64,000 nucleotides of DNA from a bacterium (GTDB lineage: Bacteria; Patescibacteriota; Minisyncoccia; Phycocordibacterales; UBA2100), in contig RFQR01000001.1 in NCBI GenBank assembly GCA_009924895.1, forward strand, positions 79,575 through 143,574, given 5' to 3'. The notes beneath the pieces were generated by a model that had not been told where the DNA came from, did not search any database, and saw nothing but the letters and a program-made list of their open reading frames with translations. How positions within the stretch are numbered: the first letter of the stretch is position 1; each line of letters starts with the position of its first letter. This document shows, one piece after another, positions 1-64,000 of the stretch. Made by a program: the position numbers and the translations under genes.

Positions 1-698
1 TTCTTTGCCATAAAGAGTCCGAAGCCGCTGCCGAGCGCGCCACTGCGCTGCGCGTTTGAGGCGCGGTGGTATCCACTAAAAACAGCCTGTAGCTCATTTT
101 TGGGGATTCCAATACCTTGATCCTGTACACTCACAATTTTATGCGTTCGATCCTGCGTGCATGAGACACGTACCACTGAGTGTTCAGGAGAGTACTTCAC
201 TGCATTACTGAGCAGGTTATCAAAAACAAGTCGGAGTCGTACGGGGTCCGCCAGTATAGGCGCTGTTCCCTCAAACAGAGGATCAACCCGGACTGAGGTA
301 TGTTTCATCTGCGCAACAGATTGCGCTTGGGCAACTGACTCGCGGACCATGGCAGCAAGGTCAATGTTTTTCAGATCCTTTCGCTTCATGTGCGTGTAGT
401 CTGCTGCTGCGGTTTCAAGGAAGGTGTTTGAGCGCGTAATGATGGCAGTAATTCGATCATACAATTCGTTCACAATCGTACGGGCATCTTGCGAAAGGGA
501 AGGTGAATTACGAAGTTCTGAAAGTGCCCAACGCACCGCAGTAAGTGGTGAGCGCAGTTCGTGCGATGCCGTCGCGACAAATTCCATTTTGAGGTCAGCG
601 AGTTCGCGCATCTTGTGTTTCATGTGTATGAGAAGACCGATGATACATAAAATAAGTCCACATGAAAAAATAAAAAGAAAGAGATCGAGGGCCAGCAT
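1..698 (-). CDS. Sensor histidine kinase, membrane-anchored; the gene continues past coordinate 1 so the 3' end is missing
   Basis: Reverse-strand translation from the ATG at 698 gives MLALDLFLFIFSCGLILCIIGLLIHMKHKMRELADLKMEFVATASHELRSPLTAV..., with an N-terminal TM helix, a HisKA H-box (SHELRSPL), an N-box (LLSNAVKY), G1 (DQGIGIP) and G2 (GSGFGLF). It is absent from the ORF track because it has no in-window stop. Confidence 0.8.
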   Translation of the reverse strand, partial: MLALDLFLFIFSCGLILCIIGLLIHMKHKMRELADLKMEFVATASHELRSPLTAVRWALSELRNSPSLSQDARTIVNELYDRITAIITRSNTFLETAAADYTHMKRKDLKNIDLAAMVRESVAQAQSVAQMKHTSVRVDPLFEGTAPILADPVRLRLVFDNLLSNAVKYSPEHSVVRVSCTQDRTHKIVSVQDQGIGIPKNELQAVFSGYHRASNAQRSGALGSGFGLFMAK

Positions 699-788
699 GT
701 ATCTAAGTATAACTCGACGTCAGAAGGTGGTTTGTATTGTATGGATTAATAGGTATACACTATCATCTCAGGTAAATACAATTAATGT

Positions 789-1586
789 ATGAAACGCGGA
801 GCCCGTCCAAAGGGAACTGTTAATAAAAATTGGTCCCCAGGACTTGCTTATGTTGTTGGGTTGATTACCTCTGACGGTTGTCTTTCTAAAAATGGTCGCC
901 ACATCGATATTACATCGAAAGATTACTCGCAAGTGAAGCTTTCGAAGAAAATATTAAACGTATCCGTAAAAATAGGTAAGAAAAACGCTGGGGCTAATAA
1001 CGAAGCGTATCGAATTCAACTTGGAGATGTGCTTTTCTACAGGTTTCTGCTCAATATTGGAATTACGCCTTCGAAATCAAAAACAATCCAAAATGTACGA
1101 GTCCCAAAAAAGTATTTTTCTCACTTTTTGAGAGGGTATTTTGATGGAGATGGAACTACTTCCTCGTATTACGATTCCAAGTTTCACAAAAGCTTTCGAT
1201 TTTACCTCTCTTTCATGTCAGCCAGTCCCCAATTTATTTTTTGGCTGAGAAATAAAATAAACCTTTTGGTAGGTGTAGAGGGGCACCTCAGTGGCTACTC
1301 TGATAGAAATTATCTGCAACTACGGTATGCAAAGAATGAGGCGTGTGTAGTGGCTCGCTACATGTATAAAAATAAGGACGATTTATTTTTGCCGAGAAAA
1401 TTTATTAAAATTCAAAAAACTCTCAAAATCATAGAGAATAGTTTGGTTAGTGGGCGCGGAAGCTCGGTCAAGCACTCAGAAAAATGCCGCCACATTTTTC
1501 TTCCGCCTGACCACGATTTTGCATCCCGTTCTACTGAACGGGTCCCAGCAAAATCTTTCTCGTCTCCCCGCGCCCAAAAAATCTAA
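789..1586 (+). CDS. Free-standing double-motif LAGLIDADG-family homing endonuclease. The conserved part is approximately 789-1440, and the ORF then reads on into a compositionally different tail
   Basis: Two LAGLIDADG-like motifs are present: LAYVVGLITSDGCL and LRGYFDGDGT. The region 789-1440 is strongly AT-rich compared with both flanks. The gene begins with its own Met, so it is not an intein. Confidence 0.7.
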   Translation: MKRGARPKGTVNKNWSPGLAYVVGLITSDGCLSKNGRHIDITSKDYSQVKLSKKILNVSVKIGKKNAGANNEAYRIQLGDVLFYRFLLNIGITPSKSKTIQNVRVPKKYFSHFLRGYFDGDGTTSSYYDSKFHKSFRFYLSFMSASPQFIFWLRNKINLLVGVEGHLSGYSDRNYLQLRYAKNEACVVARYMYKNKDDLFLPRKFIKIQKTLKIIENSLVSGRGSSVKHSEKCRHIFLPPDHDFASRSTERVPAKSFSSPRAQKI

Positions 1587-1776
1587 TCGCCCGAAGCCAT
1601 GCTTCGGTCTGAAGAGTTTTAGTGGACGATTATACTCTACGCACGAACTTTTTGACACTATAGCATCCCACACCGAAAGCATGGAAGCGTGGAATGATGC
1701 AATACGCGAGTTTTTGAGCCAAGATCGCAAGGCCGCAGTGCTACCCGTGCTCCTGTAGGCGCGGTAGAATGAGGGT

Positions 1777-2040
1777 ATGTGGAAGCGCAAAGACAACCTA
1801 ACCGATCTCACTGAACGACTCCCAAATGTCGATGTTTCAGCACCGCCCGCTCCTTCCGTCGACCAACAAGTCGTGAATCCCTATGGTGAAATCGTGACTC
1901 TCGGCAACAAGAAGCCCGAAAATCCCGCAAAAGAGATCAAGGGTATTCCTCTTGAACTTATGGAGTTAGTGAACGCAACGAAGCGTGCCGTCGAAAAAGC
2001 GTTTGACAGAGCCATCGAGCGACTGCAAAAGCACGAATAA
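1777..2040 (+). CDS. Hypothetical small protein, cargo of the putative integrated element
   Basis: An 87-aa ORF in tandem with the next ORF. No motif recognised. Confidence 0.35.
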   Translation: MWKRKDNLTDLTERLPNVDVSAPPAPSVDQQVVNPYGEIVTLGNKKPENPAKEIKGIPLELMELVNATKRAVEKAFDRAIERLQKHE

Positions 2041-2048
2041 CCACGAAC

Positions 2049-2567
2049 ATGAGAAAGCCAAAAGAAATCGAGGAACTGATCAAGCGAGCGATACGCGATG
2101 AGATCGCGCTGCACCCTCTCAAGTCCGTGGCGCAAGTACGCATCGCGCTTTTCAAGTATGGATACCAAGCCCTTGAAGGCCCGCTCGACTGGCACTATGT
2201 TGCCCGACTCATGCGTGCGATCCGCAAGGAAAATCTCAAGACACTTACGAATCAAAGTCGAGCCGAACGCATTGCGACACTCAAAGAACGACACCGCCTG
2301 ATCACACAAAAACTTGCCGACATTCTCGATGGTAAACCGATCTCACGAATGCACGACATCTCCTATCCCGCACACGCGGATCGAGTAGCCGCCGCAAACA
2401 CAATCCTCAAGTGGGATATGGCAATGTTTTTTGCGGAGGAACAATCACCATCCGTGCCTGGGGTAGAAAAAACTACGGGTGAAATTGTTCAGCCTATGAT
2501 ATTGAAAATCGAGAGTCGCGAGACGAATATCCCAAGCATTCCACAAAGAGCGTTCGTGCGGTTGTAA
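2049..2567 (+). CDS. Hypothetical protein, cargo of the putative integrated element
   Basis: A 172-aa ORF with protein-like composition, followed by a hairpin terminator. Confidence 0.45.
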   Translation: MRKPKEIEELIKRAIRDEIALHPLKSVAQVRIALFKYGYQALEGPLDWHYVARLMRAIRKENLKTLTNQSRAERIATLKERHRLITQKLADILDGKPISRMHDISYPAHADRVAAANTILKWDMAMFFAEEQSPSVPGVEKTTGEIVQPMILKIESRETNIPSIPQRAFVRL

Positions 2568-2574
2568 AACAAAA

Positions 2575-2597
2575 CCGCCCCTTGTTGAAGGGGGCGG
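2575..2597. terminator. Bidirectional intrinsic-terminator hairpin between convergent genes
   Basis: The hairpin is ccgcccc-ttgttgaa-gggggcgg. On the minus strand it is followed by ttttgtttt, and on the plus strand it is preceded by an A-run. Confidence 0.6.
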
Positions 2598-2605
2598 CTG
2601 AGGCG

Positions 2606-2968
2606 CTAGGCCTCAAGGTGCAGAGTGAATGGTGCTCCGCGACCGAAAGCGGGAACAGGGCCACGGACAACCTTTCCAGTCATGTCGATCTGGAAGGCGT
2701 CCTTGCCGAGATATACCCACGCGAGTTTGGTTTTCGCGTCGAACATCCCAACACCTTCCCAGCGTTCGGCGTACAGAGGTGTGCCATCCCTGCGGATGTG
2801 CAGTGCCTTCTTGTTTGCAGCATTCTCGACAGGGAGAATGCCACAGCAAAAGCGCGAAGATACGGGCAGGTACCCTTCTTCTCTCGAATAAAGGCGACGA
2901 ATCTCGGCCCGTTCCTCATCGGAAAGCCACGGCTCGCCTGTAGGCGATACTGGACTCCTTGGCATCAT
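2606..2968 (-). CDS. Hypothetical protein
   Basis: A 120-aa ORF on the strand convergent with 2049-2567. No motif recognised. Confidence 0.4.
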   Translation of the reverse strand: MMPRSPVSPTGEPWLSDEERAEIRRLYSREEGYLPVSSRFCCGILPVENAANKKALHIRRDGTPLYAERWEGVGMFDAKTKLAWVYLGKDAFQIDMTGKVVRGPVPAFGRGAPFTLHLEA

Positions 2969-3060
2969 TTTGCTCCTGTTTCCAACATCCTAGCCGGAAT
3001 CACGGCTGCAAGAATTGTAGCACGTTACAGGATGTCTGTCAAACAAAATCGTGAACCTTT

Positions 3061-3699
3061 TTACTCAAACCTCGTCAAAACTTTGTCCAAGATCTTGCTC
3101 CCACCTCCTGCCTCGAGCACTGCAGCATACAACGTCTCGAAGTTCGCTTTGTCTTTGTAAAATGCAAAGTCATGGCTCGCTCGCCGGATCTCTTCTCGGA
3201 GCGTTGTTGCACTCTCAAAATCCGCAACCTTGATGTTGTGCGCTACTGCCCACGATCGCAAAATCGGGAGATTGTTTTGCGCGATTAGTTCATTCGCAAG
3301 AGCAAGAGTGAATGCTAGCCGTCGATCGTCTGCGTTGAGGGTATTGAAATCTGATGTCTTGTTTGCCGTGTTTGGCGTTGTTGGGGCTTTCGGCGCGGAT
3401 GAGAAAATTGCCTCGCTTTTTGTGCTTTCAACGATCGTGAGGCCAGTATTCGGGCTTTGTGAGGGCATTATCGACGAGGGCGAGGTAACAGCAAACAGGA
3501 AAAAGAAAGCGAGAGCCGCAGTGCTGAAAATTGCCATTACATGCAGTCGAGATGGGGTGCGTAACCACGCGGGACGTATGAGACCGATCACAAGTCCTGC
3601 AAGAGAAAGTAAGGCGAGAGCCGCAAAGATGTTGTACATAGAAGTTCGCTTGATTGCTAAACAACCGTGCGAACTCTTTCCACACAAAAAGCCCGCCAC
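3061..3699 (-). CDS. Membrane-anchored hypothetical protein; the real start is probably the Met of MYNIFAALALL at about 3639
   Basis: A hydrophobic N-terminal helix is followed by a Ser/Thr/Pro-rich linker and a soluble domain. Confidence 0.45.
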   Translation of the reverse strand: MAGFLCGKSSHGCLAIKRTSMYNIFAALALLSLAGLVIGLIRPAWLRTPSRLHVMAIFSTAALAFFFLFAVTSPSSIMPSQSPNTGLTIVESTKSEAIFSSAPKAPTTPNTANKTSDFNTLNADDRRLAFTLALANELIAQNNLPILRSWAVAHNIKVADFESATTLREEIRRASHDFAFYKDKANFETLYAAVLEAGGGSKILDKVLTRFE

Positions 3700-3704
3700 G
3701 GGCT
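3686..3704 (-). terminator. Hairpin followed by a T-run on the minus strand, giving an intrinsic-terminator-like element
   Basis: The hairpin is agcccg-cca-cgggct with aaaaa immediately 5' on the plus strand, which is a T-run on the minus strand. It lies between the divergent 3061-3699 gene and the recombinase gene. Confidence 0.35.
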
Positions 3705-3921
3705 ACGGCTTGCGCCGTACGCACCAGTTTCCCGGTGCGGCAGAACATGCGACCTCATGACGGGTTCTTTATGCATGTTCTGCCTCCCACAACCATGCCG
3801 AGTCGTTGTTCGATTCGGTTTAGGTCGCCGCCCTTCCGGGCCGATATTTAGTTGTTCTTACATCGTACAGGATTTTTGCGATTTACTCCACTTCGTCGCT
3901 GATTTCCGCTATGATCACTAT

Positions 3922-5601
3922 ATGCAACTCAACACCCCTGCCGACCTCCTCGCGGCACTCAAAGATCTCCACACTCCCATCAATGACCAAGCCTCGATCA
4001 AGGAATATCGCTACGTTGTTTACATCCGAAAATCCACGGATCAAGAGGAAAAACAGGTGCGCTCACTGGCCGACCAGATACTCGAATGCAAAGAATATGC
4101 CGAGCGCGTAGGTATCACGATCCGCGACGAAGACATCGTGCAAGAAGCAGAATCTGCGAAAGAGCCGGATATCCGACCCAAGTTCCGCAAGATGATCAAA
4201 GACATCCAAGAGAAGGGTAAATACGACGGCATCCTCGCATGGCATCCCGATCGCTTGGCCCGCAACATGAAAGATGCGGGAGAAATCATCGACCTTCTCG
4301 ACAAGGGCACGATCAAGGATCTCAAGTTCGTGAGTTTTTCGTTTGAGAAAACAACCGCGGGCAAAATGCTCCTCGGCATCATGTTCGTTATGTCCAAAGA
4401 GTACAGCGACAAACTTTCCGACGACGTATCACGCGGGAACAAGCGGAGCATCGAGGAAGGCAAATACATCAACAAAAACAAACATGGCTATTTCAAGGAC
4501 GCGAATCAGCACATGCAGCCCGACGGCGAAAACTTCCTTTTGATCAAGCAAGCGTTCCGTATGCGCGTCGAGGGTAAGACGATGAAAGAAATATCGGAGT
4601 TTTTGAACACAAATCACTACATGAAATGGCACACAAGCAAACCTCGCGCGATATTCAAGTGGAATCCACAGACGATTGAAAAGACACTCAAAGATCCCTC
4701 ATACACCGGAATCGTCATGTACGGAAAATCCCATCGGGTAGCATTCGTGAATCTAATCGATGCGTACGGATTCCAACCGATGATCTCGGTGTCGGAGTTC
4801 ATGCAAATCAACAAACTTACACATGAAAAACAACTTTTCAAACTTGCTCGAAAGTATCGCAAGGGTGAAGACGTGAAAGCCGATCTCATGCGCGGCATGG
4901 TGATCTGCGACGGGTGCGGCGAGGCCATGACCGCAAGTATCACGCCCAAGAAAACACCACACGGCGTTACGCGCTATTTCTACTACCGCTGCGAATCAGA
5001 GGATTGCGAACGAAAACCACGATCGATTCGCGCAAAAGTCGTGCTCGCTCACATATTCGATTTTCTCGACACGCATCCGTTCTCCACGAAGGAAGCGTAC
5101 GAACATTATGCAAAAGAGATGGAGCGTGTGGCTGCCGAGCGCAATCGTACTGCTCAACAACTCTCACAGACACTCCGCCTCGAAAGAGGCCGGATTGAGG
5201 ATCACTTGATCACAACGAAAGAGTACTTGATCGAAGAAAAGGACGAAACGATCAAAAAATCATACAAGAGTGATGTGCTTCGCTACGAGGCCCGGATCAA
5301 AGAACTCAAGGGCGAGATCGAGAAAGCGCAGACCGTCGTAGCACGTCAAAAGGCCGCGATTCTGACATACGAAAACTTCCTCGAACTCATGGAAAAAATG
5401 CCTAAAATCCTACGTTCTATGCAGAATATGCAGGAGATGGATTTCCTGATCCGCAAAATCTACACGAACTTTACAATCGAGGGAAAAAACGTAGCAAAAT
5501 CAACGCTTTCTGCGCCATTCGATGCGCTTTACACCCTCAAAATCTCAAACGGTGGGCGCGGGGAGACTCGAACTCCCAAGCCTTTCGGCACACGCTTCTG
5601 A
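3922..5601 (+). CDS. Large serine recombinase (resolvase/invertase-type catalytic domain plus recombinase, zinc-ribbon and coiled-coil C-terminal region)
   Basis: MQLNTPADLL...YRYVVYIRKSTDQEEKQVRSLADQ shows the catalytic Ser motif. A Cys cluster (CDGCGE...CESEDC) and a long coiled coil are present. The track ORF begins earlier, but the Met at 3922 fits the domain start. The last roughly 16 codons lie inside the tRNA-Leu gene. Confidence 0.9.
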   Translation: MQLNTPADLLAALKDLHTPINDQASIKEYRYVVYIRKSTDQEEKQVRSLADQILECKEYAERVGITIRDEDIVQEAESAKEPDIRPKFRKMIKDIQEKGKYDGILAWHPDRLARNMKDAGEIIDLLDKGTIKDLKFVSFSFEKTTAGKMLLGIMFVMSKEYSDKLSDDVSRGNKRSIEEGKYINKNKHGYFKDANQHMQPDGENFLLIKQAFRMRVEGKTMKEISEFLNTNHYMKWHTSKPRAIFKWNPQTIEKTLKDPSYTGIVMYGKSHRVAFVNLIDAYGFQPMISVSEFMQINKLTHEKQLFKLARKYRKGEDVKADLMRGMVICDGCGEAMTASITPKKTPHGVTRYFYYRCESEDCERKPRSIRAKVVLAHIFDFLDTHPFSTKEAYEHYAKEMERVAAERNRTAQQLSQTLRLERGRIEDHLITTKEYLIEEKDETIKKSYKSDVLRYEARIKELKGEIEKAQTVVARQKAAILTYENFLELMEKMPKILRSMQNMQEMDFLIRKIYTNFTIEGKNVAKSTLSAPFDALYTLKISNGGRGETRTPKPFGTRF

Positions 5602-5634
5602 GACGTGAACGGTTACCAATTTCGCCACGCGCCC
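5553..5634 (-). tRNA. tRNA-Leu (anticodon CAG), type II with a long variable arm
   Basis: The reverse complement folds as a cloverleaf. The acceptor stem is GGGCGCG/CGCGCCC with discriminator A. There is a 3-bp D-stem with a GG loop. The anticodon stem CACGT/GCGTG carries the loop CU-CAG-AA. The variable stem-loop is GCC-GAAA-GGC. The T-arm is GGGAG-TTCGAGT-CTCCC. Confidence 0.9.
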
Positions 5635-5690
5635 GCAGCAGAGAGTATTGTATCTATTTTACCCGTTTTGGAAAATGATATGATTCTGTA

Positions 5691-5894
5691 ATGGACTCAC
5701 AAACTCAGCAGAAACTTGCAGAACTTGAACAAAAAATTGATGCAATTTATGTATCGGTCGAAAAAACACGCAGATACTTTCTCGGTACGCTCATAGTAAC
5801 TGCGATAGCGTTTCTTCTACCGCTTGTCGGGCTCCTCCTTGCTATCCCGTCACTTCTCTCGACGTATAGCGATATTTCGAATCTCAGTATTTAG
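5691..5894 (+). CDS. Small predicted membrane protein
   Basis: A 67-aa ORF with one strongly hydrophobic helix. Confidence 0.3.
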   Translation: MDSQTQQKLAELEQKIDAIYVSVEKTRRYFLGTLIVTAIAFLLPLVGLLLAIPSLLSTYSDISNLSI

Positions 5895-8113
5895 CGCGAG
5901 AACCAGGAGCGAATCCATTGGGTAATACGCGAGAGGAATGAATCAGGTACGGCATTTACCGCAGTTGCTGTCTGTTCGAGGGGTGGTGTTTCTGGAGATG
6001 CGACAGGTTGTGTTTGAACCACTTTTAATTTTTTCTGTACGGCAAGTTTCTTTCCAATTTTTTTAGGAATAACCAGATTCGTTGATGACGCTACGGACGA
6101 GGTGCTTGATGCCGCTCCTACGAGAGGAGTGCTTGTTGCATCTTCTGGTGACGTAGTTGCGATTGCCAGATTTGCTGTGACAATCGTTGACGTGGTAGTG
6201 CTGGTCGCCATGGTTATGACTGGTGAGGTACTCGATACTGGTGTTCCGCCACCCCCTACAGCTACAGGAATCGGAAACGTCTGCAATACGGTGATCCAGC
6301 TACGGCCCGATGCTGCGGTCAAGGCATAACTCGTACTCCAGAGACGATTATCAACGCTGTCAGTTGTAGGACGAACCCCGCCATCAGGTTGTTGCGCAGC
6401 AGCAAGTGCGTCTTTCGGCAATGCACCGGTAGAAGTTTTCCAGGCGCTTTCGGGCGACGCGTGCGCTTCGCTAAAGGAGTTCAAAGCGGTCATGACCCAG
6501 CTCGTTGAATCGATGTTCCCCCAGCCGCCATCACTGTTTTGTACTGATTTAAGGTAACCAATCGATTTCCCGAGTCCTCTGTTTACTCCCGGCACCGCAA
6601 AAAGAGCGCCAAGCGCCTGTGTCGCCGCCGCAGTAACGTCGGGACTATTTTCCCATGAGCCGTTCGGACTTTGCTTTGAGAGTACGAACGCTGCAACTTT
6701 TTGAATAATGTCGTCGTTTTGAGTGTAACCTGCGTGTTCGAGCACGATGAGTCCGAAAATATCGTCGTTCACGAGTGATGGATCGCCGATTTGTGTACCA
6801 TCAAATGCAGCAATGATTGGTTTTATAACGTTGCGCGTAGACCCTTTGTAGGGGTCAATACCGAGTGCCATAAGTGCCATCGCATGACGCATATAGTCTG
6901 TCACACTCCCAAAATCACTATCGGGTTGCGGATTGAGCATAAATGCTTTGATTGCATCAGTTGGGCCTCTGTTTGCCGCAATACCGATTGCCGCCCAATC
7001 TGAATATAGTAGTGATCCAAACGAACCGTTTTGCTTTTGCTTGCTTGAAAGAAAGGCAAGTGCACCTGGTACATCAAATACCTTGGGCCCACTTGTTCCA
7101 GCAGGTGTTCCACCGCCGCCTGTTGCCTGAGACACCATGAGAGGAGTATTGGGAAAGTAGCCAGTATTTTGAATACCGGCGGCATAGGTGCCAGCAATAT
7201 TCACGATAACGGTTGCCACGCCGTTTGTATCAGTTGTTGAGGTTGCGAACTCGGTGGCGATAAAATTGCTATCGAACTGCACTACACCCACGACTTCATT
7301 CGGTGCAGGAACGTACGTGCCAGTTGCAGGATCGTACCGTTTAGCGGTGATAGTGACTGACTGTCCGGTTTGTATGCTTGAAACCGAGGTGGTGACTTGC
7401 CACGGTGATCCAAAAATGAGATAGACGGTGTCATTACCAGAAACGGTGTACGAGTCAATACCAACAGATGGAAATGTGTTGTTTACCGCATACGTCCAGT
7501 TGTTGCAATCAGGTGAAGTGGTTGCGGTAAAAGTAATACAGTTGAGGAGAAACGAACTAAAAGATGGGTAGTACTGAAGATCGCTCACCGCGAAACTGCT
7601 GTCAGTGGTATCGAGTGATGAGAGAAGCGCCAACACACTGCGCGCAGGTACGTTGTATGTGGTCGTAGTTCCTGTTGGAGTGATAGATACATCTGGTGTG
7701 GTAGTCCCTGGAAGTGTAAGAGTCACTGGCCCTACCGTCTGAGAGCTGCCACGGATGGTCAATGTGACAGTCTCTGGTGTAGGCACAGGTGGTGTGTTGT
7801 CGACAATGATAACGAGTGAGGATGTAGTAGTGCTGTTACCAGATACGTCTGTTGCGGTCCAAGTAACGGTAGTGGTACCAACAGGGAAAGTAGTAGGTGA
7901 GTAGGTAACTGTTGGATTTGGGTCAGTATCATCGGTTGCAGTTGCAGGTACTAAAAGTGGCGAAGCAGGAAAGGTGCTGGTGGCGAAGGTCTGGTCAGCA
8001 GGCGCTGTTATGGTCGGTGCGGTTGTGTCTGGGGTCGGTACTGGAAGGGCATGCGCTGATGGTGAGTATAAAAAGGGAAGGACAATAAGGACACTCAGTA
8101 GTATTTTTTTCAT
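5891..8113 (-). CDS. Secreted surface protein with an N-terminal HYR-like domain, prenyltransferase/alpha-alpha-toroid repeats and a Thr-rich C-terminal region
   Basis: A signal peptide (MKKILLSVLIVLPFL) is present. TVTWTATDVSGN is HYR-like. Repeated QxxDGGWG-type motifs occur (LSKQSPNGSWEN, VQNSDGGWGN, QQPDGGVRP). Confidence 0.7.
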   Translation of the reverse strand: MKKILLSVLIVLPFLYSPSAHALPVPTPDTTAPTITAPADQTFATSTFPASPLLVPATATDDTDPNPTVTYSPTTFPVGTTTVTWTATDVSGNSTTTSSLVIIVDNTPPVPTPETVTLTIRGSSQTVGPVTLTLPGTTTPDVSITPTGTTTTYNVPARSVLALLSSLDTTDSSFAVSDLQYYPSFSSFLLNCITFTATTSPDCNNWTYAVNNTFPSVGIDSYTVSGNDTVYLIFGSPWQVTTSVSSIQTGQSVTITAKRYDPATGTYVPAPNEVVGVVQFDSNFIATEFATSTTDTNGVATVIVNIAGTYAAGIQNTGYFPNTPLMVSQATGGGGTPAGTSGPKVFDVPGALAFLSSKQKQNGSFGSLLYSDWAAIGIAANRGPTDAIKAFMLNPQPDSDFGSVTDYMRHAMALMALGIDPYKGSTRNVIKPIIAAFDGTQIGDPSLVNDDIFGLIVLEHAGYTQNDDIIQKVAAFVLSKQSPNGSWENSPDVTAAATQALGALFAVPGVNRGLGKSIGYLKSVQNSDGGWGNIDSTSWVMTALNSFSEAHASPESAWKTSTGALPKDALAAAQQPDGGVRPTTDSVDNRLWSTSYALTAASGRSWITVLQTFPIPVAVGGGGTPVSSTSPVITMATSTTTSTIVTANLAIATTSPEDATSTPLVGAASSTSSVASSTNLVIPKKIGKKLAVQKKLKVVQTQPVASPETPPLEQTATAVNAVPDSFLSRITQWIRSWFSR

Positions 8114-8140
8114 GATAGTAATGACGTTAATAATGAATAA

Positions 8141-8635
8141 TTATTTCTGTGTTTCGTACCTCCACTCGATGCTGTCGCCAGGAGCGACCATTTTTTGTGA
8201 AGCACCAAGATCTGATGAGGTTCCATTGACGTACAGGAACCAATACATGCCGTTTTCATTTTTTCGACCCGCAACAGAGTCGACGAAGTCTCCTAATGAT
8301 GGGTACGCACGAGAAGTGAAGTTTATTTTACCGATACTACGCTCGTATTGCATGGTCTCGAGTACGGTCTGGTTCTTTTTAGCGACCATTCGCACGATAG
8401 TTGGTAGCTCTGAGGCCTGTGTTACTTCTTTTTGAGGCGAGGTAATTCGAGTAGGAAGTGGCGATGGCGCGATGCGTGGTTGGTTCTCGGTCGAGGTAAT
8501 TGTTTCTTTTTTCTGGAGCGCAGGGGCGAGATAGGCATCTTGAGTGTATTGATAGGGTTGCTGCGATGAAAGTGCGCCAGAGCCGATGCCGACGATAAAA
8601 AGTACAAGAACAATGAGAAGTATTTTTTGGTTCAT
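8141..8635 (-). CDS. Signal-anchored protein with a DUF4430-like C-terminal domain
   Basis: The start was chosen at MNQKILLIVLVLF. The C-terminus GMYWFLYVNGTSSDLGASQKMVAPGDSIEWRYE resembles DUF4430. Confidence 0.5.
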   Translation of the reverse strand: MNQKILLIVLVLFIVGIGSGALSSQQPYQYTQDAYLAPALQKKETITSTENQPRIAPSPLPTRITSPQKEVTQASELPTIVRMVAKKNQTVLETMQYERSIGKINFTSRAYPSLGDFVDSVAGRKNENGMYWFLYVNGTSSDLGASQKMVAPGDSIEWRYETQK

Positions 8636-8870
8636 ATAAAAAGCTCTGCTGGTGCAGAGTCTTGAGAAGTGCCGTACTAGCACAAGATCCTGCTCGGGAA
8701 TTTTTCTTCTTTGAAGACCGGACTTGTCCACGTAAGGTGGCATTACCGTTGCGGCACAGTGGAGGAATCACCTGTCCGTTGAAAACAGTTAGGACACCTC
8801 ACTTCCACAAAGAAGTGTGAGCATCATACACCCGCAAGCACTCGAGTCAAATATATGCTTGAATGAGTTC

Positions 8871-9617
8871 ATGATTGGTCTCTTCGATTCGGGCTGCGGT
8901 GGGCTCACTGTGTTGCGTGCTATTCGCGCACGTGCTCCTCAAGTAGATATTGTGTATTTCGGCGACATACGAAATGCCCCTTATGGTTCTAAATCACAGA
9001 AAGAACTCGAACGATTAACCAAAAATGGCATACAAGTATTGCAGTCTTTTGGTGCGAAGGACGTGGTGAGTGCTTGCAACAGTGCCTCCACCTCATTTTT
9101 GGAAGGTGCGACGCGCGGGCGATTTGTGGAAATGACGCGACCGACCGCACGCGCGATGCGACTTCTCGCAGGGGCGCGCGTGCTTCTCTTAGCGACTGAA
9201 GCCACGGTGAAATCGGGTATTTATAATGATGCACTCGATCCGATCGTTTCGCTGACGCCACTCCCTGCAGCACTGCTTGCTAGTTCTATTGAAAATGGGG
9301 AAGATAATGCCGAAATAAGCCGCATTGTCTCGACTCTTTTTGACATCGTGGCGCGTAAAAAGTTTGATGCGGTCTTGCTTGCCTGTACTCACTATCCGTT
9401 GGTTCGTGACGTTATCCAGAATGAGGTCGATGCGCGATGGGGGCATATTCCGGTTCTTGATCCCGCTGATGCGGTAGCTGAGGAAGTGGTGGAACGTTTC
9501 CCAATCGCTGGGGGCGGGAAGACCACCTTCTATATTTCAAAAGAGAGCGCACCGTTCCAGCGATTGGTTCGTCGCCTTTTTGGCGCAAGGAAGTATGCTG
9601 TAGAGGTAGTGTCTTGA
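8871..9617 (+). CDS. murI: Glutamate racemase
   Basis: MIGLFDSGCGGLTVL matches the Asp/Glu racemase N-terminal motif, and a second catalytic-Cys region LLACTHYPL is present. Confidence 0.85.
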   Translation: MIGLFDSGCGGLTVLRAIRARAPQVDIVYFGDIRNAPYGSKSQKELERLTKNGIQVLQSFGAKDVVSACNSASTSFLEGATRGRFVEMTRPTARAMRLLAGARVLLLATEATVKSGIYNDALDPIVSLTPLPAALLASSIENGEDNAEISRIVSTLFDIVARKKFDAVLLACTHYPLVRDVIQNEVDARWGHIPVLDPADAVAEEVVERFPIAGGGKTTFYISKESAPFQRLVRRLFGARKYAVEVVS

Positions 9618-9642
9618 CACAAAAATAGTATATTATACTATG
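9614..9642 (+). promoter_or_regulatory. Promoter overlapping a perfect 15-bp palindrome, a likely operator for the toxin-antitoxin pair
   Basis: TTGACA at 9614-9619 is followed 16 nt later by TACTAT. The palindrome tagtata-t-tatacta at 9626-9640 overlaps the spacer and the -10 element. Confidence 0.5.
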
Positions 9643-9662
9643 TATGTATTATATTGTAATAC

Positions 9663-9899
9663 GTGCATACTATGCGCAACGTAACCATTCCGCTCCCAAA
9701 AGACCTGCTTGCATACCTCGATGAACAGGTGGCATCTCATCAGGCAGATACACGCGCAGGGCTGATTCGTCGCATTATCGCGCAGCACCGCGAGAATGAG
9801 CTTGTTACCGTATGGCGTCAGGCACAGGAAGAGCGTCGAGCGGGAAAGACAGTACGTGGCAATCTGCGTGACATCCTAAAAGTATTTCCAACTGAATAG
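9663..9899 (+). CDS. Ribbon-helix-helix (CopG/ParD-like) antitoxin
   Basis: VTIPLPKDLLAYLDEQVA....AGLIRRII is a typical RHH N-terminus. It sits immediately upstream of a RelE/ParE-like gene. Confidence 0.7.
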   Translation: MHTMRNVTIPLPKDLLAYLDEQVASHQADTRAGLIRRIIAQHRENELVTVWRQAQEERRAGKTVRGNLRDILKVFPTE

Positions 9900-9906
9900 T
9901 TGCACT

Positions 9907-10164
9907 ATGGGAATTGTATTCACGACTCGTTTTTTGCGTTTAGTGAAGAAGATGAGCGTGAAAGAGCAGAAAAAAGTCTTGAAACTAGTTGAAATATTTG
10001 AGAAAAATCCTAAAGATCGTTCGCTCAAAGTTCATAAATTACAGGGCAAACTTGCGGGAGCTTTTGCGCTCTCAGTAGAGTATGATGTACGTATACTCTT
10101 CAGTGTTGAAGATGATGAAATTCTCTTTTTCGATATCGGCTCACACGATGATGTGTATAGATGA
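9907..10164 (+). CDS. RelE/ParE-family type II toxin
   Basis: KVHKLQGKLAGAFALSVEYDVRILFSVEDDEILFFDIGSHDDVY matches the RelE/ParE core. The stop overlaps the murD start as ATGA. Confidence 0.75.
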   Translation: MGIVFTTRFLRLVKKMSVKEQKKVLKLVEIFEKNPKDRSLKVHKLQGKLAGAFALSVEYDVRILFSVEDDEILFFDIGSHDDVYR

Positions 10165-11480
10165 TTATGAACTACCACGATTTTTTTTCAGGCAAAAAAG
10201 TAACCCTCATGGGTTTGGGGCTTCTTGGGCGTGGAGTAGGGGATGCTCAGTTTTTACTTGAGCAAGGAGCGGAAGTTTTGGTGACTGACACAAAAACAGA
10301 ATCAGAATTGAGTGAATCATTGGCTCAACTTGAGGGAGAAAAAAACGTATCGTTTCGTCTTGGTGGGCATGACACCCTCGATTTTATTGATACCGATATG
10401 GTGATAAAAGGGGCGGGGGTTCCTCTCAACTCTACCTACATTACCGATGCAAAACGCGCTGGCATACCGGTATACATGTCTACTGCTCTTGCGGCACAAT
10501 TTGCGCGAGAAATGGGCGTGAAGATTGTTGGCGTGACGGGCACGCGCGGAAAAAGTACGGTGACTCAGATGATTGTTCATGTTCTCAAACAATCAGGTCA
10601 TCGTGCACATGTAGGAGGAAATGTGCGCGGTGTTTCAACGCTCGCGCTGTTACCGCAGCTCAAGAAGGGAGATATTCTCGTTCTTGAGCTTGATTCATGG
10701 CAGCTGCAAGGCTTTGGCGACTTGAAGATAAGTCCTGATGTGTCAGTATTTACTAATTTGATGCCCGATCATCAAAACTATTACCTAAATCTCGACGTAT
10801 ATTTTGAAGATAAAGCAAAAATATTTTCACATCAAAAATCAAGCGACATTTTTATCTGCGCTAGGGGGATATTCGAAAAGGTAAAAGCGGCTCATCCACC
10901 GGTCGTGCCTCGTATCCCTGCGCCACTTCCTGATTCATGGGTAGTACGGGTACCGGGCATGCACAATCGTGAAAATGCGGCTTTTGCTGTAGAAGCGCTC
11001 CGCGCGCTTGGTGTATCAGAAGAGGAGATACAGAAGGGTCTCGAGTCATTTGAAGGAGTGGAAGGAAGGCTTCAGTTTGTAAAAGAAATTCGCGGCATCA
11101 AAATCTATAACGACAATAATTCCACAACACCAGAAGCAACAATCGCGGCGCTCAAGGCACTCGACCATGAAAAGAAAAATATCATTTTGATTGCTGGCGG
11201 GTCTGATAAAGGGCTCGATATGAGCGCGCTCTTATACGAAATCGCACACACCTGTAAACGCGTGATTTTGCTTGCGGGGAAGGGTACCGACCGCGTTGTG
11301 CCGTTTATGCAAGACTACTCAATTTTTGATTCACTCGAAGCTGCAGTACATGAAGCAGTACGCGCGGCGCAGCCAGGGGATGTGGTTCTTTTCAGCCCGG
11401 CGTTTGCATCGTTTGGCATGTTTAAAAATGAATACGAGAGGAATGACCGATTCTTGCAAATAATGAAAGATGTGACATAA
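10161..11480 (+). CDS. murD: UDP-N-acetylmuramoylalanine--D-glutamate ligase
   Basis: An N-terminal Rossmann motif (LGLLGRGVG), the Mur ligase P-loop GTRGKST and the C-terminal Mur ligase domain are all present. Confidence 0.9.
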   Translation: MIMNYHDFFSGKKVTLMGLGLLGRGVGDAQFLLEQGAEVLVTDTKTESELSESLAQLEGEKNVSFRLGGHDTLDFIDTDMVIKGAGVPLNSTYITDAKRAGIPVYMSTALAAQFAREMGVKIVGVTGTRGKSTVTQMIVHVLKQSGHRAHVGGNVRGVSTLALLPQLKKGDILVLELDSWQLQGFGDLKISPDVSVFTNLMPDHQNYYLNLDVYFEDKAKIFSHQKSSDIFICARGIFEKVKAAHPPVVPRIPAPLPDSWVVRVPGMHNRENAAFAVEALRALGVSEEEIQKGLESFEGVEGRLQFVKEIRGIKIYNDNNSTTPEATIAALKALDHEKKNIILIAGGSDKGLDMSALLYEIAHTCKRVILLAGKGTDRVVPFMQDYSIFDSLEAAVHEAVRAAQPGDVVLFSPAFASFGMFKNEYERNDRFLQIMKDVT

Positions 11481-11540
11481 TTTGGCGAGCCTTGGCATCC
11501 CGCCAAGAGCCTTGAAAAGGAGCTGACCATGTGACAGGAC

Positions 11541-12044
11541 ATGCTCGGAATCGTTGCGGATTTCACGACGAAATTGCGCACAGGAGCAATTACGCCAGAA
11601 GAAGCAAAGCGTTTTTTGCGGCGCGAAGACCCCTTTGCCCCACAAACCGCGGGCACCTTCAACCCCGCCACCTTCATCGGTAAAAACTGGGACATCATCG
11701 GCGAGCATAAATCCCTCCCCGAAGGATGGAACCCCTCTTTACTCAAGACAGTCTGCCCCCTCAAAAAGTGCGAGTCGTACCTCAACGGGAACGAATGGAA
11801 GAAACGCCTCGAAGGCACCAGCCTCCTCGGCGTGGAAGCCTTCTGGCTCTGCTGGAACAATCAAGAGCAGATTCCCGCAGAGCTGAAAGACAAGATCATC
11901 TTCTTCGACGGAGATGAGCTGCGCGGTCCGGACGACGATCGGTACTCGTTGTGCCTCAACTGGCACGGTGGACGGTGGGACTGGAGCTTCGACTGGCTCG
12001 GCGACAGCCGTAACGCGAGCTACGTCTCTGCGTGTGCAGGTTAG
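11541..12044 (+). CDS. Hypothetical Trp-rich protein encoded by a GC-rich, probably foreign segment
   Basis: The reading frame has a consistent high-GC3 codon bias and the segment GC is well above its neighbours. No known motif was recognised. Overlapping ORFs in other frames were judged to be shadows. Confidence 0.5.
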   Translation: MLGIVADFTTKLRTGAITPEEAKRFLRREDPFAPQTAGTFNPATFIGKNWDIIGEHKSLPEGWNPSLLKTVCPLKKCESYLNGNEWKKRLEGTSLLGVEAFWLCWNNQEQIPAELKDKIIFFDGDELRGPDDDRYSLCLNWHGGRWDWSFDWLGDSRNASYVSACAG

Positions 12045-12093
12045 CACTGAGAGCTAAAACCCTCAGCACTGCACTTGGATGCTTTGAACTTTG

Positions 12094-12124
12094 CCCCCAC
12101 CAAACTATCGGTGGGGGATTTTGT
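12094..12124 (+). terminator. Intrinsic terminator
   Basis: The hairpin cccccacc-aaactatc-ggtggggg is followed by attttgtt. Confidence 0.55.
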
Positions 12125-12155
12125 TACACTTACAAACGGTAGTAGGCGATTATGA

Positions 12156-12554
12156 ATGAGATTACGATTTCATTCTGCCTCAATCCAGTATCTGCACAAA
12201 CAGAATGGGTGCGATTTTCGATATGTAAATGATTTTGTTATTCTTTCCCGTAACCGTACCGAACTCGAAATGCTACTGCACCCCTTGGAATATTTTCTAA
12301 AAGAAAGACTTAAACTACTGCTTCATCAAAACAAGGTTTCAATTCGCACTCTTGCCTCAGGTGTTGATTTCCTGGGATGGGTACATTTTCCCGATCATCG
12401 AGTACTGAGAAGTCCCACCAGACGCAGGCTTATCAAGTTCTGTGCTAATAAAAGCGTAGATGACCCCTCTGTTATCTCATACCGTGGTCTCTTAAGGCAT
12501 GGCAACGGGCACAGGATAGCGCTTCGTATTTCTGGGTACGACGGAGTATACTGA
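12156..12554 (+). pseudogene. Reverse-transcriptase fragment from a group II intron, retron or DGR-like RT, covering motifs 5-7 and a short thumb only, with YVND in place of YADD
   Basis: FRYVNDFVILSRNRTELEMLLHPLEYFLKERLKLLLHQNKVSIRTLASGVDFLGWVHF aligns with RT motif 5 (YADD), motif 6 and motif 7 (FLGY). There is no room upstream for motifs 1-4. The block is AT-rich. Confidence 0.7.
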
Positions 12555-12618
12555 CAAAGATGGCAAAACAGTTTGATGATTGGAATCGTAAAAAACAAAA
12601 ATTGATGAACGAACTAAT

Positions 12619-12945
12619 GTGCTTTTGTACCACACGCGCGAGGTATGGTGGGTGCATCTTGGACTCAATGTTGGTTTTGAACAAGACGGTATGGGAGAAT
12701 ATTATAAACGCCCGGTACTTATTCTTCGTGGGTTGAGTCGGAATGTGTGCATTATTATTCCGCTTACGACGTCGGAAAAAAGAAATATGTTTTATGTTGA
12801 TGCTGGTGTAGTTGCTGGCAAGTCAGCTGCCGCCATTATTTCTCAAATCCGATTGATTGATACAAAACGTCTTGTAGAAAAGATTGCTACTATGCCAGTA
12901 AAAGAGTTTGAAGTTATACGAAAATCGGTCAGAGATTTACTCTGA
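12619..12945 (+). CDS. MazF/PemK/EndoA-family toxin (mRNA interferase), with a GTG start and no evident cognate antitoxin
   Basis: REVWWVHLGLNVGFEQDG..KRPVLIL...IIIPLTT...IRLIDTKRLVEKIATM aligns with the EndoA/MazF core motifs. Confidence 0.75.
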   Translation: MLLYHTREVWWVHLGLNVGFEQDGMGEYYKRPVLILRGLSRNVCIIIPLTTSEKRNMFYVDAGVVAGKSAAAIISQIRLIDTKRLVEKIATMPVKEFEVIRKSVRDLL

Positions 12946-13009
12946 CCGATTTTCGGTATTGTTGCCTTCAGGTTATCCTGAAGGGGAGGCCGAAGCCATT
13001 TGCATTTGT

Positions 13010-14383
13010 ATGATACACCTAACAACACAAAAGTCAAGTCTACCGGTCCACATACATATGGTAGGGATTGGTGGCGTTGGCATGTCCGCGCTTGCCCAGC
13101 TTCTTGTCTCGCGTGGTGTTTCTATAACTGGGTCAGATAGGTCTGAATCACCAACAACCGAACTCCTTTCTCGAAAGGGAATCGTGGTATCAATTGGGCA
13201 TGATGGATGTCTCATTCCGGCAAATACTGAAATGGTTATTTATAGCGATGCGGTGTGGCCGGATAATCCAGAGCGAATGCGTGCAGTGGAGATGAAGATT
13301 CCACAAATTTCGTATTTTGAAGGACTTGCTCGCGCAACGGTAGGCATGCGCACTGTTGCAGTTGCAGGTACACACGGCAAGACAACTACGACCGGCATGC
13401 TCGCCAAGATTTTGATTGATGCAGGTGTGTCTCCGACGGTAATCGTCGGTTCTATTGTGCGTGATTTCGATCCACACTTGCCCAAAGGTGAGATCGGCCG
13501 AACAAATTTGCAAAGCAAATCTGTTTTAGGCTCGAACTTTGTAAAAGGAAAGTCAGATATATGCGTCGTGGAAGCGTGCGAATATCGTGATCATCTCCTC
13601 GAACTCAGTCCTGAAGTATTGGTGATTACCAACATCGAACTTGATCATACTGATTTTTTCCCCTCACTCTCTGCGCTTCAAAACACGTTTCGTACTGCAG
13701 TAGAGAAAGTGCCACGAACTGGCGCTATTGTGACAAATCAAAACGACCCCCACATAAAGCCCGTTCTTGAACACGCACAAGCGCGCATTGTTGATTACAC
13801 ACAAATGGCAGTAGGGAGTCTTTTATTGCCGGGAGAGTTTAATCGAGAGAACGCACGTGCAGCGCTTGCTGCGGCGCACATTGTTGCCCCAAAGCTTTCG
13901 CTTGAAGCCGGCGTTCACTCGCTCTCACAATTTAAAGGTTCATGGAGACGCTTTGAATATAAAGGAGAGATGAAAAGTGGCGTGCAAGTGTATGACGATT
14001 ATGCACACCATCCCACTGCGGTTGAAAAAACCATCGCTGCTGCTCGCGAGAAATTCCCTGGCAAAAAAGTGGTGGTTGCATTTCATCCGCACCTCTTTTC
14101 GCGCACTCGTGATTTTATGGACGAGTTTGCACAAGCGCTTTCAGGAGCCAATGAAATACTCCTTGCTCCGATTTTCCCTGCGCGTGAGAAACCAATTGAA
14201 GGAATAACCAGCGAGGTACTCGCAGAAAAGATTGTTGCTCTCGGTACTTCTGCAAAAGCATTTACAACCTTACATAACATGTACGACTACTGTGTCGATG
14301 CGAATTGGAACGATGATACTGTGCTGTTGACTATGGGTGCGGGAGATATCTACAAAGTCGCAGAACAACTAACAGAAGAATAG
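13010..14383 (+). CDS. murC: UDP-N-acetylmuramate--L-alanine ligase
   Basis: HIHMVGIGGVGMSALAQ, the P-loop AGTHGKTTTTGML and the Mur ligase middle and C-terminal domains are present. The start was chosen at MIHLTT, whereas the track ORF starts at 12908. Confidence 0.9.
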   Translation: MIHLTTQKSSLPVHIHMVGIGGVGMSALAQLLVSRGVSITGSDRSESPTTELLSRKGIVVSIGHDGCLIPANTEMVIYSDAVWPDNPERMRAVEMKIPQISYFEGLARATVGMRTVAVAGTHGKTTTTGMLAKILIDAGVSPTVIVGSIVRDFDPHLPKGEIGRTNLQSKSVLGSNFVKGKSDICVVEACEYRDHLLELSPEVLVITNIELDHTDFFPSLSALQNTFRTAVEKVPRTGAIVTNQNDPHIKPVLEHAQARIVDYTQMAVGSLLLPGEFNRENARAALAAAHIVAPKLSLEAGVHSLSQFKGSWRRFEYKGEMKSGVQVYDDYAHHPTAVEKTIAAAREKFPGKKVVVAFHPHLFSRTRDFMDEFAQALSGANEILLAPIFPAREKPIEGITSEVLAEKIVALGTSAKAFTTLHNMYDYCVDANWNDDTVLLTMGAGDIYKVAEQLTEE

Positions 14384-14385
14384 GT

Positions 14386-15069
14386 ATGGGAAAACTCTCA
14401 ATCGTTGCGACACCGATAGGAAATCTTGAAGACATCACGCTGCGTGCTCTACGGACTCTCAAAGAGAGCGATGTGATTTATGCCGAAGACACCCGTGTGA
14501 TTACCAAACTTCTCGCAAAGTATGAAATTGAAAAACCATTGCAAAGGCTCGATGCTGCCTTGGAAGGAAAACGAATCGAAGAAGTAATTGAGCGCATTAA
14601 TACGGGGGAGAAGGTTGTGTATGTTTCCGATGCGGGTACGCCAGGAATTTCTGATCCCGGAGCACGGCTGGTGGCAGGTGCGCGAGAGGCAGGAGTAACC
14701 ATCGAAGCAATTCCAGGTCCGTCGGCGCTCACGGCGCTTCTGTCTATTGCAGGTCTTTCATCTGACGAATTTGTGTTCGTTGGCTTTTTGCCGCACAAAA
14801 AAGGCCGCCAAACCGCAATAAAAGAGATGGTCTCTTGTGCTCGACCGACGATTCTCTACGAATCACCACACCGCATTGTGAAGTTTCTTGAAGAGCTTGC
14901 AGTGTATGACATGTTTGCCCGAGTCACTATTGGTCGTGAGCTCACAAAAATGTTCGAAGAAGTGCTTGTTGGTACCCCTTCCGAACTTGGTACGCTTCTC
15001 AAAAAGGGGAAAAAAGAACGCGGAGAATTTGCTGTTATTGTTGAACCTTCAATAACCGTTAAAAAATAG
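14386..15069 (+). CDS. rsmI: 16S rRNA (cytidine1402-2'-O)-methyltransferase (tetrapyrrole-methylase fold)
   Basis: LSIVATPIGNLEDITLRALRTLKESDVIYAEDTR and the overall length are typical of RsmI. Confidence 0.85.
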   Translation: MGKLSIVATPIGNLEDITLRALRTLKESDVIYAEDTRVITKLLAKYEIEKPLQRLDAALEGKRIEEVIERINTGEKVVYVSDAGTPGISDPGARLVAGAREAGVTIEAIPGPSALTALLSIAGLSSDEFVFVGFLPHKKGRQTAIKEMVSCARPTILYESPHRIVKFLEELAVYDMFARVTIGRELTKMFEEVLVGTPSELGTLLKKGKKERGEFAVIVEPSITVKK

Positions 15070-15084
15070 GTATACTGTCGGAGT

Positions 15085-15303
15085 ATGTCACTTGACACTC
15101 TCATCATGTTTGCGGGCGCGTTTGTGGCAGTTTTGCCTTTTTTAGGATTCCCGGCAAGCTGGGACCGTGTGATGTTCTTTATTGCAGGTGTATTTGTCTT
15201 TGCGCTCGGTATTGCAGTTCGTCGACGCATACCGCGTAGCGTGCCGCGCACATTTGTCGAATCTGTCCCCCCGCCATCCGATACGAAACAAGAGATCTCG
15301 TAA
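15085..15303 (+). CDS. Small two-helix membrane protein
   Basis: A 72-aa ORF with two hydrophobic segments. Confidence 0.35.
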   Translation: MSLDTLIMFAGAFVAVLPFLGFPASWDRVMFFIAGVFVFALGIAVRRRIPRSVPRTFVESVPPPSDTKQEIS

Positions 15304-15361
15304 CACTCACGTACACAACGCTTGCGCCACTATTGGTGCGGGAATTTGTTACAATAACCCC

Positions 15362-17257
15362 ATGTCTGAATACGTCGACGATCCTCGGCGAATAACCTAT
15401 TTTGCCTCCACGCATACCCGCGGCAAACGTGAGATGTTTGGCATCCGCGCTGATGATCGTGGCAAGCACATGTATGTCATCGGGAAAACCGGTATGGGTA
15501 AATCAACCATGCTTGAAAATCTTGCGATTCAAGACATACAAAATGGGGAAGGGCTGGCATTTATCGATCCACACGGTTCGACTGCAGAAAAGCTGCTCGA
15601 CTTTGTCCCGCATGACCGCATCAAAGATGTCCTCTATTTAGCACCATTTGATGTCGATAATCCAATTGGGTTTAATGTGATGGAGGACGTGGGGTATGAC
15701 AAGCGACACCTCGTCGTGTCAGGCCTGATGGGTGCATTCAAGCGTATTTGGGTTGATGCGTGGAGTGCGCGCATGGAATACATCTTGAGTAACACCATGC
15801 TCGCGCTTTTGGAATATCCGGGCGCGACACTCCTTGATGTGAACCGCATGCTCACCAACAAAAATTTTCGTGCTGCGGTGATTGAGAAAATAACCGATCC
15901 AGTCGTGCGCGATTTCTGGACCGTCGAGTTTGCAACTTATACTGACCGCTATACGCAAGAGGCAACGCCGGCGATTCAAAACAAAATCGGTGCGTTTACC
16001 GCAAACCCACTTATTCGCAACATAGTTGGACAACCAAAATCGTCGTTTGATGTTCGAAAAATGATGGATGAAAGAAAAATTCTCATCATCAATCTTTCAA
16101 AGGGGCGCATGGGTGAACAGAATGCATCACTCTTAGGTTCGATGCTGGTGGTAAAGATTTATCTCGCGGCGATGAGTCGCGCTGATGAACCGTATGTGCG
16201 TATGCAGAAGCTACCGCGCTTCTTCCTCTTTGTCGACGAATTTCAGTCGATGATGAACGATGCCTTTGCTGATATTTTGTCTGAAGCCCGCAAATATAAA
16301 CTCGCGTTAACGCTTGCAAACCAATATATCGAGCAGATGGAAGAGAAGGTTCGTGATGCGGTCTTTGGTAACGTTGGTACCCTCATTACATTTCGTGTTG
16401 GCCCGTTTGACGCAGAAGTGTTAAAGACAGTGTTTGAGCCGACTTTTTTTGCAGAGGATTTGGTTGAGCTCGGTTTAGGACAAATCTACCTCACGCTCAT
16501 GATTGATGGTGTTGGGTCACCGCCGTTTTCTGCAGAAACGATTCCGCCGATCGAAGCGCCGAACATCTCGTACCGAAATGATGTCGTGATTTCTTCGCGC
16601 GAAAACTATTCTCGTCCTCGCGCTGATATTGAGAGAAGTATCACTGAGCGACTACAAGAATTTTTACCGCCGCCTCCGCAAAAGAAGGCAAACTCATGGT
16701 CAAACGCACCGTCTAAGAATACTCAGCCGCCTCGATCACAAGCTTCTGCTCCGAAACCCCCGCCAGAAAGACCACTTCGGGAAGAACGAAAAGAAAAACC
16801 ACGTGATGTGCGTCCGCCGCAAGAAGTACAGAGATTTCCAGAACCACGAGTCTCTGTTGAACATGCGCCACGATTTATTCAGCAGCCGCATGTCGCACAC
16901 CCGACTGTGGTCCAAGAGCGCCCTGCGCCAAAACCAGTACGTCCATTCGAAGTCCGCCCTCAACAGCCCGTTTCTGCGTTTGCAGCACAAAAAAATGAAT
17001 TGCGGGATGCGCTCAATCAGTACCAGAGTACTGCCGCACCGAAAGAGTCTCCCGCCGATCTTTTGCGATCAAAACTCAAAACAAAAGTACGCGAGCAGGA
17101 AATTGAAGCCGGCAACCGGGAGACGTCTCGTCCCTACAATACATCACCACAATCTGCAAAGACACGCTCAGAGGAGCCCACTCGAGCGCCAGAGGGTCCA
17201 CGTGATGATATTCCTAATGAGTTTCTACAACGCTTACTCAAGGGAGGTGATCTATGA
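15362..17257 (+). CDS. TraD/VirD4-like (type IV coupling protein-like, HerA/FtsK superfamily) P-loop ATPase. It is soluble and carries a long Pro/Gln-rich C-terminal tail
   Basis: Walker A is VIGKTGMGKST and Walker B-like is FFLFVDEFQ. There are no N-terminal TM helices. The C-terminus PPPPQKKANSW...PPRSQASAPKPPPERP is low complexity. The start was chosen at MSEYVDD rather than at the long track ORF. Confidence 0.7.
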   Translation: MSEYVDDPRRITYFASTHTRGKREMFGIRADDRGKHMYVIGKTGMGKSTMLENLAIQDIQNGEGLAFIDPHGSTAEKLLDFVPHDRIKDVLYLAPFDVDNPIGFNVMEDVGYDKRHLVVSGLMGAFKRIWVDAWSARMEYILSNTMLALLEYPGATLLDVNRMLTNKNFRAAVIEKITDPVVRDFWTVEFATYTDRYTQEATPAIQNKIGAFTANPLIRNIVGQPKSSFDVRKMMDERKILIINLSKGRMGEQNASLLGSMLVVKIYLAAMSRADEPYVRMQKLPRFFLFVDEFQSMMNDAFADILSEARKYKLALTLANQYIEQMEEKVRDAVFGNVGTLITFRVGPFDAEVLKTVFEPTFFAEDLVELGLGQIYLTLMIDGVGSPPFSAETIPPIEAPNISYRNDVVISSRENYSRPRADIERSITERLQEFLPPPPQKKANSWSNAPSKNTQPPRSQASAPKPPPERPLREERKEKPRDVRPPQEVQRFPEPRVSVEHAPRFIQQPHVAHPTVVQERPAPKPVRPFEVRPQQPVSAFAAQKNELRDALNQYQSTAAPKESPADLLRSKLKTKVREQEIEAGNRETSRPYNTSPQSAKTRSEEPTRAPEGPRDDIPNEFLQRLLKGGDL

Positions 17258-18054
17258 GTAGGATGCTTTTCTTGATGCTTTTGGTGCCGCAGAGCACCTA
17301 TGCGAGCGTCATCGTCACAGAGATCATGTACAATGCGCCAGGCACGGATGCAAAACAAGAATGGATTGAACTCTATAACAATAGTTCAGAAACAGTTGAT
17401 CTGAAGGGATGGAAAATTTTTGACGGTTCAAATCATACGCTCGCCATCCCGCCCAAAAACGGGGGAGTCGGATCGCTTTCGCTCGCGCCCAATTCATACC
17501 TCATTGTTGCGGCAAACGCTGCACAATTTCTTTCACAGCATACGGTCACGGTTTCGGTCATTGATTCATCCCTTTCGCTGGGGAACGAGGGAGACATCGT
17601 GAAGCTCATTGATGGAAGCGGGTCGGTCGTTGATGCAGTAACGTATACAAAGAATGCGGGCGCGCGGGGCGATGGAAATAGCTTGCAGTGGAACGGTAGT
17701 GCTTTTATCGCTACGTCACCAACACCGGGTGAGGCGATGCGAGCAGTTGTTCAGAAACGTGTAGAGCCCCTCACGGCCCGGACCAGTGCACCAGAATCTC
17801 GCACAGTATCGAAAAAAATCTTGACATTTAAACAGCGTACCGAATCTAGAACGCCCTCCAACACAAAGTCTCGAAACGAAAGCGAGTTACCTGAATATAG
17901 CTCGAGCACTACGGAGTCTCTTGTGGCATCAGCAACGGTACCTTCGTGGAGCTGGGCGGGCGGCGCCGCTACGCTCTCGCTTCTTGCTGGTGGCGCGGTG
18001 TTTGCCGCACGCCGCATAAAAAGGGAAGAGTGGGATATTGAGGAAATCACATGA
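17254..18054 (+). CDS. Lamin-tail-domain (LTD) surface protein with a signal peptide and a C-terminal membrane anchor
   Basis: IVTEIMYNAPGTDAKQEWIELYNNSSETVDLKGWKI...GDIVKLIDGSGSVVDAVTY matches the LTD fold. The C-terminus AGGAATLSLLAGGAVFAARRIKRE is a TM helix followed by a basic tail. Confidence 0.7.
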   Translation: MSRMLFLMLLVPQSTYASVIVTEIMYNAPGTDAKQEWIELYNNSSETVDLKGWKIFDGSNHTLAIPPKNGGVGSLSLAPNSYLIVAANAAQFLSQHTVTVSVIDSSLSLGNEGDIVKLIDGSGSVVDAVTYTKNAGARGDGNSLQWNGSAFIATSPTPGEAMRAVVQKRVEPLTARTSAPESRTVSKKILTFKQRTESRTPSNTKSRNESELPEYSSSTTESLVASATVPSWSWAGGAATLSLLAGGAVFAARRIKREEWDIEEIT

Positions 18055-18932
18055 AGACGATAGGCTTTCTCTATATGAATACAACAAAGACGATTGTGGT
18101 GACTGGTGGCGCGGGGTTTGTTGGGTCTCATGTAGTGCAACGGCTTGTTGAAGGAGGGCACCGTGTGATTGTCGTTGATAATTATTTCATGGGAGCGGGC
18201 GTAAAAATCGAAGGTGCAGAATACCGTGAAGGTCATACCAAAAATATTGATGCGCTTGTCCCCGAAAAACCTGACCTTATCTTTCACCTCGGCGAGTATT
18301 CGCGCACCGAAGAAAGTCTGCTTGAGCCATATGTTGTATGGGACTTAAATATCGCCGGATCACTTGGTGTGTTTGAGTTTTGGCGCAAACACGGATGCAA
18401 ACTTATATATGCGGGCTCATCGACAAAATTCGCCGATGGAGGTGCGGGGAAAGCGCAAAGTCCGTACGCATGGTCAAAGTCGCTCAACAGTGAGACCGTA
18501 CGGCGGTACCACGAGTGGTACGGACTTCCGTTTGCCACTACGTATTTCTACAACGTGTTTGGTCCGGGCGAGCGCGCAGGGAAGTACGGGACCCTCATTG
18601 AGATTTTCCGACAGAAAATGCTACAGGGTGAGCCACTCACGGTGCGAAAGCCTGGTTCGCAAAAGCGAATCTTCACGCACGTTGAAGATATTGTTGATGG
18701 GCTTTTGTGTGTCGCAGAAAAGGGGGAGAATGACGAGTACGGCCTCGGTGCCGAAACGAAGTATTCAGTTCTTGATATTGCTCACTTTTTTGGGGGAGAG
18801 ATTGAATGGCTCCCCGAGCGCGGAGGCAACCGCGCTGATGCTTCGATTGACCTCACGACATCACACGCGCTTGGCTGGAAGGCACGGCGTGATGTTGTCG
18901 ACTATATTGCAGCAATAAAAAATAAACCATGA
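18051..18932 (+). CDS. NAD-dependent epimerase/dehydratase (short SDR-type nucleotide-sugar enzyme)
   Basis: The Rossmann motif VVTGGAGFVGSH and a YxxxK region are present. Confidence 0.8.
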   Translation: MKTIGFLYMNTTKTIVVTGGAGFVGSHVVQRLVEGGHRVIVVDNYFMGAGVKIEGAEYREGHTKNIDALVPEKPDLIFHLGEYSRTEESLLEPYVVWDLNIAGSLGVFEFWRKHGCKLIYAGSSTKFADGGAGKAQSPYAWSKSLNSETVRRYHEWYGLPFATTYFYNVFGPGERAGKYGTLIEIFRQKMLQGEPLTVRKPGSQKRIFTHVEDIVDGLLCVAEKGENDEYGLGAETKYSVLDIAHFFGGEIEWLPERGGNRADASIDLTTSHALGWKARRDVVDYIAAIKNKP

Positions 18933-19597
18933 AAACAGCAGTTCTCATTCACGGTCATCATTTGGGAACTTCCAATTGGGAAGAGGTAGTGTGGGGAGAT
19001 CCCAAAAGTGGAGTTTATGGGCGCGCACCTGCTGGCGTTCGTGAAGCAATTCGTTTTAATGCCGATATATTATTTTTTCCGACGGGAGGCTCAGAAAAAC
19101 AGGGGCTCAAGGAGGGGCAGTGGGCATTTAACATTACACAGGAGCGCTTTCGAGATATTCCAGAATGTAACCTGTGGACAGAGGATGAAGCGCACGATTG
19201 GCTCACAAAGCGTGCGGTACTTGAGCTCACTTCAACAACAACAGTGACAGAAATCGGAACGTGTATGAAAATTGCCCAAGAGAGAGGAATGGAACGCATT
19301 GTTCTAGTGTCGGGCCCAACACATCTTCCTCGCGCACTTCTCACAGCGCTCACACTATGCGCTTCTGATCCGCATGCATATCCGTATGCACACGGACTCT
19401 GCGCAATTCCATCTGACACCTGCTATGCGGGCACTACGGCAGAGGATGTGGTCATCGTTGAACCACCACACAGACCCGATCGAAACTCGTACCCGTTGCA
19501 CCAGTTAGTAAAAGAGCTACTTGCACAATCTAATGGAGAACAGGCAACGGACATACTTGCTAAGATTCAAGGGCTTTTGAACAAAACACAAATATGA
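18929..19597 (+). CDS. DUF218 (ElyC/SanA/YdcF-like) protein
   Basis: IVLVSGPTHLPRA resembles the DUF218 signature (SxYHMxRA). Confidence 0.5.
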   Translation: MKTAVLIHGHHLGTSNWEEVVWGDPKSGVYGRAPAGVREAIRFNADILFFPTGGSEKQGLKEGQWAFNITQERFRDIPECNLWTEDEAHDWLTKRAVLELTSTTTVTEIGTCMKIAQERGMERIVLVSGPTHLPRALLTALTLCASDPHAYPYAHGLCAIPSDTCYAGTTAEDVVIVEPPHRPDRNSYPLHQLVKELLAQSNGEQATDILAKIQGLLNKTQI

Positions 19598-20808
19598 AAA
19601 AAAGAGTTCTCATTTTTTCGCTCGCGTATTTTCCCAAGCACGTTGGCGGTGCAGAGGTGGCAATACAAGAAATCACTGATCGGTTACCTGACTATGAATT
19701 TCATATGGTAACGAATCGATTTGATTCGACTCTGCCCGCAGTGGAACAGGTTGGGAATGTATTAGTGCATCGCATCGGCATCACGACAAAAAACCCGAGC
19801 ATGGCCGACTTAAAAAAGTTTCCGCTCAATCTGAATAAGCCTCTTTTTCAGTTTCTTGCTGCGTGGAAAGGGTGGAGATTGCACAGGCAGTACCACTATG
19901 ACGCGACGTGGGCAATGATGGCACACAGTTGTGGTGTTCCTGCGGCGCTGTTTAAAATGTGTAATCCGTCAGTGCCCTATCTTTTGACACTGCAAGAAGG
20001 TGACTCGATTCCGTACATTGAGCGCAAAATGCGACCACTGTGGCCGCTCTTTATCCGCGCATTTACGCGAGCAGACATGGTGCAAGCGATATCGACGTTT
20101 CTCGGAACATGGGCGCGAGCACGGCACTTTACCGGGCAGTTAGAAGTTGTACCGAATGCCGTAAATACAGCACATTTTGCTCAGGAATTTCCTTTGAAAA
20201 TAATTGATGATGTTAAAACTGCGCTCAATAAAAAAATGGGGGATGTGTTTGTGATCACCACGTCACGTTTGGTGCATAAAAATGCTGTTGATGACATGAT
20301 TCGTGCACTACCACTACTTCCTGAGAATGTCTCGTTTATTGTTCTGGGTACGGGTCCTGATGAAGTGATGCTCAAAAAACTCGCATCTGATTTGAGGGTG
20401 CAGGAGCGTGTCCATTTTGTGGGACAAGTAGGCCATAAAGAGATGCCGCTGTATTTGAAAGCGTCAGACATTTTTATCCGCGCATCTCGTTCGGAGGGAA
20501 TGGGAAATTCGTTTGTGGAAGCGATGGCTGCGGGGCTTCCGGTGATTGCTACACAAGAAGGCGGTATCGCTGACTTTTTATTCGATGAGAAACGTAATCC
20601 TGATAAGCCAATTACGGGATGGGCAGTTGACACAGATTCGCCAAAGCAGATTGCAGAAGCCGTGCGAGAAATTATGTCTCGTCCTGAAAAAGTGCGCGCG
20701 GTTACTGCGACCGCAAAACAAATGGTCATTGAAAAATACGACTGGGACATTATTGCGCGCGATATGAAAACGAAAGTCTTTGAGCCGCTTTTGGGCATAC
20801 GTGGATAA
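19594..20808 (+). CDS. Glycosyltransferase family 4 (GT-B)
   Basis: EGMGNSFVEAMAAGLPVIAT matches the GT4 E-x7-E region. Confidence 0.85.
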   Translation: MKKRVLIFSLAYFPKHVGGAEVAIQEITDRLPDYEFHMVTNRFDSTLPAVEQVGNVLVHRIGITTKNPSMADLKKFPLNLNKPLFQFLAAWKGWRLHRQYHYDATWAMMAHSCGVPAALFKMCNPSVPYLLTLQEGDSIPYIERKMRPLWPLFIRAFTRADMVQAISTFLGTWARARHFTGQLEVVPNAVNTAHFAQEFPLKIIDDVKTALNKKMGDVFVITTSRLVHKNAVDDMIRALPLLPENVSFIVLGTGPDEVMLKKLASDLRVQERVHFVGQVGHKEMPLYLKASDIFIRASRSEGMGNSFVEAMAAGLPVIATQEGGIADFLFDEKRNPDKPITGWAVDTDSPKQIAEAVREIMSRPEKVRAVTATAKQMVIEKYDWDIIARDMKTKVFEPLLGIRG

Positions 20809-21068
20809 CTCCTTGCACTCTGTACCAACACAGCTATTGTTGAAATAGGTGATGGTGGTTGTTCCACCAGCCTATAAAGTGAAAGGATTCGTCATGAATT
20901 ACCGCTCGCAGCGAATGAGTGTGAGTGTAGTTTCTTCGTGGTCGACCTGGTCTTTCGTGAAGGGAGCCCTTCACAATTTTTCATACCCGCGTAAATGGCC
21001 TCCACGAGCGTAAGGCCTGAGCGCAGGGCATCGAGAGATTTGAATCCTTCGATGCCAGAAGAGTTTGA

Positions 21069-21105
21069 GGGGGCGCTGTGTTACACAGCGCCCCTCGATT
21101 CGTCT
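21069..21105 (+). terminator. Strong hairpin with a weak terminator context, in a 325-bp intergenic spacer
   Basis: A perfect 11-bp stem ggggcgctgtg-tta-cacagcgcccc is followed 10 nt later by ttttt. Confidence 0.35.
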
Positions 21106-21133
21106 TTTTCCATATTTCCGTTACAGTTATTGT

Positions 21134-22120
21134 ATGAAACTCGTGATTGCAACTGGCATTTATCCGCCTGAAATTGGCGGGCCTTCGTACTACGCCAAAG
21201 AGCTCGCGGAAGCCCTCACGCGCACGGGTCACGATATCACCGTCTGCACGTTCAGTGCGTTCAGGCGCTACCCGAGCGGTATTCGACATATTACGTACTT
21301 TTGGCATGTAGTGCGTGCAGCTCGTGATGCTCGAGCGATAATCGCTCTCGATACGTTTAGCGTGGGATTTCCAGGTTTTGTTGCAAGCATACTTACCGGC
21401 GTCCCAATTATTATCCGCACCGGCGGTGATTTCTTATGGGAATCATTTGTAAACCGTACGAACGAACCAATAGGTCTGTCAGAATTTTATGCGACTGATC
21501 ATGAGTTTACATTTAAAGAGCGACTCATATGGTCAATTACTCGTTTGGTAGTCCGCAGAGCGACTATGGTATTTAGTACTGCGTATCAGCGCGACCTCTG
21601 GATTGATGCGTATCGTATTGAAAAGCCGACGCATATTATTGCAAATGCAATTGAGTCTCAGCTTCCATCCTATCCACCAACACGAAAAAACTTTTTATGG
21701 TATGTACGAGACGTGGGGGTTAAAAATGGACCACGCGTTAAAGAGGCGTTTGCACTCGCACAAAAAGTGCACCCCGATATTGAGCTGGATACCGGACACG
21801 TCACCAAAGAAGAATTACTGAAGCGTATGGCAGCATGCTATGCAGTCATCTTGCCATCGCTTTCAGAAATTAGTCCCAACTATATTTTTGATGGACTTCG
21901 ATTCAAAAAGCCGTTTATAGTTACCGCTGAGTGCGGGCAAGCAGAATTACTGGAACCCTACGGCACGCTCGTTGATCCGACCAACGTGAACCGCATGGCA
22001 GATGTATTTTGTATGCTTGCGACTGACGAGGGGTATGAAGAAGCCAAAGCAAAAGCAGAGCACTTCGCATCAATTCGCACGTATGATGCCGTTGCCGAGG
22101 ATTTTTTACAATTACTATGA
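21134..22120 (+). CDS. Glycosyltransferase (GT4-like)
   Basis: MKLVIATGIYPPEIGGPSYYAKELAE is a GT4-type N-terminus. The start was chosen at the internal Met. Confidence 0.8.
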   Translation: MKLVIATGIYPPEIGGPSYYAKELAEALTRTGHDITVCTFSAFRRYPSGIRHITYFWHVVRAARDARAIIALDTFSVGFPGFVASILTGVPIIIRTGGDFLWESFVNRTNEPIGLSEFYATDHEFTFKERLIWSITRLVVRRATMVFSTAYQRDLWIDAYRIEKPTHIIANAIESQLPSYPPTRKNFLWYVRDVGVKNGPRVKEAFALAQKVHPDIELDTGHVTKEELLKRMAACYAVILPSLSEISPNYIFDGLRFKKPFIVTAECGQAELLEPYGTLVDPTNVNRMADVFCMLATDEGYEEAKAKAEHFASIRTYDAVAEDFLQLL

Positions 22121-23190
22121 ACGTATCTCCACGAAAAGTTTCTGAAGCGCTCAGAGTGCTCTCGATTGGTACCGATCGAACGCTGTTTGATAAGGAAAGC
22201 GCTGTTCGGGTACGTCAGAGAGCATTTGCTGCACGGTTTGATGCGTTCATAATCATTGTTTTTTCAACGGCACGACATCCTGAGGTTACAGAAGGGTCGC
22301 TGAAAATCATGAGTACTAACTCGCTCATGCCTCTTACATATGGTTTTGGTGCACTGCGCAGGGCAGCTGCTATTGATGCTGATATCGTTACGGCACAAGA
22401 TCCGTTTGAAACGGGGCTTGTCGCATGGTGTATTGCCTGGAGCAAACGAATACCGCTCCATGTACAAGTTCATACTGATCCTTTTAGTTCAAGCTTTAAG
22501 CGTCATTCTTTCATAAATCGTATCCGTACCATCATTGCACGGTTTGTGCTCAAGCGTGCGAGTGCGGTGCGTGTTGTGTCTGAGCGAGTCGCTGAGTCAG
22601 TGGAGCGGTACACACAAGCACCAATGAGCGTTTTACCGTTGTATACGGACATTGCACGCTTTGAATCGCTGCCGCGTTTAAAACACCCCCGCTTCAAAAT
22701 TGCGTTGTTGTTTATTGGAAGGCTGGAGTCAGAAAAGGGTTGTATGCAAGCGTTGCAGGCGCTTAAGCTGGTGCGCTCACGCGGACATGACGCAGGGCTC
22801 ACTATTGTTGGCTCGGGAAGAGAAGATCACGTGCTCAGAGAATTCGCTCGTGGAAATGGACTCGAGCAGCATGTCATTTTCTGCGGTTGGCGAGCAGATG
22901 TGAGTTCGTTTCTGAGCGAGGCTGATGCTCTGCTGGTCCCTTCTTTGTATGAAGGGTACGGTGTCGTTATAGTTGAAGCACTCGCAGCACATGTGCCTGT
23001 CATTGCGGCTGATGTTGGTGTCGCCCGAGAAGCAGGCGCTATCATTGCTGAATCCGACTTTACACAATCAGTGCTTGCGTGGGTCGAACATGGTCCACGC
23101 ACCGCTGACTTAAAACTCCCACTAATACATTCTTTTGACGAATACGTCGATGCGTGGGCGCAAGGAATAACCGAAGTTGTTCAACAATAA
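22117..23190 (+). CDS. Glycosyltransferase family 4
   Basis: SLYEGYGVVIVEALAAHVPVIAADVG is present. Confidence 0.85.
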   Translation: MNVSPRKVSEALRVLSIGTDRTLFDKESAVRVRQRAFAARFDAFIIIVFSTARHPEVTEGSLKIMSTNSLMPLTYGFGALRRAAAIDADIVTAQDPFETGLVAWCIAWSKRIPLHVQVHTDPFSSSFKRHSFINRIRTIIARFVLKRASAVRVVSERVAESVERYTQAPMSVLPLYTDIARFESLPRLKHPRFKIALLFIGRLESEKGCMQALQALKLVRSRGHDAGLTIVGSGREDHVLREFARGNGLEQHVIFCGWRADVSSFLSEADALLVPSLYEGYGVVIVEALAAHVPVIAADVGVAREAGAIIAESDFTQSVLAWVEHGPRTADLKLPLIHSFDEYVDAWAQGITEVVQQ

Positions 23191-23227
23191 GAATCGGGGA
23201 CCAATCGAAAGATTGGTCCCCACGTCA

Positions 23228-23839
23228 TCATGAAGGCACCACATCAGTTCGGGGTTTGTATGTTCCCCGAAGCTTGTCCGCAATGCCTTGGATTTCCTCT
23301 GCAACACGCTCTGCCAAAGTACCTTGCCCGAAAGCGTCGATGAGTTGCTCTTTGCTCCACTTCTCGGCGAGAAGGAGAAAGGATTCTGCCGAAAAGAGGG
23401 GGAGCATGAGGCCTGCTGCAGAAATATCCATTGCGGCCCGCGGCAGATGATAGTGGTTTGTTACCACAAAAGCATCACGCGGTTCCAATGCTTGTTGGTC
23501 ACGAATGATGGCAATGTTGCCACCAGTGTTCGAGTTAGAAGCTACCGCGGATAGTTTTGAGGGACTGATTTCATGATCATGCACCAGCATTTCTTTGATT
23601 GCGTGCGCCCTGTTCACGACTGGCTCTTCGCTTTTGTAGCGACCTTCGTTGCCGCCGACGAGTACGAGGTGCTCTGCATACCCGAGGCGGAGCAGGGATG
23701 CAAACCCAGCGAGCCGAAGTTCTCCAAAGAGATACTTCCGAGAACCGAGGTCCGTGAGTGCGGGTTTGAAACCACTACGTCGTCCAAGGTCTTTTTCCAC
23801 GTCGAACGCAAGTCCATAGGCGTGAGAATACTCGGCCAT
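23228..23839 (-). CDS. DUF218 (ElyC/SanA/YdcF-like) protein
   Basis: VVTNHYHLPRA matches the DUF218 signature. Confidence 0.6.
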   Translation of the reverse strand: MAEYSHAYGLAFDVEKDLGRRSGFKPALTDLGSRKYLFGELRLAGFASLLRLGYAEHLVLVGGNEGRYKSEEPVVNRAHAIKEMLVHDHEISPSKLSAVASNSNTGGNIAIIRDQQALEPRDAFVVTNHYHLPRAAMDISAAGLMLPLFSAESFLLLAEKWSKEQLIDAFGQGTLAERVAEEIQGIADKLRGTYKPRTDVVPS

Positions 23840-23941
23840 CCTAATCTCCTTTTTCTGGCAGGGTAACTCTTTTAGAATAATAAAACATCATAAAAAAAAG
23901 TCAATTACTTGCATTGTGGGGTGCGTGATAGAGTATTCACC

Positions 23942-24835
23942 ATGTCAAAACCAACCATCGGATTTATCGGCCATGGATATGTCGGTAAAAATTACGCAGA
24001 TAATTTGACAGACCGCGGTTTTTCAGTCGTTCGGTACTCACTTGAAGAACCCCACGTGCACAATAAGGATAAAGTGAAAGAATGTGACATTGTTTTTGTA
24101 GCCGTTCCTACGCCGACCAACCCAAAAGGTTTTGATGTATCGATCGTTGAAGGGGCACTCAAGTTGATAAAGAAGGGTGCGGCCGTGGTTATAAAATCGA
24201 CAGTGTTGCCCGGCACTACTCGAAAACTACAGAAAAAATTTCCGCATCTCATATTCATGTTTAGCCCGGAATTTCTTTCAGTTGCGACTGCGCGCAAAGA
24301 TACCGATGCTCCGTTTGTATGCGTGATTGGGATACCGGTCGATGACGAGAAGCACCGGAAGGCTGCTGCGATGATGCACGAAATTTTGCCAAAGGCTCCG
24401 CTCCATCTCACGTGCACGAGCGAAGAAGCGGAAATCTATAAATATGCTCACAATATTAACGGCTACACCCAGATTCTTGCGTTCAACTTGATGTATGATT
24501 TGGCGTTGCATCACAAAGCGGATTGGAACCAGATAGAAAAAGCGCTCAAAGCTGATCCGTACATACCAACGAGATATGCTTCTCCTGTACACAAGAGCGG
24601 TCGCGGCGCTGGCGGTGGATGCTTTATCAAAGACATGGCAGCGTTTTCGCACCACTATCGCTCAGTCCTGAAGAATAAGCATGCACACGCCTTTTTGCAG
24701 GCCGCAGAGCGTCATAACATCGCGCTTCTTCTCGGCACCAATAAAGATCTTGATCTGTTACAAGGTGTGTACGGTAGAAAAGTTTTGAGTGCGCCTAAGA
24801 AAACCCAAAAAGCGAAGAAGGCAAAAAAGCGCTAG
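23942..24835 (+). CDS. Nucleotide-sugar dehydrogenase (UDP-glucose/GDP-mannose dehydrogenase family, short form)
   Basis: The N-terminal Rossmann motif IGFIGHGYVG and the GGGCFIKD catalytic-Cys motif are present. Confidence 0.75.
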   Translation: MSKPTIGFIGHGYVGKNYADNLTDRGFSVVRYSLEEPHVHNKDKVKECDIVFVAVPTPTNPKGFDVSIVEGALKLIKKGAAVVIKSTVLPGTTRKLQKKFPHLIFMFSPEFLSVATARKDTDAPFVCVIGIPVDDEKHRKAAAMMHEILPKAPLHLTCTSEEAEIYKYAHNINGYTQILAFNLMYDLALHHKADWNQIEKALKADPYIPTRYASPVHKSGRGAGGGCFIKDMAAFSHHYRSVLKNKHAHAFLQAAERHNIALLLGTNKDLDLLQGVYGRKVLSAPKKTQKAKKAKKR

Positions 24836-24844
24836 AATAGGAAG

Positions 24845-25873
24845 GTGAAACTTCTCATACTTACGCAAGCAGTTGACCGCACCAATCCGATCTTAGGGTT
24901 CATGCACCGCTGGATCCAAGCGCTCGCGCAAAAATGCGACAGCGTCGTTGTTGTGTGTCTGAAAAAGGGTACCTACACACTGCCCAGTAATGTACGTGTG
25001 CTCTCCCTTGGGAAAGAGGAGGGGGTGGGGAAGTTCACGTACGTCACACGCTTCTTTTTGTATCTTTGGAGCGAGCGGAATAACTATGATGCGGTATTTG
25101 TTCATATGAACCAGGAGTACGTTCTCATTGGTGGACTTTTGTGGCGACTTCTCGGAAAAAGGATTGTATTGTGGCGTAATCACAAAAAGGGAAGCATTCT
25201 GACCCGCATTGCTGTCGCGCTTTCTCATGCGGTTACCTGCACATCGCCGGATTCGTATACAAAGCGTTTTTCGAAAACAGTGTTGATGCCGGTCGGGATT
25301 GACACTGATTTTTTTGTACCGGGGAAGCCGCCCGAAAAAAATACTATCCTTTTTTTCGGGCGGCTTGACCCGGTAAAACGTGTACATATTTTTGTCGAAG
25401 CGTTGGTGCGTCTCAAAGCGCGCGGCGTCATGTTTTGTGCCACGATTTGCGGTGATCCGAGTATCGGTAGCGAGTCATATGGCGAAGAAGTGCGTTCGTT
25501 TGGAAAAAAACTTGTCGAGGATGGCTCGCTGATATTCCGCCCGAGTATACCGCAGGCGCAGGCGCCACAGCTTTTTCAATCACATGCAGTGTATGTAAAC
25601 CTGACTCCTTCGGGAAGTTTCGATAAGACAATACTTGAGGCAGCTGCTTCTGGGTGTATTCCTGTCGTAGAAAACAATGTTTTACATGCGATAGTGCCTG
25701 GAGAGCTGCACGCGGGAACTCATGTCGACGGTGCTCTTATTCACGCGCTTTCACTAAACGATGAGCGTCGAAAAGCGCTTCAAGATCGCTTGCGCGTATA
25801 TGTGGTTTCTGAACACTCGCTTAACTTACTCATTAATCGTATACTCGCCGTATGTTCGAACGTAAAAAAGTAA
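24845..25873 (+). CDS. Glycosyltransferase (GT-B, GT4-like), with a GTG start
   Basis: An N-terminal MKLLILTQAV-type GT-B domain and a C-terminal sugar-donor domain are present. Confidence 0.7.
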   Translation: MKLLILTQAVDRTNPILGFMHRWIQALAQKCDSVVVVCLKKGTYTLPSNVRVLSLGKEEGVGKFTYVTRFFLYLWSERNNYDAVFVHMNQEYVLIGGLLWRLLGKRIVLWRNHKKGSILTRIAVALSHAVTCTSPDSYTKRFSKTVLMPVGIDTDFFVPGKPPEKNTILFFGRLDPVKRVHIFVEALVRLKARGVMFCATICGDPSIGSESYGEEVRSFGKKLVEDGSLIFRPSIPQAQAPQLFQSHAVYVNLTPSGSFDKTILEAAASGCIPVVENNVLHAIVPGELHAGTHVDGALIHALSLNDERRKALQDRLRVYVVSEHSLNLLINRILAVCSNVKK

Positions 25874-26568
25874 GTGTTGTCATACCCACGTATAATGAGG
25901 AGCACAGTATTCGTGCCGCAATTGATGGTTTTTTTGCGACAGGCTTTGTAGATGAAGTCGTCGTCGTCGACAACAATGCTCGCGGTAACACCGCACAAGA
26001 AATACAGAAAACACGCGCGGTACATGTGCGAGAGACAGAAAAGCAGGGTTATGGCCATGCTATCATGCGCGGTCTTATAGAATCGACAGGTGATCTAATT
26101 ATTGTTTGCGAAGGCGATGGAACGTTTGACCCTCGAGATACCGAAAAATTTTTGATCTATTCTCGGAATTTTGATGTGGTCTTTGGTTCACGTACATCCC
26201 GGTCTACAGTACTTGGTAATGCTTTCATGCCCGAATCAGTGCGAATCGGTAACTGGGGCATGGCGAAATTTTTGGAATTTCTTCATAACGGAACTGTTAT
26301 AACTGATGTAGGATGCACGTTTCGTCTCTTGTCCCGCTCAGCTCTCGAGAAGATAAAACCACTATTCCCATTCTCTGACGGCGGAGGAAGATTCTCGCCT
26401 GAAATGATGATATGGCTTTTCCGCTCAAACCTGCGCTGTATTGAGATTCCGGTCATGTATAAAGAGCGCGTTGGTCAGAGCATGTATACCGGCTCAGTGT
26501 GGAAGGCGGCGCGTTTGGGTTTTTTCATGATACCACTTATCATCTGGTACCGATTTAAAAAAATATGA
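25852..26568 (+). CDS. GT2-family glycosyltransferase (dolichol/polyprenol-phosphate sugar synthase-like)
   Basis: VSVVIPTYNEE...VVVVDNNA and a DxD region are present. Confidence 0.85.
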   Translation: MFERKKVSVVIPTYNEEHSIRAAIDGFFATGFVDEVVVVDNNARGNTAQEIQKTRAVHVRETEKQGYGHAIMRGLIESTGDLIIVCEGDGTFDPRDTEKFLIYSRNFDVVFGSRTSRSTVLGNAFMPESVRIGNWGMAKFLEFLHNGTVITDVGCTFRLLSRSALEKIKPLFPFSDGGGRFSPEMMIWLFRSNLRCIEIPVMYKERVGQSMYTGSVWKAARLGFFMIPLIIWYRFKKI

Positions 26569-27206
26569 AAGACGCTTATTACGCATCACGATTTACTCCT
26601 GACCCCAACAGAAGCGCGGTATGGTCAGAAATAGTTCGTTACCACAAACGATTTATCCCCGAAAATGCAACAGTTGTTGATTTGGGGGCAGGGTATTGTG
26701 ACTTCATCAATCTCGTGAGAGGAAAAAAGAAATACGCAGTTGATTCTTCTCCCGAATTACCCAATTACGCTCATGCTTCTGTCGAAGCAATTCAAGCAGT
26801 AGCATGGGATCTTTCCAAAATATCTTCAGACTCGGTTGACGTTATCCATGCGAGTAACTTGTTTGAACATTTTTCAGATGATGAATTGGCACGAGTTATG
26901 GCTGAAGTAAAACGAGTCTTGAAAAAGGGAGGCAAGCTCATCCTTATGCAGCCGAATTACCGACTTGCATACAAGACATATTTTGACGATCCAACTCACA
27001 AGAAAGTTTTTAGTGATGCAGCGCTTGAGAGTTTTCTAGTATCGCATGAGATGGATGTTGTGTGTAAGATGCCACGGTTCTTACCGTTTTCGTTGCGATC
27101 GCGTCCATCAATTATTCCTGCACATCCGCTTATCGTACGTGCGTACCTCCATTCTCCTGTGAAGCCGTTTGCGGGACAGATGTTGTTTGTGTCAGTGAAA
27201 AAATAG
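26565..27206 (+). CDS. Class I SAM-dependent methyltransferase
   Basis: VVDLGAGYCDF is SAM-binding motif I. Confidence 0.75.
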   Translation: MKDAYYASRFTPDPNRSAVWSEIVRYHKRFIPENATVVDLGAGYCDFINLVRGKKKYAVDSSPELPNYAHASVEAIQAVAWDLSKISSDSVDVIHASNLFEHFSDDELARVMAEVKRVLKKGGKLILMQPNYRLAYKTYFDDPTHKKVFSDAALESFLVSHEMDVVCKMPRFLPFSLRSRPSIIPAHPLIVRAYLHSPVKPFAGQMLFVSVKK

Positions 27207-27207
27207 T

Positions 27208-28866
27208 ATGAAACGTGAATATCTACTCCTTGCAATGATTGCAGCACTTTTTCTGGTACTGCGCTTGCCAGGCGTTGAATTGCCGCTCCATCAAGACGAA
27301 TATAAATGGCCGCAAATTGTAAATCCAGCATACGTAAGCGAAACCGAAATTCCACATCCGCCACTTTCTCAGTTTATTTATGCTCTGGCAGGGAAGGTAA
27401 CAGGGTACGATGTTCATCTGCGTTTTGTACCGCTTACATTTGGGCTCATAAACCTTTTTTTGCTTTGGTACTGGATGCGCCATCGATTTGGTCCACGAGA
27501 AGCACTCCTCGGTGCACTCTTTTTCGCGCTTTCATTTTACAGCGTGCTCGCGTCCTTGATGGTCGACACGGATGGACAGATACTGCCGTTTTTCTTGCTT
27601 ATCGCCTTGATCGCGTATGAACGAGCGCAAGAGTGGAATACGCGCGCAAAGTGGTGGTCGTTTGTTTTGGTAGCGGCATGTGTTGCGGGCTTTTTTGTGA
27701 AAACGAGCTTCGTGTTAGTCATCGGTGCGCTCATGCTTGATTTTCTCTGGGAGCGCCGCACGCGCTTACCACTGCGCACGCTCGCATGGTATGCACTCTA
27801 TGCGGCATGTGCGGTAGTCGCGCTCCTGCTTCTCCTTATACTGGCACAAAAAGCATTCCCATTCTTTAATCTCCGCGCGTCACTGTCGTATTGGGAGCAT
27901 TTCGCATCCTTACATCACAATTGGTTTCAGACGGCAATTCAGGTAGTGAAGGCGTGTTTTTACCTCTCGCCATTTCTCGTGCTTATGCCAGTTTTGGTGA
28001 CTCGCGACATTGTATGCCGCACGCGCCCCCTTTTCTTTTTTGTTGGACTCGGTCTGTTTTTCTATCTTATCTTGTTTGACTTCTCGGTCGGAGCGCTCGA
28101 TCGATACCTGCAGTTTCTGGTCATTCCGCTCGTGGTATGGGCAGTGCTTATTGTCGCCCGCATACGGTGGGAAGGTAGATTTTTGCGTGCCGCGTGTGGC
28201 GCAGGTGTTGTCGTTGCCGTGGTGCTGCTCTACGTTCAGTTTTTTCCTCACAGCGTCCCGTCACTTTACCCTAAGGCTGACTGGATTGGACGGATCACCC
28301 ATTTCCATTGGGCTATGTTGTATCCGTTTTCAGGGGGATCGGGCCCGCTCACGTTTTACATGTCATTCCTCTTTATCGCCCTTATATGGTGCGTGAGCGT
28401 GGCTGCAGTTGTGCTCGCACGGTGGAAAACTGAGTGGCGTGTCGCCGCAGTAAGTTTCTTGGTGCCACTCGCACTCGTCTATAATGGCATGTTTACCGAA
28501 GAGTATCTTGCCGGAGCAGTGAATGGGTTTGCACCGGGACTTGTCGAGCGTTCTGTTTCGTTTATTGCACAGAACCCCGACATTCAGCGTGTCGTCGTCT
28601 ACAACGACAACGGTGGCGCGGAAGTACAGGCAATAGGGAAGTATGAGAAACGATTGTATACATCGCCTGATTTTAATTGGAATGACAAAGCAAAAACGAT
28701 GAATGCATTTTCAGGACACTATCTGGTTATTGATGCTCCACCTGTTGATCCAAACTCTTTTTTCGCCAAGTATTTTGCAACGTGCCAGGTGGTTTATAGT
28801 GACACATCACGTGCCATGACGGCGAAAGTATACGATTGTCGAAAAGCACCGAAAATTCAGCTCTAG
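27208..28866 (+). CDS. Polytopic membrane glycosyltransferase (GT39/ArnT/PMT-like)
   Basis: It has about 12 TM helices, an N-terminal loop with QDEYKW (GT-C DE-like) and a C-terminal soluble domain. Confidence 0.6.
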   Translation: MKREYLLLAMIAALFLVLRLPGVELPLHQDEYKWPQIVNPAYVSETEIPHPPLSQFIYALAGKVTGYDVHLRFVPLTFGLINLFLLWYWMRHRFGPREALLGALFFALSFYSVLASLMVDTDGQILPFFLLIALIAYERAQEWNTRAKWWSFVLVAACVAGFFVKTSFVLVIGALMLDFLWERRTRLPLRTLAWYALYAACAVVALLLLLILAQKAFPFFNLRASLSYWEHFASLHHNWFQTAIQVVKACFYLSPFLVLMPVLVTRDIVCRTRPLFFFVGLGLFFYLILFDFSVGALDRYLQFLVIPLVVWAVLIVARIRWEGRFLRAACGAGVVVAVVLLYVQFFPHSVPSLYPKADWIGRITHFHWAMLYPFSGGSGPLTFYMSFLFIALIWCVSVAAVVLARWKTEWRVAAVSFLVPLALVYNGMFTEEYLAGAVNGFAPGLVERSVSFIAQNPDIQRVVVYNDNGGAEVQAIGKYEKRLYTSPDFNWNDKAKTMNAFSGHYLVIDAPPVDPNSFFAKYFATCQVVYSDTSRAMTAKVYDCRKAPKIQL

Positions 28867-28900
28867 TGCGCTCGTTTGCCCTCTGTGCTAGACTGCCGCC

Positions 28901-29935
28901 ATGGCAAAACAGACTAAAAAAGTAGTAGGAACCAAAGCGGTCGAGAAGCTGTTAATCACTGGTGGCGCAGGGTTTATTGGCCACCACATTGTGCAGTATT
29001 TTCTTGAGGAAACGAATTGGGACATTGTTATTTTGGATCGCCTCGATGTTTCAGGCACCTTGAATCGTTTGACTGATTTGCCGAACTGGGAAGCACAAAA
29101 GAGTCGTGTGAAATTTGTGTACCACGATTTTCGTGCGCCACTCAATGAATATGTCACCACTCGCTTGGGTGAGGTGAACTACATCTTGCACCTTGCAGCT
29201 TCGACGCATGTCGACCGCTCGATTTCTGATCCGATGCTCTTTGTGGAAGATAATGTCGTTGGTACGACGAACATGCTGCAGTACGCACGCACACTCAAGA
29301 ATCTGAAAGCGTTCATTAACTTCTCAACTGATGAGGTGTTTGGTCCTGCGCCAGTGGGCGTTTCTCATAAAGAAGATGCGCCGTATATTCCTTCAAACCC
29401 GTACTCTGCATCCAAAGCAGGTGCGGCATCAATGGGTATCGCTTTTTTCATTACGTATGGCGTGCCAGTCATTACCACGTACACGATGAATAATTTCGGT
29501 GAACGGCAGCACCCTGAAAAGTTGATTCCGCGCACTATCCGTTCGGTGATTAAGGGCGAGACGATGCCGATTTTTGCAGAGCTCAATTCAAAAGGGAAAT
29601 TGCAGGGTGTGGGAAGCAGGTTCTGGCTCCATGCACGCAACACCGCCTCTGCGGTTCATTTCCTTTTACAGAAAGGAAAGGCAGGTGAGGCATACAACAT
29701 CATTGGTTTTGATGAGTTAACTAATCTTGAAATTGCACAGAAAGTTGCACAGTTTGTCGGAAAGCCACTCAAGTATAAATTTGTAGACTTCCACAAAATG
29801 CGTCCTGGTCATGATAGGCGCTATGCACTTGATGGAACAAAATTGAAGGAACTCGGCTGGAAGCCGTTGGTAGATTTTGAAACATCACTCAAGCAAACCA
29901 TAGATTTCGCACTCGAGCACCCAGAGTGGATTTAA
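28901..29935 (+). CDS. rfbB: dTDP-glucose 4,6-dehydratase
   Basis: LITGGAGFIGHH, ILHLAASTHVDRS and YSASKA (YxxxK) are present. Confidence 0.85.
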   Translation: MAKQTKKVVGTKAVEKLLITGGAGFIGHHIVQYFLEETNWDIVILDRLDVSGTLNRLTDLPNWEAQKSRVKFVYHDFRAPLNEYVTTRLGEVNYILHLAASTHVDRSISDPMLFVEDNVVGTTNMLQYARTLKNLKAFINFSTDEVFGPAPVGVSHKEDAPYIPSNPYSASKAGAASMGIAFFITYGVPVITTYTMNNFGERQHPEKLIPRTIRSVIKGETMPIFAELNSKGKLQGVGSRFWLHARNTASAVHFLLQKGKAGEAYNIIGFDELTNLEIAQKVAQFVGKPLKYKFVDFHKMRPGHDRRYALDGTKLKELGWKPLVDFETSLKQTIDFALEHPEWI

Positions 29936-29939
29936 TTCT

Positions 29940-30704
29940 ATGAAAGGAATCATTCTCGCAGGAGGAAAAGGAACACGACTTCGTCCGGCGACGTTGGTGA
30001 TGAATAAACACCTGATTCCTATTCTGAATAAACCAATGGTGCTCTATCCGATTGAGACACTTCGAGACGTGTTCGGAATTAAGGACATTTTAATTGTTTC
30101 TGGAGGTGATCATATTGGAGGATTCGCTGAGTTTTTGGGTGATGGATCAGAATATGGGGTTGAACTCACATATCGTGTACAAACGCAAGCGGGAGGTATC
30201 GCCCAAGCCCTTGCCCTTGCTGAAAACTTTGCACAAGGTGAGTCAATCGCTGTGATTTTGGGAGACAATATTTTTGATGCAAAGGCGCTCAAAAAATCAA
30301 GCAAGAATCTCAAAAAAAGTAACAATGCAACACTTTTTTTGAAAGAAGTTCCCGATGCAGAACGATTTGGTGTGCCCACTTTAAATCAAAAAGGTAAGAT
30401 AGTAAAAATCACTGAAAAGCCGCAAAAGCCAGATTCTTCGTATGCAGTAACGGGTCTCTATCTCTACCCAGGCGACGTATTCAAGAAGGTTAAGAAACTA
30501 AAACCGTCCGCACGTGGAGAACTCGAAATCACCGACGTGAATCAGATGTATGTCCAGGAGGGTAAGTGTAACGATATTATTTTCGACGGTTTTTGGTCTG
30601 ACGCGGGCACGCCTGCTTCACTTGCACGTACCGTGCTCTGGGCAGCAGAACAATCAGATATTGGTACCGCGGATGATTCCTCTTATTTGCGATTATCACC
30701 CTAA
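29940..30704 (+). CDS. Sugar-phosphate nucleotidyltransferase (RfbA-like glucose-1-phosphate thymidylyltransferase, short form)
   Basis: MKGIILAGGKGTRLRP is the NTP-transferase signature. Confidence 0.8.
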   Translation: MKGIILAGGKGTRLRPATLVMNKHLIPILNKPMVLYPIETLRDVFGIKDILIVSGGDHIGGFAEFLGDGSEYGVELTYRVQTQAGGIAQALALAENFAQGESIAVILGDNIFDAKALKKSSKNLKKSNNATLFLKEVPDAERFGVPTLNQKGKIVKITEKPQKPDSSYAVTGLYLYPGDVFKKVKKLKPSARGELEITDVNQMYVQEGKCNDIIFDGFWSDAGTPASLARTVLWAAEQSDIGTADDSSYLRLSP

Positions 30705-30724
30705 CTAAGTAAAATACCGACACT

Positions 30725-31993
30725 ATGGCAAAAATCTTCAAACATCACGATGCGAAACTAGGAATCTTGAACCGCTGTCAGATTACAAACTCAAAGAATC
30801 TGTTTGAAGGAATTGATTTGGGACACCAGCCGCCGTGCAGTGTATTGCCAAACCAAAAGACGATTCGCGAACCAGAAACCTTCTACCCGCTGCGCCTCAT
30901 GATTTGCCCTGACTCAGGTTTAGGACAGCTTGACTACGTGGTGGATGGAAAAATTTTGTTCCCCACAGAGTATCCGTATCGTCCTGGTATTTCGGCGCCA
31001 CTTCGTGACCACTTGAATGCAATCAGTGGAGAAACCGTCGCAACGGCAGGCATTCCTCCAAAGTCACTCTGTGTTGACGTGGGTTCAAACGATGGAACAC
31101 TGCTCTCTTTCTTTAAGGCGCGCGGCATGAAGACTCTTGGTGTTGAGCCAACAAACATGGCAAAAGTAGCACGCAAAGAAAACAAGATAAACACCATTCA
31201 GAGTTTCTTTACTGAAGTAGTTGCAAAACAAATTGTAAAAAAAGAAGGAAAGGCAAAGGTGATTACGTTCACCAATGTCTTTGCACACATGGCGCCACTT
31301 GGTGAGGTCATGCGCGGCATTACGAGCCTTTTGGACAACGACGGAGTCTTCATGTCTGAGAGTCAGTATCTTCTCGATGTGTTTCTCGGAAATCAGTTTG
31401 ACGAAATCTATCATGACCACGTCCGCATTTACAGCCTCAAATCGCTTGTGAAGCTCTTCTCGCTCTATGGCATGGAAGTATTCGATGCAAAACGAGTACA
31501 CACTCGTGAGGGTAGTATCCGTATTTATGCGGGCTGGAAGGGTAAGCATAAAGTGACTGATGAGGTAGCAAAGATTTTGAAGACTGAAGAGGATTCTGGC
31601 ATGTTTACTGAAAAGGGATGGGAAGGATTCCGTGCTCGAGTTAAAAAGAGTCGGGATCAGTTTTTGGATCTTGCGCATGAAGCTCGTCGCAAGGGATTGA
31701 AGTTTGTTGCAGATTCATGTCCGACACGTGGCGTGGTCCTTACGAATTACTACGGACTCGACCGTGAGCTCTTACCGTATGTCTCTCAAATTCCTGGCAC
31801 GGAAAAGGTGGGCAAGTATATGCCGGGAACCCACAATCCAATCGTCAGTAACGAAATCATCTTGAAGGACAAGCCTGACTACATCATCATTCTTGCGTGG
31901 CACTACGCTGACTACATCATCAAAAATTGGCGTGCAAAAGGGGTAAAGGCAAAGTTCGTCATCCCACTCCCTGATTTCCAAATTGTTGAGTAG
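30725..31993 (+). CDS. NDP-hexose C-methyltransferase-like enzyme (TylC3/C-methyltransferase family)
   Basis: A SAM MTase core (CVDVGSNDGTLL) is combined with the characteristic C-terminal domain of sugar C-methyltransferases. It sits beside RfbB and a DegT aminotransferase. Confidence 0.6.
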   Translation: MAKIFKHHDAKLGILNRCQITNSKNLFEGIDLGHQPPCSVLPNQKTIREPETFYPLRLMICPDSGLGQLDYVVDGKILFPTEYPYRPGISAPLRDHLNAISGETVATAGIPPKSLCVDVGSNDGTLLSFFKARGMKTLGVEPTNMAKVARKENKINTIQSFFTEVVAKQIVKKEGKAKVITFTNVFAHMAPLGEVMRGITSLLDNDGVFMSESQYLLDVFLGNQFDEIYHDHVRIYSLKSLVKLFSLYGMEVFDAKRVHTREGSIRIYAGWKGKHKVTDEVAKILKTEEDSGMFTEKGWEGFRARVKKSRDQFLDLAHEARRKGLKFVADSCPTRGVVLTNYYGLDRELLPYVSQIPGTEKVGKYMPGTHNPIVSNEIILKDKPDYIIILAWHYADYIIKNWRAKGVKAKFVIPLPDFQIVE

Positions 31994-32024
31994 AATGAGT
32001 GTGTGAGGCACCTCACGATACTCC

Positions 32025-33077
32025 ATGATGCACATTCCACTCTTTAAGACGTATATCTCCTGGCGTTCAGTCTGGAATGTTTCAACGCTTCTCATTAAAT
32101 CAAATTACGGCACCTATCTCGGCGAGGGTCCGCAGGTAAAAGCTCTCGAACAAGAATTCGGACAGATGTTCGGTGTCAAAAATGTCTCCGTGCTTAATTC
32201 AGGAACATCAGCGCTTGAGCTTTCGTACGAGCTTGCAGGGATTGGTCCTGGAGATGAGGTTATAAGTCCTGTTCTTACCTTCTCTGGCACAAACTCCTGT
32301 TTGGTGCACCGCGGAGCGCATATTGTCTTTGCTGATACCGACCGTGATCTCAATGTTGATATTGAGGATGTAAAGCGAAAAATTACACCAAAGACCAAAG
32401 CGATCGTGTTCGTGCATTTTGGAGGCAATAATCGTGGACTCAAAGAACTGCTCGAGATTGGTGCCCAGAAAAATATCATTATTATTGAAGACGCCGCACA
32501 GGCAATTGGCTCGGATTTTTGGGGGCAGGCAGATTTTACCTGTCTTTCATTCCAGGCTATTAAAACATTCACGACCGGTGATGGTGGGGCGCTTTTGTGT
32601 AAAGATGACGAGCACGATAAAAAGGGAAGGAGGTTGCGTTGGTTTGGGTATGATCGTGAAAAGAAACAGAAAGAAGGTGATACTGACCTTGTTGAAGCAG
32701 GATACAAATATCATATGAATGATATAACGGCAGCAATTGGTCGTGGAAATCTTATTTCGCTTCCGAAAATGATCGCACATCGTAAAACACTGATGGAAGA
32801 ATATCGTCGCCAGGGTATTCCTGCTTCGATATGGTTTGCGCATTATCTCAGCCCTCGACGCAAAGAACTCATGGCATTTTTGAAAGAGAGCGGTATTCAT
32901 ACGGGTATACACCACTATCGCAACGATGCGTATACGCTCTTTGGAGGCAGAAAGCCCTTTAAGATTATGGATGAAATTGAAAATCAATACCTTCTTTTGC
33001 CGCTACATCACGGAATGAACGTGAATGATGTGCGCCGTATTTGTAGCCTCATAAAATCATTTCATGAAATACACTAA
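32025..33077 (+). CDS. DegT/DnrJ/EryC1/StrS-family PLP-dependent sugar aminotransferase
   Basis: NSGTSALELSY....DEVI and a lysine-region pattern (FQAIKTFTTGDGG) are present. Confidence 0.85.
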   Translation: MMHIPLFKTYISWRSVWNVSTLLIKSNYGTYLGEGPQVKALEQEFGQMFGVKNVSVLNSGTSALELSYELAGIGPGDEVISPVLTFSGTNSCLVHRGAHIVFADTDRDLNVDIEDVKRKITPKTKAIVFVHFGGNNRGLKELLEIGAQKNIIIIEDAAQAIGSDFWGQADFTCLSFQAIKTFTTGDGGALLCKDDEHDKKGRRLRWFGYDREKKQKEGDTDLVEAGYKYHMNDITAAIGRGNLISLPKMIAHRKTLMEEYRRQGIPASIWFAHYLSPRRKELMAFLKESGIHTGIHHYRNDAYTLFGGRKPFKIMDEIENQYLLLPLHHGMNVNDVRRICSLIKSFHEIH

Positions 33078-33732
33078 TCCTGATCTCGATAGTTCATATC
33101 GCGAAAACAATCTGGGAAAAGATTTGTACGATGCGGTGCTCGAACACAAGCCAAAAAAAATTATTGAATTTGGTTCTTTGTACGGGTACTCAACAGTTGC
33201 GATGGCGCTCGCACTGCATGAATTAGGGGAAGGAAGCATCTGTGTGTATGACCTGTTTGAGTCCTATATGTACACGCATTCAGCGCACAAACACACGAGT
33301 CAAGAATCTCTTAAAAAAGGAGGCCTTCGCTACTATCTTGAGGCGTTCATTATGGACATACCTATGTGGCTTCATCCAAGTAGGAACATGATTTCGCGCA
33401 GACAAGTGCGCACTAATTTGGAGAAATATGGAGTGTCAAACTTTGTGACTCTCAAGAAAATGAATTTTAAAGACTGGATTAAAAATCCTGAGCCGTTCGA
33501 CATGATGCACTTTGATGTCGCAAACAACGGAGATACTTTGCGCGCGCTCTATGAAGCCGTAAAGCCTTTTGTACAAGCAGGCTCGCACGTTTACTTTGAA
33601 GGGGGGAGTGCCGAACGAGATTCGTTGGTGTGGATGGAGAAACACGGATTGAAAAAAATAAGCGAATCGGGAGTGCCGTATCGTGTTGTGAACGAGAATT
33701 TTCCTTCATTATCAGTTATCGAACGCGTATGA
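33064..33732 (+). CDS. Class I SAM-dependent methyltransferase (TylF/CmcI-like O-methyltransferase fold)
   Basis: IIEFGSLYGYSTVAMA is present; the size and context fit a sugar O-methyltransferase. Confidence 0.55.
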   Translation: MKYTNPDLDSSYRENNLGKDLYDAVLEHKPKKIIEFGSLYGYSTVAMALALHELGEGSICVYDLFESYMYTHSAHKHTSQESLKKGGLRYYLEAFIMDIPMWLHPSRNMISRRQVRTNLEKYGVSNFVTLKKMNFKDWIKNPEPFDMMHFDVANNGDTLRALYEAVKPFVQAGSHVYFEGGSAERDSLVWMEKHGLKKISESGVPYRVVNENFPSLSVIERV

Positions 33733-34550
33733 AACGACTCGCGGTAGTTGCAAGTGGTTGGCATTTCCCACTCTCGTTTTACGAACAAATGGCGGCGCAA
33801 AAGAAGCCTGAGGGGTGGGAGGTGGATTTGTTTGTTGTTTCTCATCGTGATCCTTCTTATTCAGCTGCAGAAAAAAAAGAAGCCTTGAAGACACTCGGGT
33901 ACGGAAGACGTGAACTTTTCGATCGCATTATGTACCGCGCGGTGGCGACAGTTGCTGACATTGAACGATTGGGGTGGAACTATGTTCTCGAGCCAAACAC
34001 TATGGGCGATTGGGGGTGTATTAATCAATGGCTTGAAAAGCATGATTACAAGCAGTACGACAAGTTTTTGTTTACGCACGATGATAACTATCTTTTTACC
34101 GAGAGTATTTTTGAAAAGATTCTTCCACAAGATGATTGGCTGATTATGACCAATTCGACGGGAAGTGCTCAGCGAAGACTCAGAGAATGGCTCTATCTCC
34201 CGAAGCCATTTTCTGCGCGTGGCTCTTTTGAATTTTTCACCCGAGAGATGATGGATTTATTGGGTGGTTCTTTTGATTTGTCTCGTACGAATGTAACGCG
34301 TGTCGGGCAGTTCGGCTCACCAGCTGATTTTCGGGAAATTTCAGAATGGAATGAAAACGATCGAGCGATTAAGGATTTTGTCGATTCGCATGGACTTACT
34401 TCTCGAGTGAAGGCGCTTTCGAGGTACTACCGCATGAGTATCTACTGCCTCGAGGGAGAACGTGGTTTCATTCATCGCACCGAGAAAAGTAACACGGCAG
34501 AAGAGGAACGCGGGCTCGATGCAATCGAGGCACATTATCGTCAGAAATAG
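33729..34550 (+). CDS. Hypothetical protein within the glycan locus
   Basis: A 273-aa protein-like ORF coupled through ATGA to the upstream gene. Confidence 0.4.
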   Translation: MKRLAVVASGWHFPLSFYEQMAAQKKPEGWEVDLFVVSHRDPSYSAAEKKEALKTLGYGRRELFDRIMYRAVATVADIERLGWNYVLEPNTMGDWGCINQWLEKHDYKQYDKFLFTHDDNYLFTESIFEKILPQDDWLIMTNSTGSAQRRLREWLYLPKPFSARGSFEFFTREMMDLLGGSFDLSRTNVTRVGQFGSPADFREISEWNENDRAIKDFVDSHGLTSRVKALSRYYRMSIYCLEGERGFIHRTEKSNTAEEERGLDAIEAHYRQK

Positions 34551-34591
34551 CCTCGATTGTGACGCTTTGCACTTCGCGCTAGTATGAGCAG

Positions 34592-35731
34592 ATGAAATTG
34601 GTTTACGTCACGAGTTCACGCATTCCTACTGAGCGTGCCTATGGACAGGCCATCATGAAGATGTGTGAGGCTTTTGCAGAGACTGGAGTTGAAGTCACTC
34701 TGATTTCACCGAAAAAAAGTCCCCATCAGCCAAAAGATTCTTTTGAGTTTCATGCTATTAGGCGCACCTTTGTTCATACTCATGCATGGGGAACTGACCT
34801 TCTTAATGGCGTCCTGGTAGGGCGTTGGGGGTATTGGACTGATCTTCTCACCTTCTTGTTATCGATGTATACGATCCAGCTTCCCACATTGCTACGGGCG
34901 GATGTGGTTTTTACACGTGAATTAGCATTTGTGCCACTGCGCTTGTTTGGTATTGCGGTGGTGCTTGAAAGTCACGCACTTCCTGCGAGGCGAGGTTGGT
35001 ATCTGTGGTGTGCACGCTTTCTTTCAGGAATTGTAACCATTTCGCAACCGTTAAAACGAGCATTCGAAAGTGGTGGTGTTTCGTCAAAAAAAATATGCGT
35101 GTTACCGAGCGGTGTGGATTTGGCCACCTTTCAAATTAATACCGAACAAAACGAGGCGCGCGCCACGCTCGAATTACCGCAAGGCCCACTCTTTCTCTAT
35201 ACGGGTAATTTTACGACAATGGGTGAGGACAAGGGCATACTCGACGTATTTCGTGCACTCGCACACATGCCCCAAGGAACTTTTGTGGCTGTGGGGGCGT
35301 ATCCAGAGGACTTTGAGCATTATACTTCTGAAGCTCGGAAACATAATGTACAGGATCGCGTTATTATTCGGGGGAGAGAATCACAGGCGAATCTCGCGCT
35401 GTATCAGCGCGCAGCGGATATTCTCCTCATGCCTTTTCCTGACAAACCACACTATCGCAATGCAATGTCTCCGATAAAGATGTTTGAGTACATGGCATCA
35501 GGGCGCCCCATTATTGCTTCTGACTTACCAACGATTCGTGAAGTATTAAATGATTCGAATGCGTACTTTGTGCAACCAGGTGATGCTGTGAGGCTCTCGT
35601 CAGTTTTGCAAGAAGTTTTCTCTCACTCCGACGAAGCACAAAAACGTGCAGAGCAGGCTCGACGTGATGTACAATCCTACAGCTGGCTAGAACGTGCAAG
35701 AGCCTTGCACACCTTTTTTGCTCATCTCTAA
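34592..35731 (+). CDS. Glycosyltransferase family 4
   Basis: GT-B N- and C-domains are present, with a MASGRPIIASD region. Confidence 0.85.
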   Translation: MKLVYVTSSRIPTERAYGQAIMKMCEAFAETGVEVTLISPKKSPHQPKDSFEFHAIRRTFVHTHAWGTDLLNGVLVGRWGYWTDLLTFLLSMYTIQLPTLLRADVVFTRELAFVPLRLFGIAVVLESHALPARRGWYLWCARFLSGIVTISQPLKRAFESGGVSSKKICVLPSGVDLATFQINTEQNEARATLELPQGPLFLYTGNFTTMGEDKGILDVFRALAHMPQGTFVAVGAYPEDFEHYTSEARKHNVQDRVIIRGRESQANLALYQRAADILLMPFPDKPHYRNAMSPIKMFEYMASGRPIIASDLPTIREVLNDSNAYFVQPGDAVRLSSVLQEVFSHSDEAQKRAEQARRDVQSYSWLERARALHTFFAHL

Positions 35732-35733
35732 TT

Positions 35734-36435
35734 ATGCAGCTCACGGTACTCATTCCAACGTATAACGAGGCGGGGAATATTGCGGATTTTCTTTCTGAAC
35801 TTTCTCGTGTAGCGCCCGATGCAAAATTGTTAGTGGTAGATGATAATTCCCCTGACGGCACCGGTACTATTGTGAAAGGTCTTGCCCTCAAAAATCCACA
35901 GATAGAACTTTTGCATCGTGAAAAAAAAGAGGGGCTGGGAAAAGCATATTTGCATGCATTTACTGAAGTGCTGCGAGACGCACGTACGGAATCAGTGCTA
36001 ATGATGGACGCTGATTTTTCACACGATCCAGAATATATTAGTCAGATGCGCGAAGCACTCACCGATGCAGATGTGGTTATTGGTTCTCGATACTGTGCGG
36101 GCGGTGCAACTGAAGGATGGGAGAGATGGCGCAAGGCATTGAGTAAGTATGGAAATCTTTACGCTGGTCTGATAACGCAAATGCCGGTACGTGATATGAC
36201 GGCTGGATTTTGTCTGATTCGCGCCTCGCTCCTGCGGAAACTTGATTTAAAGAGGCTCGGATCATCTGGATACGCGTTTCAAATTGAACTGAAATATCGT
36301 CTCTTTCAGGCGGGTGCACGTATTCGCGAAGTGCCCATTCATTTCAAAAATCGTCGAGAGGGAGAATCGAAAATCTCGCGTCATATCATTCGAGAGGGTA
36401 TTATTGCCCCATGGCTTCTCCGGTTCAAAAAATAG
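35734..36435 (+). CDS. GT2 polyprenol-phosphate sugar synthase-like transferase (DPM1-like)
   Basis: LTVLIPTYNEAGNI...LLVVDDNSPDGT is present. Confidence 0.85.
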   Translation: MQLTVLIPTYNEAGNIADFLSELSRVAPDAKLLVVDDNSPDGTGTIVKGLALKNPQIELLHREKKEGLGKAYLHAFTEVLRDARTESVLMMDADFSHDPEYISQMREALTDADVVIGSRYCAGGATEGWERWRKALSKYGNLYAGLITQMPVRDMTAGFCLIRASLLRKLDLKRLGSSGYAFQIELKYRLFQAGARIREVPIHFKNRREGESKISRHIIREGIIAPWLLRFKK

Positions 36436-37274
36436 CGGCTTGTCCGCATTGCTTGCGGCAAGTAGTCTACTGGTTTAGCAAAAATTCATACCATCTCTAT
36501 CGTTGTTCTTGTGGTTTAGGTTTTGTACATCCGTTGCCGAATCCGAGTGAGGTGTACAGTACTGATTACTTCTCGGGCGCCCATGAAGGGTTTGGCTATG
36601 CGGACTACGATCGTGATAAGGAGGTGATGGTGCCAACGTTTCGTGAATACATTCGCCGCATTAAAGTACTTAAGCCAACGGGCTGTCTACTCGACATTGG
36701 TGCTGCAACAGGCTTTTTTCTCAACATCGCGCGTATGGAAGGGTTTCAGATTGAAGGAGTTGAGATTTCTATGTTTGCGGCTGAGCGTGCACGCGAAAAA
36801 GGGATTGTGATGCATACAGGAACACTTGAGACGTTTCGTTCAATTAAACAGTTTGATGTAATAACGATGCTCGATCTTCTCGAACATGTCACCGATCCAC
36901 AAGCACTGCTGAAACGTGCTCGAGATATGATGGGAGCGGGAGGTGTGCTTATTATCAATACTCCCGATTTTAGATCATGGTATGCGCGTATGCTGGGGAA
37001 AGGCTGGCATCTTATTGTTCCACCAGAGCATTTGTATTACTACACGCGACCAGTTTTGCGGGAGATGCTTGACCGAGCGGATTTTGAAATCGTTGAAATG
37101 ACCACAATTGGCAAAAAATTTACTCTGCCTTATATTTTCACCACACTCTATAAGTGGCTTGGGCTTTCGATTTTTGCGTCACTTTCGCACATGACTGAGC
37201 GCGGCGTGTTTGCGCGAATCGGCATCCCGATTAATCTCTATGACAACGTATTTATCATTGCTCGCGCAAAGTAA
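36411..37274 (+). CDS. Class I SAM-dependent methyltransferase with an N-terminal Cys4 zinc ribbon
   Basis: CPHC...CSCG is followed by LLDIGAATGFF (motif I). Confidence 0.75.
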   Translation: MASPVQKIAACPHCLRQVVYWFSKNSYHLYRCSCGLGFVHPLPNPSEVYSTDYFSGAHEGFGYADYDRDKEVMVPTFREYIRRIKVLKPTGCLLDIGAATGFFLNIARMEGFQIEGVEISMFAAERAREKGIVMHTGTLETFRSIKQFDVITMLDLLEHVTDPQALLKRARDMMGAGGVLIINTPDFRSWYARMLGKGWHLIVPPEHLYYYTRPVLREMLDRADFEIVEMTTIGKKFTLPYIFTTLYKWLGLSIFASLSHMTERGVFARIGIPINLYDNVFIIARAK

Positions 37275-37278
37275 AGAG

Positions 37279-38934
37279 ATGCGCTCCATTCTACTTGGTG
37301 TGTGCATCACATGGTTTTTTTTGCTTGCTCCGTACGCGTACGTGCTGATGGCTTGGGGAACGTATTCGGTCCCGATTGAATTAGTCGACGATTCTCATTA
37401 CTATCTCGCGCGCATGGTCGCGGTTTCTCATGGATACCCGCTTATCGGGAATCCATATATCGCCGAACATGCGAATGATCCCGCCATTGCATTTTTTGGC
37501 GCTGATTGGCTTGGCGCCATACCACTGTTTTTGGGTTTTTCTGTGGTCGGCGCAGAGCTTTGGAATATTGTATTTTGGAGTGCTGCATCAGCGCTCTCGC
37601 TGTGGTATTTTGCACGTTCTTTTGCGTGGTCGTCCCGGCAGTATTTATTTTTAGTAAGTGTCGTTACGGTGTCCGCACTTCCTATGCTGTTACGACCGGT
37701 TGCAATGCAGATTGTCTTTCCGCTCTTTCTCGCATTTCTTGCCGCACTCAAAGGCTGGTTGGATGAGCCTCATAGCCATCGTCGTTCAGTACTCCTTGCA
37801 CTATTTTCGATTATTCCTTTTTATCTCTATACGTACTTTTGGCAGATTGTAGTTGTGGCGTTTGCGATTCTGCATCTAATTGCGTGGAAAAAAGCACAGT
37901 ACCGTATGCCGCTCTTTTGGGTTGACTGCGCGGTTGGTATTGGCGCTCTGCCGATGGCACTCTACACGCTGCATCAGCTTTCACTCCCGTTGTATTGGGA
38001 AACAGTCACACGAATCGGATTTGTCGCAACGCATACGTTCGGTTTTTCAGGAGTTCTCGCGGCGCTGTTTATTGTAGTTCCACTTTTTGCGCTATGGTTT
38101 TCTTATCGATCTTCACTCGATTCGTTTTGGGTGATTGTTGCGATCTCGTTGTGGGTAGCAGCGTGGAGTAATGTCATTTCAGGAAAAGATCTTGAAACTG
38201 CAGTTCACATGATGCGCTTTGTCATGGTATACGCCGTAAGTGCCAGTGTTGCGGTGCTTTTTTCTCTTGAAAATAAGAAAACCATAAGCATATACGCTGC
38301 TCTAATCTGTGTTGTGGTGGTAGGAGTATACCAACTTCATGACGTGTATCGTTTCTCGGCAGTCTTATCTTCTGACCCTCGCACGGGAGAGCAGTATGCG
38401 CCGTTGTTTACATGGCTAAACGAACATGCGCAAACGGGAGATGTCGTTCTCTCGCCGTATGATATTGGTCGGTACATGCCGATTATGACAACCCAGTTTG
38501 TTCTCTATCATCCGAACGCGGAGCTTTTTTTGATGTCAGACCGCGAGGTAGAAGACCGCTACCTCGCTTCGCATGTTTTTGACTCACTTACTTTGTCGGA
38601 TATTGAACGCGATTTTCGATTATATGCGGGTGCGGGCAATTCCTTGCATCAGTACAAAACTCATAATCGTGAAGTAACACTGTGTCGATGGTTGCAGCAA
38701 TCGGATTGTGGAGTATATGCAACAGAGTTCTCGTGGAGAGGGGAAGCATATTTTAGGTCTCTGCTCAATCGTTTCCAAGACATACAGCGGTCACCCTCTA
38801 AAACACTGCGAACATGGAATGTACGGTATGTTATTTTGGACTCAATAAAACTACCAAAATCAAACCTCCCCCTTCAGGTTCAGGTTGTGATTGGTCCGTA
38901 CACCATCTACCGAGTACCCGTTACGACTTCATGA
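37279..38934 (+). CDS. Large polytopic membrane protein, possibly a glycan polymerase or transferase
   Basis: It has more than 10 TM helices and a C-terminal soluble domain. The start was chosen just after the upstream stop. Confidence 0.5.
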   Translation: MRSILLGVCITWFFLLAPYAYVLMAWGTYSVPIELVDDSHYYLARMVAVSHGYPLIGNPYIAEHANDPAIAFFGADWLGAIPLFLGFSVVGAELWNIVFWSAASALSLWYFARSFAWSSRQYLFLVSVVTVSALPMLLRPVAMQIVFPLFLAFLAALKGWLDEPHSHRRSVLLALFSIIPFYLYTYFWQIVVVAFAILHLIAWKKAQYRMPLFWVDCAVGIGALPMALYTLHQLSLPLYWETVTRIGFVATHTFGFSGVLAALFIVVPLFALWFSYRSSLDSFWVIVAISLWVAAWSNVISGKDLETAVHMMRFVMVYAVSASVAVLFSLENKKTISIYAALICVVVVGVYQLHDVYRFSAVLSSDPRTGEQYAPLFTWLNEHAQTGDVVLSPYDIGRYMPIMTTQFVLYHPNAELFLMSDREVEDRYLASHVFDSLTLSDIERDFRLYAGAGNSLHQYKTHNREVTLCRWLQQSDCGVYATEFSWRGEAYFRSLLNRFQDIQRSPSKTLRTWNVRYVILDSIKLPKSNLPLQVQVVIGPYTIYRVPVTTS

Positions 38935-40168
38935 ACTGCCACGAAACTATCGCAGCGTTTCCGGCGCGATATATGATTTGTGCAATGACAGCGCCCATAA
39001 TCCCATAGAGCGGAACGAGGATAAGGATGGATGCAATTAAAATAATCGAAGGGCCATTGGTGACGATGTAGAGGGCACGTGTTTTTTTGTGTGCCGTCAA
39101 AGAAGCAAGAAGCATGGGCGGAATTGCAGAAAAGACAATAGAAAGTGCATACCATTGTGAATACTGCACAGAATCGAGGTACACAGGAAAGAATACTCGA
39201 AACAACAGTGGAGCAATCAGGATATAAAGACCAATACAGGCAAACGTAAACAACGAGAGGAGGAGTATTTTTCGCCAGAGTGTAACGCGCAGTTCTTCGA
39301 GTGGTCGACCGGTAAGTTTTGGTAATGAGAGGCCATAGAAATTTTTGAGCACACCTTTGAGTTGTTCAGGAGCGGCGCCTGCGAATGCATAGGTTGCCAA
39401 TTGTACAGGACCAAGAAGTGAAAAGATAATTATACTGTCGAACTTGTCAGCAATTGCCGCCAAAATATTCATCACACTGAGATGAGAACTGTAGTGGAGT
39501 AGTTCAGGGTCGGTGATGGTGTTGCGTGCGTGCGTGCGTGCCTTCCAAAAAAAGTATCCTGAAGCAATTGTTTTTGCAAGAAAATAAGTGCCGACCAAAA
39601 TAATCGCTCGTTCGCCCAAAAAAAGTGCGGCAATCATGGCAATGAAGGTAAACGTATTTGTTCCAATGAGAGAAAGAGAGCCGCGGGCAAAGTCTTTTTG
39701 GGCGAAGAAAAAACCAGCAAAGGGTGAGAGTGCTGACAATAGCGGTTGGAGAAAGGCGACAATAATCAAGGCGCTCGCCAGATATCCGTTACCAAGAAAT
39801 CCATAATAGGCGCTGGCACCTAAGGAGAGTAAGACAAAAGGCAGGCTCCATTTGATTTGCAGTTTAAATGACTGCACGAGTGTCCCGTCGAGTCCTCGTG
39901 CGACTGATTGCGACATGGCATCGCCAAGTCCCGAGAGCGAAATGGCCCCGAACATGGCGGCGAGCGATAACACGTATTTATAGTTACCGTACATGTCTTT
40001 GCTTGCAAAATGCCCAAACGCAATAGCGAGGCTCATTGAGAGCGCGATGCCAACCGCTTGTTCAAGTACGAGCCAAAACCCGCCGGAAGCCAAATACACC
40101 ATGTCGGTTTTGGTATAGCGCTCGCTCCAGCGCAGGATACTGTAAGTAGAGGCACGCAACTTATCCAT
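38921..40168 (-). CDS. Wzx-type polysaccharide flippase (MOP/MATE superfamily)
   Basis: It has 12-14 TM helices and a polysaccharide-biosynthesis-protein pattern. The start was chosen at MDKLRAST, since the longer track ORF overlaps the divergent gtrA. Confidence 0.75.
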   Translation of the reverse strand: MDKLRASTYSILRWSERYTKTDMVYLASGGFWLVLEQAVGIALSMSLAIAFGHFASKDMYGNYKYVLSLAAMFGAISLSGLGDAMSQSVARGLDGTLVQSFKLQIKWSLPFVLLSLGASAYYGFLGNGYLASALIIVAFLQPLLSALSPFAGFFFAQKDFARGSLSLIGTNTFTFIAMIAALFLGERAIILVGTYFLAKTIASGYFFWKARTHARNTITDPELLHYSSHLSVMNILAAIADKFDSIIIFSLLGPVQLATYAFAGAAPEQLKGVLKNFYGLSLPKLTGRPLEELRVTLWRKILLLSLFTFACIGLYILIAPLLFRVFFPVYLDSVQYSQWYALSIVFSAIPPMLLASLTAHKKTRALYIVTNGPSIILIASILILVPLYGIMGAVIAQIIYRAGNAAIVSWQFMKS

Positions 40169-40212
40169 ACCGGCATGGTAGCGCGAAAAAAGTAGACTTG
40201 GTAGCATAGAGC

Positions 40213-40599
40213 ATGCAAATTCCGCAGACAGCTCGATTCTTAATTGCCGGGTCGACAGGTGCTGTGGTAAATCTCTCAACGTTTTATGTGCTCGAGCAGA
40301 TATGGGATGTATGGTACATAACGGCATCTGTCTTTGCATTTTTATTAGCCTTCGTTGTTGGCTTTCTATTGCAGCGATTCTGGACGTTCGAATACACCGG
40401 GAGTGATGACTTCCATCGACATGCACTGATGTATTTTGTAACCGCGTTGGTGAATGTTGGGATTAACGCGGGCATTGTTGCGATTCTTGTTGAACGGTGG
40501 TCTCTCTGGCCCTTGTTTGCGCAAGCGCTCGCTGGTACAATTGTTGCAGTATGGAGTTTCTTTATCTACCGATATGTTATCTTTGTTGAAAAGATATGA
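40213..40599 (+). CDS. GtrA-family membrane protein
   Basis: RFLIAGSTGAVVNLSTFYVL and four TM helices over about 128 aa are present. Confidence 0.7.
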   Translation: MQIPQTARFLIAGSTGAVVNLSTFYVLEQIWDVWYITASVFAFLLAFVVGFLLQRFWTFEYTGSDDFHRHALMYFVTALVNVGINAGIVAILVERWSLWPLFAQALAGTIVAVWSFFIYRYVIFVEKI

Positions 40600-41090
40600 A
40601 GAAAAAAAATAAAAAAACAGTGGCAAAAAATGCAAAACCAAAGTGGGTTGCGGTTTCGGGTGGTTTTGACCCCATCCATATCGGGCACGTCCGCATGTTT
40701 CAACAAGCGCGCAAATATGGCGATAAACTTGTTGTGATTTTAAATAACGATAATTGGCTAGAGGCGAAAAAAGGATATGCATTCATGAATGAAAAAGAAC
40801 GCGCCGAACTCATCAGTGCATTTCCAGAAGTCGACAAGGTGGTGATTACTTCACATATAAAAAACGACTCAGATCGTAGTGTGTGTCGTGAGCTTGCTAA
40901 ATTAAAGCCAGCAGTATTTGCCAATGGTGGGGATCGAAAGCCAGATGGTGATCCGGTTCCCGAAGTTGAGCTCTGCAGTAAGCTCGGTATTAAGATGGTC
41001 TACAACATCGGCAAGGGAGGTAAGGTGCAGTCATCCTCCTGGCTGGTAAATGCTGCAATCGAGAACGCAGCAAGAAACAGGAAAGGCTAG
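40596..41090 (+). CDS. Cytidylyltransferase-like nucleotidyltransferase (TagD/RfaE-domain-II-like)
   Basis: SGGFDPIHIGHVRMF matches the HxGH motif. Confidence 0.7.
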   Translation: MKKKNKKTVAKNAKPKWVAVSGGFDPIHIGHVRMFQQARKYGDKLVVILNNDNWLEAKKGYAFMNEKERAELISAFPEVDKVVITSHIKNDSDRSVCRELAKLKPAVFANGGDRKPDGDPVPEVELCSKLGIKMVYNIGKGGKVQSSSWLVNAAIENAARNRKG

Positions 41091-41136
41091 TGGTCAACTC
41101 TAGCGGCAGGGCGGGGGGTCTGATAGCATACAGTGC

Positions 41137-43470
41137 ATGTCACTTGAAAAAGTATTGCGCGCTGTGGTCTTAACTGGAGTCTTTGCGCTCCCTTTTATTC
41201 CTTTTATTGTCTCATCAAACCTCTTCTTCCCGTTTATTACCGGTAAGAATTTTGCATTTCGTTTATTTGTTGAGATTGCAGTAGGAGCGTGGCTTGCGCT
41301 CGCTTTTGTACATCCGCAGTATCGACCGCGCCGCTCGTTTGTATTAGGTGCGTTCGTGTTTTATGCAGCCGCACTCCTCCTTTCTGCACTCTTTAGCTTC
41401 AATCCGGTTCGCAGTATCTGGAGTAATTACGAACGCATGGAGGGGTGGATAACGATTGCACACCTGGTTGCGTATCTTACCGTTTGTTTGTCGGTCATGA
41501 CGAGCGAGCGTTTGTGGCGCAATTGGTGGATGGTCTCAATGCTCGCGTCTATCGGCATCGGTCTCTTTGGGGTATTGCAGCTCATGGGAGCTCTTACCAT
41601 CAACCAGGGGGGTATTCGTCTCGATGCGACTCTTGGTAATGCGACCTATCTTGGCGTATACATGCTCTTTCACATCTTCATTGCCGTGCTCTATCTCGTT
41701 CGAGAAGGTGGTGAGTACTGGAATACGACCGAAAAAGCGGTTGTCGGTGGAGCTGCGCTTCTTTGGCTGCTCTCGGTCTTGAGCCTCCTTCAAGGTCAAC
41801 TTTCAATTGGTAAACCATTCTTTGTCCAATTTCTTCTCGCTGGTTTTGGTTTTTTGCTAGTACTGACTTTGAGACGATCGTATGCACTCTCAGCACTTAT
41901 CGCTCTTGCAGCGACCATTCTATTTTTCACCGCGACCCGTGGTGCAATGGTGGGTCTTGCAGGTGGAGCGTTTCTCGCGGCGATTACCTATGTTGTGCTT
42001 GAGCCCTGCTCGCGAATGGCATGGCGAACTGGTGTTGCAGTTATCGCAGCTCTTGCGCTTGTTGGAATGTTTTATCTCGGCCGTGAATCGACGTTTGTAC
42101 GAAATATCGAGCCACTCCAGCGACTTGCTACCATGTCGATTTCTGATAGCAGCTTTACGGGTCGTTTGGTGAACTGGAGTATGGCATGGAATGGCGTTAA
42201 GGAACGTCCGATTCTCGGTTGGGGTCAAGAAAACTACGGCCTCGTCTTTAACAAATACTTTGATCCGCGCATGTATGGGCAAGAGCCGTGGTTTGATCGA
42301 GTCCATGAAGTCGTACTTGATCAGCTTATCGCGGGCGGTATGGTAGGACTTCTTGCATACCTCTCGCTGTATCTCGCGGCACTATACTGTCTGTGGCGCA
42401 GTGGCGCGTTTGACTCGGTTGAGAAAAGTATTCTCACTGGTCTTCTTGCGGGATACTTTTTCTATCTCGTGTTTACGTTCGACAATATAACGAGTTGGGT
42501 GTTGTTTGTCTCTCTCCTTGCATTTATTGCAGTGCGTGCGGCGCTTGCACAACAATCGCGCGTCGTATTTACTTCCGGCGGTATGCCACTGCAGTCGCTT
42601 CCTATGGTGGCGGTTGTTGTATCGGTTGCCACGGTCGCAAGCATTTGGTACCTCAATGGTCCTGCGTATCTCGCTAATCGCGAATTAATTCAAGCGGTCA
42701 CGCCGCAGCGCGGAGGCGTTATCGTAAACTACGATCACTTTACCAAAGCGCTCTCGTATAACGCTCTCGGAATGCAAGAAATTCGTGAGCACCTCGCACA
42801 GGGCACGGCGCAGCTTGCAAACGCACAAAGTGTCTCTGAGGACGTCAAGAAGAAGTTCTATGATTTGGCAACCGGCGAGATGCTTACTATGCAAAAGCAG
42901 GTGCCGCTTGAGGCGCGCTTCCCGCTCTTTTTGGGCATGGTCTACACTGCGTATGGCCAGTTTGATTTGAGTGGGCAAGAGTACCAGAAAGCGCTCGCAA
43001 TCTCTCCAAAGAAAATTGATATCTTGTTCCAAGCTGGCGCGAACGCCTTGAACGCAAAGAAGAATGACCAAGCGCTTGCGTACTTCAAACAAGCGTATGA
43101 GCTGGTGCCGAACAATGATGATGCTCGCACGCTCTACGTCGCGATGGCAATTCAAGTCGGTAAACTTGATCTTGCAAAAGAGCTTACTGTGCCGCTCATG
43201 GCAAGCGACAAACTGTACCAGTCGCGTGTCATGAATGCCTATGCGGCAGGGAAGTATTACAAAGAAGTGATTGCGATTGTTCAAAATCACATCAAGTTGA
43301 AACCCTATGATCCGCAGGCCCGTTTCACGCTGGCAGCGGCATACTATCTGGCAGGCGATAAACAAACAGCAATAAAGACACTGCAAGAGGCTGCGCAGCA
43401 GTTGCCAGACATTGCTCAACAAGCGAACCAGCTTGTCGATCAAATCAAAAAAGGCACGATAAAGATTTAG
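41137..43470 (+). CDS. O-antigen-ligase/Wzy-like membrane protein fused to C-terminal TPR repeats
   Basis: It has about 12 TM helices and a TATRGAMVGL loop (Wzy_C-like). The C-terminal roughly 250 aa have TPR-like AxxY periodicity. Confidence 0.7.
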   Translation: MSLEKVLRAVVLTGVFALPFIPFIVSSNLFFPFITGKNFAFRLFVEIAVGAWLALAFVHPQYRPRRSFVLGAFVFYAAALLLSALFSFNPVRSIWSNYERMEGWITIAHLVAYLTVCLSVMTSERLWRNWWMVSMLASIGIGLFGVLQLMGALTINQGGIRLDATLGNATYLGVYMLFHIFIAVLYLVREGGEYWNTTEKAVVGGAALLWLLSVLSLLQGQLSIGKPFFVQFLLAGFGFLLVLTLRRSYALSALIALAATILFFTATRGAMVGLAGGAFLAAITYVVLEPCSRMAWRTGVAVIAALALVGMFYLGRESTFVRNIEPLQRLATMSISDSSFTGRLVNWSMAWNGVKERPILGWGQENYGLVFNKYFDPRMYGQEPWFDRVHEVVLDQLIAGGMVGLLAYLSLYLAALYCLWRSGAFDSVEKSILTGLLAGYFFYLVFTFDNITSWVLFVSLLAFIAVRAALAQQSRVVFTSGGMPLQSLPMVAVVVSVATVASIWYLNGPAYLANRELIQAVTPQRGGVIVNYDHFTKALSYNALGMQEIREHLAQGTAQLANAQSVSEDVKKKFYDLATGEMLTMQKQVPLEARFPLFLGMVYTAYGQFDLSGQEYQKALAISPKKIDILFQAGANALNAKKNDQALAYFKQAYELVPNNDDARTLYVAMAIQVGKLDLAKELTVPLMASDKLYQSRVMNAYAAGKYYKEVIAIVQNHIKLKPYDPQARFTLAAAYYLAGDKQTAIKTLQEAAQQLPDIAQQANQLVDQIKKGTIKI

Positions 43471-43472
43471 AT

Positions 43473-43907
43473 ATGACCGAGCGGATGCTCTGTGCAGGTG
43501 GCATCGTCCTTAATACCGAAGGCAAGCTCGCACTTGTTATGAGTGGTCCGAAGGACGATGCGTTCTGGGGTTTCCCGAAAGGGCATGTTGATGCTGGTGA
43601 GGACGTGAGGGGAGCGGCGCAGCGAGAAATAGAAGAGGAGACAGGACTCACGCACCTTACGTTTGTGCGCGAGCTTGGTTTCTATGAGCGATTTCGCGGA
43701 ACAAAAGGCGGGGGAGATGACACGAGCGAGCTCAAAGAAATTCACATGTTTCTGTTTCGTACCGACGAAATGGTACTTGCGCCGAACGATGAGTGGAACC
43801 CCGAGGCGCGCTGGGTTAGCGTCGATGAAGCGCTTGCACTCATCACGCATCCAAAAGATCGCGCATTTTGTGAGCGTATTCGTGGATTGATAGAGGCTGG
43901 AAAATAG
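43473..43907 (+). CDS. NUDIX hydrolase
   Basis: GFPKGHVDAGEDVRGAAQREIEEETGL is the Nudix box. Confidence 0.8.
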   Translation: MTERMLCAGGIVLNTEGKLALVMSGPKDDAFWGFPKGHVDAGEDVRGAAQREIEEETGLTHLTFVRELGFYERFRGTKGGGDDTSELKEIHMFLFRTDEMVLAPNDEWNPEARWVSVDEALALITHPKDRAFCERIRGLIEAGK

Positions 43908-43926
43908 AGTACATTTCTTGGTACTG

Positions 43927-44000
43927 TCGGGGTAGCTCAGCCGGTTAGAGCGAGCGTTTCATAAGCGCTAGGTCGAGAGTTCGAGTCTCTCCCCCGACAC
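43927..44000 (+). tRNA. tRNA-Met (anticodon CAT), elongator type; a tRNA-Ile2 with lysidine cannot be excluded
   Basis: The cloverleaf has acceptor GTCGGGG/CCCCGAC with discriminator A, D-stem GCTC/GAGC, anticodon stem AGCGT/GCGCT with loop TT-CAT-AA, and T-arm GAGAG-TTCGAGT-CTCTC. No CCA is encoded. Confidence 0.9.
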
Positions 44001-44441
44001 AAAATGAGAGACCAAATCGGTTTCGGTGGTTTTTTCTGCGGTGGCGGGCAGAAAAAACCACGGATTTTCGGGCACGCCGCGCGCTTCGCGCGCGACGAGG
44101 GTGAGGTTCGAGCCGAAGATTTTTTGGAGGGCTGCTTTTTTGGAGGGGAGGTCATTAGATTGTGCCGCTTCGTCCAATAACAAAGCGTCTTTTATCCATT
44201 TCCGCATAGGTTCGAGCCACGCGGCGGCGTTCCGTTCCAAGCGCAAGATATTCTCTTGTGCCGACCTCTTTTGAGACATCAACTCGCGCTTGCGAGATAG
44301 ATATTCTTCTCTCTCAAGATCTTGCTCCACAAAGAGGTCGGTGATTCGGGCGATTTTGCCGTCCAAATCATCAATCTTTGCCCGCATCGCTTGAACGGAC
44401 GCCGCCGTTTGAACGGCGTTAGCCGCGTCTTTCGTAGCCAT
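43968..44441 (-). pseudogene. C-terminal fragment (about 157 aa) of a large serine recombinase, with its 3' end inside tRNA-Met
   Basis: The coiled-coil tail ...LQKIFGSNLTLVAREARGVPENPWFFL aligns with the intact recombinase tail FLIRKIYTNFTIEGKNVAKSTLSAPFDAL. The last 11 codons are the reverse complement of the tRNA T-arm and acceptor, and the stop falls in the variable loop. No catalytic domain lies upstream. Confidence 0.6.
44027..44062. repeat. Perfect 14-bp inverted repeat with an 8-bp spacer, 27 bp downstream of the tRNA-Met 3' end
   Basis: The repeat is gtggttttttctgc-ggtggcgg-gcagaaaaaaccac. Confidence 0.75.
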
Positions 44442-44541
44442 ACGATCTAACTCTTCTGCCCACTCGCGCGGAAAGTGAATTACTACTGAAATTTACGACA
44501 GAAAAAGTAAAGAATATGGAAACACACTTGAAAGATTACAA

Positions 44542-44811
44542 ATGGAATACAAAGAGCATATTACAGCAGACACAGACTATAAAAACACTTTAATATCAGT
44601 AATAAATCTGGCAAAGAACGCAAAGACCTTGTTTGAAAGTTCTGAACCAAAGGAAAAACAGCAAATTATTAAATATCTTGTTCAGAACTACCAAGTAGAT
44701 GGAAAAACTCCATATTTTACAATAACAAAACCATTTAATTGGCTACTTAAAATAGCAGATGAACCAACTTGGCTGGCACATATGACGACCATCTCTCAGA
44801 AGAAGGTATAA
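44542..44811 (+). pseudogene. AT-rich C-terminal fragment (89 aa) of another serine recombinase, on the opposite strand
   Basis: QIIKYLVQNYQVDGKTPYFTITKPFNWLLKI aligns with FLIRKIYTNFTIEGKNVAKSTLSAPFDALYTLKI of the intact recombinase. GC is about 30%. No N-terminal catalytic region is present. Confidence 0.5.
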
Positions 44812-45338
44812 AACAAGTTCGACCTCTTGCAGCAAAGATGTCGCAGAAAGGAATACAGAAAATATTCTCTAGTCCACTTATTCGCGCACGAGAAACAGCA
44901 ACTATTCTTGCGGACTCGATTGACTGCTCGGTTGAAACTGTTGACGATTTGAAAGAACGAAACCAGTACGGTATTTTGGCTGGAATAAAAAAAGAAGAGG
45001 CGCAAGAGCGGTATCCTGAGCTTGTTGAGAATCTGAAAGATCGCATGAATATTATACAAGGCGCGGAATCATACGAGAACTTTCGTAACCATGTGGTTAG
45101 TGGGATAGAAACCGTGCTCGCGAAATCTGAGCAAGAGAATCTTCAGATCGTAGCTGTTGTCTGGCACGGCGGTCCGATGCGTGTCCTCTTTCGCGATTAT
45201 TTGAAATGGGGAGATCTCACGACGACAGAGGACTGCTGTTGGGCAGAATTTGGTATTGAACAAGGTGTCTGGAGGACTACCGTCTCAGAAGGCATCACGT
45301 TTGCTTTTGATACTGAAATAAGCAATGACGTCAGTTAG
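44769..45338 (+). pseudogene. Histidine-phosphatase (PGAM-family) gene lacking the N-terminal RHG catalytic motif
   Basis: The ORF aligns from the G..D.PLse.G..QA region onward (GTYDDHLSEEGIKQV). An in-frame TGA immediately upstream and the AT-rich recombinase fragment replace the roughly 20 residues that should carry RHGxT. Only a TTG start is available. Confidence 0.55.
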
Positions 45339-45413
45339 TTAGGAACAAGGTGCCCCAGGCACAGTAAGTGGCAATCACTTTTGCATCCTTGAAAAATTGG
45401 GTACTATAGAGGC

Positions 45414-46031
45414 ATGGCTAAATACATCATCAGTGGAATTATTCTTATCATACTTGCAGTGGGTGGGGGATATTACCTTCAAAATAAAAATGCCATCGCA
45501 TCTGCACCGGTTCCTGTAATCGAGCAGCCGCAACCGTTTGTGGCATCGACGAGTACCTACGCATCATCGTCATATTCAATCGTCTATCCAAACGAGTTTA
45601 TAAAAAATGAGAACTATGTGAACGATGCGTTTGGTCCAAAAAAATTGATTCATGGCGTGCAGTTCACTATTTCAGAGTCGATGGCAACTGGTACGAATCT
45701 TGCTATGAGCGATACCGGGGTTTCGGTAGAGCAGCTTCCACGCGCACAAAAATGCTCTGGCGATATTTACCTCAAAGAGAACGTGAAAGCGCAAACCGTG
45801 AATGAAAATGGTGTTGAATATTCTCTCGCGACCACGACGCGCGAAGTAGGCGGAGCAGTCGTTGAAGAAATGGTATACACACTCACTGCAAGTAAGCCCT
45901 GCACCGCACTGCGGTACCGAATCACGCTTCTCGACCTGGGTCCTGCAGCGACGAGCACTCGTGAATACGACCGCACCGCACTCCTCAAAGAATTCGACAG
46001 TATTCGTTTCTCGCTCAAGCTCGCGCAGTGA
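45414..46031 (+). CDS. Signal-anchored hypothetical protein
   Basis: The N-terminal helix is MAKYIISGIILIILAVGGGYY. It is separated from the next open frame only by an in-frame TGA. Confidence 0.4.
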   Translation: MAKYIISGIILIILAVGGGYYLQNKNAIASAPVPVIEQPQPFVASTSTYASSSYSIVYPNEFIKNENYVNDAFGPKKLIHGVQFTISESMATGTNLAMSDTGVSVEQLPRAQKCSGDIYLKENVKAQTVNENGVEYSLATTTREVGGAVVEEMVYTLTASKPCTALRYRITLLDLGPAATSTREYDRTALLKEFDSIRFSLKLAQ

Positions 46032-46187
46032 ACCACAGTCGTTGGAAACTACAACAACGGTTCCGACGAGAACCTCACCTTTACGGTCTGTACTGGCGAC
46101 ACTGTTTCCTCTGGCGCCAAAACCATCACCATCGGTGCTGCAACCAAGCTCATCACGAACCCTTCAAGTTCCGGTTCCTATCGCATC

Positions 46188-46820
46188 TTGATCGGGGGTA
46201 CACAAGACAACTCAGGTGAGACTCGCGTTGCTATCTTGAGTAACGTCACAGTTACTGCTTCTGTCGACACCTCGTTCACATTCACGGTTGCTGGTGTGGC
46301 AAGTGGTGCATCAGTAAATGGTGATACTACTTCAACAACAACCGCAACCGCAATCGGCTTCGGTACTCTTGTTCCGACTGTTCCCGTGATTGCTGCCCAA
46401 GATCTCACGGTCACCACAAACGCAGTAAACGGTTTCTCGGTGACCGTTCAGGAAGACCAAAACCTTACCTCGGCAAATGGTGCAGACATTGATCTTTTCA
46501 AAGACGGAAACGAAAATGTAGCACCAACGACATGGACATCACCAACAAACACACTCGGTCAAGAAAAGACGTACAGCCACCTTGGTATCTCAAGTGAAGA
46601 CGCTACGCTTACCGCAGGTGATGAGTTCGGTACCTCGCTCTATGCGGGTAACTTCGGATCAACGACGCGTCAGGTTTTTTATCACAACGGCCCCGCAAAC
46701 GGTTCAACCGCAAACATCGGTGCTACTCGCGTCGGCTACAAGATTGAGATCGCATCCCTCCAGGAAGCTGCGAATGACTACATTAACCGCATTACGTACG
46801 TTGCAACTCCTGTTTTCTAA
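46188..46820 (+). CDS. Thr/Ser-rich beta-strand surface protein. The reading frame is open from 46032 with no ATG, and 46188 is a TTG
   Basis: It has TFTFTVAGV-type beta-rich repeats. The frame is continuous with the upstream ORF apart from a single TGA at 46029-46031. Confidence 0.4.
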   Translation: MIGGTQDNSGETRVAILSNVTVTASVDTSFTFTVAGVASGASVNGDTTSTTTATAIGFGTLVPTVPVIAAQDLTVTTNAVNGFSVTVQEDQNLTSANGADIDLFKDGNENVAPTTWTSPTNTLGQEKTYSHLGISSEDATLTAGDEFGTSLYAGNFGSTTRQVFYHNGPANGSTANIGATRVGYKIEIASLQEAANDYINRITYVATPVF

Positions 46821-46876
46821 ACCACAGGTGCACTCTCTCGTGTAAGTTTTTTAAACGAGGGTGATGTGGTACAACT

Positions 46877-47959
46877 ATGGAACACAGACGAACAGGTATG
46901 AGACCACTTACTCTCGCAGTTGCTTCTCTTTTTCTCACAGCTATTCTGTTTGGGGGTACAACTGTGTTTGCACAAGTATCAGAGGGCCTACAGATGAAGC
47001 CCGCAATCATCGAGGGAAAAATCAATCCGGGAGATTCTGCAACGTACTCAATAAAAGTAACCAATCTCTCTTCTGAGGAGCGTACGCTCTATTTGAGTCC
47101 CCAAAATATTGAAGGTGTCAATGAAAAAGGTTTGCCGCGGTTCGTGCAAGAGGGCGTACCGACCGGTTATGAACTCAGTTCATGGGTAGTTATTTCAGAT
47201 GATGTGGTGGTTTTGAAACCAAACAAGACAAAGGTGATTTCCTTTGAAGTACGGGTTCCTAAGGATGCGGCCCCGGGCGCGCACGTCGGAGGCATTTTTC
47301 TCGATGCTCGTGCACCGCGTTTGCGCACATCCGGATCAGGTATTAGTGTAAAAGTGGGAACACTGATTAGTTTGCGTATCTCAGGAGATATTATCGAAGA
47401 GGCTCGCATGCGGGAATTTTCAACTGAGCACACGGTATATAGTTCACCCAAGATCACCTTTAATTCGAAAGTGGAGAATCTTGGTAATGTGCTGCTTCGA
47501 CCACAGGGACTTATCGAGATTACTGACATGTTTGGAAAGCAGGTTGCAAACATTCCCGTCAATGATGCAGGCGCCTCGGTATTTCCAAAGACACAAAAAA
47601 TTTATGCGACTGAATGGAACTATCAGCGATTTACCTTTGGTCGCTACCAAGCAGTAGTGAGTCTTGTCTTTGGTGATGAGGCGCGCAAAACAATCTCAAG
47701 TACGTCATCATTTTGGGTCTTGCCAGCGCAGCCGATTCTTATAGCCTGCGGCACGCTCCTGGGGTTCTTGCTCCTCTTGTACTTCTTTGTGCGTATGTAT
47801 TTGCGCCGCAAATTCCGCGAAATGGAGCTCAGTGGCCGCAGTTCTGAGTACCATTTGCGCCGCAGCTCTCAGACTGCTTCGCGGCTCGTCGGTGTCGCGC
47901 TCTCAGTCTTCTTTGTATGCGTTCTGATTCTCGTCTTACTCTTTCTCTTGTTCGCGTAA
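46877..47959 (+). CDS. Cell-surface protein with a DUF916/DUF3324-like architecture: signal peptide, extracellular domain and C-terminal TM anchor
   Basis: There is a signal peptide, a central domain and a C-terminus LIACGTLLGFLLLLYFFVRMYLRRK TM segment followed by a second hydrophobic tail. Confidence 0.45.
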   Translation: MEHRRTGMRPLTLAVASLFLTAILFGGTTVFAQVSEGLQMKPAIIEGKINPGDSATYSIKVTNLSSEERTLYLSPQNIEGVNEKGLPRFVQEGVPTGYELSSWVVISDDVVVLKPNKTKVISFEVRVPKDAAPGAHVGGIFLDARAPRLRTSGSGISVKVGTLISLRISGDIIEEARMREFSTEHTVYSSPKITFNSKVENLGNVLLRPQGLIEITDMFGKQVANIPVNDAGASVFPKTQKIYATEWNYQRFTFGRYQAVVSLVFGDEARKTISSTSSFWVLPAQPILIACGTLLGFLLLLYFFVRMYLRRKFREMELSGRSSEYHLRRSSQTASRLVGVALSVFFVCVLILVLLFLLFA

Positions 47960-47963
47960 CGGT

Positions 47964-48407
47964 TTGCCTAATGTGGGCGGGGGAGATACTGTTATTAGTA
48001 TGACTATCGCGAAGCGACTCACTCTGATGCAGGCGGCGCTTTTGTGTGCGGCATCACTGTTTCTCCTTGTCGCACTCCTTCTTTCAACTCCAGCGCATCT
48101 CGCGTCGTCTTCTCGCACGATGCTTGCGCAAGTAGTTGGGCTCTCCGCGGGTGTCATACCCAATAGTGATAACATGCTCGCCGCACAGTTTGCCGCAAAA
48201 GAAAAGGAGCTGGCAGAGCGCGAAGCAGAGCTTTCCTCGCGCATGCAATCGACTTCGTCAGAATCACTCGCAACCACCATAGCAAGCATCAGTCTCGGTA
48301 TGAGTTTGTTTTTGTTTGTGCTTTTGGTGACGCATCTTATATATGATCGCCGTAGAATACTGCAAGCGCCTCCAGCGCTTGCCGTCGATCTTCGCCGCAA
48401 AGGGTAG
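47964..48407 (+). CDS. Membrane protein (two TM helices flanking a coiled-coil segment)
   Basis: The hydropathy pattern supports this; no motif was recognised. Confidence 0.35.
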   Translation: MPNVGGGDTVISMTIAKRLTLMQAALLCAASLFLLVALLLSTPAHLASSSRTMLAQVVGLSAGVIPNSDNMLAAQFAAKEKELAEREAELSSRMQSTSSESLATTIASISLGMSLFLFVLLVTHLIYDRRRILQAPPALAVDLRRKG

Positions 48408-48576
48408 GCGCTGCAAAATACGGTATACTCAGGTGAATGAAAACCCTGCGGTTGTTTGTGGTAATGGTCGGCGCGATGGGGCTCGCGGCACTCAGCATTA
48501 ATGCGTTTGATAATTACGATAATCCATCGCGATCGCTTCTTGGGTCCGCATATACTGCATTTACACGCTCATCCGT

Positions 48577-49724
48577 GTGTCCGTCGGGATGAGTACCGAA
48601 ATAATACCCACCATGCCAGTTCGCTTTAATGGCCTGCCTTCAGGACTTATCCCGGCAGGAAACAACGTTATCGAGGTATCACTCAATACGAATCGCTTTG
48701 CCACGTGCCGATGTGCAACGACTTCAGGCGTTTTGTACGACGATATGACCTATCAATTTTCTCCCACCGTCGGTACCTCGTTTTATCGCGTTATAACCGG
48801 GCACCAAGATGACACGACCTATCATTATTATGTGCGCTGCATGGACACCAATGGCATAAAAAACGATGATGACTATGATATTTCGTTCAAACTCTTGCCA
48901 ACTCCCGATAGTGATTCATCGATTCTCGGGAAACCGGGTGCTGATGGTTCGGGCGGCGCGGGCGCGATTCCATACGGTAGTCCCTCGCTCTAGCAGGCAC
49001 AAGTCACGATAGGCGGGCGCAGCAGCCCGAATGCAACAGTCGTCTTTTAAAAGATGGCAAGCAAGCGGGAACGATTGCAGCAAAGCGAGATGGTTCATTT
49101 ACCTATACGATCACAAACTTAGAGTGCGGTATTTATACGTTCGGCGCCTATGCAGTAAATGCCGCGGGTCAAAAATCAGGCACATACTCGTCAACCCTGA
49201 CACTCGGACAAGGTACGCGCAACAGCATCGAAGGTGTCATCCTGCCGCCAATAATGGCGATACAAAAAAATCCGCTCACAATTGGCGAGTCGGTACGTGT
49301 TTCAGGCGAAAGCCTCCCAGGTAGTTCTATTGAGCTTGAGGTTCTACCGCAAGAATCATTTGACACCGATCTCACAGAGGTTTTCGTCGCGACGACCACC
49401 CAAGCTCCTCTTGATGCGCCCGTTACCTGGAGTATCACTATTCCTTCGTCGCAGCTTGCAAAGGGATCGTATCGGTTCCGCGCACGAACTTCTTCTTCGG
49501 ATGCGGTGCGAAGTACCTACACGACGCTTTTTGTCGGCGAAGGGGTAGTAGCAGGGGAGAGCAGTCTTCGAGTTGACTTAAACCGTGACGGCAAGATGAA
49601 TCTTGTCGACTTTTCGATTATGCTCTCAGGGTGGGGGAAGAGGGGCGTCGATGCGGATGTCAATGACGATGGTATGGTCAATCTTGCCGATGTCAGTATT
49701 CTTCTCTTCAATTGGACTGGATAA
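48577..49724 (+). pseudogene. Frameshifted secreted protein: N-terminal domain, Ig-like domain and C-terminal dockerin-type repeats
   Basis: The frame of 48577-48993 stops at TAG. The adjacent frame is open from 48981 with no start codon and encodes LKDGKQAGTIAAKRDGSFTYTITNLECGIYTFGAYAVNAAGQKSG (Ig-like), then the track ORF 49254-49724 with dockerin repeats DLNRDGKMNLVDFSIM / DVNDDGMVNLADVSILL. Confidence 0.5.
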
Positions 49725-49783
49725 CGTATGTTCATACTCGAATATGTGAAAGCTAACAGAGCCCTTTTTTTGTTGCAATTGGC

Positions 49784-50254
49784 ATGTCTTTTGCAGGCAG
49801 TGTGTGGGCGTACCGCGCCCTATCGCTCCCGCTTCACGGTGATACGGTAGCTCTCTTTTCAGAAACGGTGCAACGAGAAGATGGAACTAAGGCGCGCATG
49901 CTCCAGCGCCATGCACGCATCACTATTCTCTACTGGTGGGCGTCGTGGTGTCCCTATTGCGCCGATGAGTTTCAGCAGCTTCAAAAGGTAAAAAAGCGCT
50001 ATGGCAGTGCTGTTGAAGTTATCGCCCTTAATCGCGGAGAGTCGCTCGAAGTTATTCATTCATTTACCGCCCCGTTTCGATCAAATGGTATTGTATTTCT
50101 CAATGACGCAGATGATAGCGTGTTCAAAAAAATTGGCGGGTATGCTATGCCCGAAACGCTTTTTATTTCGAGAAAAGGGCAGATCATTGCCCATCAGCAC
50201 GGCCCCTCTGGAGAAGGTGAGCTCGAAGCACTTGTTGAACGCGAGTTGCGCTAA
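49784..50254 (+). CDS. TlpA/ResA-like thiol:disulfide oxidoreductase (thioredoxin fold)
   Basis: It has a WCPYC active site and a TlpA-like length. Confidence 0.8.
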   Translation: MSFAGSVWAYRALSLPLHGDTVALFSETVQREDGTKARMLQRHARITILYWWASWCPYCADEFQQLQKVKKRYGSAVEVIALNRGESLEVIHSFTAPFRSNGIVFLNDADDSVFKKIGGYAMPETLFISRKGQIIAHQHGPSGEGELEALVERELR

Positions 50255-50305
50255 GACCGTCCTTGCATTTTTTTAAAAGGTTGTTAGCGTGAAGAAGGAA
50301 GGGCA

Positions 50306-50608
50306 TTGGTCGAACCTCAGGAGGTGATCATGAGAAGCTCGGTACAATCCAAAACTCGTCGCAAAGCGCGGCAGATTCCGAAACAAATTGATCTTGCAGC
50401 TCTTGGCAACGGTGAGCTGTCATACATCAGACAAGTTTCAGCCGAAAAAGCACGTGAAGAGTTTCCGAGCATCGAAAAAATGCCGAAAGATATCGATCTC
50501 TTTGTCCTCCACGGAGCAGATGGAACACCGCTCGCGCTTACCGACACGAAACAAGCTGCAATCGGGTATGCAATGGGCGGTGACCTTGAGATTCGGATGT
50601 TGCACTGA
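50306..50608 (+). CDS. Small hypothetical protein (DUF1150-like pattern LFVLHGADGTPLAL)
   Basis: A 100-aa ORF with weak family resemblance only. Confidence 0.3.
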   Translation: MVEPQEVIMRSSVQSKTRRKARQIPKQIDLAALGNGELSYIRQVSAEKAREEFPSIEKMPKDIDLFVLHGADGTPLALTDTKQAAIGYAMGGDLEIRMLH

Positions 50609-50655
50609 GAACTAGAGAGCGCCGGGAAACCGGCGCTCTGTCTCTTATCAAAAAC

Positions 50656-50684
50656 TTGCTTTTTTTCTTTTTATATTGTATAAT
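50656..50684 (+). promoter_or_regulatory. Sigma-70-type promoter for the helicase gene
   Basis: TTGCTT is followed by a 17-nt spacer and then TG-TATAAT (extended -10). Confidence 0.5.
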
Positions 50685-50720
50685 AGAAAAATTGAAGGTA
50701 CGCCCTCAATACTAATTGTC

Positions 50721-51935
50721 ATGGAACCACATACAACGAATCCCGTTTCGGGATCTTTTCGCGGCATGGGTCTTGCACCGGCGCTTTTGGACGTGCTTGA
50801 TTCCGCGCATTTTACGACTCCAACTCCGATTCAAGAGCGTGCAATACCGCATGCGGTTGTTGGTACCGATGTTATTGGTGTTGCGCAAACGGGTACCGGC
50901 AAAACACTCGCCTTTGGGCTGCCGCTCGTGCAGCGTCTCCTCGGAAATCAATCAACCGGGCTTATCCTCGTGCCAACGCGCGAGCTTGCGCTGCAGGTTG
51001 CAGAAACACTCGCGCGCTTCGGAAAACCGCTCCATCTCTCAGGCACTGTTCTTATTGGCGGCGCTGCGATGGGGCCGCAGGTATCGGACCTTCGCCGCAA
51101 GCCGCGCATTATCATCGCAACCCCGGGACGCCTCCTTGATCATATGCGACAAGGCACCATTCGACTCGATACTGTTTCTATGTTGGTACTTGATGAGGCG
51201 GACCGTATGCTCGATATGGGTTTTTGGCCTCAGGTAAAAGAAATTATGAACGCACTCACGAGCGAACGACAAACGATGCTCTTTTCGGCGACGCTCTCGC
51301 GCGAAATTGTTGATCTGGCTCGCAAGTATATGAAAACGCCGACCTCTATCGAGGTAGCGCCTCCGGGAACAACTGCCGAAAAAGTAACGCAGGAATTTTT
51401 CTTTGTGCGAAAACAAGAGAAACCACAGCTTTTGGAAAAAGTGCTTGAGGGCTCAGGTTCGACTATTGTTTTTTTGCGTACGAAACACACGACGAAAAAA
51501 ATTGCTCGCTTGGTGCGAGATATGGGATATACCGCGGCAGAGATTCACGGCAACCGTACGCTGGGGCAGCGCACGCAAGCGATTGAAGGTTTCCGATCAG
51601 GAAAAATTAAGGTGTTGGTTGCAACGGATATAGCGGCGCGAGGTATTGATGTTAAAGGCGTTGAATTGGTAGTGAACTATGACATGCCAATGAAGCTCGA
51701 AGACTACGTGCATCGCATCGGACGAACTGCCCGCGCAGGAACGGAAGGGAAAGCGATTTCATTCGTGCTTCCCGAGGAGCGCCGGGTATTGAACGGTGTC
51801 GAACGCTTGATCCGTAAGCATGTACAGATTTCAAAAATGCCTGTATTGCCACCAGCACGTGCCGTATCTCAAACAACAATGGACGAGCCGTTTCGCGGTC
51901 GGTCTCAGCGTCGCAGGCCATTTCGACGTAGGTAG
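50721..51935 (+). CDS. DEAD-box ATP-dependent RNA helicase
   Basis: The Q-motif region, AQTGTGKT, DEAD (LVLDEADRML), SAT and HRIGRTARAG are present, together with an Arg-rich C-tail. An alternative start lies at 50676. Confidence 0.9.
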   Translation: MEPHTTNPVSGSFRGMGLAPALLDVLDSAHFTTPTPIQERAIPHAVVGTDVIGVAQTGTGKTLAFGLPLVQRLLGNQSTGLILVPTRELALQVAETLARFGKPLHLSGTVLIGGAAMGPQVSDLRRKPRIIIATPGRLLDHMRQGTIRLDTVSMLVLDEADRMLDMGFWPQVKEIMNALTSERQTMLFSATLSREIVDLARKYMKTPTSIEVAPPGTTAEKVTQEFFFVRKQEKPQLLEKVLEGSGSTIVFLRTKHTTKKIARLVRDMGYTAAEIHGNRTLGQRTQAIEGFRSGKIKVLVATDIAARGIDVKGVELVVNYDMPMKLEDYVHRIGRTARAGTEGKAISFVLPEERRVLNGVERLIRKHVQISKMPVLPPARAVSQTTMDEPFRGRSQRRRPFRRR

Positions 51936-52033
51936 TATACAATCAACGATGCTCTCGTTATTGGAACATCGTACTCCACGATACTCGGCACACGTGCCGC
52001 AGTGCTTGTAGTTCTAAGTGGTATAATTGCCAC

Positions 52034-53182
52034 ATGGGTTTTTCGTTTTCTGATCTTTTTGGAAAAATTACCGCTGTCTCAGGTGCGGGGTCTGGGGAGA
52101 GTGTTCTCGGTATTGACATTGGCGCCTCTTCAATCAAGGTCGTACAGCTGCGCAATAGTCACGGTGCTGCGGTTTTGGAGACGTATGGCGAAATTGCGCT
52201 TGCCCCGTATGCAAAACAGCCAGTAGGAAAGGCGATAAAACTTACTCCCGAACAATTAGCAAAAGCAATCACCGATCTTGTCAAAGAAGCAAATGTAACC
52301 AGCAATAAAGCGGGGGTCTCTATTCCATTTTCAGCGAGCCTCGTTACGGTGATTGATTTACCACAAGTGGGGGAGGACCAGCTCAAGCGTATGGTGCCGA
52401 TTGAGGCGCGTAAGTATATTCCCGTTCCAGTATCTGAAGTTGCGCTTGATTGGTTTGTGATACCAAAAGATACTGAAAGTGATACGTTTGACCATCTCGA
52501 AACAGCGCAAACTGCACACCCAAAGGGTGAAGAAGTGCTGTTGGTTGCCGTTCATAATGATATTTTGCGCTCCTACCAGGAGATTATGCAAAACGCATCG
52601 ATAAGCGCATCGTTTTATGAAGTCGAAATTTTTAGTGCGGTACGTTCATCGTTAGGCCACGGCCTTGCGCCGGTTATGATTGTTGATATTGGTGCCTCGA
52701 CGACCAAGATGTATGTGGTGGAGCGCGGAGTGGTGAGGCTCACGCACTTGCTTACGGTTGGGGGTCAGCATATGTCTGAGTATCTCGCGCGCGCGATGAC
52801 GTGGGAGTTTGATAAGGCGGAGCGTATCAAGCGTGAACGCGGTCTCGTTGATTCAGGTGCATTCTCTACCGATGAGAACGATCGCATTAAGAGCGCATTG
52901 TTATCAACACTGACTCGCGTGTTTACTGAGGTTGATAGAGTATTATTGAGCTACGGGCAACGATACAATAAGAATATCTCTCATGTTGTTTTTGCGGGAG
53001 GAGGAGCGTCATTACCGGGACTCCTTGATACCGCACAAGCATCGCTCAACGCCGAAGTTGAAATTGCCCAACCATTTTCTCGCACGGAAGCTCCCGCATT
53101 TCTTGCTGATGCTCTGCGACAAATTGGTCCCGGATTCGCAGTTGCAGTGGGGCTTGCACTCCGTAAGCTCAAACGCGGCTAA
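52034..53182 (+). CDS. pilM: Type IV pilus assembly protein PilM (actin-like ATPase fold)
   Basis: GIDIGASSIKVVQL and two actin-like subdomains are present, and it is the first gene of the pilus operon. Confidence 0.85.
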   Translation: MGFSFSDLFGKITAVSGAGSGESVLGIDIGASSIKVVQLRNSHGAAVLETYGEIALAPYAKQPVGKAIKLTPEQLAKAITDLVKEANVTSNKAGVSIPFSASLVTVIDLPQVGEDQLKRMVPIEARKYIPVPVSEVALDWFVIPKDTESDTFDHLETAQTAHPKGEEVLLVAVHNDILRSYQEIMQNASISASFYEVEIFSAVRSSLGHGLAPVMIVDIGASTTKMYVVERGVVRLTHLLTVGGQHMSEYLARAMTWEFDKAERIKRERGLVDSGAFSTDENDRIKSALLSTLTRVFTEVDRVLLSYGQRYNKNISHVVFAGGGASLPGLLDTAQASLNAEVEIAQPFSRTEAPAFLADALRQIGPGFAVAVGLALRKLKRG

Positions 53183-53185
53183 CCT

Positions 53186-53926
53186 ATGGAATCAAACATC
53201 ACTTCATCGTTCATTCCGTCAGATGCGGGCAACATGACCAGCTCGAGGAGCGCTGAGCCAGCGCTCTTTGATTTGTTTTTACTGCTCTCATCCGTACTTT
53301 TAGTCGCGTCAGGTACGCTTGCGGTTGGTGTGTTTCTATACCACCAGTACCTTGGCACGAGTTTGCAGTCGAAAACCGAACAGATTGAACGCGCGAAAAA
53401 AGCGTTTGAGCCGGCGCTCGTCCAGGATCTCGCGCGACTCGACGATCGCATGCACGCAAGCGACAGCATCTTGGGAGCGCACCTCGCAATCTCAGGATTT
53501 TTTCGTATGCTTGAAGCCGCTACTCTTAAATCAGTTACCTTTAAAACACTGACGTTTGACGCTTCGGACCCGAAAGATATTCAAATAAAAATGACTGGCA
53601 CGGCCCGAACAGTCAACGGCATCGCGCTTCAAGCCGACGTGTTTACAAAAGGCGGTGCCTTGGTGAGTCCCATTTTTTCCAATATCGTGCGGCAGGATGA
53701 TGGGGTAAATTTTGAGCTCAGTGCGGAGGTCAACCAGTCACTCGTTCGTTTTTCTTCGGTTAAAGGCGCGGCAGGTGAGAGCACTCTCCAGTCCGGAGAT
53801 GTTTTTGCTCCGCAAAATGTCTCGGTGCCACAAGAAGCACAGCCTCCCGCTCCCGCTCCCACTTCCACTTCCGTAAAAAGTAACGAGCCTGCAAGCGCTC
53901 CGCCGCAGCCACAACCGAGACTATGA
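53186..53926 (+). CDS. pilN: PilN-like bitopic inner-membrane pilus assembly protein with a Pro-rich C-tail
   Basis: It has a single TM helix (LFDLFLLLSSVLLVASGTLAVGVFLY) and then a periplasmic domain, in the position of pilN after pilM. Confidence 0.55.
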   Translation: MESNITSSFIPSDAGNMTSSRSAEPALFDLFLLLSSVLLVASGTLAVGVFLYHQYLGTSLQSKTEQIERAKKAFEPALVQDLARLDDRMHASDSILGAHLAISGFFRMLEAATLKSVTFKTLTFDASDPKDIQIKMTGTARTVNGIALQADVFTKGGALVSPIFSNIVRQDDGVNFELSAEVNQSLVRFSSVKGAAGESTLQSGDVFAPQNVSVPQEAQPPAPAPTSTSVKSNEPASAPPQPQPRL

Positions 53927-54486
53927 TACGAACTATCCTCGCCGTTTTAGCACTTGTCGGTTCGGGAGTCTTGTTTTTTGGCTACACCAAACCGTTGTAC
54001 GACGATGTGCATGTTCGTGAAGTAAAAATTGCTGAGCACGACCAAGCGCTCACTCGCGCTGCAGAGCTTCAGAAACTGAAGCAGACGCTGCTTTCACGCT
54101 ACAATGCATTTGATCCAGCCGATCTTGAACGTCTGCATAAAATGCTCCCCGACCATGTTGACAACGTGCGCTTGGTTCTTGATCTCGACAGTCTTGCAAC
54201 GAAGCACCACATGGCTGTTGAAAATGTAGTCGTAAATACACAAAAAGAAAAAAAGGATACCCAGACGATAGGAGGCACCTCTTCGAATCAAAAATACGAT
54301 TCGCTCACGCTGCGGTTTGCAACTGACGGAACGTATCAAGATTTTATACAGTTTATTGAAGAGCTCGAATCGAGCCTGCGTATCGTCGACGTGGTCAATG
54401 TTGCCCTGACACAAGGTGCTCAAAAGTCTGGCATCGAACCAATTTATCATTACGACATTACGATTAAAACCTACTGGCTCAAGTAA
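53923..54486 (+). CDS. pilO: PilO-like bitopic pilus assembly protein
   Basis: It has an N-terminal TM helix, a coiled coil and an alpha/beta domain, and follows pilN with an ATGA overlap. Confidence 0.55.
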   Translation: MIRTILAVLALVGSGVLFFGYTKPLYDDVHVREVKIAEHDQALTRAAELQKLKQTLLSRYNAFDPADLERLHKMLPDHVDNVRLVLDLDSLATKHHMAVENVVVNTQKEKKDTQTIGGTSSNQKYDSLTLRFATDGTYQDFIQFIEELESSLRIVDVVNVALTQGAQKSGIEPIYHYDITIKTYWLK

Positions 54487-54489
54487 CGT

Positions 54490-54849
54490 ATGCTGAATAA
54501 ATTACTTTTTTTCGGTTTTGCTGCCCTCATTGCTTTTGGTGCATGGTGGGGAATTTCCTCGAGTGGAACCGGAGAGCAGCCCCTCATCGCAACCGAATCG
54601 ACGCTCAATCAAGGCGCGGCTGGAGCCGATGGTTTACTCTCGTTGCGTACGATTACGCTCAGTAGCACCATTTTCAACGACCCCTTGTTTCGAGTACTGA
54701 TTGACGTGGGAGTTGATATTGTTCCTGAACTAGCAGGGAAGAGAAATCCATTTGCGCAACCGGCTGACGCTGCTCCTGCGGGGACGCTGCCGTCCTCGTT
54801 TGAGACAAAACCAAAGCAACAAAAGACGCCAGGAGGGTTGCGACCGTAA
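54490..54849 (+). CDS. Small signal-anchored protein in the pilus operon (PilP-like position)
   Basis: It has an N-terminal hydrophobic helix and is 119 aa long. Confidence 0.35.
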   Translation: MLNKLLFFGFAALIAFGAWWGISSSGTGEQPLIATESTLNQGAAGADGLLSLRTITLSSTIFNDPLFRVLIDVGVDIVPELAGKRNPFAQPADAAPAGTLPSSFETKPKQQKTPGGLRP

Positions 54850-54855
54850 CTACCT

Positions 54856-56559
54856 ATGGCTGTGCAAGCATCTGTTTTAAGTACGCCTCTTGAAGGAGCA
54901 CTTCCTACTCGAGTAGTGGCGCAAGGTAAAATCCCGTTTGATGTCTTGCGCTACATTCCTGAAGATTCTATTCGCCATTACCAAATCGCGCCGCTTGCAG
55001 TTTCCGAAGGAGTGTTGGAGGTAGGCATCGTCGATCCCGATAACATCGCAGCGGTAGATGCGCTCAACTTTATTACTCGCAAAACGGGAGTTGCATTTAA
55101 ATTGTTTCGCATCTCAGAAAACGACTTAGAAAAAATTCTTGAAATGTACCGGGGATTGAAGGGGGATGTAGAAAAAGCGGTGTCGGACCTTACAACAGGC
55201 ACTGCGGTGCAGAAAGATGATGACGATGTAGCTGACATTGTGCCGCTTGATTTGAATATCGCCGCAGAACCGGCACAAGACATGAGTGTCACGCTCGCGA
55301 TTGCAGAAGATGCGCCCACCGTCAAAATCGCTTCAACTATCTTGCGGTATGCAATTGACGGCAGGGCATCCGATATCCATATCGAGGCATCGCCGCAGGG
55401 AGTAAAGGTGCGCTACCGTGTCGATGGTGAATTGCACACTAGCGTGGTATTGCCGCTTAACACCCATCGCGCACTCGTTGCTCGCTTCAAGGTTCTTTCC
55501 TCTATTCGCCTAGACGAACAGCGCAAACCCCAAGACGGACGTTTTAGCGCTTCAATTGATGGTCGCCAGATCGATTTTCGTGTTTCGACCTTTCCCTCAT
55601 ACTATGGAGAAAAGATAGTGATTCGTATTCTCGATCATAATCAGAGCTTTGTTTCGGTAACCGATCTGGGCCTCTCAGAGCGTGATTTGCGCGTCATTCG
55701 CAGAGCGCTCAAGCGGCCCCATGGACTCATACTGATTTCCGGTCCTACCGGAAGTGGTAAGTCAACCACGCTGTACTCAATGTTGTCGGAAATTGACCGA
55801 GAACGACTCAACGTACTTTCGCTTGAAGACCCGATTGAATACTTCGTTGATGGCGTCACACAGTCGCAAATGAAACCAGAAATCGGATATACGTTTGCCT
55901 CAGGGCTTCGCACGACACTCCGTCAAGACCCGGACGTTATCTTGGTGGGTGAGATTCGCGACTCTGAAACAGCAAAACTCGCCGTTCAAGCGGCGCTCAC
56001 GGGTCACCTCGTACTCTCAACAATTCACACCAACGATGCGGTGGGTACGGTTTCCCGTCTCGTTGATATGGGAGTTGAACCATACCTCATTCCTCCCGTC
56101 CTCGTACTCTCTATGGCGCAGCGCTTGGTAAAAACGCTCTGCCCCGGTACCGGAAAAAAGGTGCCGCTCTCTGCGAGTGCTCGTGTTGCAATTGAAGCTG
56201 AGCGCCTCTCGCTCCCCGAACAGCATCGGTTTGCGCTCCCAACCGAAGTATTCGAAGCTGAGCGTACCGCAACCTGTCCCACGGGTACCCGAGGCCGTAT
56301 GGCAGTCTTTGAAGTTCTGGAGATGAATACCGATATTGAACGCATCGTTCTCGAACAGCCCCTTAAGGAATCAAGCCTGAGAGCAGCAGCCCGAGCGCAA
56401 GGCATGCTTACCATGCGCGAAGACGCGCTCATGAAATCAGTTGCGGGTAAATTACCGTTTAACGAAGTATCGGGCCTTTCAAGCACCATCAATGTCGAGG
56501 AAGAGCCGGCACTTATCGCTGAGGACGTTGGGGATGCCGCAGTAAAAACAGTAGTATAA
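54856..56559 (+). CDS. pilB: Type IV pilus assembly ATPase PilB (GspE family)
   Basis: A T2SSE_N-like N-domain, Walker A ISGPTGSGKSTTLYS, Asp box, Walker B and a tetracysteine-like region are present. Confidence 0.9.
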   Translation: MAVQASVLSTPLEGALPTRVVAQGKIPFDVLRYIPEDSIRHYQIAPLAVSEGVLEVGIVDPDNIAAVDALNFITRKTGVAFKLFRISENDLEKILEMYRGLKGDVEKAVSDLTTGTAVQKDDDDVADIVPLDLNIAAEPAQDMSVTLAIAEDAPTVKIASTILRYAIDGRASDIHIEASPQGVKVRYRVDGELHTSVVLPLNTHRALVARFKVLSSIRLDEQRKPQDGRFSASIDGRQIDFRVSTFPSYYGEKIVIRILDHNQSFVSVTDLGLSERDLRVIRRALKRPHGLILISGPTGSGKSTTLYSMLSEIDRERLNVLSLEDPIEYFVDGVTQSQMKPEIGYTFASGLRTTLRQDPDVILVGEIRDSETAKLAVQAALTGHLVLSTIHTNDAVGTVSRLVDMGVEPYLIPPVLVLSMAQRLVKTLCPGTGKKVPLSASARVAIEAERLSLPEQHRFALPTEVFEAERTATCPTGTRGRMAVFEVLEMNTDIERIVLEQPLKESSLRAAARAQGMLTMREDALMKSVAGKLPFNEVSGLSSTINVEEEPALIAEDVGDAAVKTVV

Positions 56560-56568
56560 TGCTTTGAT

Positions 56569-56955
56569 ATGCAACCATTCGTACTTCTTGTCGACGATGA
56601 TAAGTTTCTTCTCGATATGTACGCCATGAAGTTTACGAAAGAGGGTTACAAGGTGCAGACGTGTTTGTCGGTTGATGAGGCGCTTACCGCGCTGCGAGGA
56701 GGACTTCAGCCTGATGCTATTTTGAGCGATATACTCATGCCGATTCACGATGGTTTCTACTTCTTCGACACGATTCAAAAAGAGAAGCTCTCGCCAAAGA
56801 GCGTTGTTATAGCGCTCACTAATCAAAGTTCGGCTGAGGAGCAGGCGCGCGCAGAGCAACTGGGAATGCATACCTACATCGTAAAGGCAACCATGATTCC
56901 TTCGGAGGTTGTCCAGGCGGTTGCCCAGGCATTGAAGCAAAAAAGTGGTGCGTGA
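56569..56955 (+). CDS. Single-domain response-regulator receiver (CheY-like)
   Basis: LLVDDDKFLLDMY, the phospho-acceptor-type ILSDILMP and ALTN...K are present. Confidence 0.8.
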   Translation: MQPFVLLVDDDKFLLDMYAMKFTKEGYKVQTCLSVDEALTALRGGLQPDAILSDILMPIHDGFYFFDTIQKEKLSPKSVVIALTNQSSAEEQARAEQLGMHTYIVKATMIPSEVVQAVAQALKQKSGA

Positions 56956-57016
56956 GTGTTCACACCCACGGTCTTTCCTATGCAGTTGAGTTAAAAAGTA
57001 TTGGTATACTTACGGA

Positions 57017-58078
57017 ATGGATTATCAAGCTCTTTTACGAAAGTACATCAACGTGGTTTCGCACGAAGCCGCTTCGGACTTGCATCTTGCGGTCGGCGCG
57101 CATCCGACGATACGCGTTGCAGGAGCGCTTACCCCGATGCTCAAAGAGTCAGTTCTTGCCCCTGAGGACACCGAAAGTTTTTTGAAAGTACTCCTTACAC
57201 CTGAACAGCTTGCGGAATTTCGTATTAAAAAAGAATTCGACTTTGCCTACCAAACCGCTGATGGTATTCGTTTTCGTGGCAACGCATTCTTTCAGCGAGG
57301 CTCCGTGGGAATCGCGCTGCGCCTTATCCCGCCGGTTATTCGACCTATTCACGAACTGAATGTGCCTGATGTGCTCGAAACTTTTGCACGTAAATCCCAA
57401 GGATTCTTTTTGGTGGTGGGTCCTGTTGGGCAAGGAAAGTCAACGACGCTTTCTGCGATGATAGAACTCATCAACGTCGAGCGTATGGAACATATTGTGA
57501 CAATTGAAGACCCTATAGAGCACGTGTTTGAACCGAAACAATCACTCATTGCGCAGCGAGAAGTGGGTATTGACACCAAGGACTTTGCCTCCGCCCTGGT
57601 CTCTGCGTTTCGCGAAGACGTTGATGTGATCTTGGTAGGGGAAATGCGCGGTCCGGAAACAATGTCAGCGGCGGTGACGGCGGCAGAAACTGGCCACCTC
57701 GTCTTCTCCACCTTGCACACCAACAATGCCGCACAGACGATTGATCGCATTATCGATACCTTTCCCGCAAATCAACAAGATCAGATCCGCCTTCAGCTCG
57801 CTTCCTCTCTTATGGGTATTTTTTCACAACGCCTCCTTCCGCGCGTCTCGGGTGGCCTTATTCCGGCCTATGAGCTTTTGATCAACAACAAGGCGGTATC
57901 TAACTTAATTCGTGAAAAACGTACACACGAAATCAATACGGTCATCGAAACGGGCTCGTCGGAAGGCATGATTGATATGAACCGCTCTCTTGCGGATTTG
58001 GTCGCGCGAGGAGAGATAACTGTAGAGACTGCGTACCAGTATTCGCAGAATCCCAACATGCTGCAAAAGCTTCTGTAG
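57017..58078 (+). CDS. pilT: Twitching-motility/retraction ATPase PilT
   Basis: Its length is 353 aa and it has Walker A VVGPVGQGKSTTL and the PilT-type His box. Confidence 0.9.
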   Translation: MDYQALLRKYINVVSHEAASDLHLAVGAHPTIRVAGALTPMLKESVLAPEDTESFLKVLLTPEQLAEFRIKKEFDFAYQTADGIRFRGNAFFQRGSVGIALRLIPPVIRPIHELNVPDVLETFARKSQGFFLVVGPVGQGKSTTLSAMIELINVERMEHIVTIEDPIEHVFEPKQSLIAQREVGIDTKDFASALVSAFREDVDVILVGEMRGPETMSAAVTAAETGHLVFSTLHTNNAAQTIDRIIDTFPANQQDQIRLQLASSLMGIFSQRLLPRVSGGLIPAYELLINNKAVSNLIREKRTHEINTVIETGSSEGMIDMNRSLADLVARGEITVETAYQYSQNPNMLQKLL

Positions 58079-58081
58079 CGT

Positions 58082-59290
58082 ATGGCAGTTTTTACTTACA
58101 CCGCACTCGATCAAGAGGGAAATCAGCGCAAAGGCACGATTGATGCAGTCGGGCTTGATGTCGCAATTGCTGCGCTGCAGCGTCGTGGACTCATTATTTC
58201 TGATATTCAAGCGGAAGAAGTGAAGGAATCACTGAGCCAGAGATTTTCGTTCTTAAACGGTGTGACCACAGCGGATGTTGTCTTGCTCTCACGTCAAATC
58301 ACAACGCTCTTTGAGGCACAAGTATCAGCGTTGCGCGCGTTTAAACTTCTTGCCGCCGAGGCACGTACCCCACAGCTCTCTGGTCAACTCACTGCAATTG
58401 CAAACGATATTCAGGCAGGAAGCAGTATCTCTACCGCGCTTTCACGGCACCCGGACGTTTTTTCACTGTTTTACGTCAGTATGGTGCGCGCCGGAGAAGA
58501 GACGGGAAAGCTTGATGAAACCTTTTCGTTCCTCGCGGACTACCTTGATCGTAACTATGAGATTAGTCAGAAGGCGAAAAATGCCCTTATTTACCCCACA
58601 TTTATTGTCTTTACGTTTATCACGGTCATGACGCTCGTTATGACCCTCGTTATTCCGCAACTCGCTTCAATGCTCAATGATGTGGGACAGGAAATACCGC
58701 TCTATACCCGCGTTGTGATTGGAATAAGTTTATTTCTCTCGCACTACATTGTCCCGATTCTCATACTACTCGTACTCTTGGGCGGTTTTTCCTATCGATA
58801 TTTTCAGACACCCGCTGGCAAAATGCTGTTTTCTCGCGCCCGCCTTCAGGTGCCGCATATCGGTGGTCTCTACCAAAAACTCTTTCTCTCGCGCATTGCC
58901 GATAATCTCTCGACCATGCTCACGAGCGGCATTCAGCTTCTGCGCGGTCTCGAAGTGACCTCAAATGTAGTCGGTGATCCTGTGTATGAAAAAGTGCTTC
59001 TTGAGGCGACGCAGGATGTACGAGCGGGGCTCCCGGTCTCTGAAGCATTTCGTAAGCACCCCGAAATACCGGGTGTTATTGTCGCGATGATGAAAATCGG
59101 TGAGGAAACTGGTAATACCGGTAAAATCCTCAATACTATTGCAAAATATTATCGACGAGAGGTAAATAACGCTATCGATACTTTGGTGGGACTCATTGAA
59201 CCGATCATGATTGTGGCGCTTGCGGTTGGTGTTGCGTTCTTACTCGCGGCAGTCTTGGTACCGATATATAACATTGCGTCAGGATTCTAA
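58082..59290 (+). CDS. pilC: Type IV pilus platform protein PilC (GspF family)
   Basis: It has two GspF repeats and three TM segments. Confidence 0.9.
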   Translation: MAVFTYTALDQEGNQRKGTIDAVGLDVAIAALQRRGLIISDIQAEEVKESLSQRFSFLNGVTTADVVLLSRQITTLFEAQVSALRAFKLLAAEARTPQLSGQLTAIANDIQAGSSISTALSRHPDVFSLFYVSMVRAGEETGKLDETFSFLADYLDRNYEISQKAKNALIYPTFIVFTFITVMTLVMTLVIPQLASMLNDVGQEIPLYTRVVIGISLFLSHYIVPILILLVLLGGFSYRYFQTPAGKMLFSRARLQVPHIGGLYQKLFLSRIADNLSTMLTSGIQLLRGLEVTSNVVGDPVYEKVLLEATQDVRAGLPVSEAFRKHPEIPGVIVAMMKIGEETGNTGKILNTIAKYYRREVNNAIDTLVGLIEPIMIVALAVGVAFLLAAVLVPIYNIASGF

Positions 59291-59394
59291 ACTCGAGTTT
59301 GTCCACAGAGTACAAGAGGGCGCGCGTGAGAGCGGTATAATAGAAGCACGTCGCCCTTTAGGTGATGGCAATTATTTACTTAATCTAATTTACT

Positions 59395-59871
59395 ATGCAG
59401 CATGCAACAAAACGAGGTTTTACCTTGATCGAACTTCTCGTTGTTATTGCTATTATTGGTCTCCTGTCAACAGTAGTCTTGGCATCACTCAGTTCTGCTC
59501 GCGCGAAAAGTCGTGACGCTCGCCGTCTTTCAGATCTCAAGCAAATCGCAAACGCTGTTGCGCTCATTGACACGGGTGTTTCTACTACTGCCTTTGCTGG
59601 CTGTACTGCTGCTGGTGCGCGCGCAACGACGTGTACAACGCCTGATTTGTCCAAGTTTACCGACCCATCAGGATCGACGACTGCATGTACGACAACCTCA
59701 GGTGCTGCATGTGACTACGCTGTAGGTAAGGGAGCTCTCGCAACCGCAGGAGCTGACACTGGTACCTGGGAAGTATGTGTGTATCTTGAAACGAAAGCAG
59801 GACCGCTCACCACAAACGGTGGTATGGTCAGGGTTGATCAGAATGGTAACGTTTCAGCGGGTTGTAACTAG
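59395..59871 (+). CDS. Type IV major pilin (prepilin with class III signal)
   Basis: RGFTLIELLVVIAIIGLLS shows G-1, F+1 and E+5. Confidence 0.85.
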   Translation: MQHATKRGFTLIELLVVIAIIGLLSTVVLASLSSARAKSRDARRLSDLKQIANAVALIDTGVSTTAFAGCTAAGARATTCTTPDLSKFTDPSGSTTACTTTSGAACDYAVGKGALATAGADTGTWEVCVYLETKAGPLTTNGGMVRVDQNGNVSAGCN

Positions 59872-59876
59872 CATCT

Positions 59877-60356
59877 ATGCACCGAAATCGAGGCTTCACA
59901 CTGATAGAGCTTTTGGTTGTCATTGCCATCATCGGCATGCTCTCAACAGTTGTGCTTGCCTCGTTTTCGAGTGCGCGCAAAAAAGGAGTCGATGCGCGCC
60001 GTGTTGGTGATATAAAACAGGTGCAGCTTGCGCTCGAGCTCTACAACGATGCAAACGGCACGTATCCTGTGCAAGGCACGCTCGGAAGTATTCCAGCGGG
60101 GCTTGCACCAACTTTCATTTCGGTTGTTCCTACTGATCCAAAGAATTCGAGTCCCTACGTATATCAATACATCTCCACCGACGGAGCAGCATCTCCTGCA
60201 GCCTGTAGCGCTACTGCCTGCGCGGGGTATGTTCTTCGCGCGGATCTTGAAACACAAGGCCATACGTCGCTTGCGAATGATATCGACGGCACCCCGGCGG
60301 GCGTTGATTGTGCTGATATTTCGACAACGAACTATTACTACTGCGTCCAGCCGTAG
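59877..60356 (+). CDS. Type IV pilin, tandem paralogue
   Basis: RGFTLIELLVVIAIIGMLS is present, and the C-terminus has a Cys pair. Confidence 0.85.
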   Translation: MHRNRGFTLIELLVVIAIIGMLSTVVLASFSSARKKGVDARRVGDIKQVQLALELYNDANGTYPVQGTLGSIPAGLAPTFISVVPTDPKNSSPYVYQYISTDGAASPAACSATACAGYVLRADLETQGHTSLANDIDGTPAGVDCADISTTNYYYCVQP

Positions 60357-60388
60357 TGGCACGCGCGCAATAGCTTCTGAGAACCGCC

Positions 60389-61225
60389 ATGGGGCGGTTT
60401 TTTCGCGATATACTGAGCGCTATGGCACTTTTTGGTGTGTTCGGACTCATTGTCGGGAGCTTTCTCAATGTATTTGTTTTGCGGTGGGGAACAGGGAGGG
60501 GCATGGGGGGAAGAAGTGCCTGTATGTCATGTGGGTATCAGCTGCGATGGTATGATCTCGTCCCGATTTTTTCATGGCTACTTTTGAAAGGACGGTGCCG
60601 TTCGTGCAGCAGCGCTATTTCATTTCAGTATCCACTCGTCGAGCTTTTGACAGCGCTCAGTTTTGCGTTTCTTGGAGGCGTGCCTGGTGTGCCACTCCTT
60701 ATACAAGTCCTCTGGTGTATTGTCGCTTCGCTATTGCTTGTAATTGCGATCTACGATCTTCGTCATACGATCATTCCTGATACGTGGGTATACGCATTCT
60801 GCCTCCTCGCGCTTCTCTCCATGGGCCCCGCCATGACAAGCAGTATGCCTTTGCATTGGTACCTTGTCGCAGGTCCCCTTACGGCATTTCCTCTCTTTGG
60901 TATCTGGTTGTTCTCGCGCGGGACGGCTATGGGGTTTGGTGACGTGAAGCTTGCAGTCGGAATTGGCTATCTTTTGGGTCCTTGGTTTGGGCTCGGAGCG
61001 ATTATGTGCGCGTTTATGATTGGAGGCCTCATAAGCGTACCGCTGTTAGTAGGTTCATCAGTGTGGTGGCGAGGCATGTCGGTACGTCTTGCACAGAGAG
61101 GTCTCATACTGCCACGAGTCTCTGTTACAATGAAAAGTGAGATTCCATTCGGGCCCTTTCTGGTTCTCGCGACTTTTCTGCTCTGGCTTTTGTGGCTCTA
61201 CGGTCTCTCTCTCTCATTTTCATGA
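60389..61225 (+). CDS. pilD: Prepilin peptidase PilD (A24 family) with a zinc-binding CxxC...CxxC loop
   Basis: The polytopic membrane protein has CMSCGY...CRSC and conserved Asp-containing loops. Confidence 0.85.
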   Translation: MGRFFRDILSAMALFGVFGLIVGSFLNVFVLRWGTGRGMGGRSACMSCGYQLRWYDLVPIFSWLLLKGRCRSCSSAISFQYPLVELLTALSFAFLGGVPGVPLLIQVLWCIVASLLLVIAIYDLRHTIIPDTWVYAFCLLALLSMGPAMTSSMPLHWYLVAGPLTAFPLFGIWLFSRGTAMGFGDVKLAVGIGYLLGPWFGLGAIMCAFMIGGLISVPLLVGSSVWWRGMSVRLAQRGLILPRVSVTMKSEIPFGPFLVLATFLLWLLWLYGLSLSFS

Positions 61226-61794
61226 AGCACACGTTTTCTCGCGGCTTTTCGATTGTCGAGCTTTTGGTAGTAACCGCGATCGTGGTCATGGTGACTGCGC
61301 TCTTGCTTTCGAATCATGCAAAATTTGGTAGTGTCGTAGTCCTTGAACGCCTCGCATATCAGGTCGCCTCGACTGTTCGTAAGGCACAAGTATACGGAAC
61401 CTCGGTATACCGAAACGATATTGGCGGCTTTGCTTCATCGTATGGCGTATTTGCCACACTTTCGAGCCCGAGTAGTTACCTATTGTTTACCGACACGGTA
61501 TCAGCAAATGGCATATATGACACAGGAGAATCGTATGAAAACATCCAACTCATGAATGGATACACCGTTCGAAAACTCTGCGCCACACCTCCTGGCGGCT
61601 CTGAAGATTGTGCATTCACCAGCCTCAACATCTTGTTCAAACGACCAGAACCGGATGCACTTATTCGTACGCAAGCAGGCGGAGTACTTCAGGAAAGCGC
61701 AAAAATTATTCTTCGTTCTCCTCAAAACGACTGCAGAGCTGTTTTTATAACCGCAACCGGTCAAGTCGAAGTTCGGGTAGCGACATGTTCATAA
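61222..61794 (+). CDS. Minor pilin / pseudopilin
   Basis: RGFSIVELLVVTAIVVM prepilin signal. Confidence 0.7.
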   Translation: MKHTFSRGFSIVELLVVTAIVVMVTALLLSNHAKFGSVVVLERLAYQVASTVRKAQVYGTSVYRNDIGGFASSYGVFATLSSPSSYLLFTDTVSANGIYDTGESYENIQLMNGYTVRKLCATPPGGSEDCAFTSLNILFKRPEPDALIRTQAGGVLQESAKIILRSPQNDCRAVFITATGQVEVRVATCS

Positions 61795-61797
61795 GAT

Positions 61798-62364
61798 ATG
61801 ACCACAATGCGACATAATCGTGGATTTACGCTTATAGAAACCATTGTCGCAGTTGCACTTTTTTCTATTGTGATGCTGGTGGGCACCTCTGCACTGCTCT
61901 CACTCGTTTCCGCGAATCGAAAGGCACAGGCGCTACAGTCAGTGATGAATAACCTCAATACTGGTGTCGACGGCATGGTTCGCGCTATCCGCATGGGAAG
62001 TGCTATTCGCTGCGGTGGTCCATCGCCCACAGACCCGAATTGCCCCAATGGCGGCAGTGTTATTTATTTTGAATCGTACGGGGGGAATAAGTCATCCACG
62101 CTTGATGACTGGATGTACTCTTACAACGCTGCACAGCGCCGACTTGAGCGCTCCCAACAAAATGGATCAAATCCGCTTGCGATAACCGCACCCGAGATCA
62201 GTATTGATTCATGTACGTTTTATGTTGTTGGCGCAACCCGAGGCGATATCACTCAGCCCAAGGTTCTCATTGTGATTAAGGGTACCGTTGCAGCGTCTGA
62301 CCCGCGGTTTCGTACCTCCTTTACCCTTCAGGCAACTGCAGTGCAGCGTTCACTCGATATTTAA
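61798..62364 (+). CDS. Minor pilin / pseudopilin
   Basis: RGFTLIETIVAVALFSIV prepilin signal. Confidence 0.7.
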   Translation: MTTMRHNRGFTLIETIVAVALFSIVMLVGTSALLSLVSANRKAQALQSVMNNLNTGVDGMVRAIRMGSAIRCGGPSPTDPNCPNGGSVIYFESYGGNKSSTLDDWMYSYNAAQRRLERSQQNGSNPLAITAPEISIDSCTFYVVGATRGDITQPKVLIVIKGTVAASDPRFRTSFTLQATAVQRSLDI

Positions 62365-62366
62365 CT

Positions 62367-62945
62367 ATGAGCACTCGCGGATTCACTCTCATTGAAACAT
62401 TAGTTGCCGTCATGATTCTTTCGCTTGCGCTTATTGGGCCGATGGCGCTCGTTGCGCGCTCGGTCGCTACCTCGTTTTATTCACGCGACCAAGTCGTCGC
62501 GTTTTTTCTCGCACAAGAAGCGCTTGAGTCGATACGAAATGCTCGTGATAACAACATTCTTTCGAATGCATACGGAACACCGACAAGCCTCCTTGCAGGA
62601 TTTCCCGCAATTGATAACAGCCCTTTTGTTATCGATAGTCGCGACAACCTCATGATTTCATGCCAGGGCGGTGTATGCCCGCCTCTTAAGACAGATGGGG
62701 TATTTTATGCCTATGGTCCGACAGGAACTACGCAGATTTATAGTGCGCAAACAGGGTGGAGCCCAACGCGCTTTACTCGGACCGTTCGTGCTCAATATGT
62801 GAAAAAACCCGATGGAATCGATAACACTGATCAGATTAAGGTTACCGTAACGATTACCTGGCGTAGCAGCGGCGCAGTTCCGACGAAAACAGTGACACTC
62901 TCTGAAGAGTTTTATAAGTGGATTCCCAATAATGCGTTGCAATAA
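62367..62945 (+). CDS. Minor pilin / pseudopilin
   Basis: RGFTLIETLVAVMILSL prepilin signal. Confidence 0.7.
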   Translation: MSTRGFTLIETLVAVMILSLALIGPMALVARSVATSFYSRDQVVAFFLAQEALESIRNARDNNILSNAYGTPTSLLAGFPAIDNSPFVIDSRDNLMISCQGGVCPPLKTDGVFYAYGPTGTTQIYSAQTGWSPTRFTRTVRAQYVKKPDGIDNTDQIKVTVTITWRSSGAVPTKTVTLSEEFYKWIPNNALQ

Positions 62946-62949
62946 CGGT

Positions 62950-63417
62950 ATGAATAACAAGCACACCAATCGAGGCTTCACGATTCTTCTTGCCGCACTG
63001 GTTTCTTCCATCGTGCTCGCTCTCGGTATCTCTGTCTTTGAGCTTGCACAAAAAAGTATTTTTCTCTCGGGTATGGGACGCGATTCTCAATATGCGTTTT
63101 ACACGGCTGACACTGCTGCTGAGTGTGCGCTGTATTGGGACATTCGGTACAATTATTTCGGCACGACTCCGCCTCCCGAAGTGGTTTCTCCCGAACCGCA
63201 GTGCGATGGTCAGTCGCTCACCGTGAGCGGGCGGCAGGCCGCACCTCCCTACACCATGTCGTTTCAGTTTCAGCCGGGAGGCTACTGCGCACAAGTCACG
63301 GTCACTAAAAACGCCCTCACCCCCAAAACAGTGATACATGCCGACGGGTTTAGTGTCTCGTGTGCAAATCTTGGATCGTCGCGCTCTCTGCAGCGCAGTG
63401 TCGAGTTGCGCTATTGA
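62950..63417 (+). CDS. PilX/GspK-like minor pilin lacking E+5
   Basis: It has RGFTILLAALVSS and a Cys pair. Confidence 0.5.
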   Translation: MNNKHTNRGFTILLAALVSSIVLALGISVFELAQKSIFLSGMGRDSQYAFYTADTAAECALYWDIRYNYFGTTPPPEVVSPEPQCDGQSLTVSGRQAAPPYTMSFQFQPGGYCAQVTVTKNALTPKTVIHADGFSVSCANLGSSRSLQRSVELRY

Positions 63418-63438
63418 TGTCTGTGGTAGAGTGGTGGC

Positions 63439-64000
63439 ATGATTCCCAAAAGCGTACGCGAACGATACCGAAAGCTCGTGGATACCATACACGAGTATCG
63501 GCGCGCCTACCATGTATACGACCGCGAAATAGTTTCTTCGGCGGCGCTCGACAGTCTCAAACACGAACTCACGCAGATAGAGGCACAGTATCCTCGCATT
63601 ATTGCCCCCGACAGCCCGTCGCTGCGCATCTCCGGCGAAGTGATGCCTCAATTTCAAAAGACGCGTCACGAAGTGGCGCAGTGGTCCTTCAATGACATCT
63701 TTAACGAAAAAGAACTTCACGATTTTGATGCGCGCATAACGCGTTTTTTGAAAGACAGTATCCAAAACCCACATCCGACATACCTCTGCGAACTCAAAAT
63801 CGATGGCCTCAAGATTGTACTCACGTACAAACGCGGCATCCTTGAGAGCGCCGCGACGCGTGGTGATGGAGTCGTGGGTGAAGACGTGACGCACACGGTT
63901 CGCACGATTGAATCAGTGCCGCTTTCGCTGACGCGCCCAATTGATGTTGTGGTCGAAGGAGAAGCGTGGCTCGGTGAGAGTGTTTTTGCAGCGCTCAATA
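63439..64000 (+). CDS. ligA: NAD-dependent DNA ligase, 5' part only; the gene continues past the window end
   Basis: The adenylation-domain KxDG motif (CELKIDGLK) and the LigA Ia-domain N-terminus are present. It is absent from the track because it has no in-window stop. Confidence 0.85.
   Translation, partial: MIPKSVRERYRKLVDTIHEYRRAYHVYDREIVSSAALDSLKHELTQIEAQYPRIIAPDSPSLRISGEVMPQFQKTRHEVAQWSFNDIFNEKELHDFDARITRFLKDSIQNPHPTYLCELKIDGLKIVLTYKRGILESAATRGDGVVGEDVTHTVRTIESVPLSLTRPIDVVVEGEAWLGESVFAALN

Follow-up and report, generated by a model that had tools for sequence, protein, structure and literature searches.

Probable remains of a Patescibacteria DGR and a frameshifted solitary PemK/MazF-family gene between murD and murC

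In this bacterium of the candidate phyla radiation (CPR), the segment between murD and murC very probably holds two independent insertions, both in a state of decay: a dead Patescibacteria diversity-generating retroelement (DGR) and a solitary gene of the PemK/MazF family. Within the window, i.e. the whole stretch of 64 kb that was analysed (GC content 48.3%), murD occupies positions 10161-11480. murC most likely starts at 13058, as in the gene call for the identical contig L083; in the longest murC ORF the Mur_ligase domain begins at residue 48. The segment between the two genes measures 1,577 nt. The three ORFs and the further features which an initial annotation had described there were all found to be real and correctly placed. 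The homologies of the RT stub, of the target profile and of the repaired MazF are much too strong to be due to chance. All three genes, i.e. the DGR target, the RT and mazF, are damaged. Each carries a point lesion: a TGA at codon 2 of the target, a YVND box in the RT and a frameshift in mazF. This is ordinary gene decay and no new system. Among the fetched loci, murD was found only in L041.

A functional DGR uses RT and Avd to copy the RNA of its template repeat (TR), making errors at adenines; with the resulting cDNA the variable region (VR) is overwritten. The first survey of CPR DGRs was reportedly that of Paul et al. in 2017. The RT fragment in the window falls into a clade in which the intact RTs are those of DGRs, as judged from their repeats, their avd genes and their match to 8ub7_A. 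Relatives of this RT are encoded at a minimum of 594 genome loci, and the best 80 of them are all full length. A composite full-length RT built from homologues had 8ub7_A as its best PDB match (328 aa, E 4.6e-40). We identified 8ub7_A as the RT of the Bordetella phage DGR; the numbering of its D138, D215 and D216 fits the catalytic aspartates published for bRT (bioRxiv 10.1101/2023.10.23.563531). Adenine-biased TR/VR pairs, defined as repeat pairs of 94-147 nt with at least 80% of the mismatches on adenines of the RT-proximal copy, were present in 64 of 81 related loci; in the loci without such a pair the RT lies mostly near a contig end. Where avd was present, it was encoded on the strand opposite to the RT (75/75 loci). 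In the intact layout a target gene with a 3' VR is followed by a terminator hairpin, a promoter with a structured spacer of ~230 nt, the TR, avd on the opposite strand and finally the RT. The initial annotation had suspected a graveyard of an RT-associated element. This was right as far as the graveyard is concerned, but by the evidence of the TR/VR pairs and of 8ub7_A the element was a DGR and not a retron, a group II intron or an Abi system. DGR clade 2 is confined to Patescibacteria, and its targets have no recognisable domains (Roux et al. 2021, PMC8144416).

The 132-aa ORF on the plus strand (12156-12554), in which a truncated RT had been recognised, turned out to be a chimera when it was examined by tblastn and by alignment with family RTs. 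Its codons 1-21 are former non-coding spacer. Codons 22-132 (12219-12551) correspond to RT residues ~213-313, which comprise motifs 5-7 and the thumb. With a full-length family RT as the tblastn query, residues 213-313 aligned to 12219-12521 (60% identity, E 1.5e-34), and no part of the RT outside these residues matched any frame of the 64 kb. Thus the RT is indeed truncated to motifs 5-7 and the thumb, and the N-terminal half that was searched for does not lie hidden in another frame of the window. The lack of motifs 1-4 was also borne out. Of the catalytic core of a functional DGR RT, the Asp of motif 3 and the (I/L)GxxxSQ of motif 4 are absent together with the rest of motifs 1-4, and motif 5 reads YVND (12222-12233). 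The Asn of this box takes the place of bRT D215, which is the second catalytic aspartate out of three. At columns that are at least 95% conserved in 79 intact RTs, the RT-homologous part is changed only in the YADD box (A to V and D to N); four more changes at such columns lie in the non-homologous first 21 codons. An avd gene was not found in the window either, the best tblastn match of the L082 Avd reaching only E 0.14. The contig is at least 156 kb long, and the searches for the RT N-terminus, avd and TR cover 64 kb of it. A "mini-RT family", in which all homologues of the stub would be short, was considered as well. It was ruled out by the abundance of full-length genes in genome DNA, and the short RT protein of L176 is a gene-calling artefact of a full-length gene.

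The gene upstream of the stub (11541-12044, plus strand; 167 aa read from Met5) was identified by its homologues and by a profile search as the target, or variable-protein, gene of the DGR. It has a GC content of 56.7% and a GC3 of 71.4%, compared with a GC3 of 34-48% in the neighbouring genes, and encodes nine Trp. Its product had no match in Pfam, NCBIfam or PADLOC, and it had been described as an orphan. Actually it belongs to a large family: six homologues with 46-59% identity were found, and a profile search led to 1,666 cluster representatives, in which the domain is located C-terminally in proteins of 140-230 aa. In 14/80 DGR loci tblastn found a target homologue upstream of the RT, at a distance of ~1 kb; the last 40 residues of these homologues also match the TR. 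In all 16 loci that were checked (16/16) the target gene is GC-richer than the remainder of its own locus. GC-richness is thus a trait of the target family, and recent horizontal transfer, which was considered as its cause, is not needed as an explanation. The AlphaFold model of the target had a pLDDT of 80; with this model Foldseek gave weak matches, mostly to C-type lectin domains (best E 0.04, TM-scores 0.3-0.4).

The 3' part of the target gene (11915-12041, plus strand) is a former VR, to which no template is left, and the gene passes as a member of the DGR-target family with a C-terminal VR. The region is homologous to the VRs of L002 and L082, which pair with TRs that differ from them only or mainly at TR adenines; in L002 this holds for 16/16 mismatches. 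When the window VR was compared with heterologous related TRs, 68-71% of the non-A sites matched versus 39-42% of the TR-A sites. A TR-like copy of the window VR was searched for with a repeat finder (7-10 nt seeds) and with a custom scan that allowed mismatches at adenines of the candidate TR. None was found in the 64 kb, direct repeats in 11400-13000 included; the best adenine-tolerant match had 38 non-A mismatches in 127 nt. The other end of the gene is damaged. Comparison with homologues revealed an SD (GGAG, 11519-11522), the ancestral ATG (11529-11531) and, at ancestral codon 2, a TGA stop (11532-11534), all on the plus strand. The window reads ATG TGA CAG GAC ATG, whereas the DNA of L001 reads ATG TCA CAG GAC ATG, and the homologues start with MSQDM or MSHDM.

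Downstream of the VR the locus still follows the plan of an intact DGR. The terminator of the target gene (12082-12125, plus strand) consists of the post-VR motif CTTTGAACTTTG (12082-12093), a G+C-rich hairpin (12094-12117; eight pairs, seven of them G-C, and an 8-nt loop) and a T-run. The same order of motif, hairpin and T-run after the VR was present in 13 related DGR loci. That the GC-rich ORF ends at a strong hairpin had been noted before, and the terminator scan confirmed it. Then follows what remains of the 5' portion of the spacer RNA (12126-12218, plus strand), with a promoter-like TACACT, the conserved AAACGGTAGTAGGCGA (12134-12149), the hairpin P1 and the 5' strand of P2. P1 has the stem 12154-12159/12170-12175 and the loop GATTACGATT; in the window it still pairs, with a sequence of its own (GAATGA/TCATTC vs the canonical GCGGG/CCCGC). 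In an alignment with seven intact DGRs, positions 12045-~12216 were colinear with the structured VR-to-TR spacer of Patescibacteria DGRs. This spacer is a covarying RNA with 43 pairs, 34 of which show compensatory changes. Together, the colinear alignment and the covarying structure place the junction in the P2 loop. The spacer retained in the window shows independent point changes. Microhomology at the junction was considered; the short similar strings found there (ATTNCG in the spacer loop and ATTCGATATGC in the RT) are too weak to claim it.

The third element is a frameshifted solitary PemK/MazF-family gene (12560-12945, plus strand; 128 aa if intact), recognised by alignment with homologues and by its match to PemK_toxin. 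ORF 12619-12945 matched PemK_toxin (PF02452) with E 6e-10, above the gathering score. Neither a MazE-like ORF upstream of the toxin nor an adjacent antitoxin was found in the window, and the earlier description as a MazF/PemK homologue without a MazE neighbour stands. The proposed initiation at GTG does not; it is an artefact of the frameshift. The N-terminal frame begins at 12560, the A-run 12597-12601 has lost one nucleotide, and the stop of the C-terminal frame lies at 12943-12945. A small upstream ORF (12560-12736) does overlap the toxin out of frame as reported, but it is the toxin's own 5' end: its M1, K3, F5 and W8 are near-invariant in the family. The repaired product aligned over 100% of its length with homologues of 127-132 aa (up to 69% identity). 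It matched intact relatives with E 8e-53, and the single better match (2.8e-63) is the same truncated 108-aa call as the copy in the window. Across the family alignment R51, P52 and T70 do not vary. Among solved structures the family profile came closest to EndoA/YdcE of B. subtilis (E 7e-8, aligned from profile position 24). Presumably the Arg of RPV and the Thr of PLTT align with the catalytic R25 and T48 of EndoA and R29 and T52 of E. coli MazF. A perfect 16-bp palindrome found in the terminator scan (12919-12955, plus strand) spans the stop codon of mazF and is a possible terminator.

The toxin had also been taken for cargo of the RT element. A MazF homologue was found in 0/80 RT-anchored DGR loci, which rules out MazF as a DGR component. 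In a search for a conserved antitoxin of the family, same-strand ORFs abutting the gene were compared in 90 loci (~75 distinct contexts). No recurrent neighbouring ORF was detected in these ~75 contexts; the neighbours cluster only within syntenic near-relatives, and in several loci housekeeping genes abut mazF directly. Since mazF has a frameshift and no partner gene is conserved beside the members of its family, the question of what neutralises MazF is largely moot here. The gene belongs to a Patescibacteria subfamily of MazF that is widespread and whose 128-aa proteins are extended at the N-terminus.

Compared with the intact layout, the window lacks ~1.3 kb between the P2 loop of the spacer and RT codon ~212, probably through a single deletion. 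This stretch comprises the remaining spacer, TR, avd and the fingers and palm of the RT including the first catalytic Asp, and ~90 nt of spacer now adjoin RT codon ~213 directly. The leftovers are the target with its frozen VR, the terminator and the RT tail, in which YADD has drifted to YVND. Point decay probably followed the deletion. Stopped at its ancestral codon 2, the target is now readable from Met5 only, and the decayed spacer supplies an ATG that makes the RT tail resemble a 132-aa gene. mazF is probably a separate insertion of a 128-aa gene, broken by the loss of one A in the A-run. Probably none of the three products is functional. Similar truncations occur elsewhere. Four unrelated Patescibacteria loci (the window, L002, L174 and L177) lack the region preceding the RT as well as the RT N-terminus up to residues 168-213; the stubs of the other three comprise residues 212-313 (L002), 183-313 (L174) and 168-316 (L177). 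The window, L002 and L174 still have the target and its VR, and each of the four loci keeps an open, well-conserved thumb frame.

This raises the question of whether such stubs are simply junk. In the window the RT tail is open to its natural stop and keeps ~88% of the C-terminal columns that are at least 80% conserved in intact RTs (intact mean 95%, minimum 86%). As the tail is open and its conservation is low but within the range of intact RTs, either the truncation happened recently or some constraint acts on the tail. We consider it unlikely, though, that the thumb and/or the target are kept by selection or that the target is serviced in trans by a second DGR. Equally improbable is a partly functional segment, in which the target is diversified in trans, or target or thumb are kept for a new role, and MazF is made via the GTG or by slippage. 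For the target, the ORF is uninterrupted from Met5 with all family framework residues, the terminator is intact and expression from Met5 may still occur; however, the SD-coupled start is lost. Diversification in trans would be in line with L002, where VR and TR differ only at adenines despite a truncated RT in cis, and with the two DGRs of this clade in several MAGs (e.g. L003/L010 and L007/L018). Yet TR, avd and a second RT are all absent from the 64 kb. Similarly, the 108-aa MazF ORF spans the whole PemK domain, but its GTG has no SD, and at most this 108-aa product could be made from a GTG without a ribosome-binding site. Programmed -1 frameshifting was rejected because the phase of the A-runs does not fit a slippery site of the type X XXY YYZ, a TAA (12589-12591) in the -1 frame lies just upstream of the A-run, and all 128-aa relatives are single ORFs.

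Still less probable is that the DGR is intact in the organism, and that truncation, frameshift and nonsense codon stem from mis-assembly and homopolymer errors. DGR loci are polymorphic in populations and can disrupt an assembly, the lesion in mazF is located in an A-run, and some short RT proteins, such as that of L176, are products of gene calling. However, no repeat able to collapse an assembly is present at the junction, and independent point changes, as decay predicts, are present in the spacer and in the YADD box. Runs of A5/A6 are short for a systematic Illumina error, and comparable stubs are found on other long contigs. In addition, a separate Logan assembly contains an identical sequence of 20.3 kb. 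This 100% identical contig has the same mazF frameshift, but it may share source reads and hence adds little independent weight to the frameshift and the nonsense codon; the same 108-aa product is carried by five contigs.

The stub adjoins a toxin and also yields partial matches to other RT profiles, namely RVT_1 (profile positions 150-203/205 only, E 0.0037, under the gathering score), TIGR04416 (positions 204-271/353, E 2e-8, 33.6 bits vs a cut-off of 300) and PADLOC RT_UG4 (E 8e-9, 33 bits), with RT_UG17, Drt4 and Drt8 likewise sub-threshold. That the segment is the remains of a retron, a group II intron or an Abi/defence RT element with a MazF effector is nevertheless hardly credible: the TIGR04416 and PADLOC matches cover only the generic motif 5-7 region, the full-length relatives are DGR RTs with TR/VR and Avd, a DGR spacer can be aligned colinearly with the DNA before the stub, the MazF family is absent from the 80 RT-anchored DGR loci and occurs in unrelated housekeeping contexts, and an Rfam scan of 9000-15000 at E<=1 gave four chance-level matches (miRNA, snoRNA, sRNA) and none of the retron or group II intron RNA that had been suspected near the RT.

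The dead DGR thus finds its closest counterparts in the Patescibacteria DGRs of clade 2. Like these, it has a small target without a recognisable domain and with a C-terminal VR; its RT tail is 60% identical to their full-length RTs, and post-VR motif, terminator and spacer start are colinear. It differs from them in that TR, avd and the N-terminal two thirds of the RT are missing, and in its YVND box and damaged target start. Such an element cannot work on its own. With the DGR of Bordetella phage BPP-1 (bRT, Avd, TR, mtd) the clade has the adenine-directed logic of TR-to-VR copying in common, and the three catalytic aspartates of bRT align with the family RT. In contrast to BPP-1, the Patescibacteria clade has its avd downstream of the TR, with transcription divergent from that of the RT, and its targets are from another family. 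From this position of avd it follows that the RNA upstream of the TR is a dedicated structured spacer and not avd mRNA. This spacer RNA covaries strongly and corresponds to no Rfam family; its counterpart in the Bordetella system may be the RNA segments to which bRT-Avd binds.

The mazF gene of the segment shares the PemK fold with the MazF/PemK toxins (B. subtilis EndoA/YdcE, 4mdx, 1ne8; E. coli MazF). Its family differs from them by an N-terminal extension of ~23 residues (M.KDFD.WN..KK) and by the lack of an adjacent MazE-type gene. In the latter respect it is similar to solo toxins like MazF of Myxococcus xanthus and those counted by Makarova et al. 2009 (PMC2701414), which likewise have no cognate antitoxin adjacent.

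The locus itself is of minor importance. It documents the probable course of a DGR's death, a loss from spacer to RT and then point decay, and it illustrates how annotation can turn debris into an "orphan gene", a "mini RT" and a "GTG-initiated orphan toxin". GC-rich DGR targets should not be taken as a sign of recent transfer. More useful than the locus is the comparison set, which reveals a fixed architecture of the Patescibacteria DGRs with a divergent avd.

The interval between murD (10161-11480) and murC (most likely start at 13058, as called in the identical Logan contig L083) spans 1,577 nt. The three ORFs that the initial annotation had described there are present: a GC-rich ORF (11541-12044; 167 aa, 56.7% GC, 71.4% GC3, 9 Trp), a 132-aa stub (12156-12554) that reverse transcriptase (RT) profiles match at motifs 5-7 only, and an ORF with a PemK/MazF domain (12619-12945; E 6e-10). 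The segment is very probably a decayed diversity-generating retroelement (DGR) plus a solitary MazF gene that decays independently. The initial picture, a graveyard of an RT-associated element carrying a toxin, was right in spirit, but it erred on what the element is, on the orphan status of the first gene, on a connection of the RT with the toxin and on the toxin being intact.

Profile matches of the stub were confined to RVT_1 positions 150-203 of 205, TIGR04416 positions 204-271 of 353 and PADLOC RT_UG4, all far under the family cut-offs, and its motif reads YVND where the family has YADD, which bears out the truncated RT described initially. The N-terminal part is indeed missing: tblastn across the whole window recovered RT residues 213-313 only. 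Homologues of the stub number in the hundreds in Patescibacteria, and the longer ones have GLPLGNLTSQ, which fits (I/L)GxxxSQ, a motif that we take to be a DGR hallmark. With two homologues joined into a full-length query, the best solved relative was chain 8ub7_A (328 aa, E 4.6e-40); group II intron RTs followed at about 1e-19. In this alignment 8ub7_A has Asp at 138, 215 and 216, the published catalytic aspartates of the Bordetella phage DGR RT, bRT (bioRxiv 10.1101/2023.10.23.563531). Thus the Asn of YVND replaces the equivalent of D215.

A scan of one genome per species yielded at least 594 loci with RT relatives, the best 80 of which were all full length (310-320 aa). Upstream of the RT, 64 of 81 loci carry a pair of repeats of 94-147 nt in which 80% or more of the mismatches, often all, fall on adenines of the RT-proximal copy; where no pair was found, the RT was mostly too near the contig end. 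The closeness to 8ub7_A and the adenine-biased repeat pairs argue for a DGR instead of the retron, group II intron or abortive-infection RT proposed at first, and the fragment is the tail of a DGR reverse transcriptase. In its RT-derived part, the sole changes at columns at least 95% conserved among 79 intact RTs are A to V and D to N of YADD; four further changes at such columns lie within the non-homologous first 21 codons of the stub. The stub keeps about 88% of the conserved C-terminal columns (≥80%), compared with a mean of 95% and a minimum of 86% for intact RTs.

Intact loci have a fixed order: target gene with variable region (VR), spacer of about 330 nt, template repeat (TR), accessory gene avd on the opposite strand, and RT. 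The avd gene lay between TR and RT on the opposite strand in 75/75 loci with an avd match (L002-L082; e.g. L082:5540-5929, minus strand), and that of locus L041 had a bAvd Pfam match. Unlike the Bordetella phage DGR, which is ordered avd-TR-brt, the Patescibacteria clade has avd divergent from the RT. This architecture matches 'DGR clade 2', which is limited to Patescibacteria (Roux et al. 2021, PMC8144416).

The GC-rich ORF had no match in Pfam, NCBIfam or PADLOC. A profile built from six close homologues matched 1,666 cluster representatives, typically proteins of 140-230 aa with the matched domain at the C-terminus. By tblastn, 14 of 80 DGR loci have a relative some 1 kb 5' of the RT, and the last 40 residues of these relatives match the TR a second time. 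The gene, initially regarded as an orphan unlike its neighbours, is instead a DGR target. At L002, which encodes homologue P0127, the final 121 nt of the gene recur 460 nt downstream with 87% identity, and 16/16 mismatches lie on adenines of the downstream repeat. When the family is aligned, hypervariable positions at the C-terminus alternate with invariant framework residues (S, L, L, W, W, R, S, A). When the last 130 nt of the window target were compared with the TRs of L002 and L082, identity was 68-71% at non-A sites and 39-42% at TR-A sites; this contrast reads as the footprint of past adenine-directed diversification. An AlphaFold model (pLDDT 80; above 82 from residue 51 on) gave weak structural matches, mainly to C-type lectin domains (best E 0.04), which hints at the C-type lectin fold expected of DGR targets.

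The high GC is a trait of the target family: across 16 intact loci, GC is 47-65% in the final 500 nt of the target, 61-74% in the VRs and 39-57% in the locus. The window has 48.3% GC overall, and the neighbouring genes have 34-48% GC3. The excess over the locus amounts to 5-18 percentage points across the entire last 500 nt and is not confined to the VR (16 intact loci, e.g. L082, L015, L072); adenine depletion of the VR would explain a part of it.

The target gene, too, appears to be damaged. Its homologues start with MSQDM or MSHDM; in the window the corresponding codons are ATG TGA CAG GAC ATG, whereas L001, a locus with a target homologue, has ATG TCA CAG GAC ATG. The sole good Shine-Dalgarno sequence, GGAG, lies 6 nt upstream of the first ATG and serves that ATG. 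With a TGA stop at ancestral codon 2, the 167-aa ORF thus starts at ancestral Met5. In L001 the target homologue occurs without any RT or TR, between 42-nt direct repeats (2870-2911 and 3643-3684; 86% identical). Both repeats contain a palindrome rich in G+C, and on the other strand, 1.5 kb upstream, there is a PemK-family gene of 128 aa.

3' of the target stop, the window is colinear with intact elements through the motif CTTTGAACTTTG, a G+C-rich terminator hairpin with T-run, a -10-like box, AAACGGTAGTAGGCGA and a hairpin with a GATTACG loop. The hairpin terminator noted initially was found at 12094-12117 (8 bp, 7 G-C). The motif (12082-12093), between the stop and this hairpin, resembles CTTTGA(A/C)CTTTG; similar motifs occur in most related DGR loci, sometimes in 2-3 copies (e.g. 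L002 ~5285-5297, L054 ~5135-5160), and might act in cis during homing or be bound by a protein. From this colinearity, the DNA between target and stub is the start of the DGR RNA. For 26 intact loci RNAalifold predicts a spacer fold of 43 pairs, 34 showing compensatory changes, that includes two hairpins with GATTACGG-type loops. The structured RNA was seen in L003-L082, about 230 nt upstream of each TR (e.g. L064:5207-5451), with a remnant at 12134-12218 in the window; an Rfam search returned no matching family. By analogy, it may be the counterpart in role to the upstream RNA segments that bind bRT-Avd in the Bordetella system.

The window retains the first hairpin, P1, whose stem carries compensatory changes of its own (GAATGA/TCATTC), and the 5' strand of the second, P2. 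Within the P2 loop, at about 12216-12219, the sequence switches to RT codon ~213 (CGA TAT GTA AAT GAT, R Y V N D). In the 64-kb window, tblastn and repeat searches detected no avd and no TR. Compared with intact elements, the window lacks about 1.3 kb here. The gap takes in some 150 nt of spacer, the TR, avd and 212 RT codons, and with the latter the first catalytic Asp. Codons 1-21 of the stub are former non-coding spacer, and its ATG site reads ATTATGAATGAG where intact elements have AATACGCGGGCG.

C-terminal-only RT stubs occur in four unrelated loci, starting at residues 212 (L002), 183 (L174), 168 (L177) and 213 (window, 12219-12554); all are open frames and keep 88-96% of the conserved columns. 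L002 (6022-6354) retains RT residues 212-313 and an avd without its first 16 residues, L174 (3965-4375) residues 183-313 abutting a partial TR, and L177 (3959-4420) residues 168-316. The breakpoints of L002 and the window are one codon apart, though the proteins are only about 50% identical. Another candidate short RT, the 126-aa database protein P0027 of L176, proved to be part of a full-length gene (L176:3434-4354) with residues 1-312 in one frame; it had been mis-called, the gene caller having favoured an antisense ORF at the expense of the RT N-terminus. Such artefacts may account for many of this clade's 'short RT' entries.

For the toxin gene the initial homology assignment held, its GTG start did not. 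The overlapping small ORF (12560-12736), which starts MAKQFDDWNRKKQK, is MazF's own N-terminus. Fusing it with the GTG ORF across the A-run 12590-12601 yields a protein of 128 aa. Homologues of 127-132 aa align to the whole of this protein (100%; identity up to 69%), and family members share its M1, K3, F5 and W8 almost without exception. The lesion is the loss of one A: the window has CAAAAATTG, and CAAAAAATTG would mend the frame. The same lesion occurs in a Logan contig that shares 20.3 kb of identical sequence with the window. The family profile aligned with B.subtilis EndoA/YdcE from position 24 on (E 7e-8), which makes the first ~23 residues an extension specific to the family. The Arg of RPV and the Thr of PLTT, invariant in the family, are presumably the catalytic positions. 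This Patescibacteria subfamily comprises at least 552 metagenome loci and 412 protein clusters (including L094-L173 and L084-L093), with members of 127-132 aa and a conserved N-terminal extension M.KDFD.WN..KK. Across the mazF stop codon lies a perfect 16-bp palindrome (12919-12955; CGAAAATCGGTCAGAG...CTCTGACCGATTTTCG), far longer than a typical terminator stem.

That the RT element carried the toxin is contradicted by the RT-anchored DGR loci, 0/80 of which hold a member of the MazF family. As noted initially, no MazE-like partner precedes the ORF 12619-12945. In three unrelated gene-called contexts the MazF gene sits between housekeeping genes (topA/RNase R; LemA/TPM phosphatase; two giant proteins) with no small partner gene beside it, and across about 75 distinct metagenome loci no family recurs among its same-strand neighbour ORFs. 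Large toxin families often include solo toxins (PMC2701414). The MazF gene thus appears to be frameshifted, to stand alone as is usual in its family, and to have no relation to the DGR. As for what neutralises it, the question asked initially, the answer for this copy is simple: the gene is broken.

A 608-aa large serine recombinase gene (3775-5601; Resolvase/Recombinase domains, called from L083) overlaps at its end a tRNA-Leu(CAG) gene on the opposite strand (5551-5634), which may mark the edge of an integrated element. A TrwB/VirD4-like coupling-protein gene (15362-17257; 631 aa, called from L083) lies 2 kb downstream of murC. In a distant MAG (MurD 36% identical), L041:463-11428 holds an intact DGR of the same RT clade in the dcw cluster, between ftsW and murG (mraY-murD-ftsW-[DGR]-murG-patatin-murC-murB). 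A DGR between murD and murC is therefore not unique to the window, although the target family differs. Directly upstream of murD, at 9663-10164, lies an apparently intact pair of RHH antitoxin and YafQ-RelE-type toxin, the toxin ORF overlapping the murD start by 4 nt. Together with the DGR remnant and MazF, this pair indicates that the murI-murD-murC neighbourhood has gathered three small accessory insertions.

Follow-up and report, generated by a model that had tools for sequence, protein, structure and literature searches.

The block between positions 18051 and 43907 of the analyzed stretch of DNA (the window, 64,000 nucleotides) probably directs the assembly of a cell-envelope glycan in a Patescibacteria (CPR) bacterium. 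It consists of about 26 compactly arranged and nearly all co-directional genes (open reading frame list and family searches; Table 1), with start/stop overlaps of 4 nt at many junctions, tight packing and uniform composition; such a row of glycan-related genes is far beyond chance. At the level of homology, a nucleotide-sugar module (nucleotidyltransferase, 4,6-dehydratase, C-methyltransferase, aminotransferase and an extra methyltransferase) adjoins genes for Wzx and Wzy_C proteins and for polyprenyl-phosphate-sugar and GT-C enzymes. The most likely product of the module would be dTDP-4-amino-4,6-dideoxy-3-C-methylhexose, perhaps further methylated. All the genes named in the initial annotation of this DNA are present, at or near the positions assigned there, and nearly all of its family calls hold up in searches of Pfam, NCBIfam or PDB.

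Table 1. Features of the predicted glycan locus (positions in the window).
Feature	Coordinates	Strand	Evidence
SDR epimerase/dehydratase-family protein, 293 aa	18051..18932	+	PF01370 139.7 bits; GGAGFVG and YAWSK motifs
DUF218-domain protein (weak)	18929..19597	+	PF02698 27.6 bits, exactly the cut-off
GT4 glycosyltransferase 1	19594..20808	+	PF00534 120.3 bits
GT4 glycosyltransferase 2 (weak match)	21134..22120	+	PF13579/PF13439/PF13692, 29-36 bits
GT4 glycosyltransferase 3	22117..23190	+	PF13692 97.3 bits
Hairpin, 12 bp, G+C-rich	23195..23222	none	separates convergent genes
DUF218-domain protein	23228..23839	-	PF02698 37.2 bits
UGDH-like dehydrogenase, 297 aa	23942..24835	+	PF03721 and PF00984 only
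GT4 glycosyltransferase 4	24845..25873	+	PF00534 39.4 bits
Triad 1, soluble DPMS/ArnC-like GT2	25852..26568	+	PF00535 82.1 bits
Triad 1, class I SAM methyltransferase	26565..27206	+	PF08241 47 bits
Triad 1, GT-C glycosyltransferase (PMT_2/ArnT-like)	27208..28866	+	PF13231 48.4 bits; ~11 TM helices (hydropathy)
NDP-glucose 4,6-dehydratase (RmlB-like)	28901..29935	+	TIGR01181 280 bits; TDE143 and YSASK168 motifs
Sugar-1-phosphate nucleotidylyltransferase (RmlA-like), short, 254 aa	29940..30704	+	TIGR01207 238 bits
NDP-hexose C-methyltransferase (TylC3/MtmC/KijD1/TcaB9 family)	30725..31993	+	PF08421, PF13489 and PF08484
DegT-family sugar aminotransferase	32025..33077	+	PF01041 250 bits; PLP lysine kept, SFQAIK180
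Methyltransf_24 SAM methyltransferase	33064..33732	+	PF13578 42.4 bits
Candidate GT-A-fold glycosyltransferase without family, 273 aa	33729..34550	+	AF2 and Foldseek
GT4 glycosyltransferase 5	34592..35731	+	PF13692 60 bits
Triad 2, soluble DPMS-like GT2	35734..36435	+	PF00535 97 bits; DAD92 motif
Triad 2, SAM methyltransferase with N-terminal CPHC...CSC zinc-ribbon-like motif	36411..37274	+	PF13489 96.2 bits
Triad 2, predicted GT-C-fold glycosyltransferase without family	37279..38934	+	~11 TM helices and C-terminal soluble domain
Wzx-type flippase	38921..40207	-	PF01943 36.3 bits; ~10 TM helices
GtrA/DPMS-TM family small membrane protein	40213..40599	+	PF04138 79.4 bits
HIGH-motif nucleotidyltransferase (RfaE domain II/TagD-like)	40596..41090	+	PF01467 51.5 bits; HIGH28
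Wzy_C membrane domain with C-terminal TPR repeats	41137..43470	+	PF04932 65.6 bits at residues 254-409; TPR families 566-770
NUDIX hydrolase	43473..43907	+	PF00293 78.5 bits; starts 2 nt after Wzy_C gene
tRNA-Met	43926-44000		after NUDIX gene

At its left end, the SDR gene overlaps an upstream LTD gene by 4 nt; its product reaches no NCBIfam equivalog (top scores about 72 bits) and, judging from its sequence, might be an epimerase or a 4-ketoreductase. At the right end, the block probably extends to the NUDIX gene and stops at the tRNA-Met gene; the NUDIX protein might be a nucleotide-sugar hydrolase, and the membership of its gene in the locus is uncertain. The hairpin, a likely bidirectional terminator, is the sole strong terminator-like site, with total counts of such sites not above those in shuffled sequences. 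The two DUF218 proteins, initially described as paralogues, both match the family profile but cannot be aligned with each other (BLASTP E = 12), so that this term is too strong.

The RmlB-like dehydratase scores 280 bits with the dTDP-type NCBIfam model, compared to 59 bits with CDP-/GDP-type dehydratases; the score of 280 bits is well short of the equivalog cut-off of 365.1 bits. The RmlA-like enzyme (238 bits against a cut-off of 360.65) matches NCBIfam profile positions 1-232 of 286 and thus is devoid of the approximately 55 C-terminal residues of RmlA; orthologues 45-53% identical to it occupy the same position in the related loci L007, L010 and L011. The RfbB and RfbA-like enzymes of the initial annotation are both found, but because both score well below the equivalog cut-offs, these matches do not establish the nucleotide specificity. 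A dTDP carrier is supported by comparison with related loci: in the syntenic Saccharibacteria locus L010, an RmlC gene (200.8 bits, above the equivalog cut-off of 155.75) is located between the RmlA-like and C-methyltransferase genes, and nine more of the related loci contain RmlC-like genes with 61-79% identity to that of L010 (tblastn). The absence of RmlC from this window speaks against such a carrier.

The predicted C-methyltransferase shows the complete three-domain architecture of its family (Pfam) and aligns with MtmC (PDB 4rv9) over residues 16-420 (E = 2.3e-57). Its PDB matches, MtmC, KijD1 and TcaB9, are full-length, and no other methyltransferase appears at E <= 1e-3, so that the protein matches exclusively sugar 3-C-methyltransferases in PDB, in favor of the sugar C-methyltransferase initially proposed. 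NovU-type C-5 methyltransferases are also among the related enzymes. The CPR clade is divergent, with about 30% identity to the solved enzymes; residues Y83, H188, Y229, D231 and H232 align to catalytic residues, and Y83, H188, Y229 and H232 are invariant across 18 CPR homologues. Two of the four zinc cysteines (C18 and C61) are kept, and the other two are lost in the CPR clade.

The top matches of the DegT-family aminotransferase are sugar enzymes, as anticipated, namely ArnB, PseC, WecE-like enzymes and perosamine synthase (NCBIfam, PDB). The scores are higher with C-4 enzymes (ArnB 183, PseC 178 and WecE-like 168 bits; PDB 4lc3 140 bits) than with the C-3 enzymes QdtB and WbpE (about 95 bits), and no NCBIfam equivalog cut-off is reached; by sequence similarity, the enzyme probably acts at C-4. 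The Methyltransf_24 protein, one of the three further SAM methyltransferases that were correctly annotated from the start (with those at 26565 and 36411), shows faint similarity to O-methyltransferases and might methylate the sugar at either O or N. No N-acyltransferase for the amino group is present.

The protein encoded next has no sequence match in Pfam, NCBIfam or PDB. It has 399 homologues and 145 representative clusters among 1.84 billion. Homologues with a source name are all called 'hypothetical', the organisms, where named, being Patescibacteria, and in one relative, a TOD1/MUCI70 GT-like domain is joined to the protein. In the homologue alignment, HDDN117-120 and GERG243-246 are invariant, the DD being located just after the strand 112-117. 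The AF2 model (pLDDT 89.7, pTM 0.90) retrieves GT-A glycosyltransferases as its first 41 Foldseek matches in PDB, including WrtF, BcsA, RmlT, SpsA and TarP, at E ~1e-5 and TM 0.42-0.48, under the usual same-fold line of 0.5. This protein is thus a candidate GT-A-fold glycosyltransferase, likely dedicated to the amino-deoxysugar. In the 46 related loci, its gene is accompanied by DegT in 29, by Methyltransf_24 (immediately upstream) in 21 and by the C-methyltransferase in 9. Because the pairing with DegT and Methyltransf_24 is far more common, the donor appears to be an amino sugar in general rather than the C-methylated one specifically; the C-methyltransferase is accessory to a conserved core of aminotransferase, (methyltransferase) and GT-A protein.

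Of the 'at least eight' GT4/GT2 transferases originally counted, Pfam recognizes seven (five GT4 and two GT2), and the eighth, the GT-A protein, is visible only by structure prediction. GT4 glycosyltransferase 1 has a 60% identical orthologue in L011, the ATG at 21134 chosen as the start of GT4 glycosyltransferase 2 is consistent with a 328-aa gene call in L001, GT4 glycosyltransferase 4 shows 40-51% conservation across CPR loci, and in most related loci, GT4 glycosyltransferase 5 comes after the GT-A gene. The annotated nucleotide-sugar dehydrogenase is present and retains the catalytic-Cys motif GGGCFIKD (residue 235), but of the UGDH domains it contains just the N-terminal and the central one, the C-terminal UDP/nucleotide-binding domain being absent (Pfam). 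It scores 120 bits with TIGR03026 (cut-off 189.8) over profile positions 71-293 of 413, its matches to UGDH in PDB end near chain residue 300, and orthologues of similar length, 46-54% identical, are found in L006, L007 and L010.

Two triads of a DPMS-like GT2, a SAM methyltransferase and a GT-C protein are encoded in the locus. The best PDB match of both GT2 enzymes, which had been called DPM1-like, is Pyrococcus furiosus dolichol-P-mannose synthase 5mlz. The triad 1 enzyme (5.8e-11; also ArnC), a candidate polyprenyl-phosphate glycosyltransferase, has AglJ and Dol-P-hexose transferase as its best NCBIfam matches and contains EGD where DAD is expected, and the triad 2 enzyme matches over residues 1-220 (1.7e-28). 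The GT39/ArnT-like polytopic transferase was recovered as the PMT_2 protein of triad 1, with a DE pair (residues 30-31) in the first loop, and the zinc ribbon ascribed to one methyltransferase corresponds to the cysteine motif in triad 2. The last protein of triad 2, with 25 homologues and no match in Pfam or NCBIfam, is a second GT-C recognizable only through structure prediction: its AF2 model (pLDDT 91.4) has AftA, STT3, PglB, DPY19, AglB and ArnT as top Foldseek matches, with DD37-38 in the first loop. A GT2-MT23-GT-C triad is also present in L033 and L054, with weak matches in L028, and L040 ends after GT2-MT23.

The Wzx flippase (a 428-aa gene call in L001), GtrA, the cytidylyltransferase-like protein and the Wzy/O-antigen-ligase-TPR fusion were likewise identified by Pfam as annotated. 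The nucleotidyltransferase scores 66 bits with TIGR02199 (cut-off 181.5), and in L053 and L054, orthologues 67-69% identical to it are encoded next to Wzx or Wzy_C. The membrane domain of the fusion belongs to a superfamily of O-antigen ligases, polymerases and O-oligosaccharyltransferases, with orthologues at 32-44% identity in L007, L010, L054 and L055. Among the window ORFs of at least 150 aa and the locus genes, we found no phosphoglycosyltransferase of the Bac_transf or MraY/WecA type that could prime the glycan, nor a chain-length regulator or an LCP ligase, and the lipid-linked line therefore is incomplete as seen.

The same gene order recurs in Saccharibacteria, Levybacteria, Yanofskybacteria, Falkowbacteria and unclassified Patescibacteria MAGs. 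In particular, the order GT4-GT4-dehydrogenase-GT4 ... SDR-RmlA-CMT-DegT-MT24-GT-A-GT4 ... Wzx-Wzy_C/TPR is found in L006, L007, L010 and L011, and homologues of the C-methyltransferase (63-79% identity) are encoded in Saccharibacteria and other Patescibacteria MAGs. CPR genomes have already been described as rich in glycosyltransferases, with rmlABCD (PMC5220378). The chemistry had been considered unexpected in a reduced genome, a view that these homologues and the shared gene order in several CPR lineages contradict; since versions of the locus recur in several of these lineages, it is a lineage feature of tiny-genome Patescibacteria/CPR rather than an oddity.

The block might, somewhat improbably, be a supercluster of adjacent but separate systems, that is, a Wzx/Wzy_C line, two polyprenyl-phosphate-sugar decoration systems and a nucleotide-sugar cassette. 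It contains at least four likely transcription units (delimited by the 325-nt gap at 20808-21134 that precedes GT4 glycosyltransferase 2, the convergent genes with the hairpin, and the minus-strand Wzx), DegT-MT24-GT-A occurs elsewhere without C-methyltransferase or GT-C genes, and GT2-MT23-GT-C sits at differing positions in other loci. The translational coupling of many genes speaks against such a composite, as does the long-range arrangement between the GT4 genes and Wzy_C-TPR, which distant CPR lineages have preserved (L007 and L010; partially L006 and L011).

It is unlikely that the same enzymes perform a different chemistry, with NovU-like C-methylation at C-5, amination at C-3 or UDP or another carrier, and do not make a 3-C-methyl-4-amino sugar. 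This would fit the low scores of the RmlA-like, RmlB-like and aminotransferase proteins, the truncation of the RmlA-like enzyme, and the divergence and degenerate zinc site of the CPR C-methyltransferases; however, the PDB relatives of the C-methyltransferase are all C-3 enzymes, the top aminotransferase matches all act at C-4, the 3,4-ketoisomerase required by a C-3 aminotransferase was not found in the locus (Pfam), and RmlC in syntenic loci points to dTDP. Decoration of a macrolide- or aminoglycoside-like secondary metabolite, suggested solely by the fact that the C-methyltransferase is homologous to enzymes of antibiotic pathways, is extremely improbable: no PKS, NRPS, GT1, 2,3-dehydratase or 3-ketoreductase was detected among the window ORFs of at least 150 aa and the locus genes, and the neighbors of the module encode Wzx, Wzy_C, GT-C and GT4 proteins. 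Surface glycans, moreover, are known to contain C-methyl sugars, namely virenose of Coxiella (PMC3539893) and kansosamine of M. kansasii (PMC4403928). The 'macrolide-sugar-like' label of the initial annotation thus holds for the C-methylation step only.

For a cell-envelope glycan locus, we infer the following substrates, reaction order, regiochemistry, carrier, methyltransferase roles and acceptors. The RmlA-like enzyme would activate glucose-1-phosphate, most likely with dTTP, and the RmlB-like enzyme would convert the product to NDP-4-keto-6-deoxyglucose; the TylC3/MtmC-type enzyme would add a methyl group to a carbon beside the keto group, most likely C-3, followed by C-4 transamination by the DegT enzyme and one further methylation by the Methyltransf_24 enzyme, to give an NDP-4-amino-4,6-dideoxy-3-C-methylhexose derivative. 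The five GT4 enzymes and the GT-A protein, the latter transferring the amino-deoxysugar, might assemble a glycan on a polyprenyl carrier, to be flipped by Wzx and polymerized, or ligated onto an extracytoplasmic acceptor, by Wzy_C-TPR. In parallel, the two triads and GtrA could load single sugars onto polyprenyl phosphate and then transfer them, probably in methylated form, to extracytoplasmic proteins or to the glycan. The proposed product is similar to kansosamine and sibirosamine, and the logic of the triads resembles that of GtrABC, ArnC/ArnT, DPM1/PMT and the archaeal AglJ/AglP/AglB systems.

The glycan locus is a compact block that, by the ORF listing and the Pfam and NCBIfam scans, extends from position 18051 to at least 43470 and probably ends with the NUDIX gene at 43473-43907, directly before the tRNA-Met gene at 43926. 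All genes of the locus except two are encoded on the forward strand, and 4-nt overlaps or spacers shorter than 50 nt are common. The gene inventory proposed in the initial annotation holds, with corrections, when compared with the ORF listing and with the Pfam and NCBIfam matches; the two DUF218 proteins that it described as paralogues cannot be aligned to each other.

Predicted features of the glycan locus (window positions)
Feature	Position	Strand	Remark
SDR epimerase-family protein	18051	+	
DUF218 protein	18929	+	
GT4	19594	+	
GT4	21134	+	after 325-nt gap
GT4	22117	+	
Strong hairpin	23195-23222		
DUF218 protein	23228-23839	-	
UGDH-like dehydrogenase	23942-24835	+	
GT4	24845	+	
GT2	25852	+	
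Methyltransferase	26565	+	
PMT_2 GT-C	27208	+	
RmlB-like	28901	+	
RmlA-like	29940	+	
C-methyltransferase	30725-31993	+	
DegT aminotransferase	32025	+	
Methyltransf_24	33064	+	
273-aa protein	33729-34550	+	no sequence family
GT4	34592	+	
GT2	35734	+	
Methyltransferase	36411	+	CPHC...CSC motif
551-aa polytopic protein	37279-38934	+	no sequence family
Wzx	38921-40207	-	
GtrA	40213	+	
HIGH-motif nucleotidyltransferase	40596	+	
Wzy_C+TPR	41137	+	

Flanking genes, including those for Mur ligases, a racemase, and dockerin and WxL-interacting-domain proteins, as well as the coupling-protein, lamin-tail and pilus genes described below, fit a CPR/Patescibacteria genome. The C-methyltransferase is identical to NBV76659.1 and the 273-aa protein to NBV76662.1 (locus tags EBR66_*), and the same protein is present on 13 contigs retrieved from the Logan assemblies. 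Counts of predicted promoters and terminators do not exceed those in shuffled sequence, the hairpin at 23195-23222 alone standing out, and no Rfam RNA families were detected inside the locus. The 325-nt non-coding gap at 20809-21133, which contains a 7-bp hairpin followed by a T-rich run (20957-20974), is probably a transcription-unit boundary within the otherwise tightly packed locus. Directly upstream of the locus (15182-18054), two genes encode a 691-aa type IV coupling protein of the TrwB/VirD4 type and a 266-aa protein with a lamin-tail domain; the 4-nt overlaps that connect these two genes and the first glycan gene suggest co-transcription.

The C-methyltransferase (422 aa) matches PF08421 (54.9 bits), a SAM-binding domain (54.2 bits) and PF08484 (121.9 bits), all above the respective cut-offs. 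Its residues 16-420 align with the full length of MtmC (PDB 4rv9, E 2.3e-57), and the only other PDB matches at E <= 1e-3 are KijD1 (5t64) and TcaB9 (3ndi), the E-values of the three ranging from 2e-57 to 4e-47. Thus, by PDB search and similarity, the protein groups with sugar C-methyltransferases and not with N- or O-methyltransferases, in agreement with the TylC3-like assignment made initially. The active site of TcaB9, which we take to consist of Tyr76, His181, Tyr222, Glu224 and His225 (Holden-lab numbering), aligns with Y83, H188, Y229, D231 and H232, the replacement of Glu by Asp being conservative. Across 18 CPR homologues, four of these residues (Y83, H188, Y229 and H232) do not vary, whereas D231 does, the consensus of the clade being YHEH. 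The four-cysteine zinc site (CxxC...CxxC) is incomplete: C18 and C61 are retained and their partners are T21 and S64, a C-x-x-T...C-x-x-S replacement that is also found in the consensus of the 18 homologues. C38, located in a conserved QPPC motif, could be a substitute zinc ligand.

Homologues of this enzyme recur in the CPR. A scan of GTDB genomes identified them, at 62-74% identity, in Saccharibacteria, Levybacteria, Yanofskybacteria, Falkowbacteria and unclassified Patescibacteria MAGs, along with a homologue in a Nitrososphaerota archaeon at 44%; the protein database contains 2,946 relatives at E <= 1e-10, of which the closest 120 are 63-79% identical. Homologues at 74% identity also come from MAGs labelled Hyphomicrobiales (JBBRAL010000042.1) and Actinomycetes (protein P0008), which may be mis-binned CPR contigs or cases of horizontal transfer.

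For the RmlB-like protein, which carries the catalytic TDE (TDE143) and YxxxK (YSASK168) motifs, TIGR01181 is by far the best model (280 bits, with a cut-off of 365.1), more than 200 bits ahead of the CDP- and GDP-type dehydratases. The short nucleotidyltransferase does not reach the RmlA equivalog level (TIGR01207, 238 bits, below the cut-off of 360.65, with profile positions 1-232 of 286 covered) and, judging by this match, is best named RmlA-like. RmlC is absent from the window according to tblastn. A clear RmlC (200.8 bits, above the equivalog cut-off of 155.75) is encoded in the syntenic locus of a Saccharibacterium (L010), and tblastn matches at 61-79% identity are present in nine further related loci; the syntenic gene supports a dTDP carrier and points to an L-series sugar in those genomes. 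The aminotransferase (PF01041, 250.1 bits) contains the PLP-binding lysine, K180, in an SFQAIK motif followed by GDGG; in ColD/E1 dehydratases, a histidine occupies the place of this lysine. Thus, this DegT-type protein belongs with the sugar aminotransferases, as had been suggested; the top-scoring models are those of C-4 enzymes, with all equivalog cut-offs unreached. No 2,3-dehydratase, 3-ketoreductase, 3,4-ketoisomerase or N-acyltransferase was detected in the locus by Pfam scans. The simplest pathway, deduced from established deoxysugar biochemistry, would lead from glucose-1-phosphate via dTDP-glucose to a 4-keto-6-deoxy intermediate that would then be C-methylated at C-3, aminated at C-4 and further methylated, and the predicted product would resemble kansosamine or sibirosamine.

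Two alternative views of the locus were considered, namely that it is a recently acquired horizontal island and that its sugar decorates a secondary metabolite. The former is hard to reconcile with the uniform composition of the window (GC 0.45-0.52) and with synteny across CPR lineages: a tblastn search with all proteins of the window showed that the long-range gene order is retained in four related loci (L006, L007, L010 and L011). The same synteny does not support the initial view that such sugar chemistry is surprising for a reduced genome, and CPR genomes that encode about 20 glycosyltransferases as well as rmlABCD have already been described (PMC5220378). Secondary-metabolite decoration was rejected because PKS, NRPS, GT1 and 2-deoxygenation genes are all absent from the locus genes and the window ORFs of at least 150 aa; in particular, the partners of the C-methyltransferase in macrolide-type cassettes (mycarose, kijanose), that is, 2,3-dehydratase, 3-ketoreductase and GT1, were not found in the locus. 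We consider this a genuine glycan locus; the analysis overturns nothing, and both C-methylated and amino-deoxy sugars are already known from bacterial surface glycans. The modest novelty lies in the two transferases that have known folds and no sequence family, in the clade of C-methyltransferases with a degenerate zinc site, and in the paired GT2-methyltransferase-GT-C triads.

Versions of the locus differ in gene content. In the Saccharibacterial version, the cassette consists of genes for an SDR, RmlA-like protein, RmlC, C-methyltransferase, DegT, Methyltransf_24, the 273-aa protein and GT4, in this order. This version also encodes an Exostosin/GT47-like glycosyltransferase (PF03016, 43 bits; L010 positions 6838-7680, forward strand) and an FkbM-family methyltransferase (17016-17684). 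The window contains neither of these genes, which shows that modules are swapped between locus versions.

The 273-aa protein has no Pfam, NCBIfam or PDB sequence matches even at E <= 10 and hence is probably outside the CAZy sequence families as well. It has 399 homologues, about 57-81% identical; where a source name is given, the protein is annotated as hypothetical, and all organisms that are named belong to the Patescibacteria. A profile search against 1.84 billion representatives retrieved only 145 clusters. Eight family members were scanned and showed no Pfam match over the domain apart from a faint one to Glyco_tranf_2_3 (E 0.0014) in a distant member; another relative carries a fused TOD1/MUCI70 glycosyltransferase-like domain. 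The AlphaFold (AF2) model (pLDDT 89.7, pTM 0.90) retrieves GT-A glycosyltransferases (including WrtF, BcsA, RmlT, SpsA and TarP) as its first 41 Foldseek matches in the PDB, nearly all with a probability of 1.00, albeit with TM-scores of only 0.42-0.48. The invariant motifs include HDDN (117-120) and GERG (243-246), and D118-D119 immediately follow strand 112-117, at the position of the GT-A DxD motif; the predicted structure thus has a GT-A fold with a DxD-type acidic motif. Among 46 loci from metagenomes or genomes that extend 5 kb or more upstream of the gene for this protein, DegT is directly upstream in 29, Methyltransf_24 is found upstream in 21, RmlC in 10, and a C-methyltransferase with at least 55% identity in 9. 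The counts for DegT, Methyltransf_24 and C-methyltransferase indicate that the conserved unit is DegT-(Methyltransf_24)-GT-A-GT4 and that C-methylation is an optional elaboration, present in the window.

The locus further contains two parallel triads, at 25852-28866 and 35734-38934, each consisting of a soluble DPMS-like GT2, a SAM-dependent methyltransferase and a GT-C protein. Both GT2s are most similar to Pyrococcus DPMS (5mlz, E 5.8e-11 in the first triad and 1.7e-28 in the second) and ArnC, have AglJ and Dol-P-hexose transferase as best NCBIfam matches, and lack transmembrane segments. A GtrA protein (PF04138, 79.4 bits), from the family that forms the transmembrane domain of DPMS, is encoded separately from both, so that a full set of DPMS/GtrB/ArnC-like GT2, GtrA-family protein and GT-C is present. 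The GT-C of the first triad matches PMT_2 (48.4 bits). Its counterpart in the second triad, the 551-aa protein, has 25 homologues and matches no family in Pfam and NCBIfam scans; its model (pLDDT 91.4) retrieves AftA, STT3, PglB, DPY19, AglB and ArnT in Foldseek searches, from which a GT-C fold is confidently predicted. The second triad recurs in two related loci (L033 and L054), and yields weak matches in another (L028); a fourth locus (L040) ends after the GT2 and methyltransferase genes. Recent duplication as the source of the two triads was rejected: the methyltransferases are 24% identical over 127 aa (E 7e-6), and the GT-C proteins cannot be aligned. The triads would synthesize polyprenyl-phosphate-linked sugars, modified by the methyltransferases, that are flipped and then transferred by the GT-C enzymes outside the membrane.

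Glycan export and assembly are represented by Wzx (PF01943, 36.3 bits) and the Wzy_C-TPR protein (PF04932, 65.6 bits). No priming phosphoglycosyltransferase (Bac_transf or Glycos_transf_4), Wzz or LCP ligase was found among the locus genes and the window ORFs of at least 150 aa, nor was a priming enzyme found downstream of the locus in L010; it may lie elsewhere on the 631-kb source contig. When the Wzy_C-TPR protein was compared with PDB sequences, TPR proteins alone were retrieved; it may function as polymerase, ligase or protein O-oligosaccharyltransferase, roles that sequence searches do not separate. Speculatively, the TPR fusion suggests protein acceptors, given the parallel with OGT and TMTC; a pilus cluster lies nearby, and pilins are well-known substrates of O-oligosaccharyltransferases of the Wzy_C family. 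The UGDH-family dehydrogenase (23942-24835, forward strand) retains the catalytic-Cys motif GGGCFIKD and lacks the entire C-terminal UDP-binding domain; this short form is retained at the same position, at 46-54% identity, in loci of Saccharibacteria and other Patescibacteria and thus is not a pseudogene. The HIGH-motif nucleotidyltransferase is highly conserved, with 67-69% identity in two related loci (L053 and L054).

Several other elements were observed in the window. A complete type IV pilus cluster (52034-62945) encodes PilM, PilO, PilB-like and PilT-like ATPases, PilC, the PilD prepilin peptidase, an unassigned protein at the PilN position and 4 or 5 pilins with N-terminal methylation motifs. 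A possible integrated element (789-5634) includes a LAGLIDADG-like protein (789-1586). It also includes the ORF (3667-5601) of a large serine recombinase with Resolvase, Recombinase and Zn-ribbon domains, and the 3' end of this ORF overlaps a tRNA-Leu(CAG) gene on the opposite strand (5551-5634). A full-length LOOT RNA motif (RF03000; 3704-3826, reverse strand; 73.2 bits with a gathering score of 46.4, E 7.5e-12) is antisense to the 5' end of this ORF. Finally, two neighbouring DUF4430-domain proteins are encoded at 5891-8743 (reverse strand); the larger one (740 aa) shows a weak match to the C-terminal region of squalene-hopene cyclases (30.1 bits) and, instead of being a cyclase, may have a surface or binding role.

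How the CPR/Patescibacteria envelope is structured and assembled is still unclear (PMC5220378), and genes for extracellular polysaccharides are either essential or fitness-relevant in the epibiotic growth of a cultivated Saccharibacterium (PMC10633639). Together with its syntenic copies in Saccharibacteria, the locus provides a concrete, testable parts list: a defined nucleotide-sugar cassette amenable to in vitro reconstitution, two families of transferases with confident GT-A and GT-C folds and no sequence family, and a recurring GT2-methyltransferase-GT-C arrangement. A joint reading, which we regard as rather unlikely, would be that Patescibacteria share a signature surface 4-amino-4,6-dideoxyhexose, which some lineages, this one among them, C-methylate and which is installed by the new GT-A family (33729-34550), that the triads add methylated sugars via polyprenyl-phosphate, and that the Wzy_C-TPR protein attaches the glycan to proteins of the cell surface, such as an S-layer protein or the type IV pilins whose genes lie 16 kb downstream. 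Such a system of protein glycosylation, if true, would be specific to the CPR and relevant to host-cell attachment.

The occurrence of Wzx, Wzy_C, multiple GT4 and a nucleotide-sugar cassette in one block resembles O-antigen, capsule and S-layer loci of the Wzx/Wzy type and those with PglL/WsaB-type oligosaccharyltransferases; in contrast to Wzx/Wzy loci, the window lacks the priming enzyme and Wzz, and Wzy_C is fused to TPR. Because CPR bacteria have been described as lacking LPS (PMC5220378), the acceptor cannot be lipid A-core in an organism expected to follow suit. The combination of DPMS-like GT2, GtrA-family protein and GT-C is shared with GtrABC, ArnC/ArnT, DPM1/PMT and the Haloferax AglJ/AglP/AglB system. 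Like the Agl pathway with its methyltransferase AglP, each triad includes a methyltransferase. Unlike in these routes, the GT2s have no transmembrane domain, two triads accompany a single GtrA, and one GT-C has no family. The 273-aa protein finds its closest structural match in WrtF, the 6-deoxyhexose transferase of Rhizobium tropici (PDB 9omh; E 1.2e-5, TM 0.46), and both are single-domain cytoplasmic GT-A proteins of about 270 aa encoded in loci rich in 6-deoxyhexoses (PMC12595478); nevertheless, with 12% sequence identity and GAD in WrtF versus the invariant DD, the likeness is at the fold level only.

The C-methyltransferase shares with MtmC, KijD1, TcaB9 and TylC3 the same three domains, an end-to-end alignment and the Tyr/His/Tyr-x-acid-His residues, and differs from MtmC and TcaB9 in having Thr and Ser at two of the four zinc cysteines. 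Unlike the antibiotic clusters of TylC3-type enzymes, the locus around it serves a surface glycan and lacks genes for 2-deoxygenation. A parallel in the surface-glycan context is virenose in the LPS O-antigen of Coxiella burnetii, an obligate intracellular and hence likewise host-dependent bacterium, in which a C-methylated 6-deoxyhexose for a surface glycan involves a TylC3-type enzyme (the TylCIII homologue CBU_0691) acting on an NDP-4-keto-6-deoxyhexose (PMC3539893). Virenose, however, is reduced at C-4, not aminated, and probably GDP-linked, whereas in the window the C-methyltransferase gene is followed by one for an aminotransferase, and the carrier appears dTDP-like. Kansosamine, from the lipooligosaccharide (LOS) of Mycobacterium kansasii, and sibirosamine, from sibiromycin, are 4-amino-4,6-dideoxy-3-C-methylhexoses. 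N-acyl kansosamine is described as an LOS sugar of M. kansasii (PMC4403928). Judging by the structures of these sugars, their requirements coincide with the predicted set, namely thymidylyltransferase, 4,6-dehydratase, C-methyltransferase, C-4 aminotransferase and methyltransferase. The window differs from this route in having no RmlC and no N-acyltransferase, whereas the syntenic Saccharibacteria loci carry the RmlC needed for an L-manno sugar.

Follow-up and report, generated by a model that had tools for sequence, protein, structure and literature searches.

Directly downstream of a complete tRNA-Met gene in a Patescibacteria-type bacterium with a tiny genome lie two orphan open reading frames (ORFs) on opposite strands and a histidine-phosphatase gene that lacks its catalytic start. 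What are the two ORFs, and how did the phosphatase lose its 5' end? An earlier note on this DNA had read the site as an integration hotspot with repeated insertions and deletions, one of which truncated the phosphatase. We examined the locus within a stretch of 64,000 nucleotides (hereafter the window) and find that it is the remains of two unrelated integrative elements driven by large serine recombinases (LSRs), now ordinary, non-functional and decaying debris.

Two truncated recombinase genes beside tRNA-Met

ARAGORN placed tRNA-Met(CAT) on the plus strand at 43926-44000, where it had been proposed. Fragment A follows on the minus strand at 44001-44474 and holds the P arm and the C-terminal ~160 codons (coiled coil and tail) of a family-A LSR, whose first ~353 residues are gone. 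Its ORF (43968-44441, 157 aa, in a frame open back to 44492) ends within the tRNA, as the earlier note had said, and overlaps the last 33 nt with 10 codons (VSGERLELST) and a TAG, not with the 11 codons it had counted. The identification of this ORF as a serine recombinase tail without a catalytic domain held up. Fragment A is 70% identical (E 1e-74) to residues 354-514 of L125, a 524-aa protein that carries Resolvase, Recombinase and Zn_ribbon_recom domains, and it starts 7 residues past the end of the zinc-ribbon match in that protein. We found 75 homologues of fragment A. Its AlphaFold model is a long antiparallel coiled coil, for which Foldseek returned generic coiled coils only, none at E<=1e-3. 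Neither the protein nor a 31-mer of fragment A matched IMG/VR.

Fragment B (44479-44777, plus strand) comprises the last ~100 codons of a family-B LSR. It lies in an AT-rich ORF at 44542-44811, present as described, whose frame is open from 44479. The GC content of fragment B is 30.0% and its GC3 is 21.6%, in a genome of 48% GC; 49 ORFs of the window have a GC content of 48.3 +/- 2.6%, which places fragment B 7 SD under the mean. An exhaustive phmmer search gave 954 matches, in agreement with the proposal that this ORF is a second recombinase tail. Three proteins of ~500 aa with all three LSR domains (P0199, P0236 and P0243) match fragment B with E values of 4e-16 to 1e-12, and tblastn with residues 395-498 of P0199 against fragment B gave E 1.7e-20. 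We recovered no full-length copy of element B, and neither the protein nor a 33-mer of fragment B matched IMG/VR. A profile of the family-B tail found one phage contig there, in which a GIY-YIG nuclease, and not an LSR, carries the domain.

Pfam searches with both fragments gave sub-threshold noise only and no Resolvase (PF00239), Recombinase (PF07508) or zinc-ribbon (PF13408) domain. Homology to the full-length enzymes starts at residue 354 of 524 for fragment A and at about residue 395 of 504 for fragment B, and the fragments abut, leaving no upstream remnant. Judged by descent, both are C-terminal remnants of LSRs and not functional enzymes. The earlier note had also aligned the second tail with that of the window's intact LSR (3667-5601). 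This part did not stand, and a three-tail alignment that includes 5300-5601 lacks statistical support. BLASTP of the fragments against the intact LSR and against each other returned nothing significant (E 0.004, coiled-coil noise). On this sequence evidence, the A tail, the B tail and the tail of the intact LSR belong to three different tail families.

The two truncated genes meet head to head at 44475-44478. Homology to family A reaches ~44474-44480, homology to family B begins at 44479, and GC falls from 51% to 31%. Since this junction has neither filler sequence nor a detectable site, we infer that it is an illegitimate deletion, separate from the event at the phosphatase. Such an abrupt drop of ~20 points at 44475 could be expected if an AT-rich piece had been mis-joined between unrelated contigs during metagenome assembly. 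However, the identical arrangement and junctions occur in 13 contigs from independent sequencing runs, so that the locus is not a chimera, and they are shared by two haplotypes whose SNPs differ on either side of the junctions; an assembly artifact is effectively refuted. With each indel counted once, the haplotypes differ at 19 positions across 41000-48000, and 12 of the 19 fall within the 825 bp of 44370-45194. A second variable patch is present at 49540-50700, so that haplotype divergence is no clean signal of neutrality.

We also considered a single element with two outward-facing ends. This was rejected, since in real family-A elements the inverted copies have 97-100% identity, while between A and B similarity is absent and the GC contents lie 24 points apart (that of element A is ~54%). 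Nor does the locus resemble an invertible segment with alternative C-terminal cassettes, as in the Mu G segment or a shufflon: the fragments have their N-terminal edges turned towards one another, a constant 5' part is lacking, no inverted repeat links A with B, and the tails are of different families.

Attachment-site cores at the fragment ends

Fragments A and B each stop at the attachment-site core of their own element. For fragment A this is GTG, the reverse complement of C72-A73-C74 of tRNA-Met (43998-44000) and the core common to family-A attachment sites. The same end is found in L005, L088 and L086. The unrecombined family-A form is represented by L098 ('..GTGGTGAC|TCTATAC..GCTCGAACCTATTT'). 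The recombined forms are joined to tRNA-Glu (L005, L088), tRNA-Leu (L086) or, in the window, tRNA-Met, and all diverge directly after GTG. A crossover inside the T-loop was rejected, since attP and the tRNA-joined forms already differ at C72-C74. These comparisons suggest that only element A, of the two, used tRNA-Met, with a crossover within C72-A73-C74 that left the tRNA whole. The convergent arrangement of recombinase and tRNA does match that at the tRNA-Leu site, as had been claimed, but a repeatedly used hotspot is not what we see: fragment A alone is joined to tRNA-Met, and fragment B faces away from it.

The P arm of fragment A contains two hairpins, at 44008-44024 and 44026-44061, recognized by a terminator-like match and by folding (-29.8 kcal/mol, z -4.1). 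Both palindromes are kept in 64 distinct family-A P arms of differing sequence, with compensatory changes. Relatives of family A adjoin at least 18 tRNA species, and close relatives have P arms with an exact 31-mer in common. Cargo in their elements amounts to as much as ~10 kb, and internal orphan tails occur in them too. Most integrated elements have a second, complete, inverted attP that is 97-100% identical to the 3' end of the recombinase gene itself. A repeat of the tRNA-Met 3' end was found neither in the window nor in 49 family-A loci.

Fragment B points away from tRNA-Met, and at its att-proximal end it runs into the phosphatase. It ends at TTGGCTGG, as do its relatives L089 and L097. 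L089 is ~95% identical to the window over 44530-44777 and then diverges; it is the unrecombined family-B form ('..ACTTGGCTGG|GGTTGTTGGACGAGTTCAGAAC'). L097, a full family-B LSR of 504 aa, is joined to a tRNA-Asn gene with an encoded CCA ('..ATTTGGCTCC|CCGGGTTGGATTCGAACC'), and family B probably targets tRNA genes of this kind as a rule, at their CCA end. The window has the core ..ACTTGGCTGG at 44768-44777 and reads '..ACTTGGCTGG|CACATATGACGACC' across the junction, with phosphatase homology beginning at 44772-44775. The junction thus lies 0-2 nt from the switch point set independently by L097 versus L089.

Several features are common to both families. The att arms in relatives of both fragments are imperfect inverted repeats, and the attP arm sets a T-loop-like TCGAACC 4 nt farther from the core than the tRNA arm does. 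The native C-terminal ends ('..LYxxARTYF..' or '..LDxFRTLxW..') are conserved and are swapped on integration for a tRNA-encoded end (..G[ILF]EP.. or ..DSN[LQ]RP..). In the window we observe directly what the three pieces are, where they are truncated, that their junctions are reproducible and where these junctions lie relative to the att cores of relatives.

A decapitated phosphatase and how it may have arisen

The histidine phosphatase (PGAM/PhoE-like; 44772-45338, plus strand) is a decapitated pseudogene. It matches PF00300 (histidine phosphatase superfamily, branch 1; E 5.3e-30) over profile positions 19-186 of 194 and lacks 17-19 N-terminal residues, including the RHG motif with the phospho-accepting histidine, which agrees with the earlier observation. 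In all 15 aligned homologues the protein starts MKIxFIRHGETTGDVEDRYGGDYDD and carries (I/A)RHG(E/Q/R)(T/S)TGD; the window copy has ..AGTYDD. The second conserved histidine (HGG) is retained in WHGGPMRV, which is invariant in the same alignment. No RHG-bearing N-terminal phosphatase fragment occurs elsewhere in the window. The in-frame TGA that had been placed just upstream was found at 44760-44762. TGA as a sense codon that would rescue the phosphatase start was rejected, since the same frame is closed by a TAA four codons farther upstream. In the second haplotype the gene also has a frameshift (a 1-nt deletion in the A7 run at 44987-44993) and a replaced invariant Gly, both among the differences in 44370-45194.

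We found 105 homologues of the phosphatase, the nearest 55% identical, and the contexts of two of them were unrelated to the window. A synteny search across 185,579 species genomes, with the adjacent 777-aa Wzy/TPR protein as query, gave 80 loci (best identity 47%), and near none of them were the NUDIX gene, tRNA-Met or the phosphatase. Exact look-up of the 205-aa neighbour gave no record; that of the NUDIX neighbour gave only contigs with the same remnant and no empty site. None of these look-ups led to a relative in which the site is empty or the phosphatase is whole and syntenic, so that the state before insertion has to be reconstructed.

We reconstruct the history of the locus, including the sequence of steps, the part played by LSR-B at the phosphatase site and the deletion, as follows. 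Element A would have entered the extreme 3' end of tRNA-Met, leaving its LSR gene convergent, with a frame running into the tRNA. The attP core of element B (..TTGGCTGG) would have recombined with a site of weak resemblance, near codon 18 of a histidine-phosphatase gene already present, parting the RHG-encoding start and promoter of that gene from the rest. If the gene was disrupted in situ, the intact phosphatase would have read ..TAYGGNGG|CACATATGAC.. at this point. At least one illegitimate deletion would have followed, from codon ~354 of LSR-A to the ~100th-last codon of LSR-B. With it the two catalytic domains, the whole of the cargo and the phosphatase 5' piece would have been lost, and the tails would have come to meet head to head at 44475-44478. 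We give this overall scenario of two LSR elements, a phosphatase split by LSR-B at a pseudo-attachment site and a later deletion a probability of about 0.7. For the phosphatase itself, recombination by an LSR at such a secondary site most likely made the cut, not a random deletion, because the junction lies so close to the point at which attP and tRNA-joined relatives part. A deletion spreading from the tRNA site fits poorly with an att core of element B joined to the phosphatase. LSR integration at pseudo-attB sites is on record (PMC5937489).

It is unlikely that an ordinary illegitimate deletion beheaded the phosphatase, with B formerly joined to a tRNA or bearing its native end. An illegitimate deletion is evident 300 bp away, at the junction of A and B, and the phosphatase half-site fits a tRNA-type arm poorly: it has CGACC at +12-16, compared with TCGAACC at +14-20, a weak resemblance. 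Yet the endpoint would have to fall by chance within ~2 nt of a core that other loci fix independently, and any attached tRNA gene would also have been destroyed. We consider it about as improbable that B and the truncated phosphatase, perhaps with downstream genes, were made in another host or as cargo of element A and arrived ready-made. In favour of this, the phosphatase gene is rather rich in AT over its 5' half (GC 43%, GC3 34%), it has neither a close orthologue nor conserved synteny, and the cargo and orphan tails of family-A elements would suit such a history. The GC content of the whole gene (45.1%) nevertheless lies inside the range of host ORFs, its 3' half and the next gene have host composition, and downstream nothing points to a second element boundary.

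Very unlikely, in our view, is that the fragments are domesticated small genes, for instance ones whose coiled-coil or tail products bind DNA or hinder related recombinases that enter the cell. Orphan tails are common, the GIY-YIG fusion on the phage contig presents the family-B tail as an autonomous domain, and the frame of fragment A (157-174 codons) is open in both haplotypes, the sole indel being in-frame. Many database orphans, though, are contig-end truncations or internal inverted attP copies. Both fragments start mid-domain at an arbitrary fusion point, the single ATG of fragment B leaves out 21 residues of the domain and its frame enters the phosphatase out of register, and non-synonymous changes and raised polymorphism run throughout the fragments. 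Off-target recombination by LSR-B followed by deletion is the history that we prefer.

Serine integrases at tRNA 3' ends

The locus accounts for one dead phosphatase gene and two orphan ORFs annotated 'hypothetical protein'. Its value is as a pointer to serine integrases that dock at tRNA 3' ends. We see an even chance that these remnants reflect an undescribed habit of Patescibacteria serine integrases. At least two LSR families would target the tRNA 3' terminus, with the near-universal T-arm (..TCGAACC..) as the proposed outer motif of the bacterial half-site; close relatives, as judged by the 31-mer in their P arms, would use at least 18 tRNA species without damage to the tRNA, swap their C-terminal end and keep an inverted attP; and the junction of B and phosphatase would be a natural off-target event. 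Textbook and database practice (Islander, reviews of IMEs) assigns tRNA islands to tyrosine integrases and protein genes to serine integrases, and the 2014-2017 literature credits tRNA targets to tyrosine integrases only. If the habit is real, searches for islands in candidate-phyla genomes would change, and these enzymes, a large environmental group, would supply compact integrases that naturally accept several targets and whose landing motif is predictable and present everywhere; the window would offer a natural off-target event with a visible cost.

Full-length relatives of the fragments share the architecture of Resolvase, Recombinase, zinc ribbon and coiled coil with known serine integrases (phiC31, Bxb1, the A118/LI integrase, SPbeta SprA, TnpX/TndX); the window fragments, unlike these enzymes, retain none of the catalytic and DNA-binding core domains. 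The targets described for known serine integrases are protein-coding genes, whereas for the relatives of the fragments the docking point is the outermost 3' end of a tRNA gene. The trait of an attP that reaches into the 3' end of the recombinase ORF, which makes integration swap the C-terminal peptide, is also found in Mx8 and SSV1-like systems, while the recombinases here are of the serine class. The integrases of the Myxococcus phage Mx8 (intP/attP) and of the Sulfolobus SSV1 type are tyrosine recombinases with attP inside the integrase ORF.

The shift of ~4 nt between attP and attB arms in relatives of the fragments is comparable to the 5-bp shift of the zinc-ribbon motif (ZD-motif) for LI integrase (PMC3783163). 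In pseudo-attB integration by phiBT1 and phiC31, attP recombines with a weakly similar secondary site and the gene that carries it is disrupted (PMC5937489), as appears to have happened here; in the window it is the position of the junction that points to such an event, the element having since been almost wholly deleted. Islander-type islands likewise have an integrase gene beside the 3' end of a tRNA and decayed remnants piling up, but their integrases are of the tyrosine class and cross over within the tRNA body, in contrast to serine recombinases and C72-C74 here. Islander recognizes a tyrosine integrase beside an intact tDNA whose displaced fragment forms a direct repeat; the window locus, with neither such a fragment nor a repeat, instead has two serine recombinase tails, one of them joined to an intact tRNA-Met.

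Two recombinase tails downstream of tRNA-Met

ARAGORN detects two tRNA genes across the whole window, tRNA-Leu(CAG) (5551-5634, minus strand) and tRNA-Met(CAT) (43926-44000, plus strand). Downstream of tRNA-Met lie a minus-strand open frame that contains fragment A (43968-44492; called ORF 43968-44441, 157 aa), a plus-strand open frame that contains fragment B (44479-44811; ATG at 44542, 89 aa), and a histidine-phosphatase ORF (44769-45338). GC content steps abruptly from ~51% to ~31% at ~44475. Thirteen contigs from independent sequencing runs share this gene order and these junctions in two haplotypes (99.7% identical), so an assembly chimera is excluded. NCBI holds a protein identical to fragment A, EBR66_00690 ("[bacterium]"), on a 631-kb contig, and the closest relatives of a flanking gene are from Kaiserbacteria/Paceibacterota (≤47% identity). 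The window and its neighbours are part of a Patescibacteria-type MAG.

Fragment A has no Pfam match and resembles the intact large serine recombinase (LSR) beside tRNA-Leu (3667-5601) at the coiled-coil level only. It matches residues 354-514 of a metagenomic protein of 524 aa at 70% identity (E 1e-74), and this protein carries Resolvase (10-153), Recombinase (178-270) and Zn_ribbon_recom (288-347) domains. This match to the C-terminal part of a three-domain protein shows that fragment A is the last third of an LSR, starting 7 residues past the zinc ribbon. Its AlphaFold model is a long antiparallel coiled coil; a fold search with this model returned nothing specific.

For fragment B, a word-indexed search recovered just the copy from this organism and a single fragment at 87% identity. 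An exhaustive phmmer search returned 954 relatives. Several are ~500 aa long and carry the full set of three LSR domains; their final ~100 residues align with fragment B. The earlier note had aligned this tail to the intact window enzyme; that alignment is not significant, and the tail belongs to a family different from those of fragment A and the intact enzyme. Fragment B is foreign because its GC content (30.0%; GC3 21.6%) lies 7 SD under that of window ORFs (48.3 ± 2.6%). On L096, an IMG/VR phage contig, a 225-aa protein (7710-8387) fuses a GIY-YIG (SegE-like) nuclease domain to a family-B tail domain with a native C-terminal end. This fusion indicates that the family-B tail is an autonomous module, possibly a DNA-binding domain.

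Homology to family A reaches ~44474-44480 and homology to family B starts at 44479, with no filler sequence and no recognisable site at the junction. The breakpoints are non-equivalent: A is cut 7 residues past its zinc ribbon, B about 60 residues past its own. The junction is best read as an illegitimate deletion, which would have removed both catalytic parts, any cargo, the intervening DNA and the 5' piece of the phosphatase.

Attachment cores and the truncated phosphatase

Tails of both families end in one of two ways, with a conserved native C-terminus (..LV(T/S)LYxxART(Y/H)F.. in family A, ..WLxxLDxFRT(L/C)xW.. in family B) or with one encoded by a reverse-complemented tRNA (..G(I/L/F)EP.., ..DSN(L/Q)RP..). 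The DNA identifies these as the unrecombined (attP) and recombined forms. In family A, the unrecombined locus L098 reads ..GTGGTGAC then TCTATACTACCAAGCTCGAACCTATTT, L005 and L088 (both at tRNA-Glu) read ..CTTGTGAC then CCCACCGGGAATCGAACC, L086 (tRNA-Leu) reads ..CTGGTG then GGCAGGGGGAGACTCGAAC, and the window (tRNA-Met) reads ..TTTTGTG then TCGGGGGAGAGACTCGAAC. The forms part ways directly after GTG, the reverse complement of C72-A73-C74, which places the crossover at the extreme end of the tRNA and leaves the tRNA intact. The earlier note was right in its observations except for small details, among them the tRNA-derived codons at the end of the fragment A ORF, which are present and number 10, not 11. 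These codons are mere read-through.

In family B, the full-length enzyme of L097 is joined to a tRNA-Asn(GTT) with encoded CCA (..ATTTGGCTCC then CCGGGTTGGATTCGAACC), its Trp codon being the reverse complement of CCA. The native form is found in L089 (..ACTTGGCTGG then GGTTGTTGGACGAGTTCAGAAC), a contig of 639 bp that shares ~95% identity with window 44530-44777. The window reads ..ACTTGGCTGG then CACATATGACGACC; it equals L089 through TTGGCTGG, and phosphatase sequence begins at 44772-44775. The phosphatase thus starts within 0-2 nt of the divergence point between L097 and L089, which was set independently of the window.

Chance alone would seldom place a deletion endpoint at this switch point, and LSR recombination at secondary "pseudo-attB" sites is on record (PMC5937489). 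Together, the position and the precedent suggest, with a probability of about 0.7, that the element B recombinase joined its own attP to a weak look-alike site near phosphatase codon 18. The phosphatase arm bears only a weak likeness to the tRNA-type arm (CGACC at +12-16), as a pseudo-site should. The GC content of the phosphatase (45.1%, inside the host range) is consistent with a resident gene. Searches of phosphatase homologues, neighbour genes and synteny found no empty site or syntenic phosphatase orthologue. The proposed repeated use of tRNA-Met as a hotspot is not supported: the tRNA was used by A only, and B is oriented away from it and meets the phosphatase at the family-B core.

The phosphatase is a pseudogene. 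Its PF00300 match begins at profile position 19; 15/15 aligned homologues (195-227 aa) start MKIxFIRHGETTGDVEDRYGGDYDD, and the window copy starts ..AGTYDD at 44772 behind in-frame TGA (44760) and TAA (44748) stops. No N-terminal piece occurs elsewhere in the window. The second haplotype has lost one nucleotide from the A7 run at 44987-44993, which puts the gene out of frame, and it carries another residue in place of the invariant Gly of GGDYDD. If each indel is taken as a single difference, 12/19 haplotype differences over 41000-48000 fall inside 44370-45194. A second variable patch, unrelated to the remnant, lies at 49540-50700 (13 differences across 1.16 kb, compared with roughly 1 per kb or less in other parts), which makes SNP density on its own weak evidence.

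Related elements at tRNA ends

A 31-mer from the fragment A P arm matched >119 JGI metagenome contigs, of which 80 loci were read (L099-L178). The tail adjoins a convergent tRNA in 49 matches, and the spacing between tRNA and 31-mer is constant. These tails lie next to at least 18 tRNA species (Thr, Glu, Tyr, Arg, His, Leu, Ile, Gly and Ala, with Met in the window). Full-length family-A matches number 43, and about 8 are truly truncated orphans beside tRNAs, like the window's. In L086, a DDE (IS4-type) transposase insertion cuts the recombinase gene in its zinc-ribbon region (272-1309 and 1327-2001), a further route to orphan tails at tRNA genes. Cargo near full-length or unrecombined recombinases (L097 1-7515; L098 749-1609; L088 2885-5190) is mostly defence-type: an N6/N4 methyltransferase with ResIII helicase/YagJ, a GmrSD-type restriction enzyme, and an Eco57I-type methyltransferase with a LexA-like repressor.

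At 28/48 loci with a full-length gene, including L132, L106, L119, L134, L118 and L148, the recombinase gene's final 120-170 bp recur as an inverted copy 0.12-10 kb upstream (3398-3549 versus 6516-6668 in L005). The copy is 97-100% identical to the gene's 3' end up to the att core. Outward of it lie the native P' arm and then the conserved downstream region, which makes the copy a second, complete, inverted attP. It could be an inversion switch, an alternative integration site or something else.

Two palindromes lie in the coding sequence at the recombinase gene's 3' end (44008-44024 and 44026-44061 in the window). Both are kept as structures at equivalent positions across 64 distinct family-A P arms, with clearly compensatory changes (e.g. 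GGTTTTTTCTGC/GCAGAAAAAACC, GGGCAGAGC/GCTCTGCCC, CGCGCGAAGCGCGCG/ACCGCGAAGCGGT). They may serve to terminate the convergent tRNA or to bind protein.

On the tRNA-Leu side, the tRNA 3' end (5553-5572) has an inverted copy at 1557-1576 (18/20 match), 4 kb upstream of the junction with the intact recombinase. This copy may be the second half-site (attL) of an element of ~4 kb. It is read through by an ORF of low GC (789-1586; 40%) that matches LAGLIDADG weakly.

Our literature search yielded no paper describing LSRs at tRNA genes in Patescibacteria, although later literature may exist; in the 2014-2017 literature, serine integrases were not known to target tRNA genes. The window remnant is ordinary debris from element types already known, and it points to serine integrases that target tRNA ends. 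In both families, the attP arm has a T-loop-like TCGAACC whose distance from the core exceeds that in the tRNA arm by 4 nt. This shift recalls LI integrase, in which the zinc-ribbon-domain motif is shifted 5 bp between attP and attB (PMC3783163).
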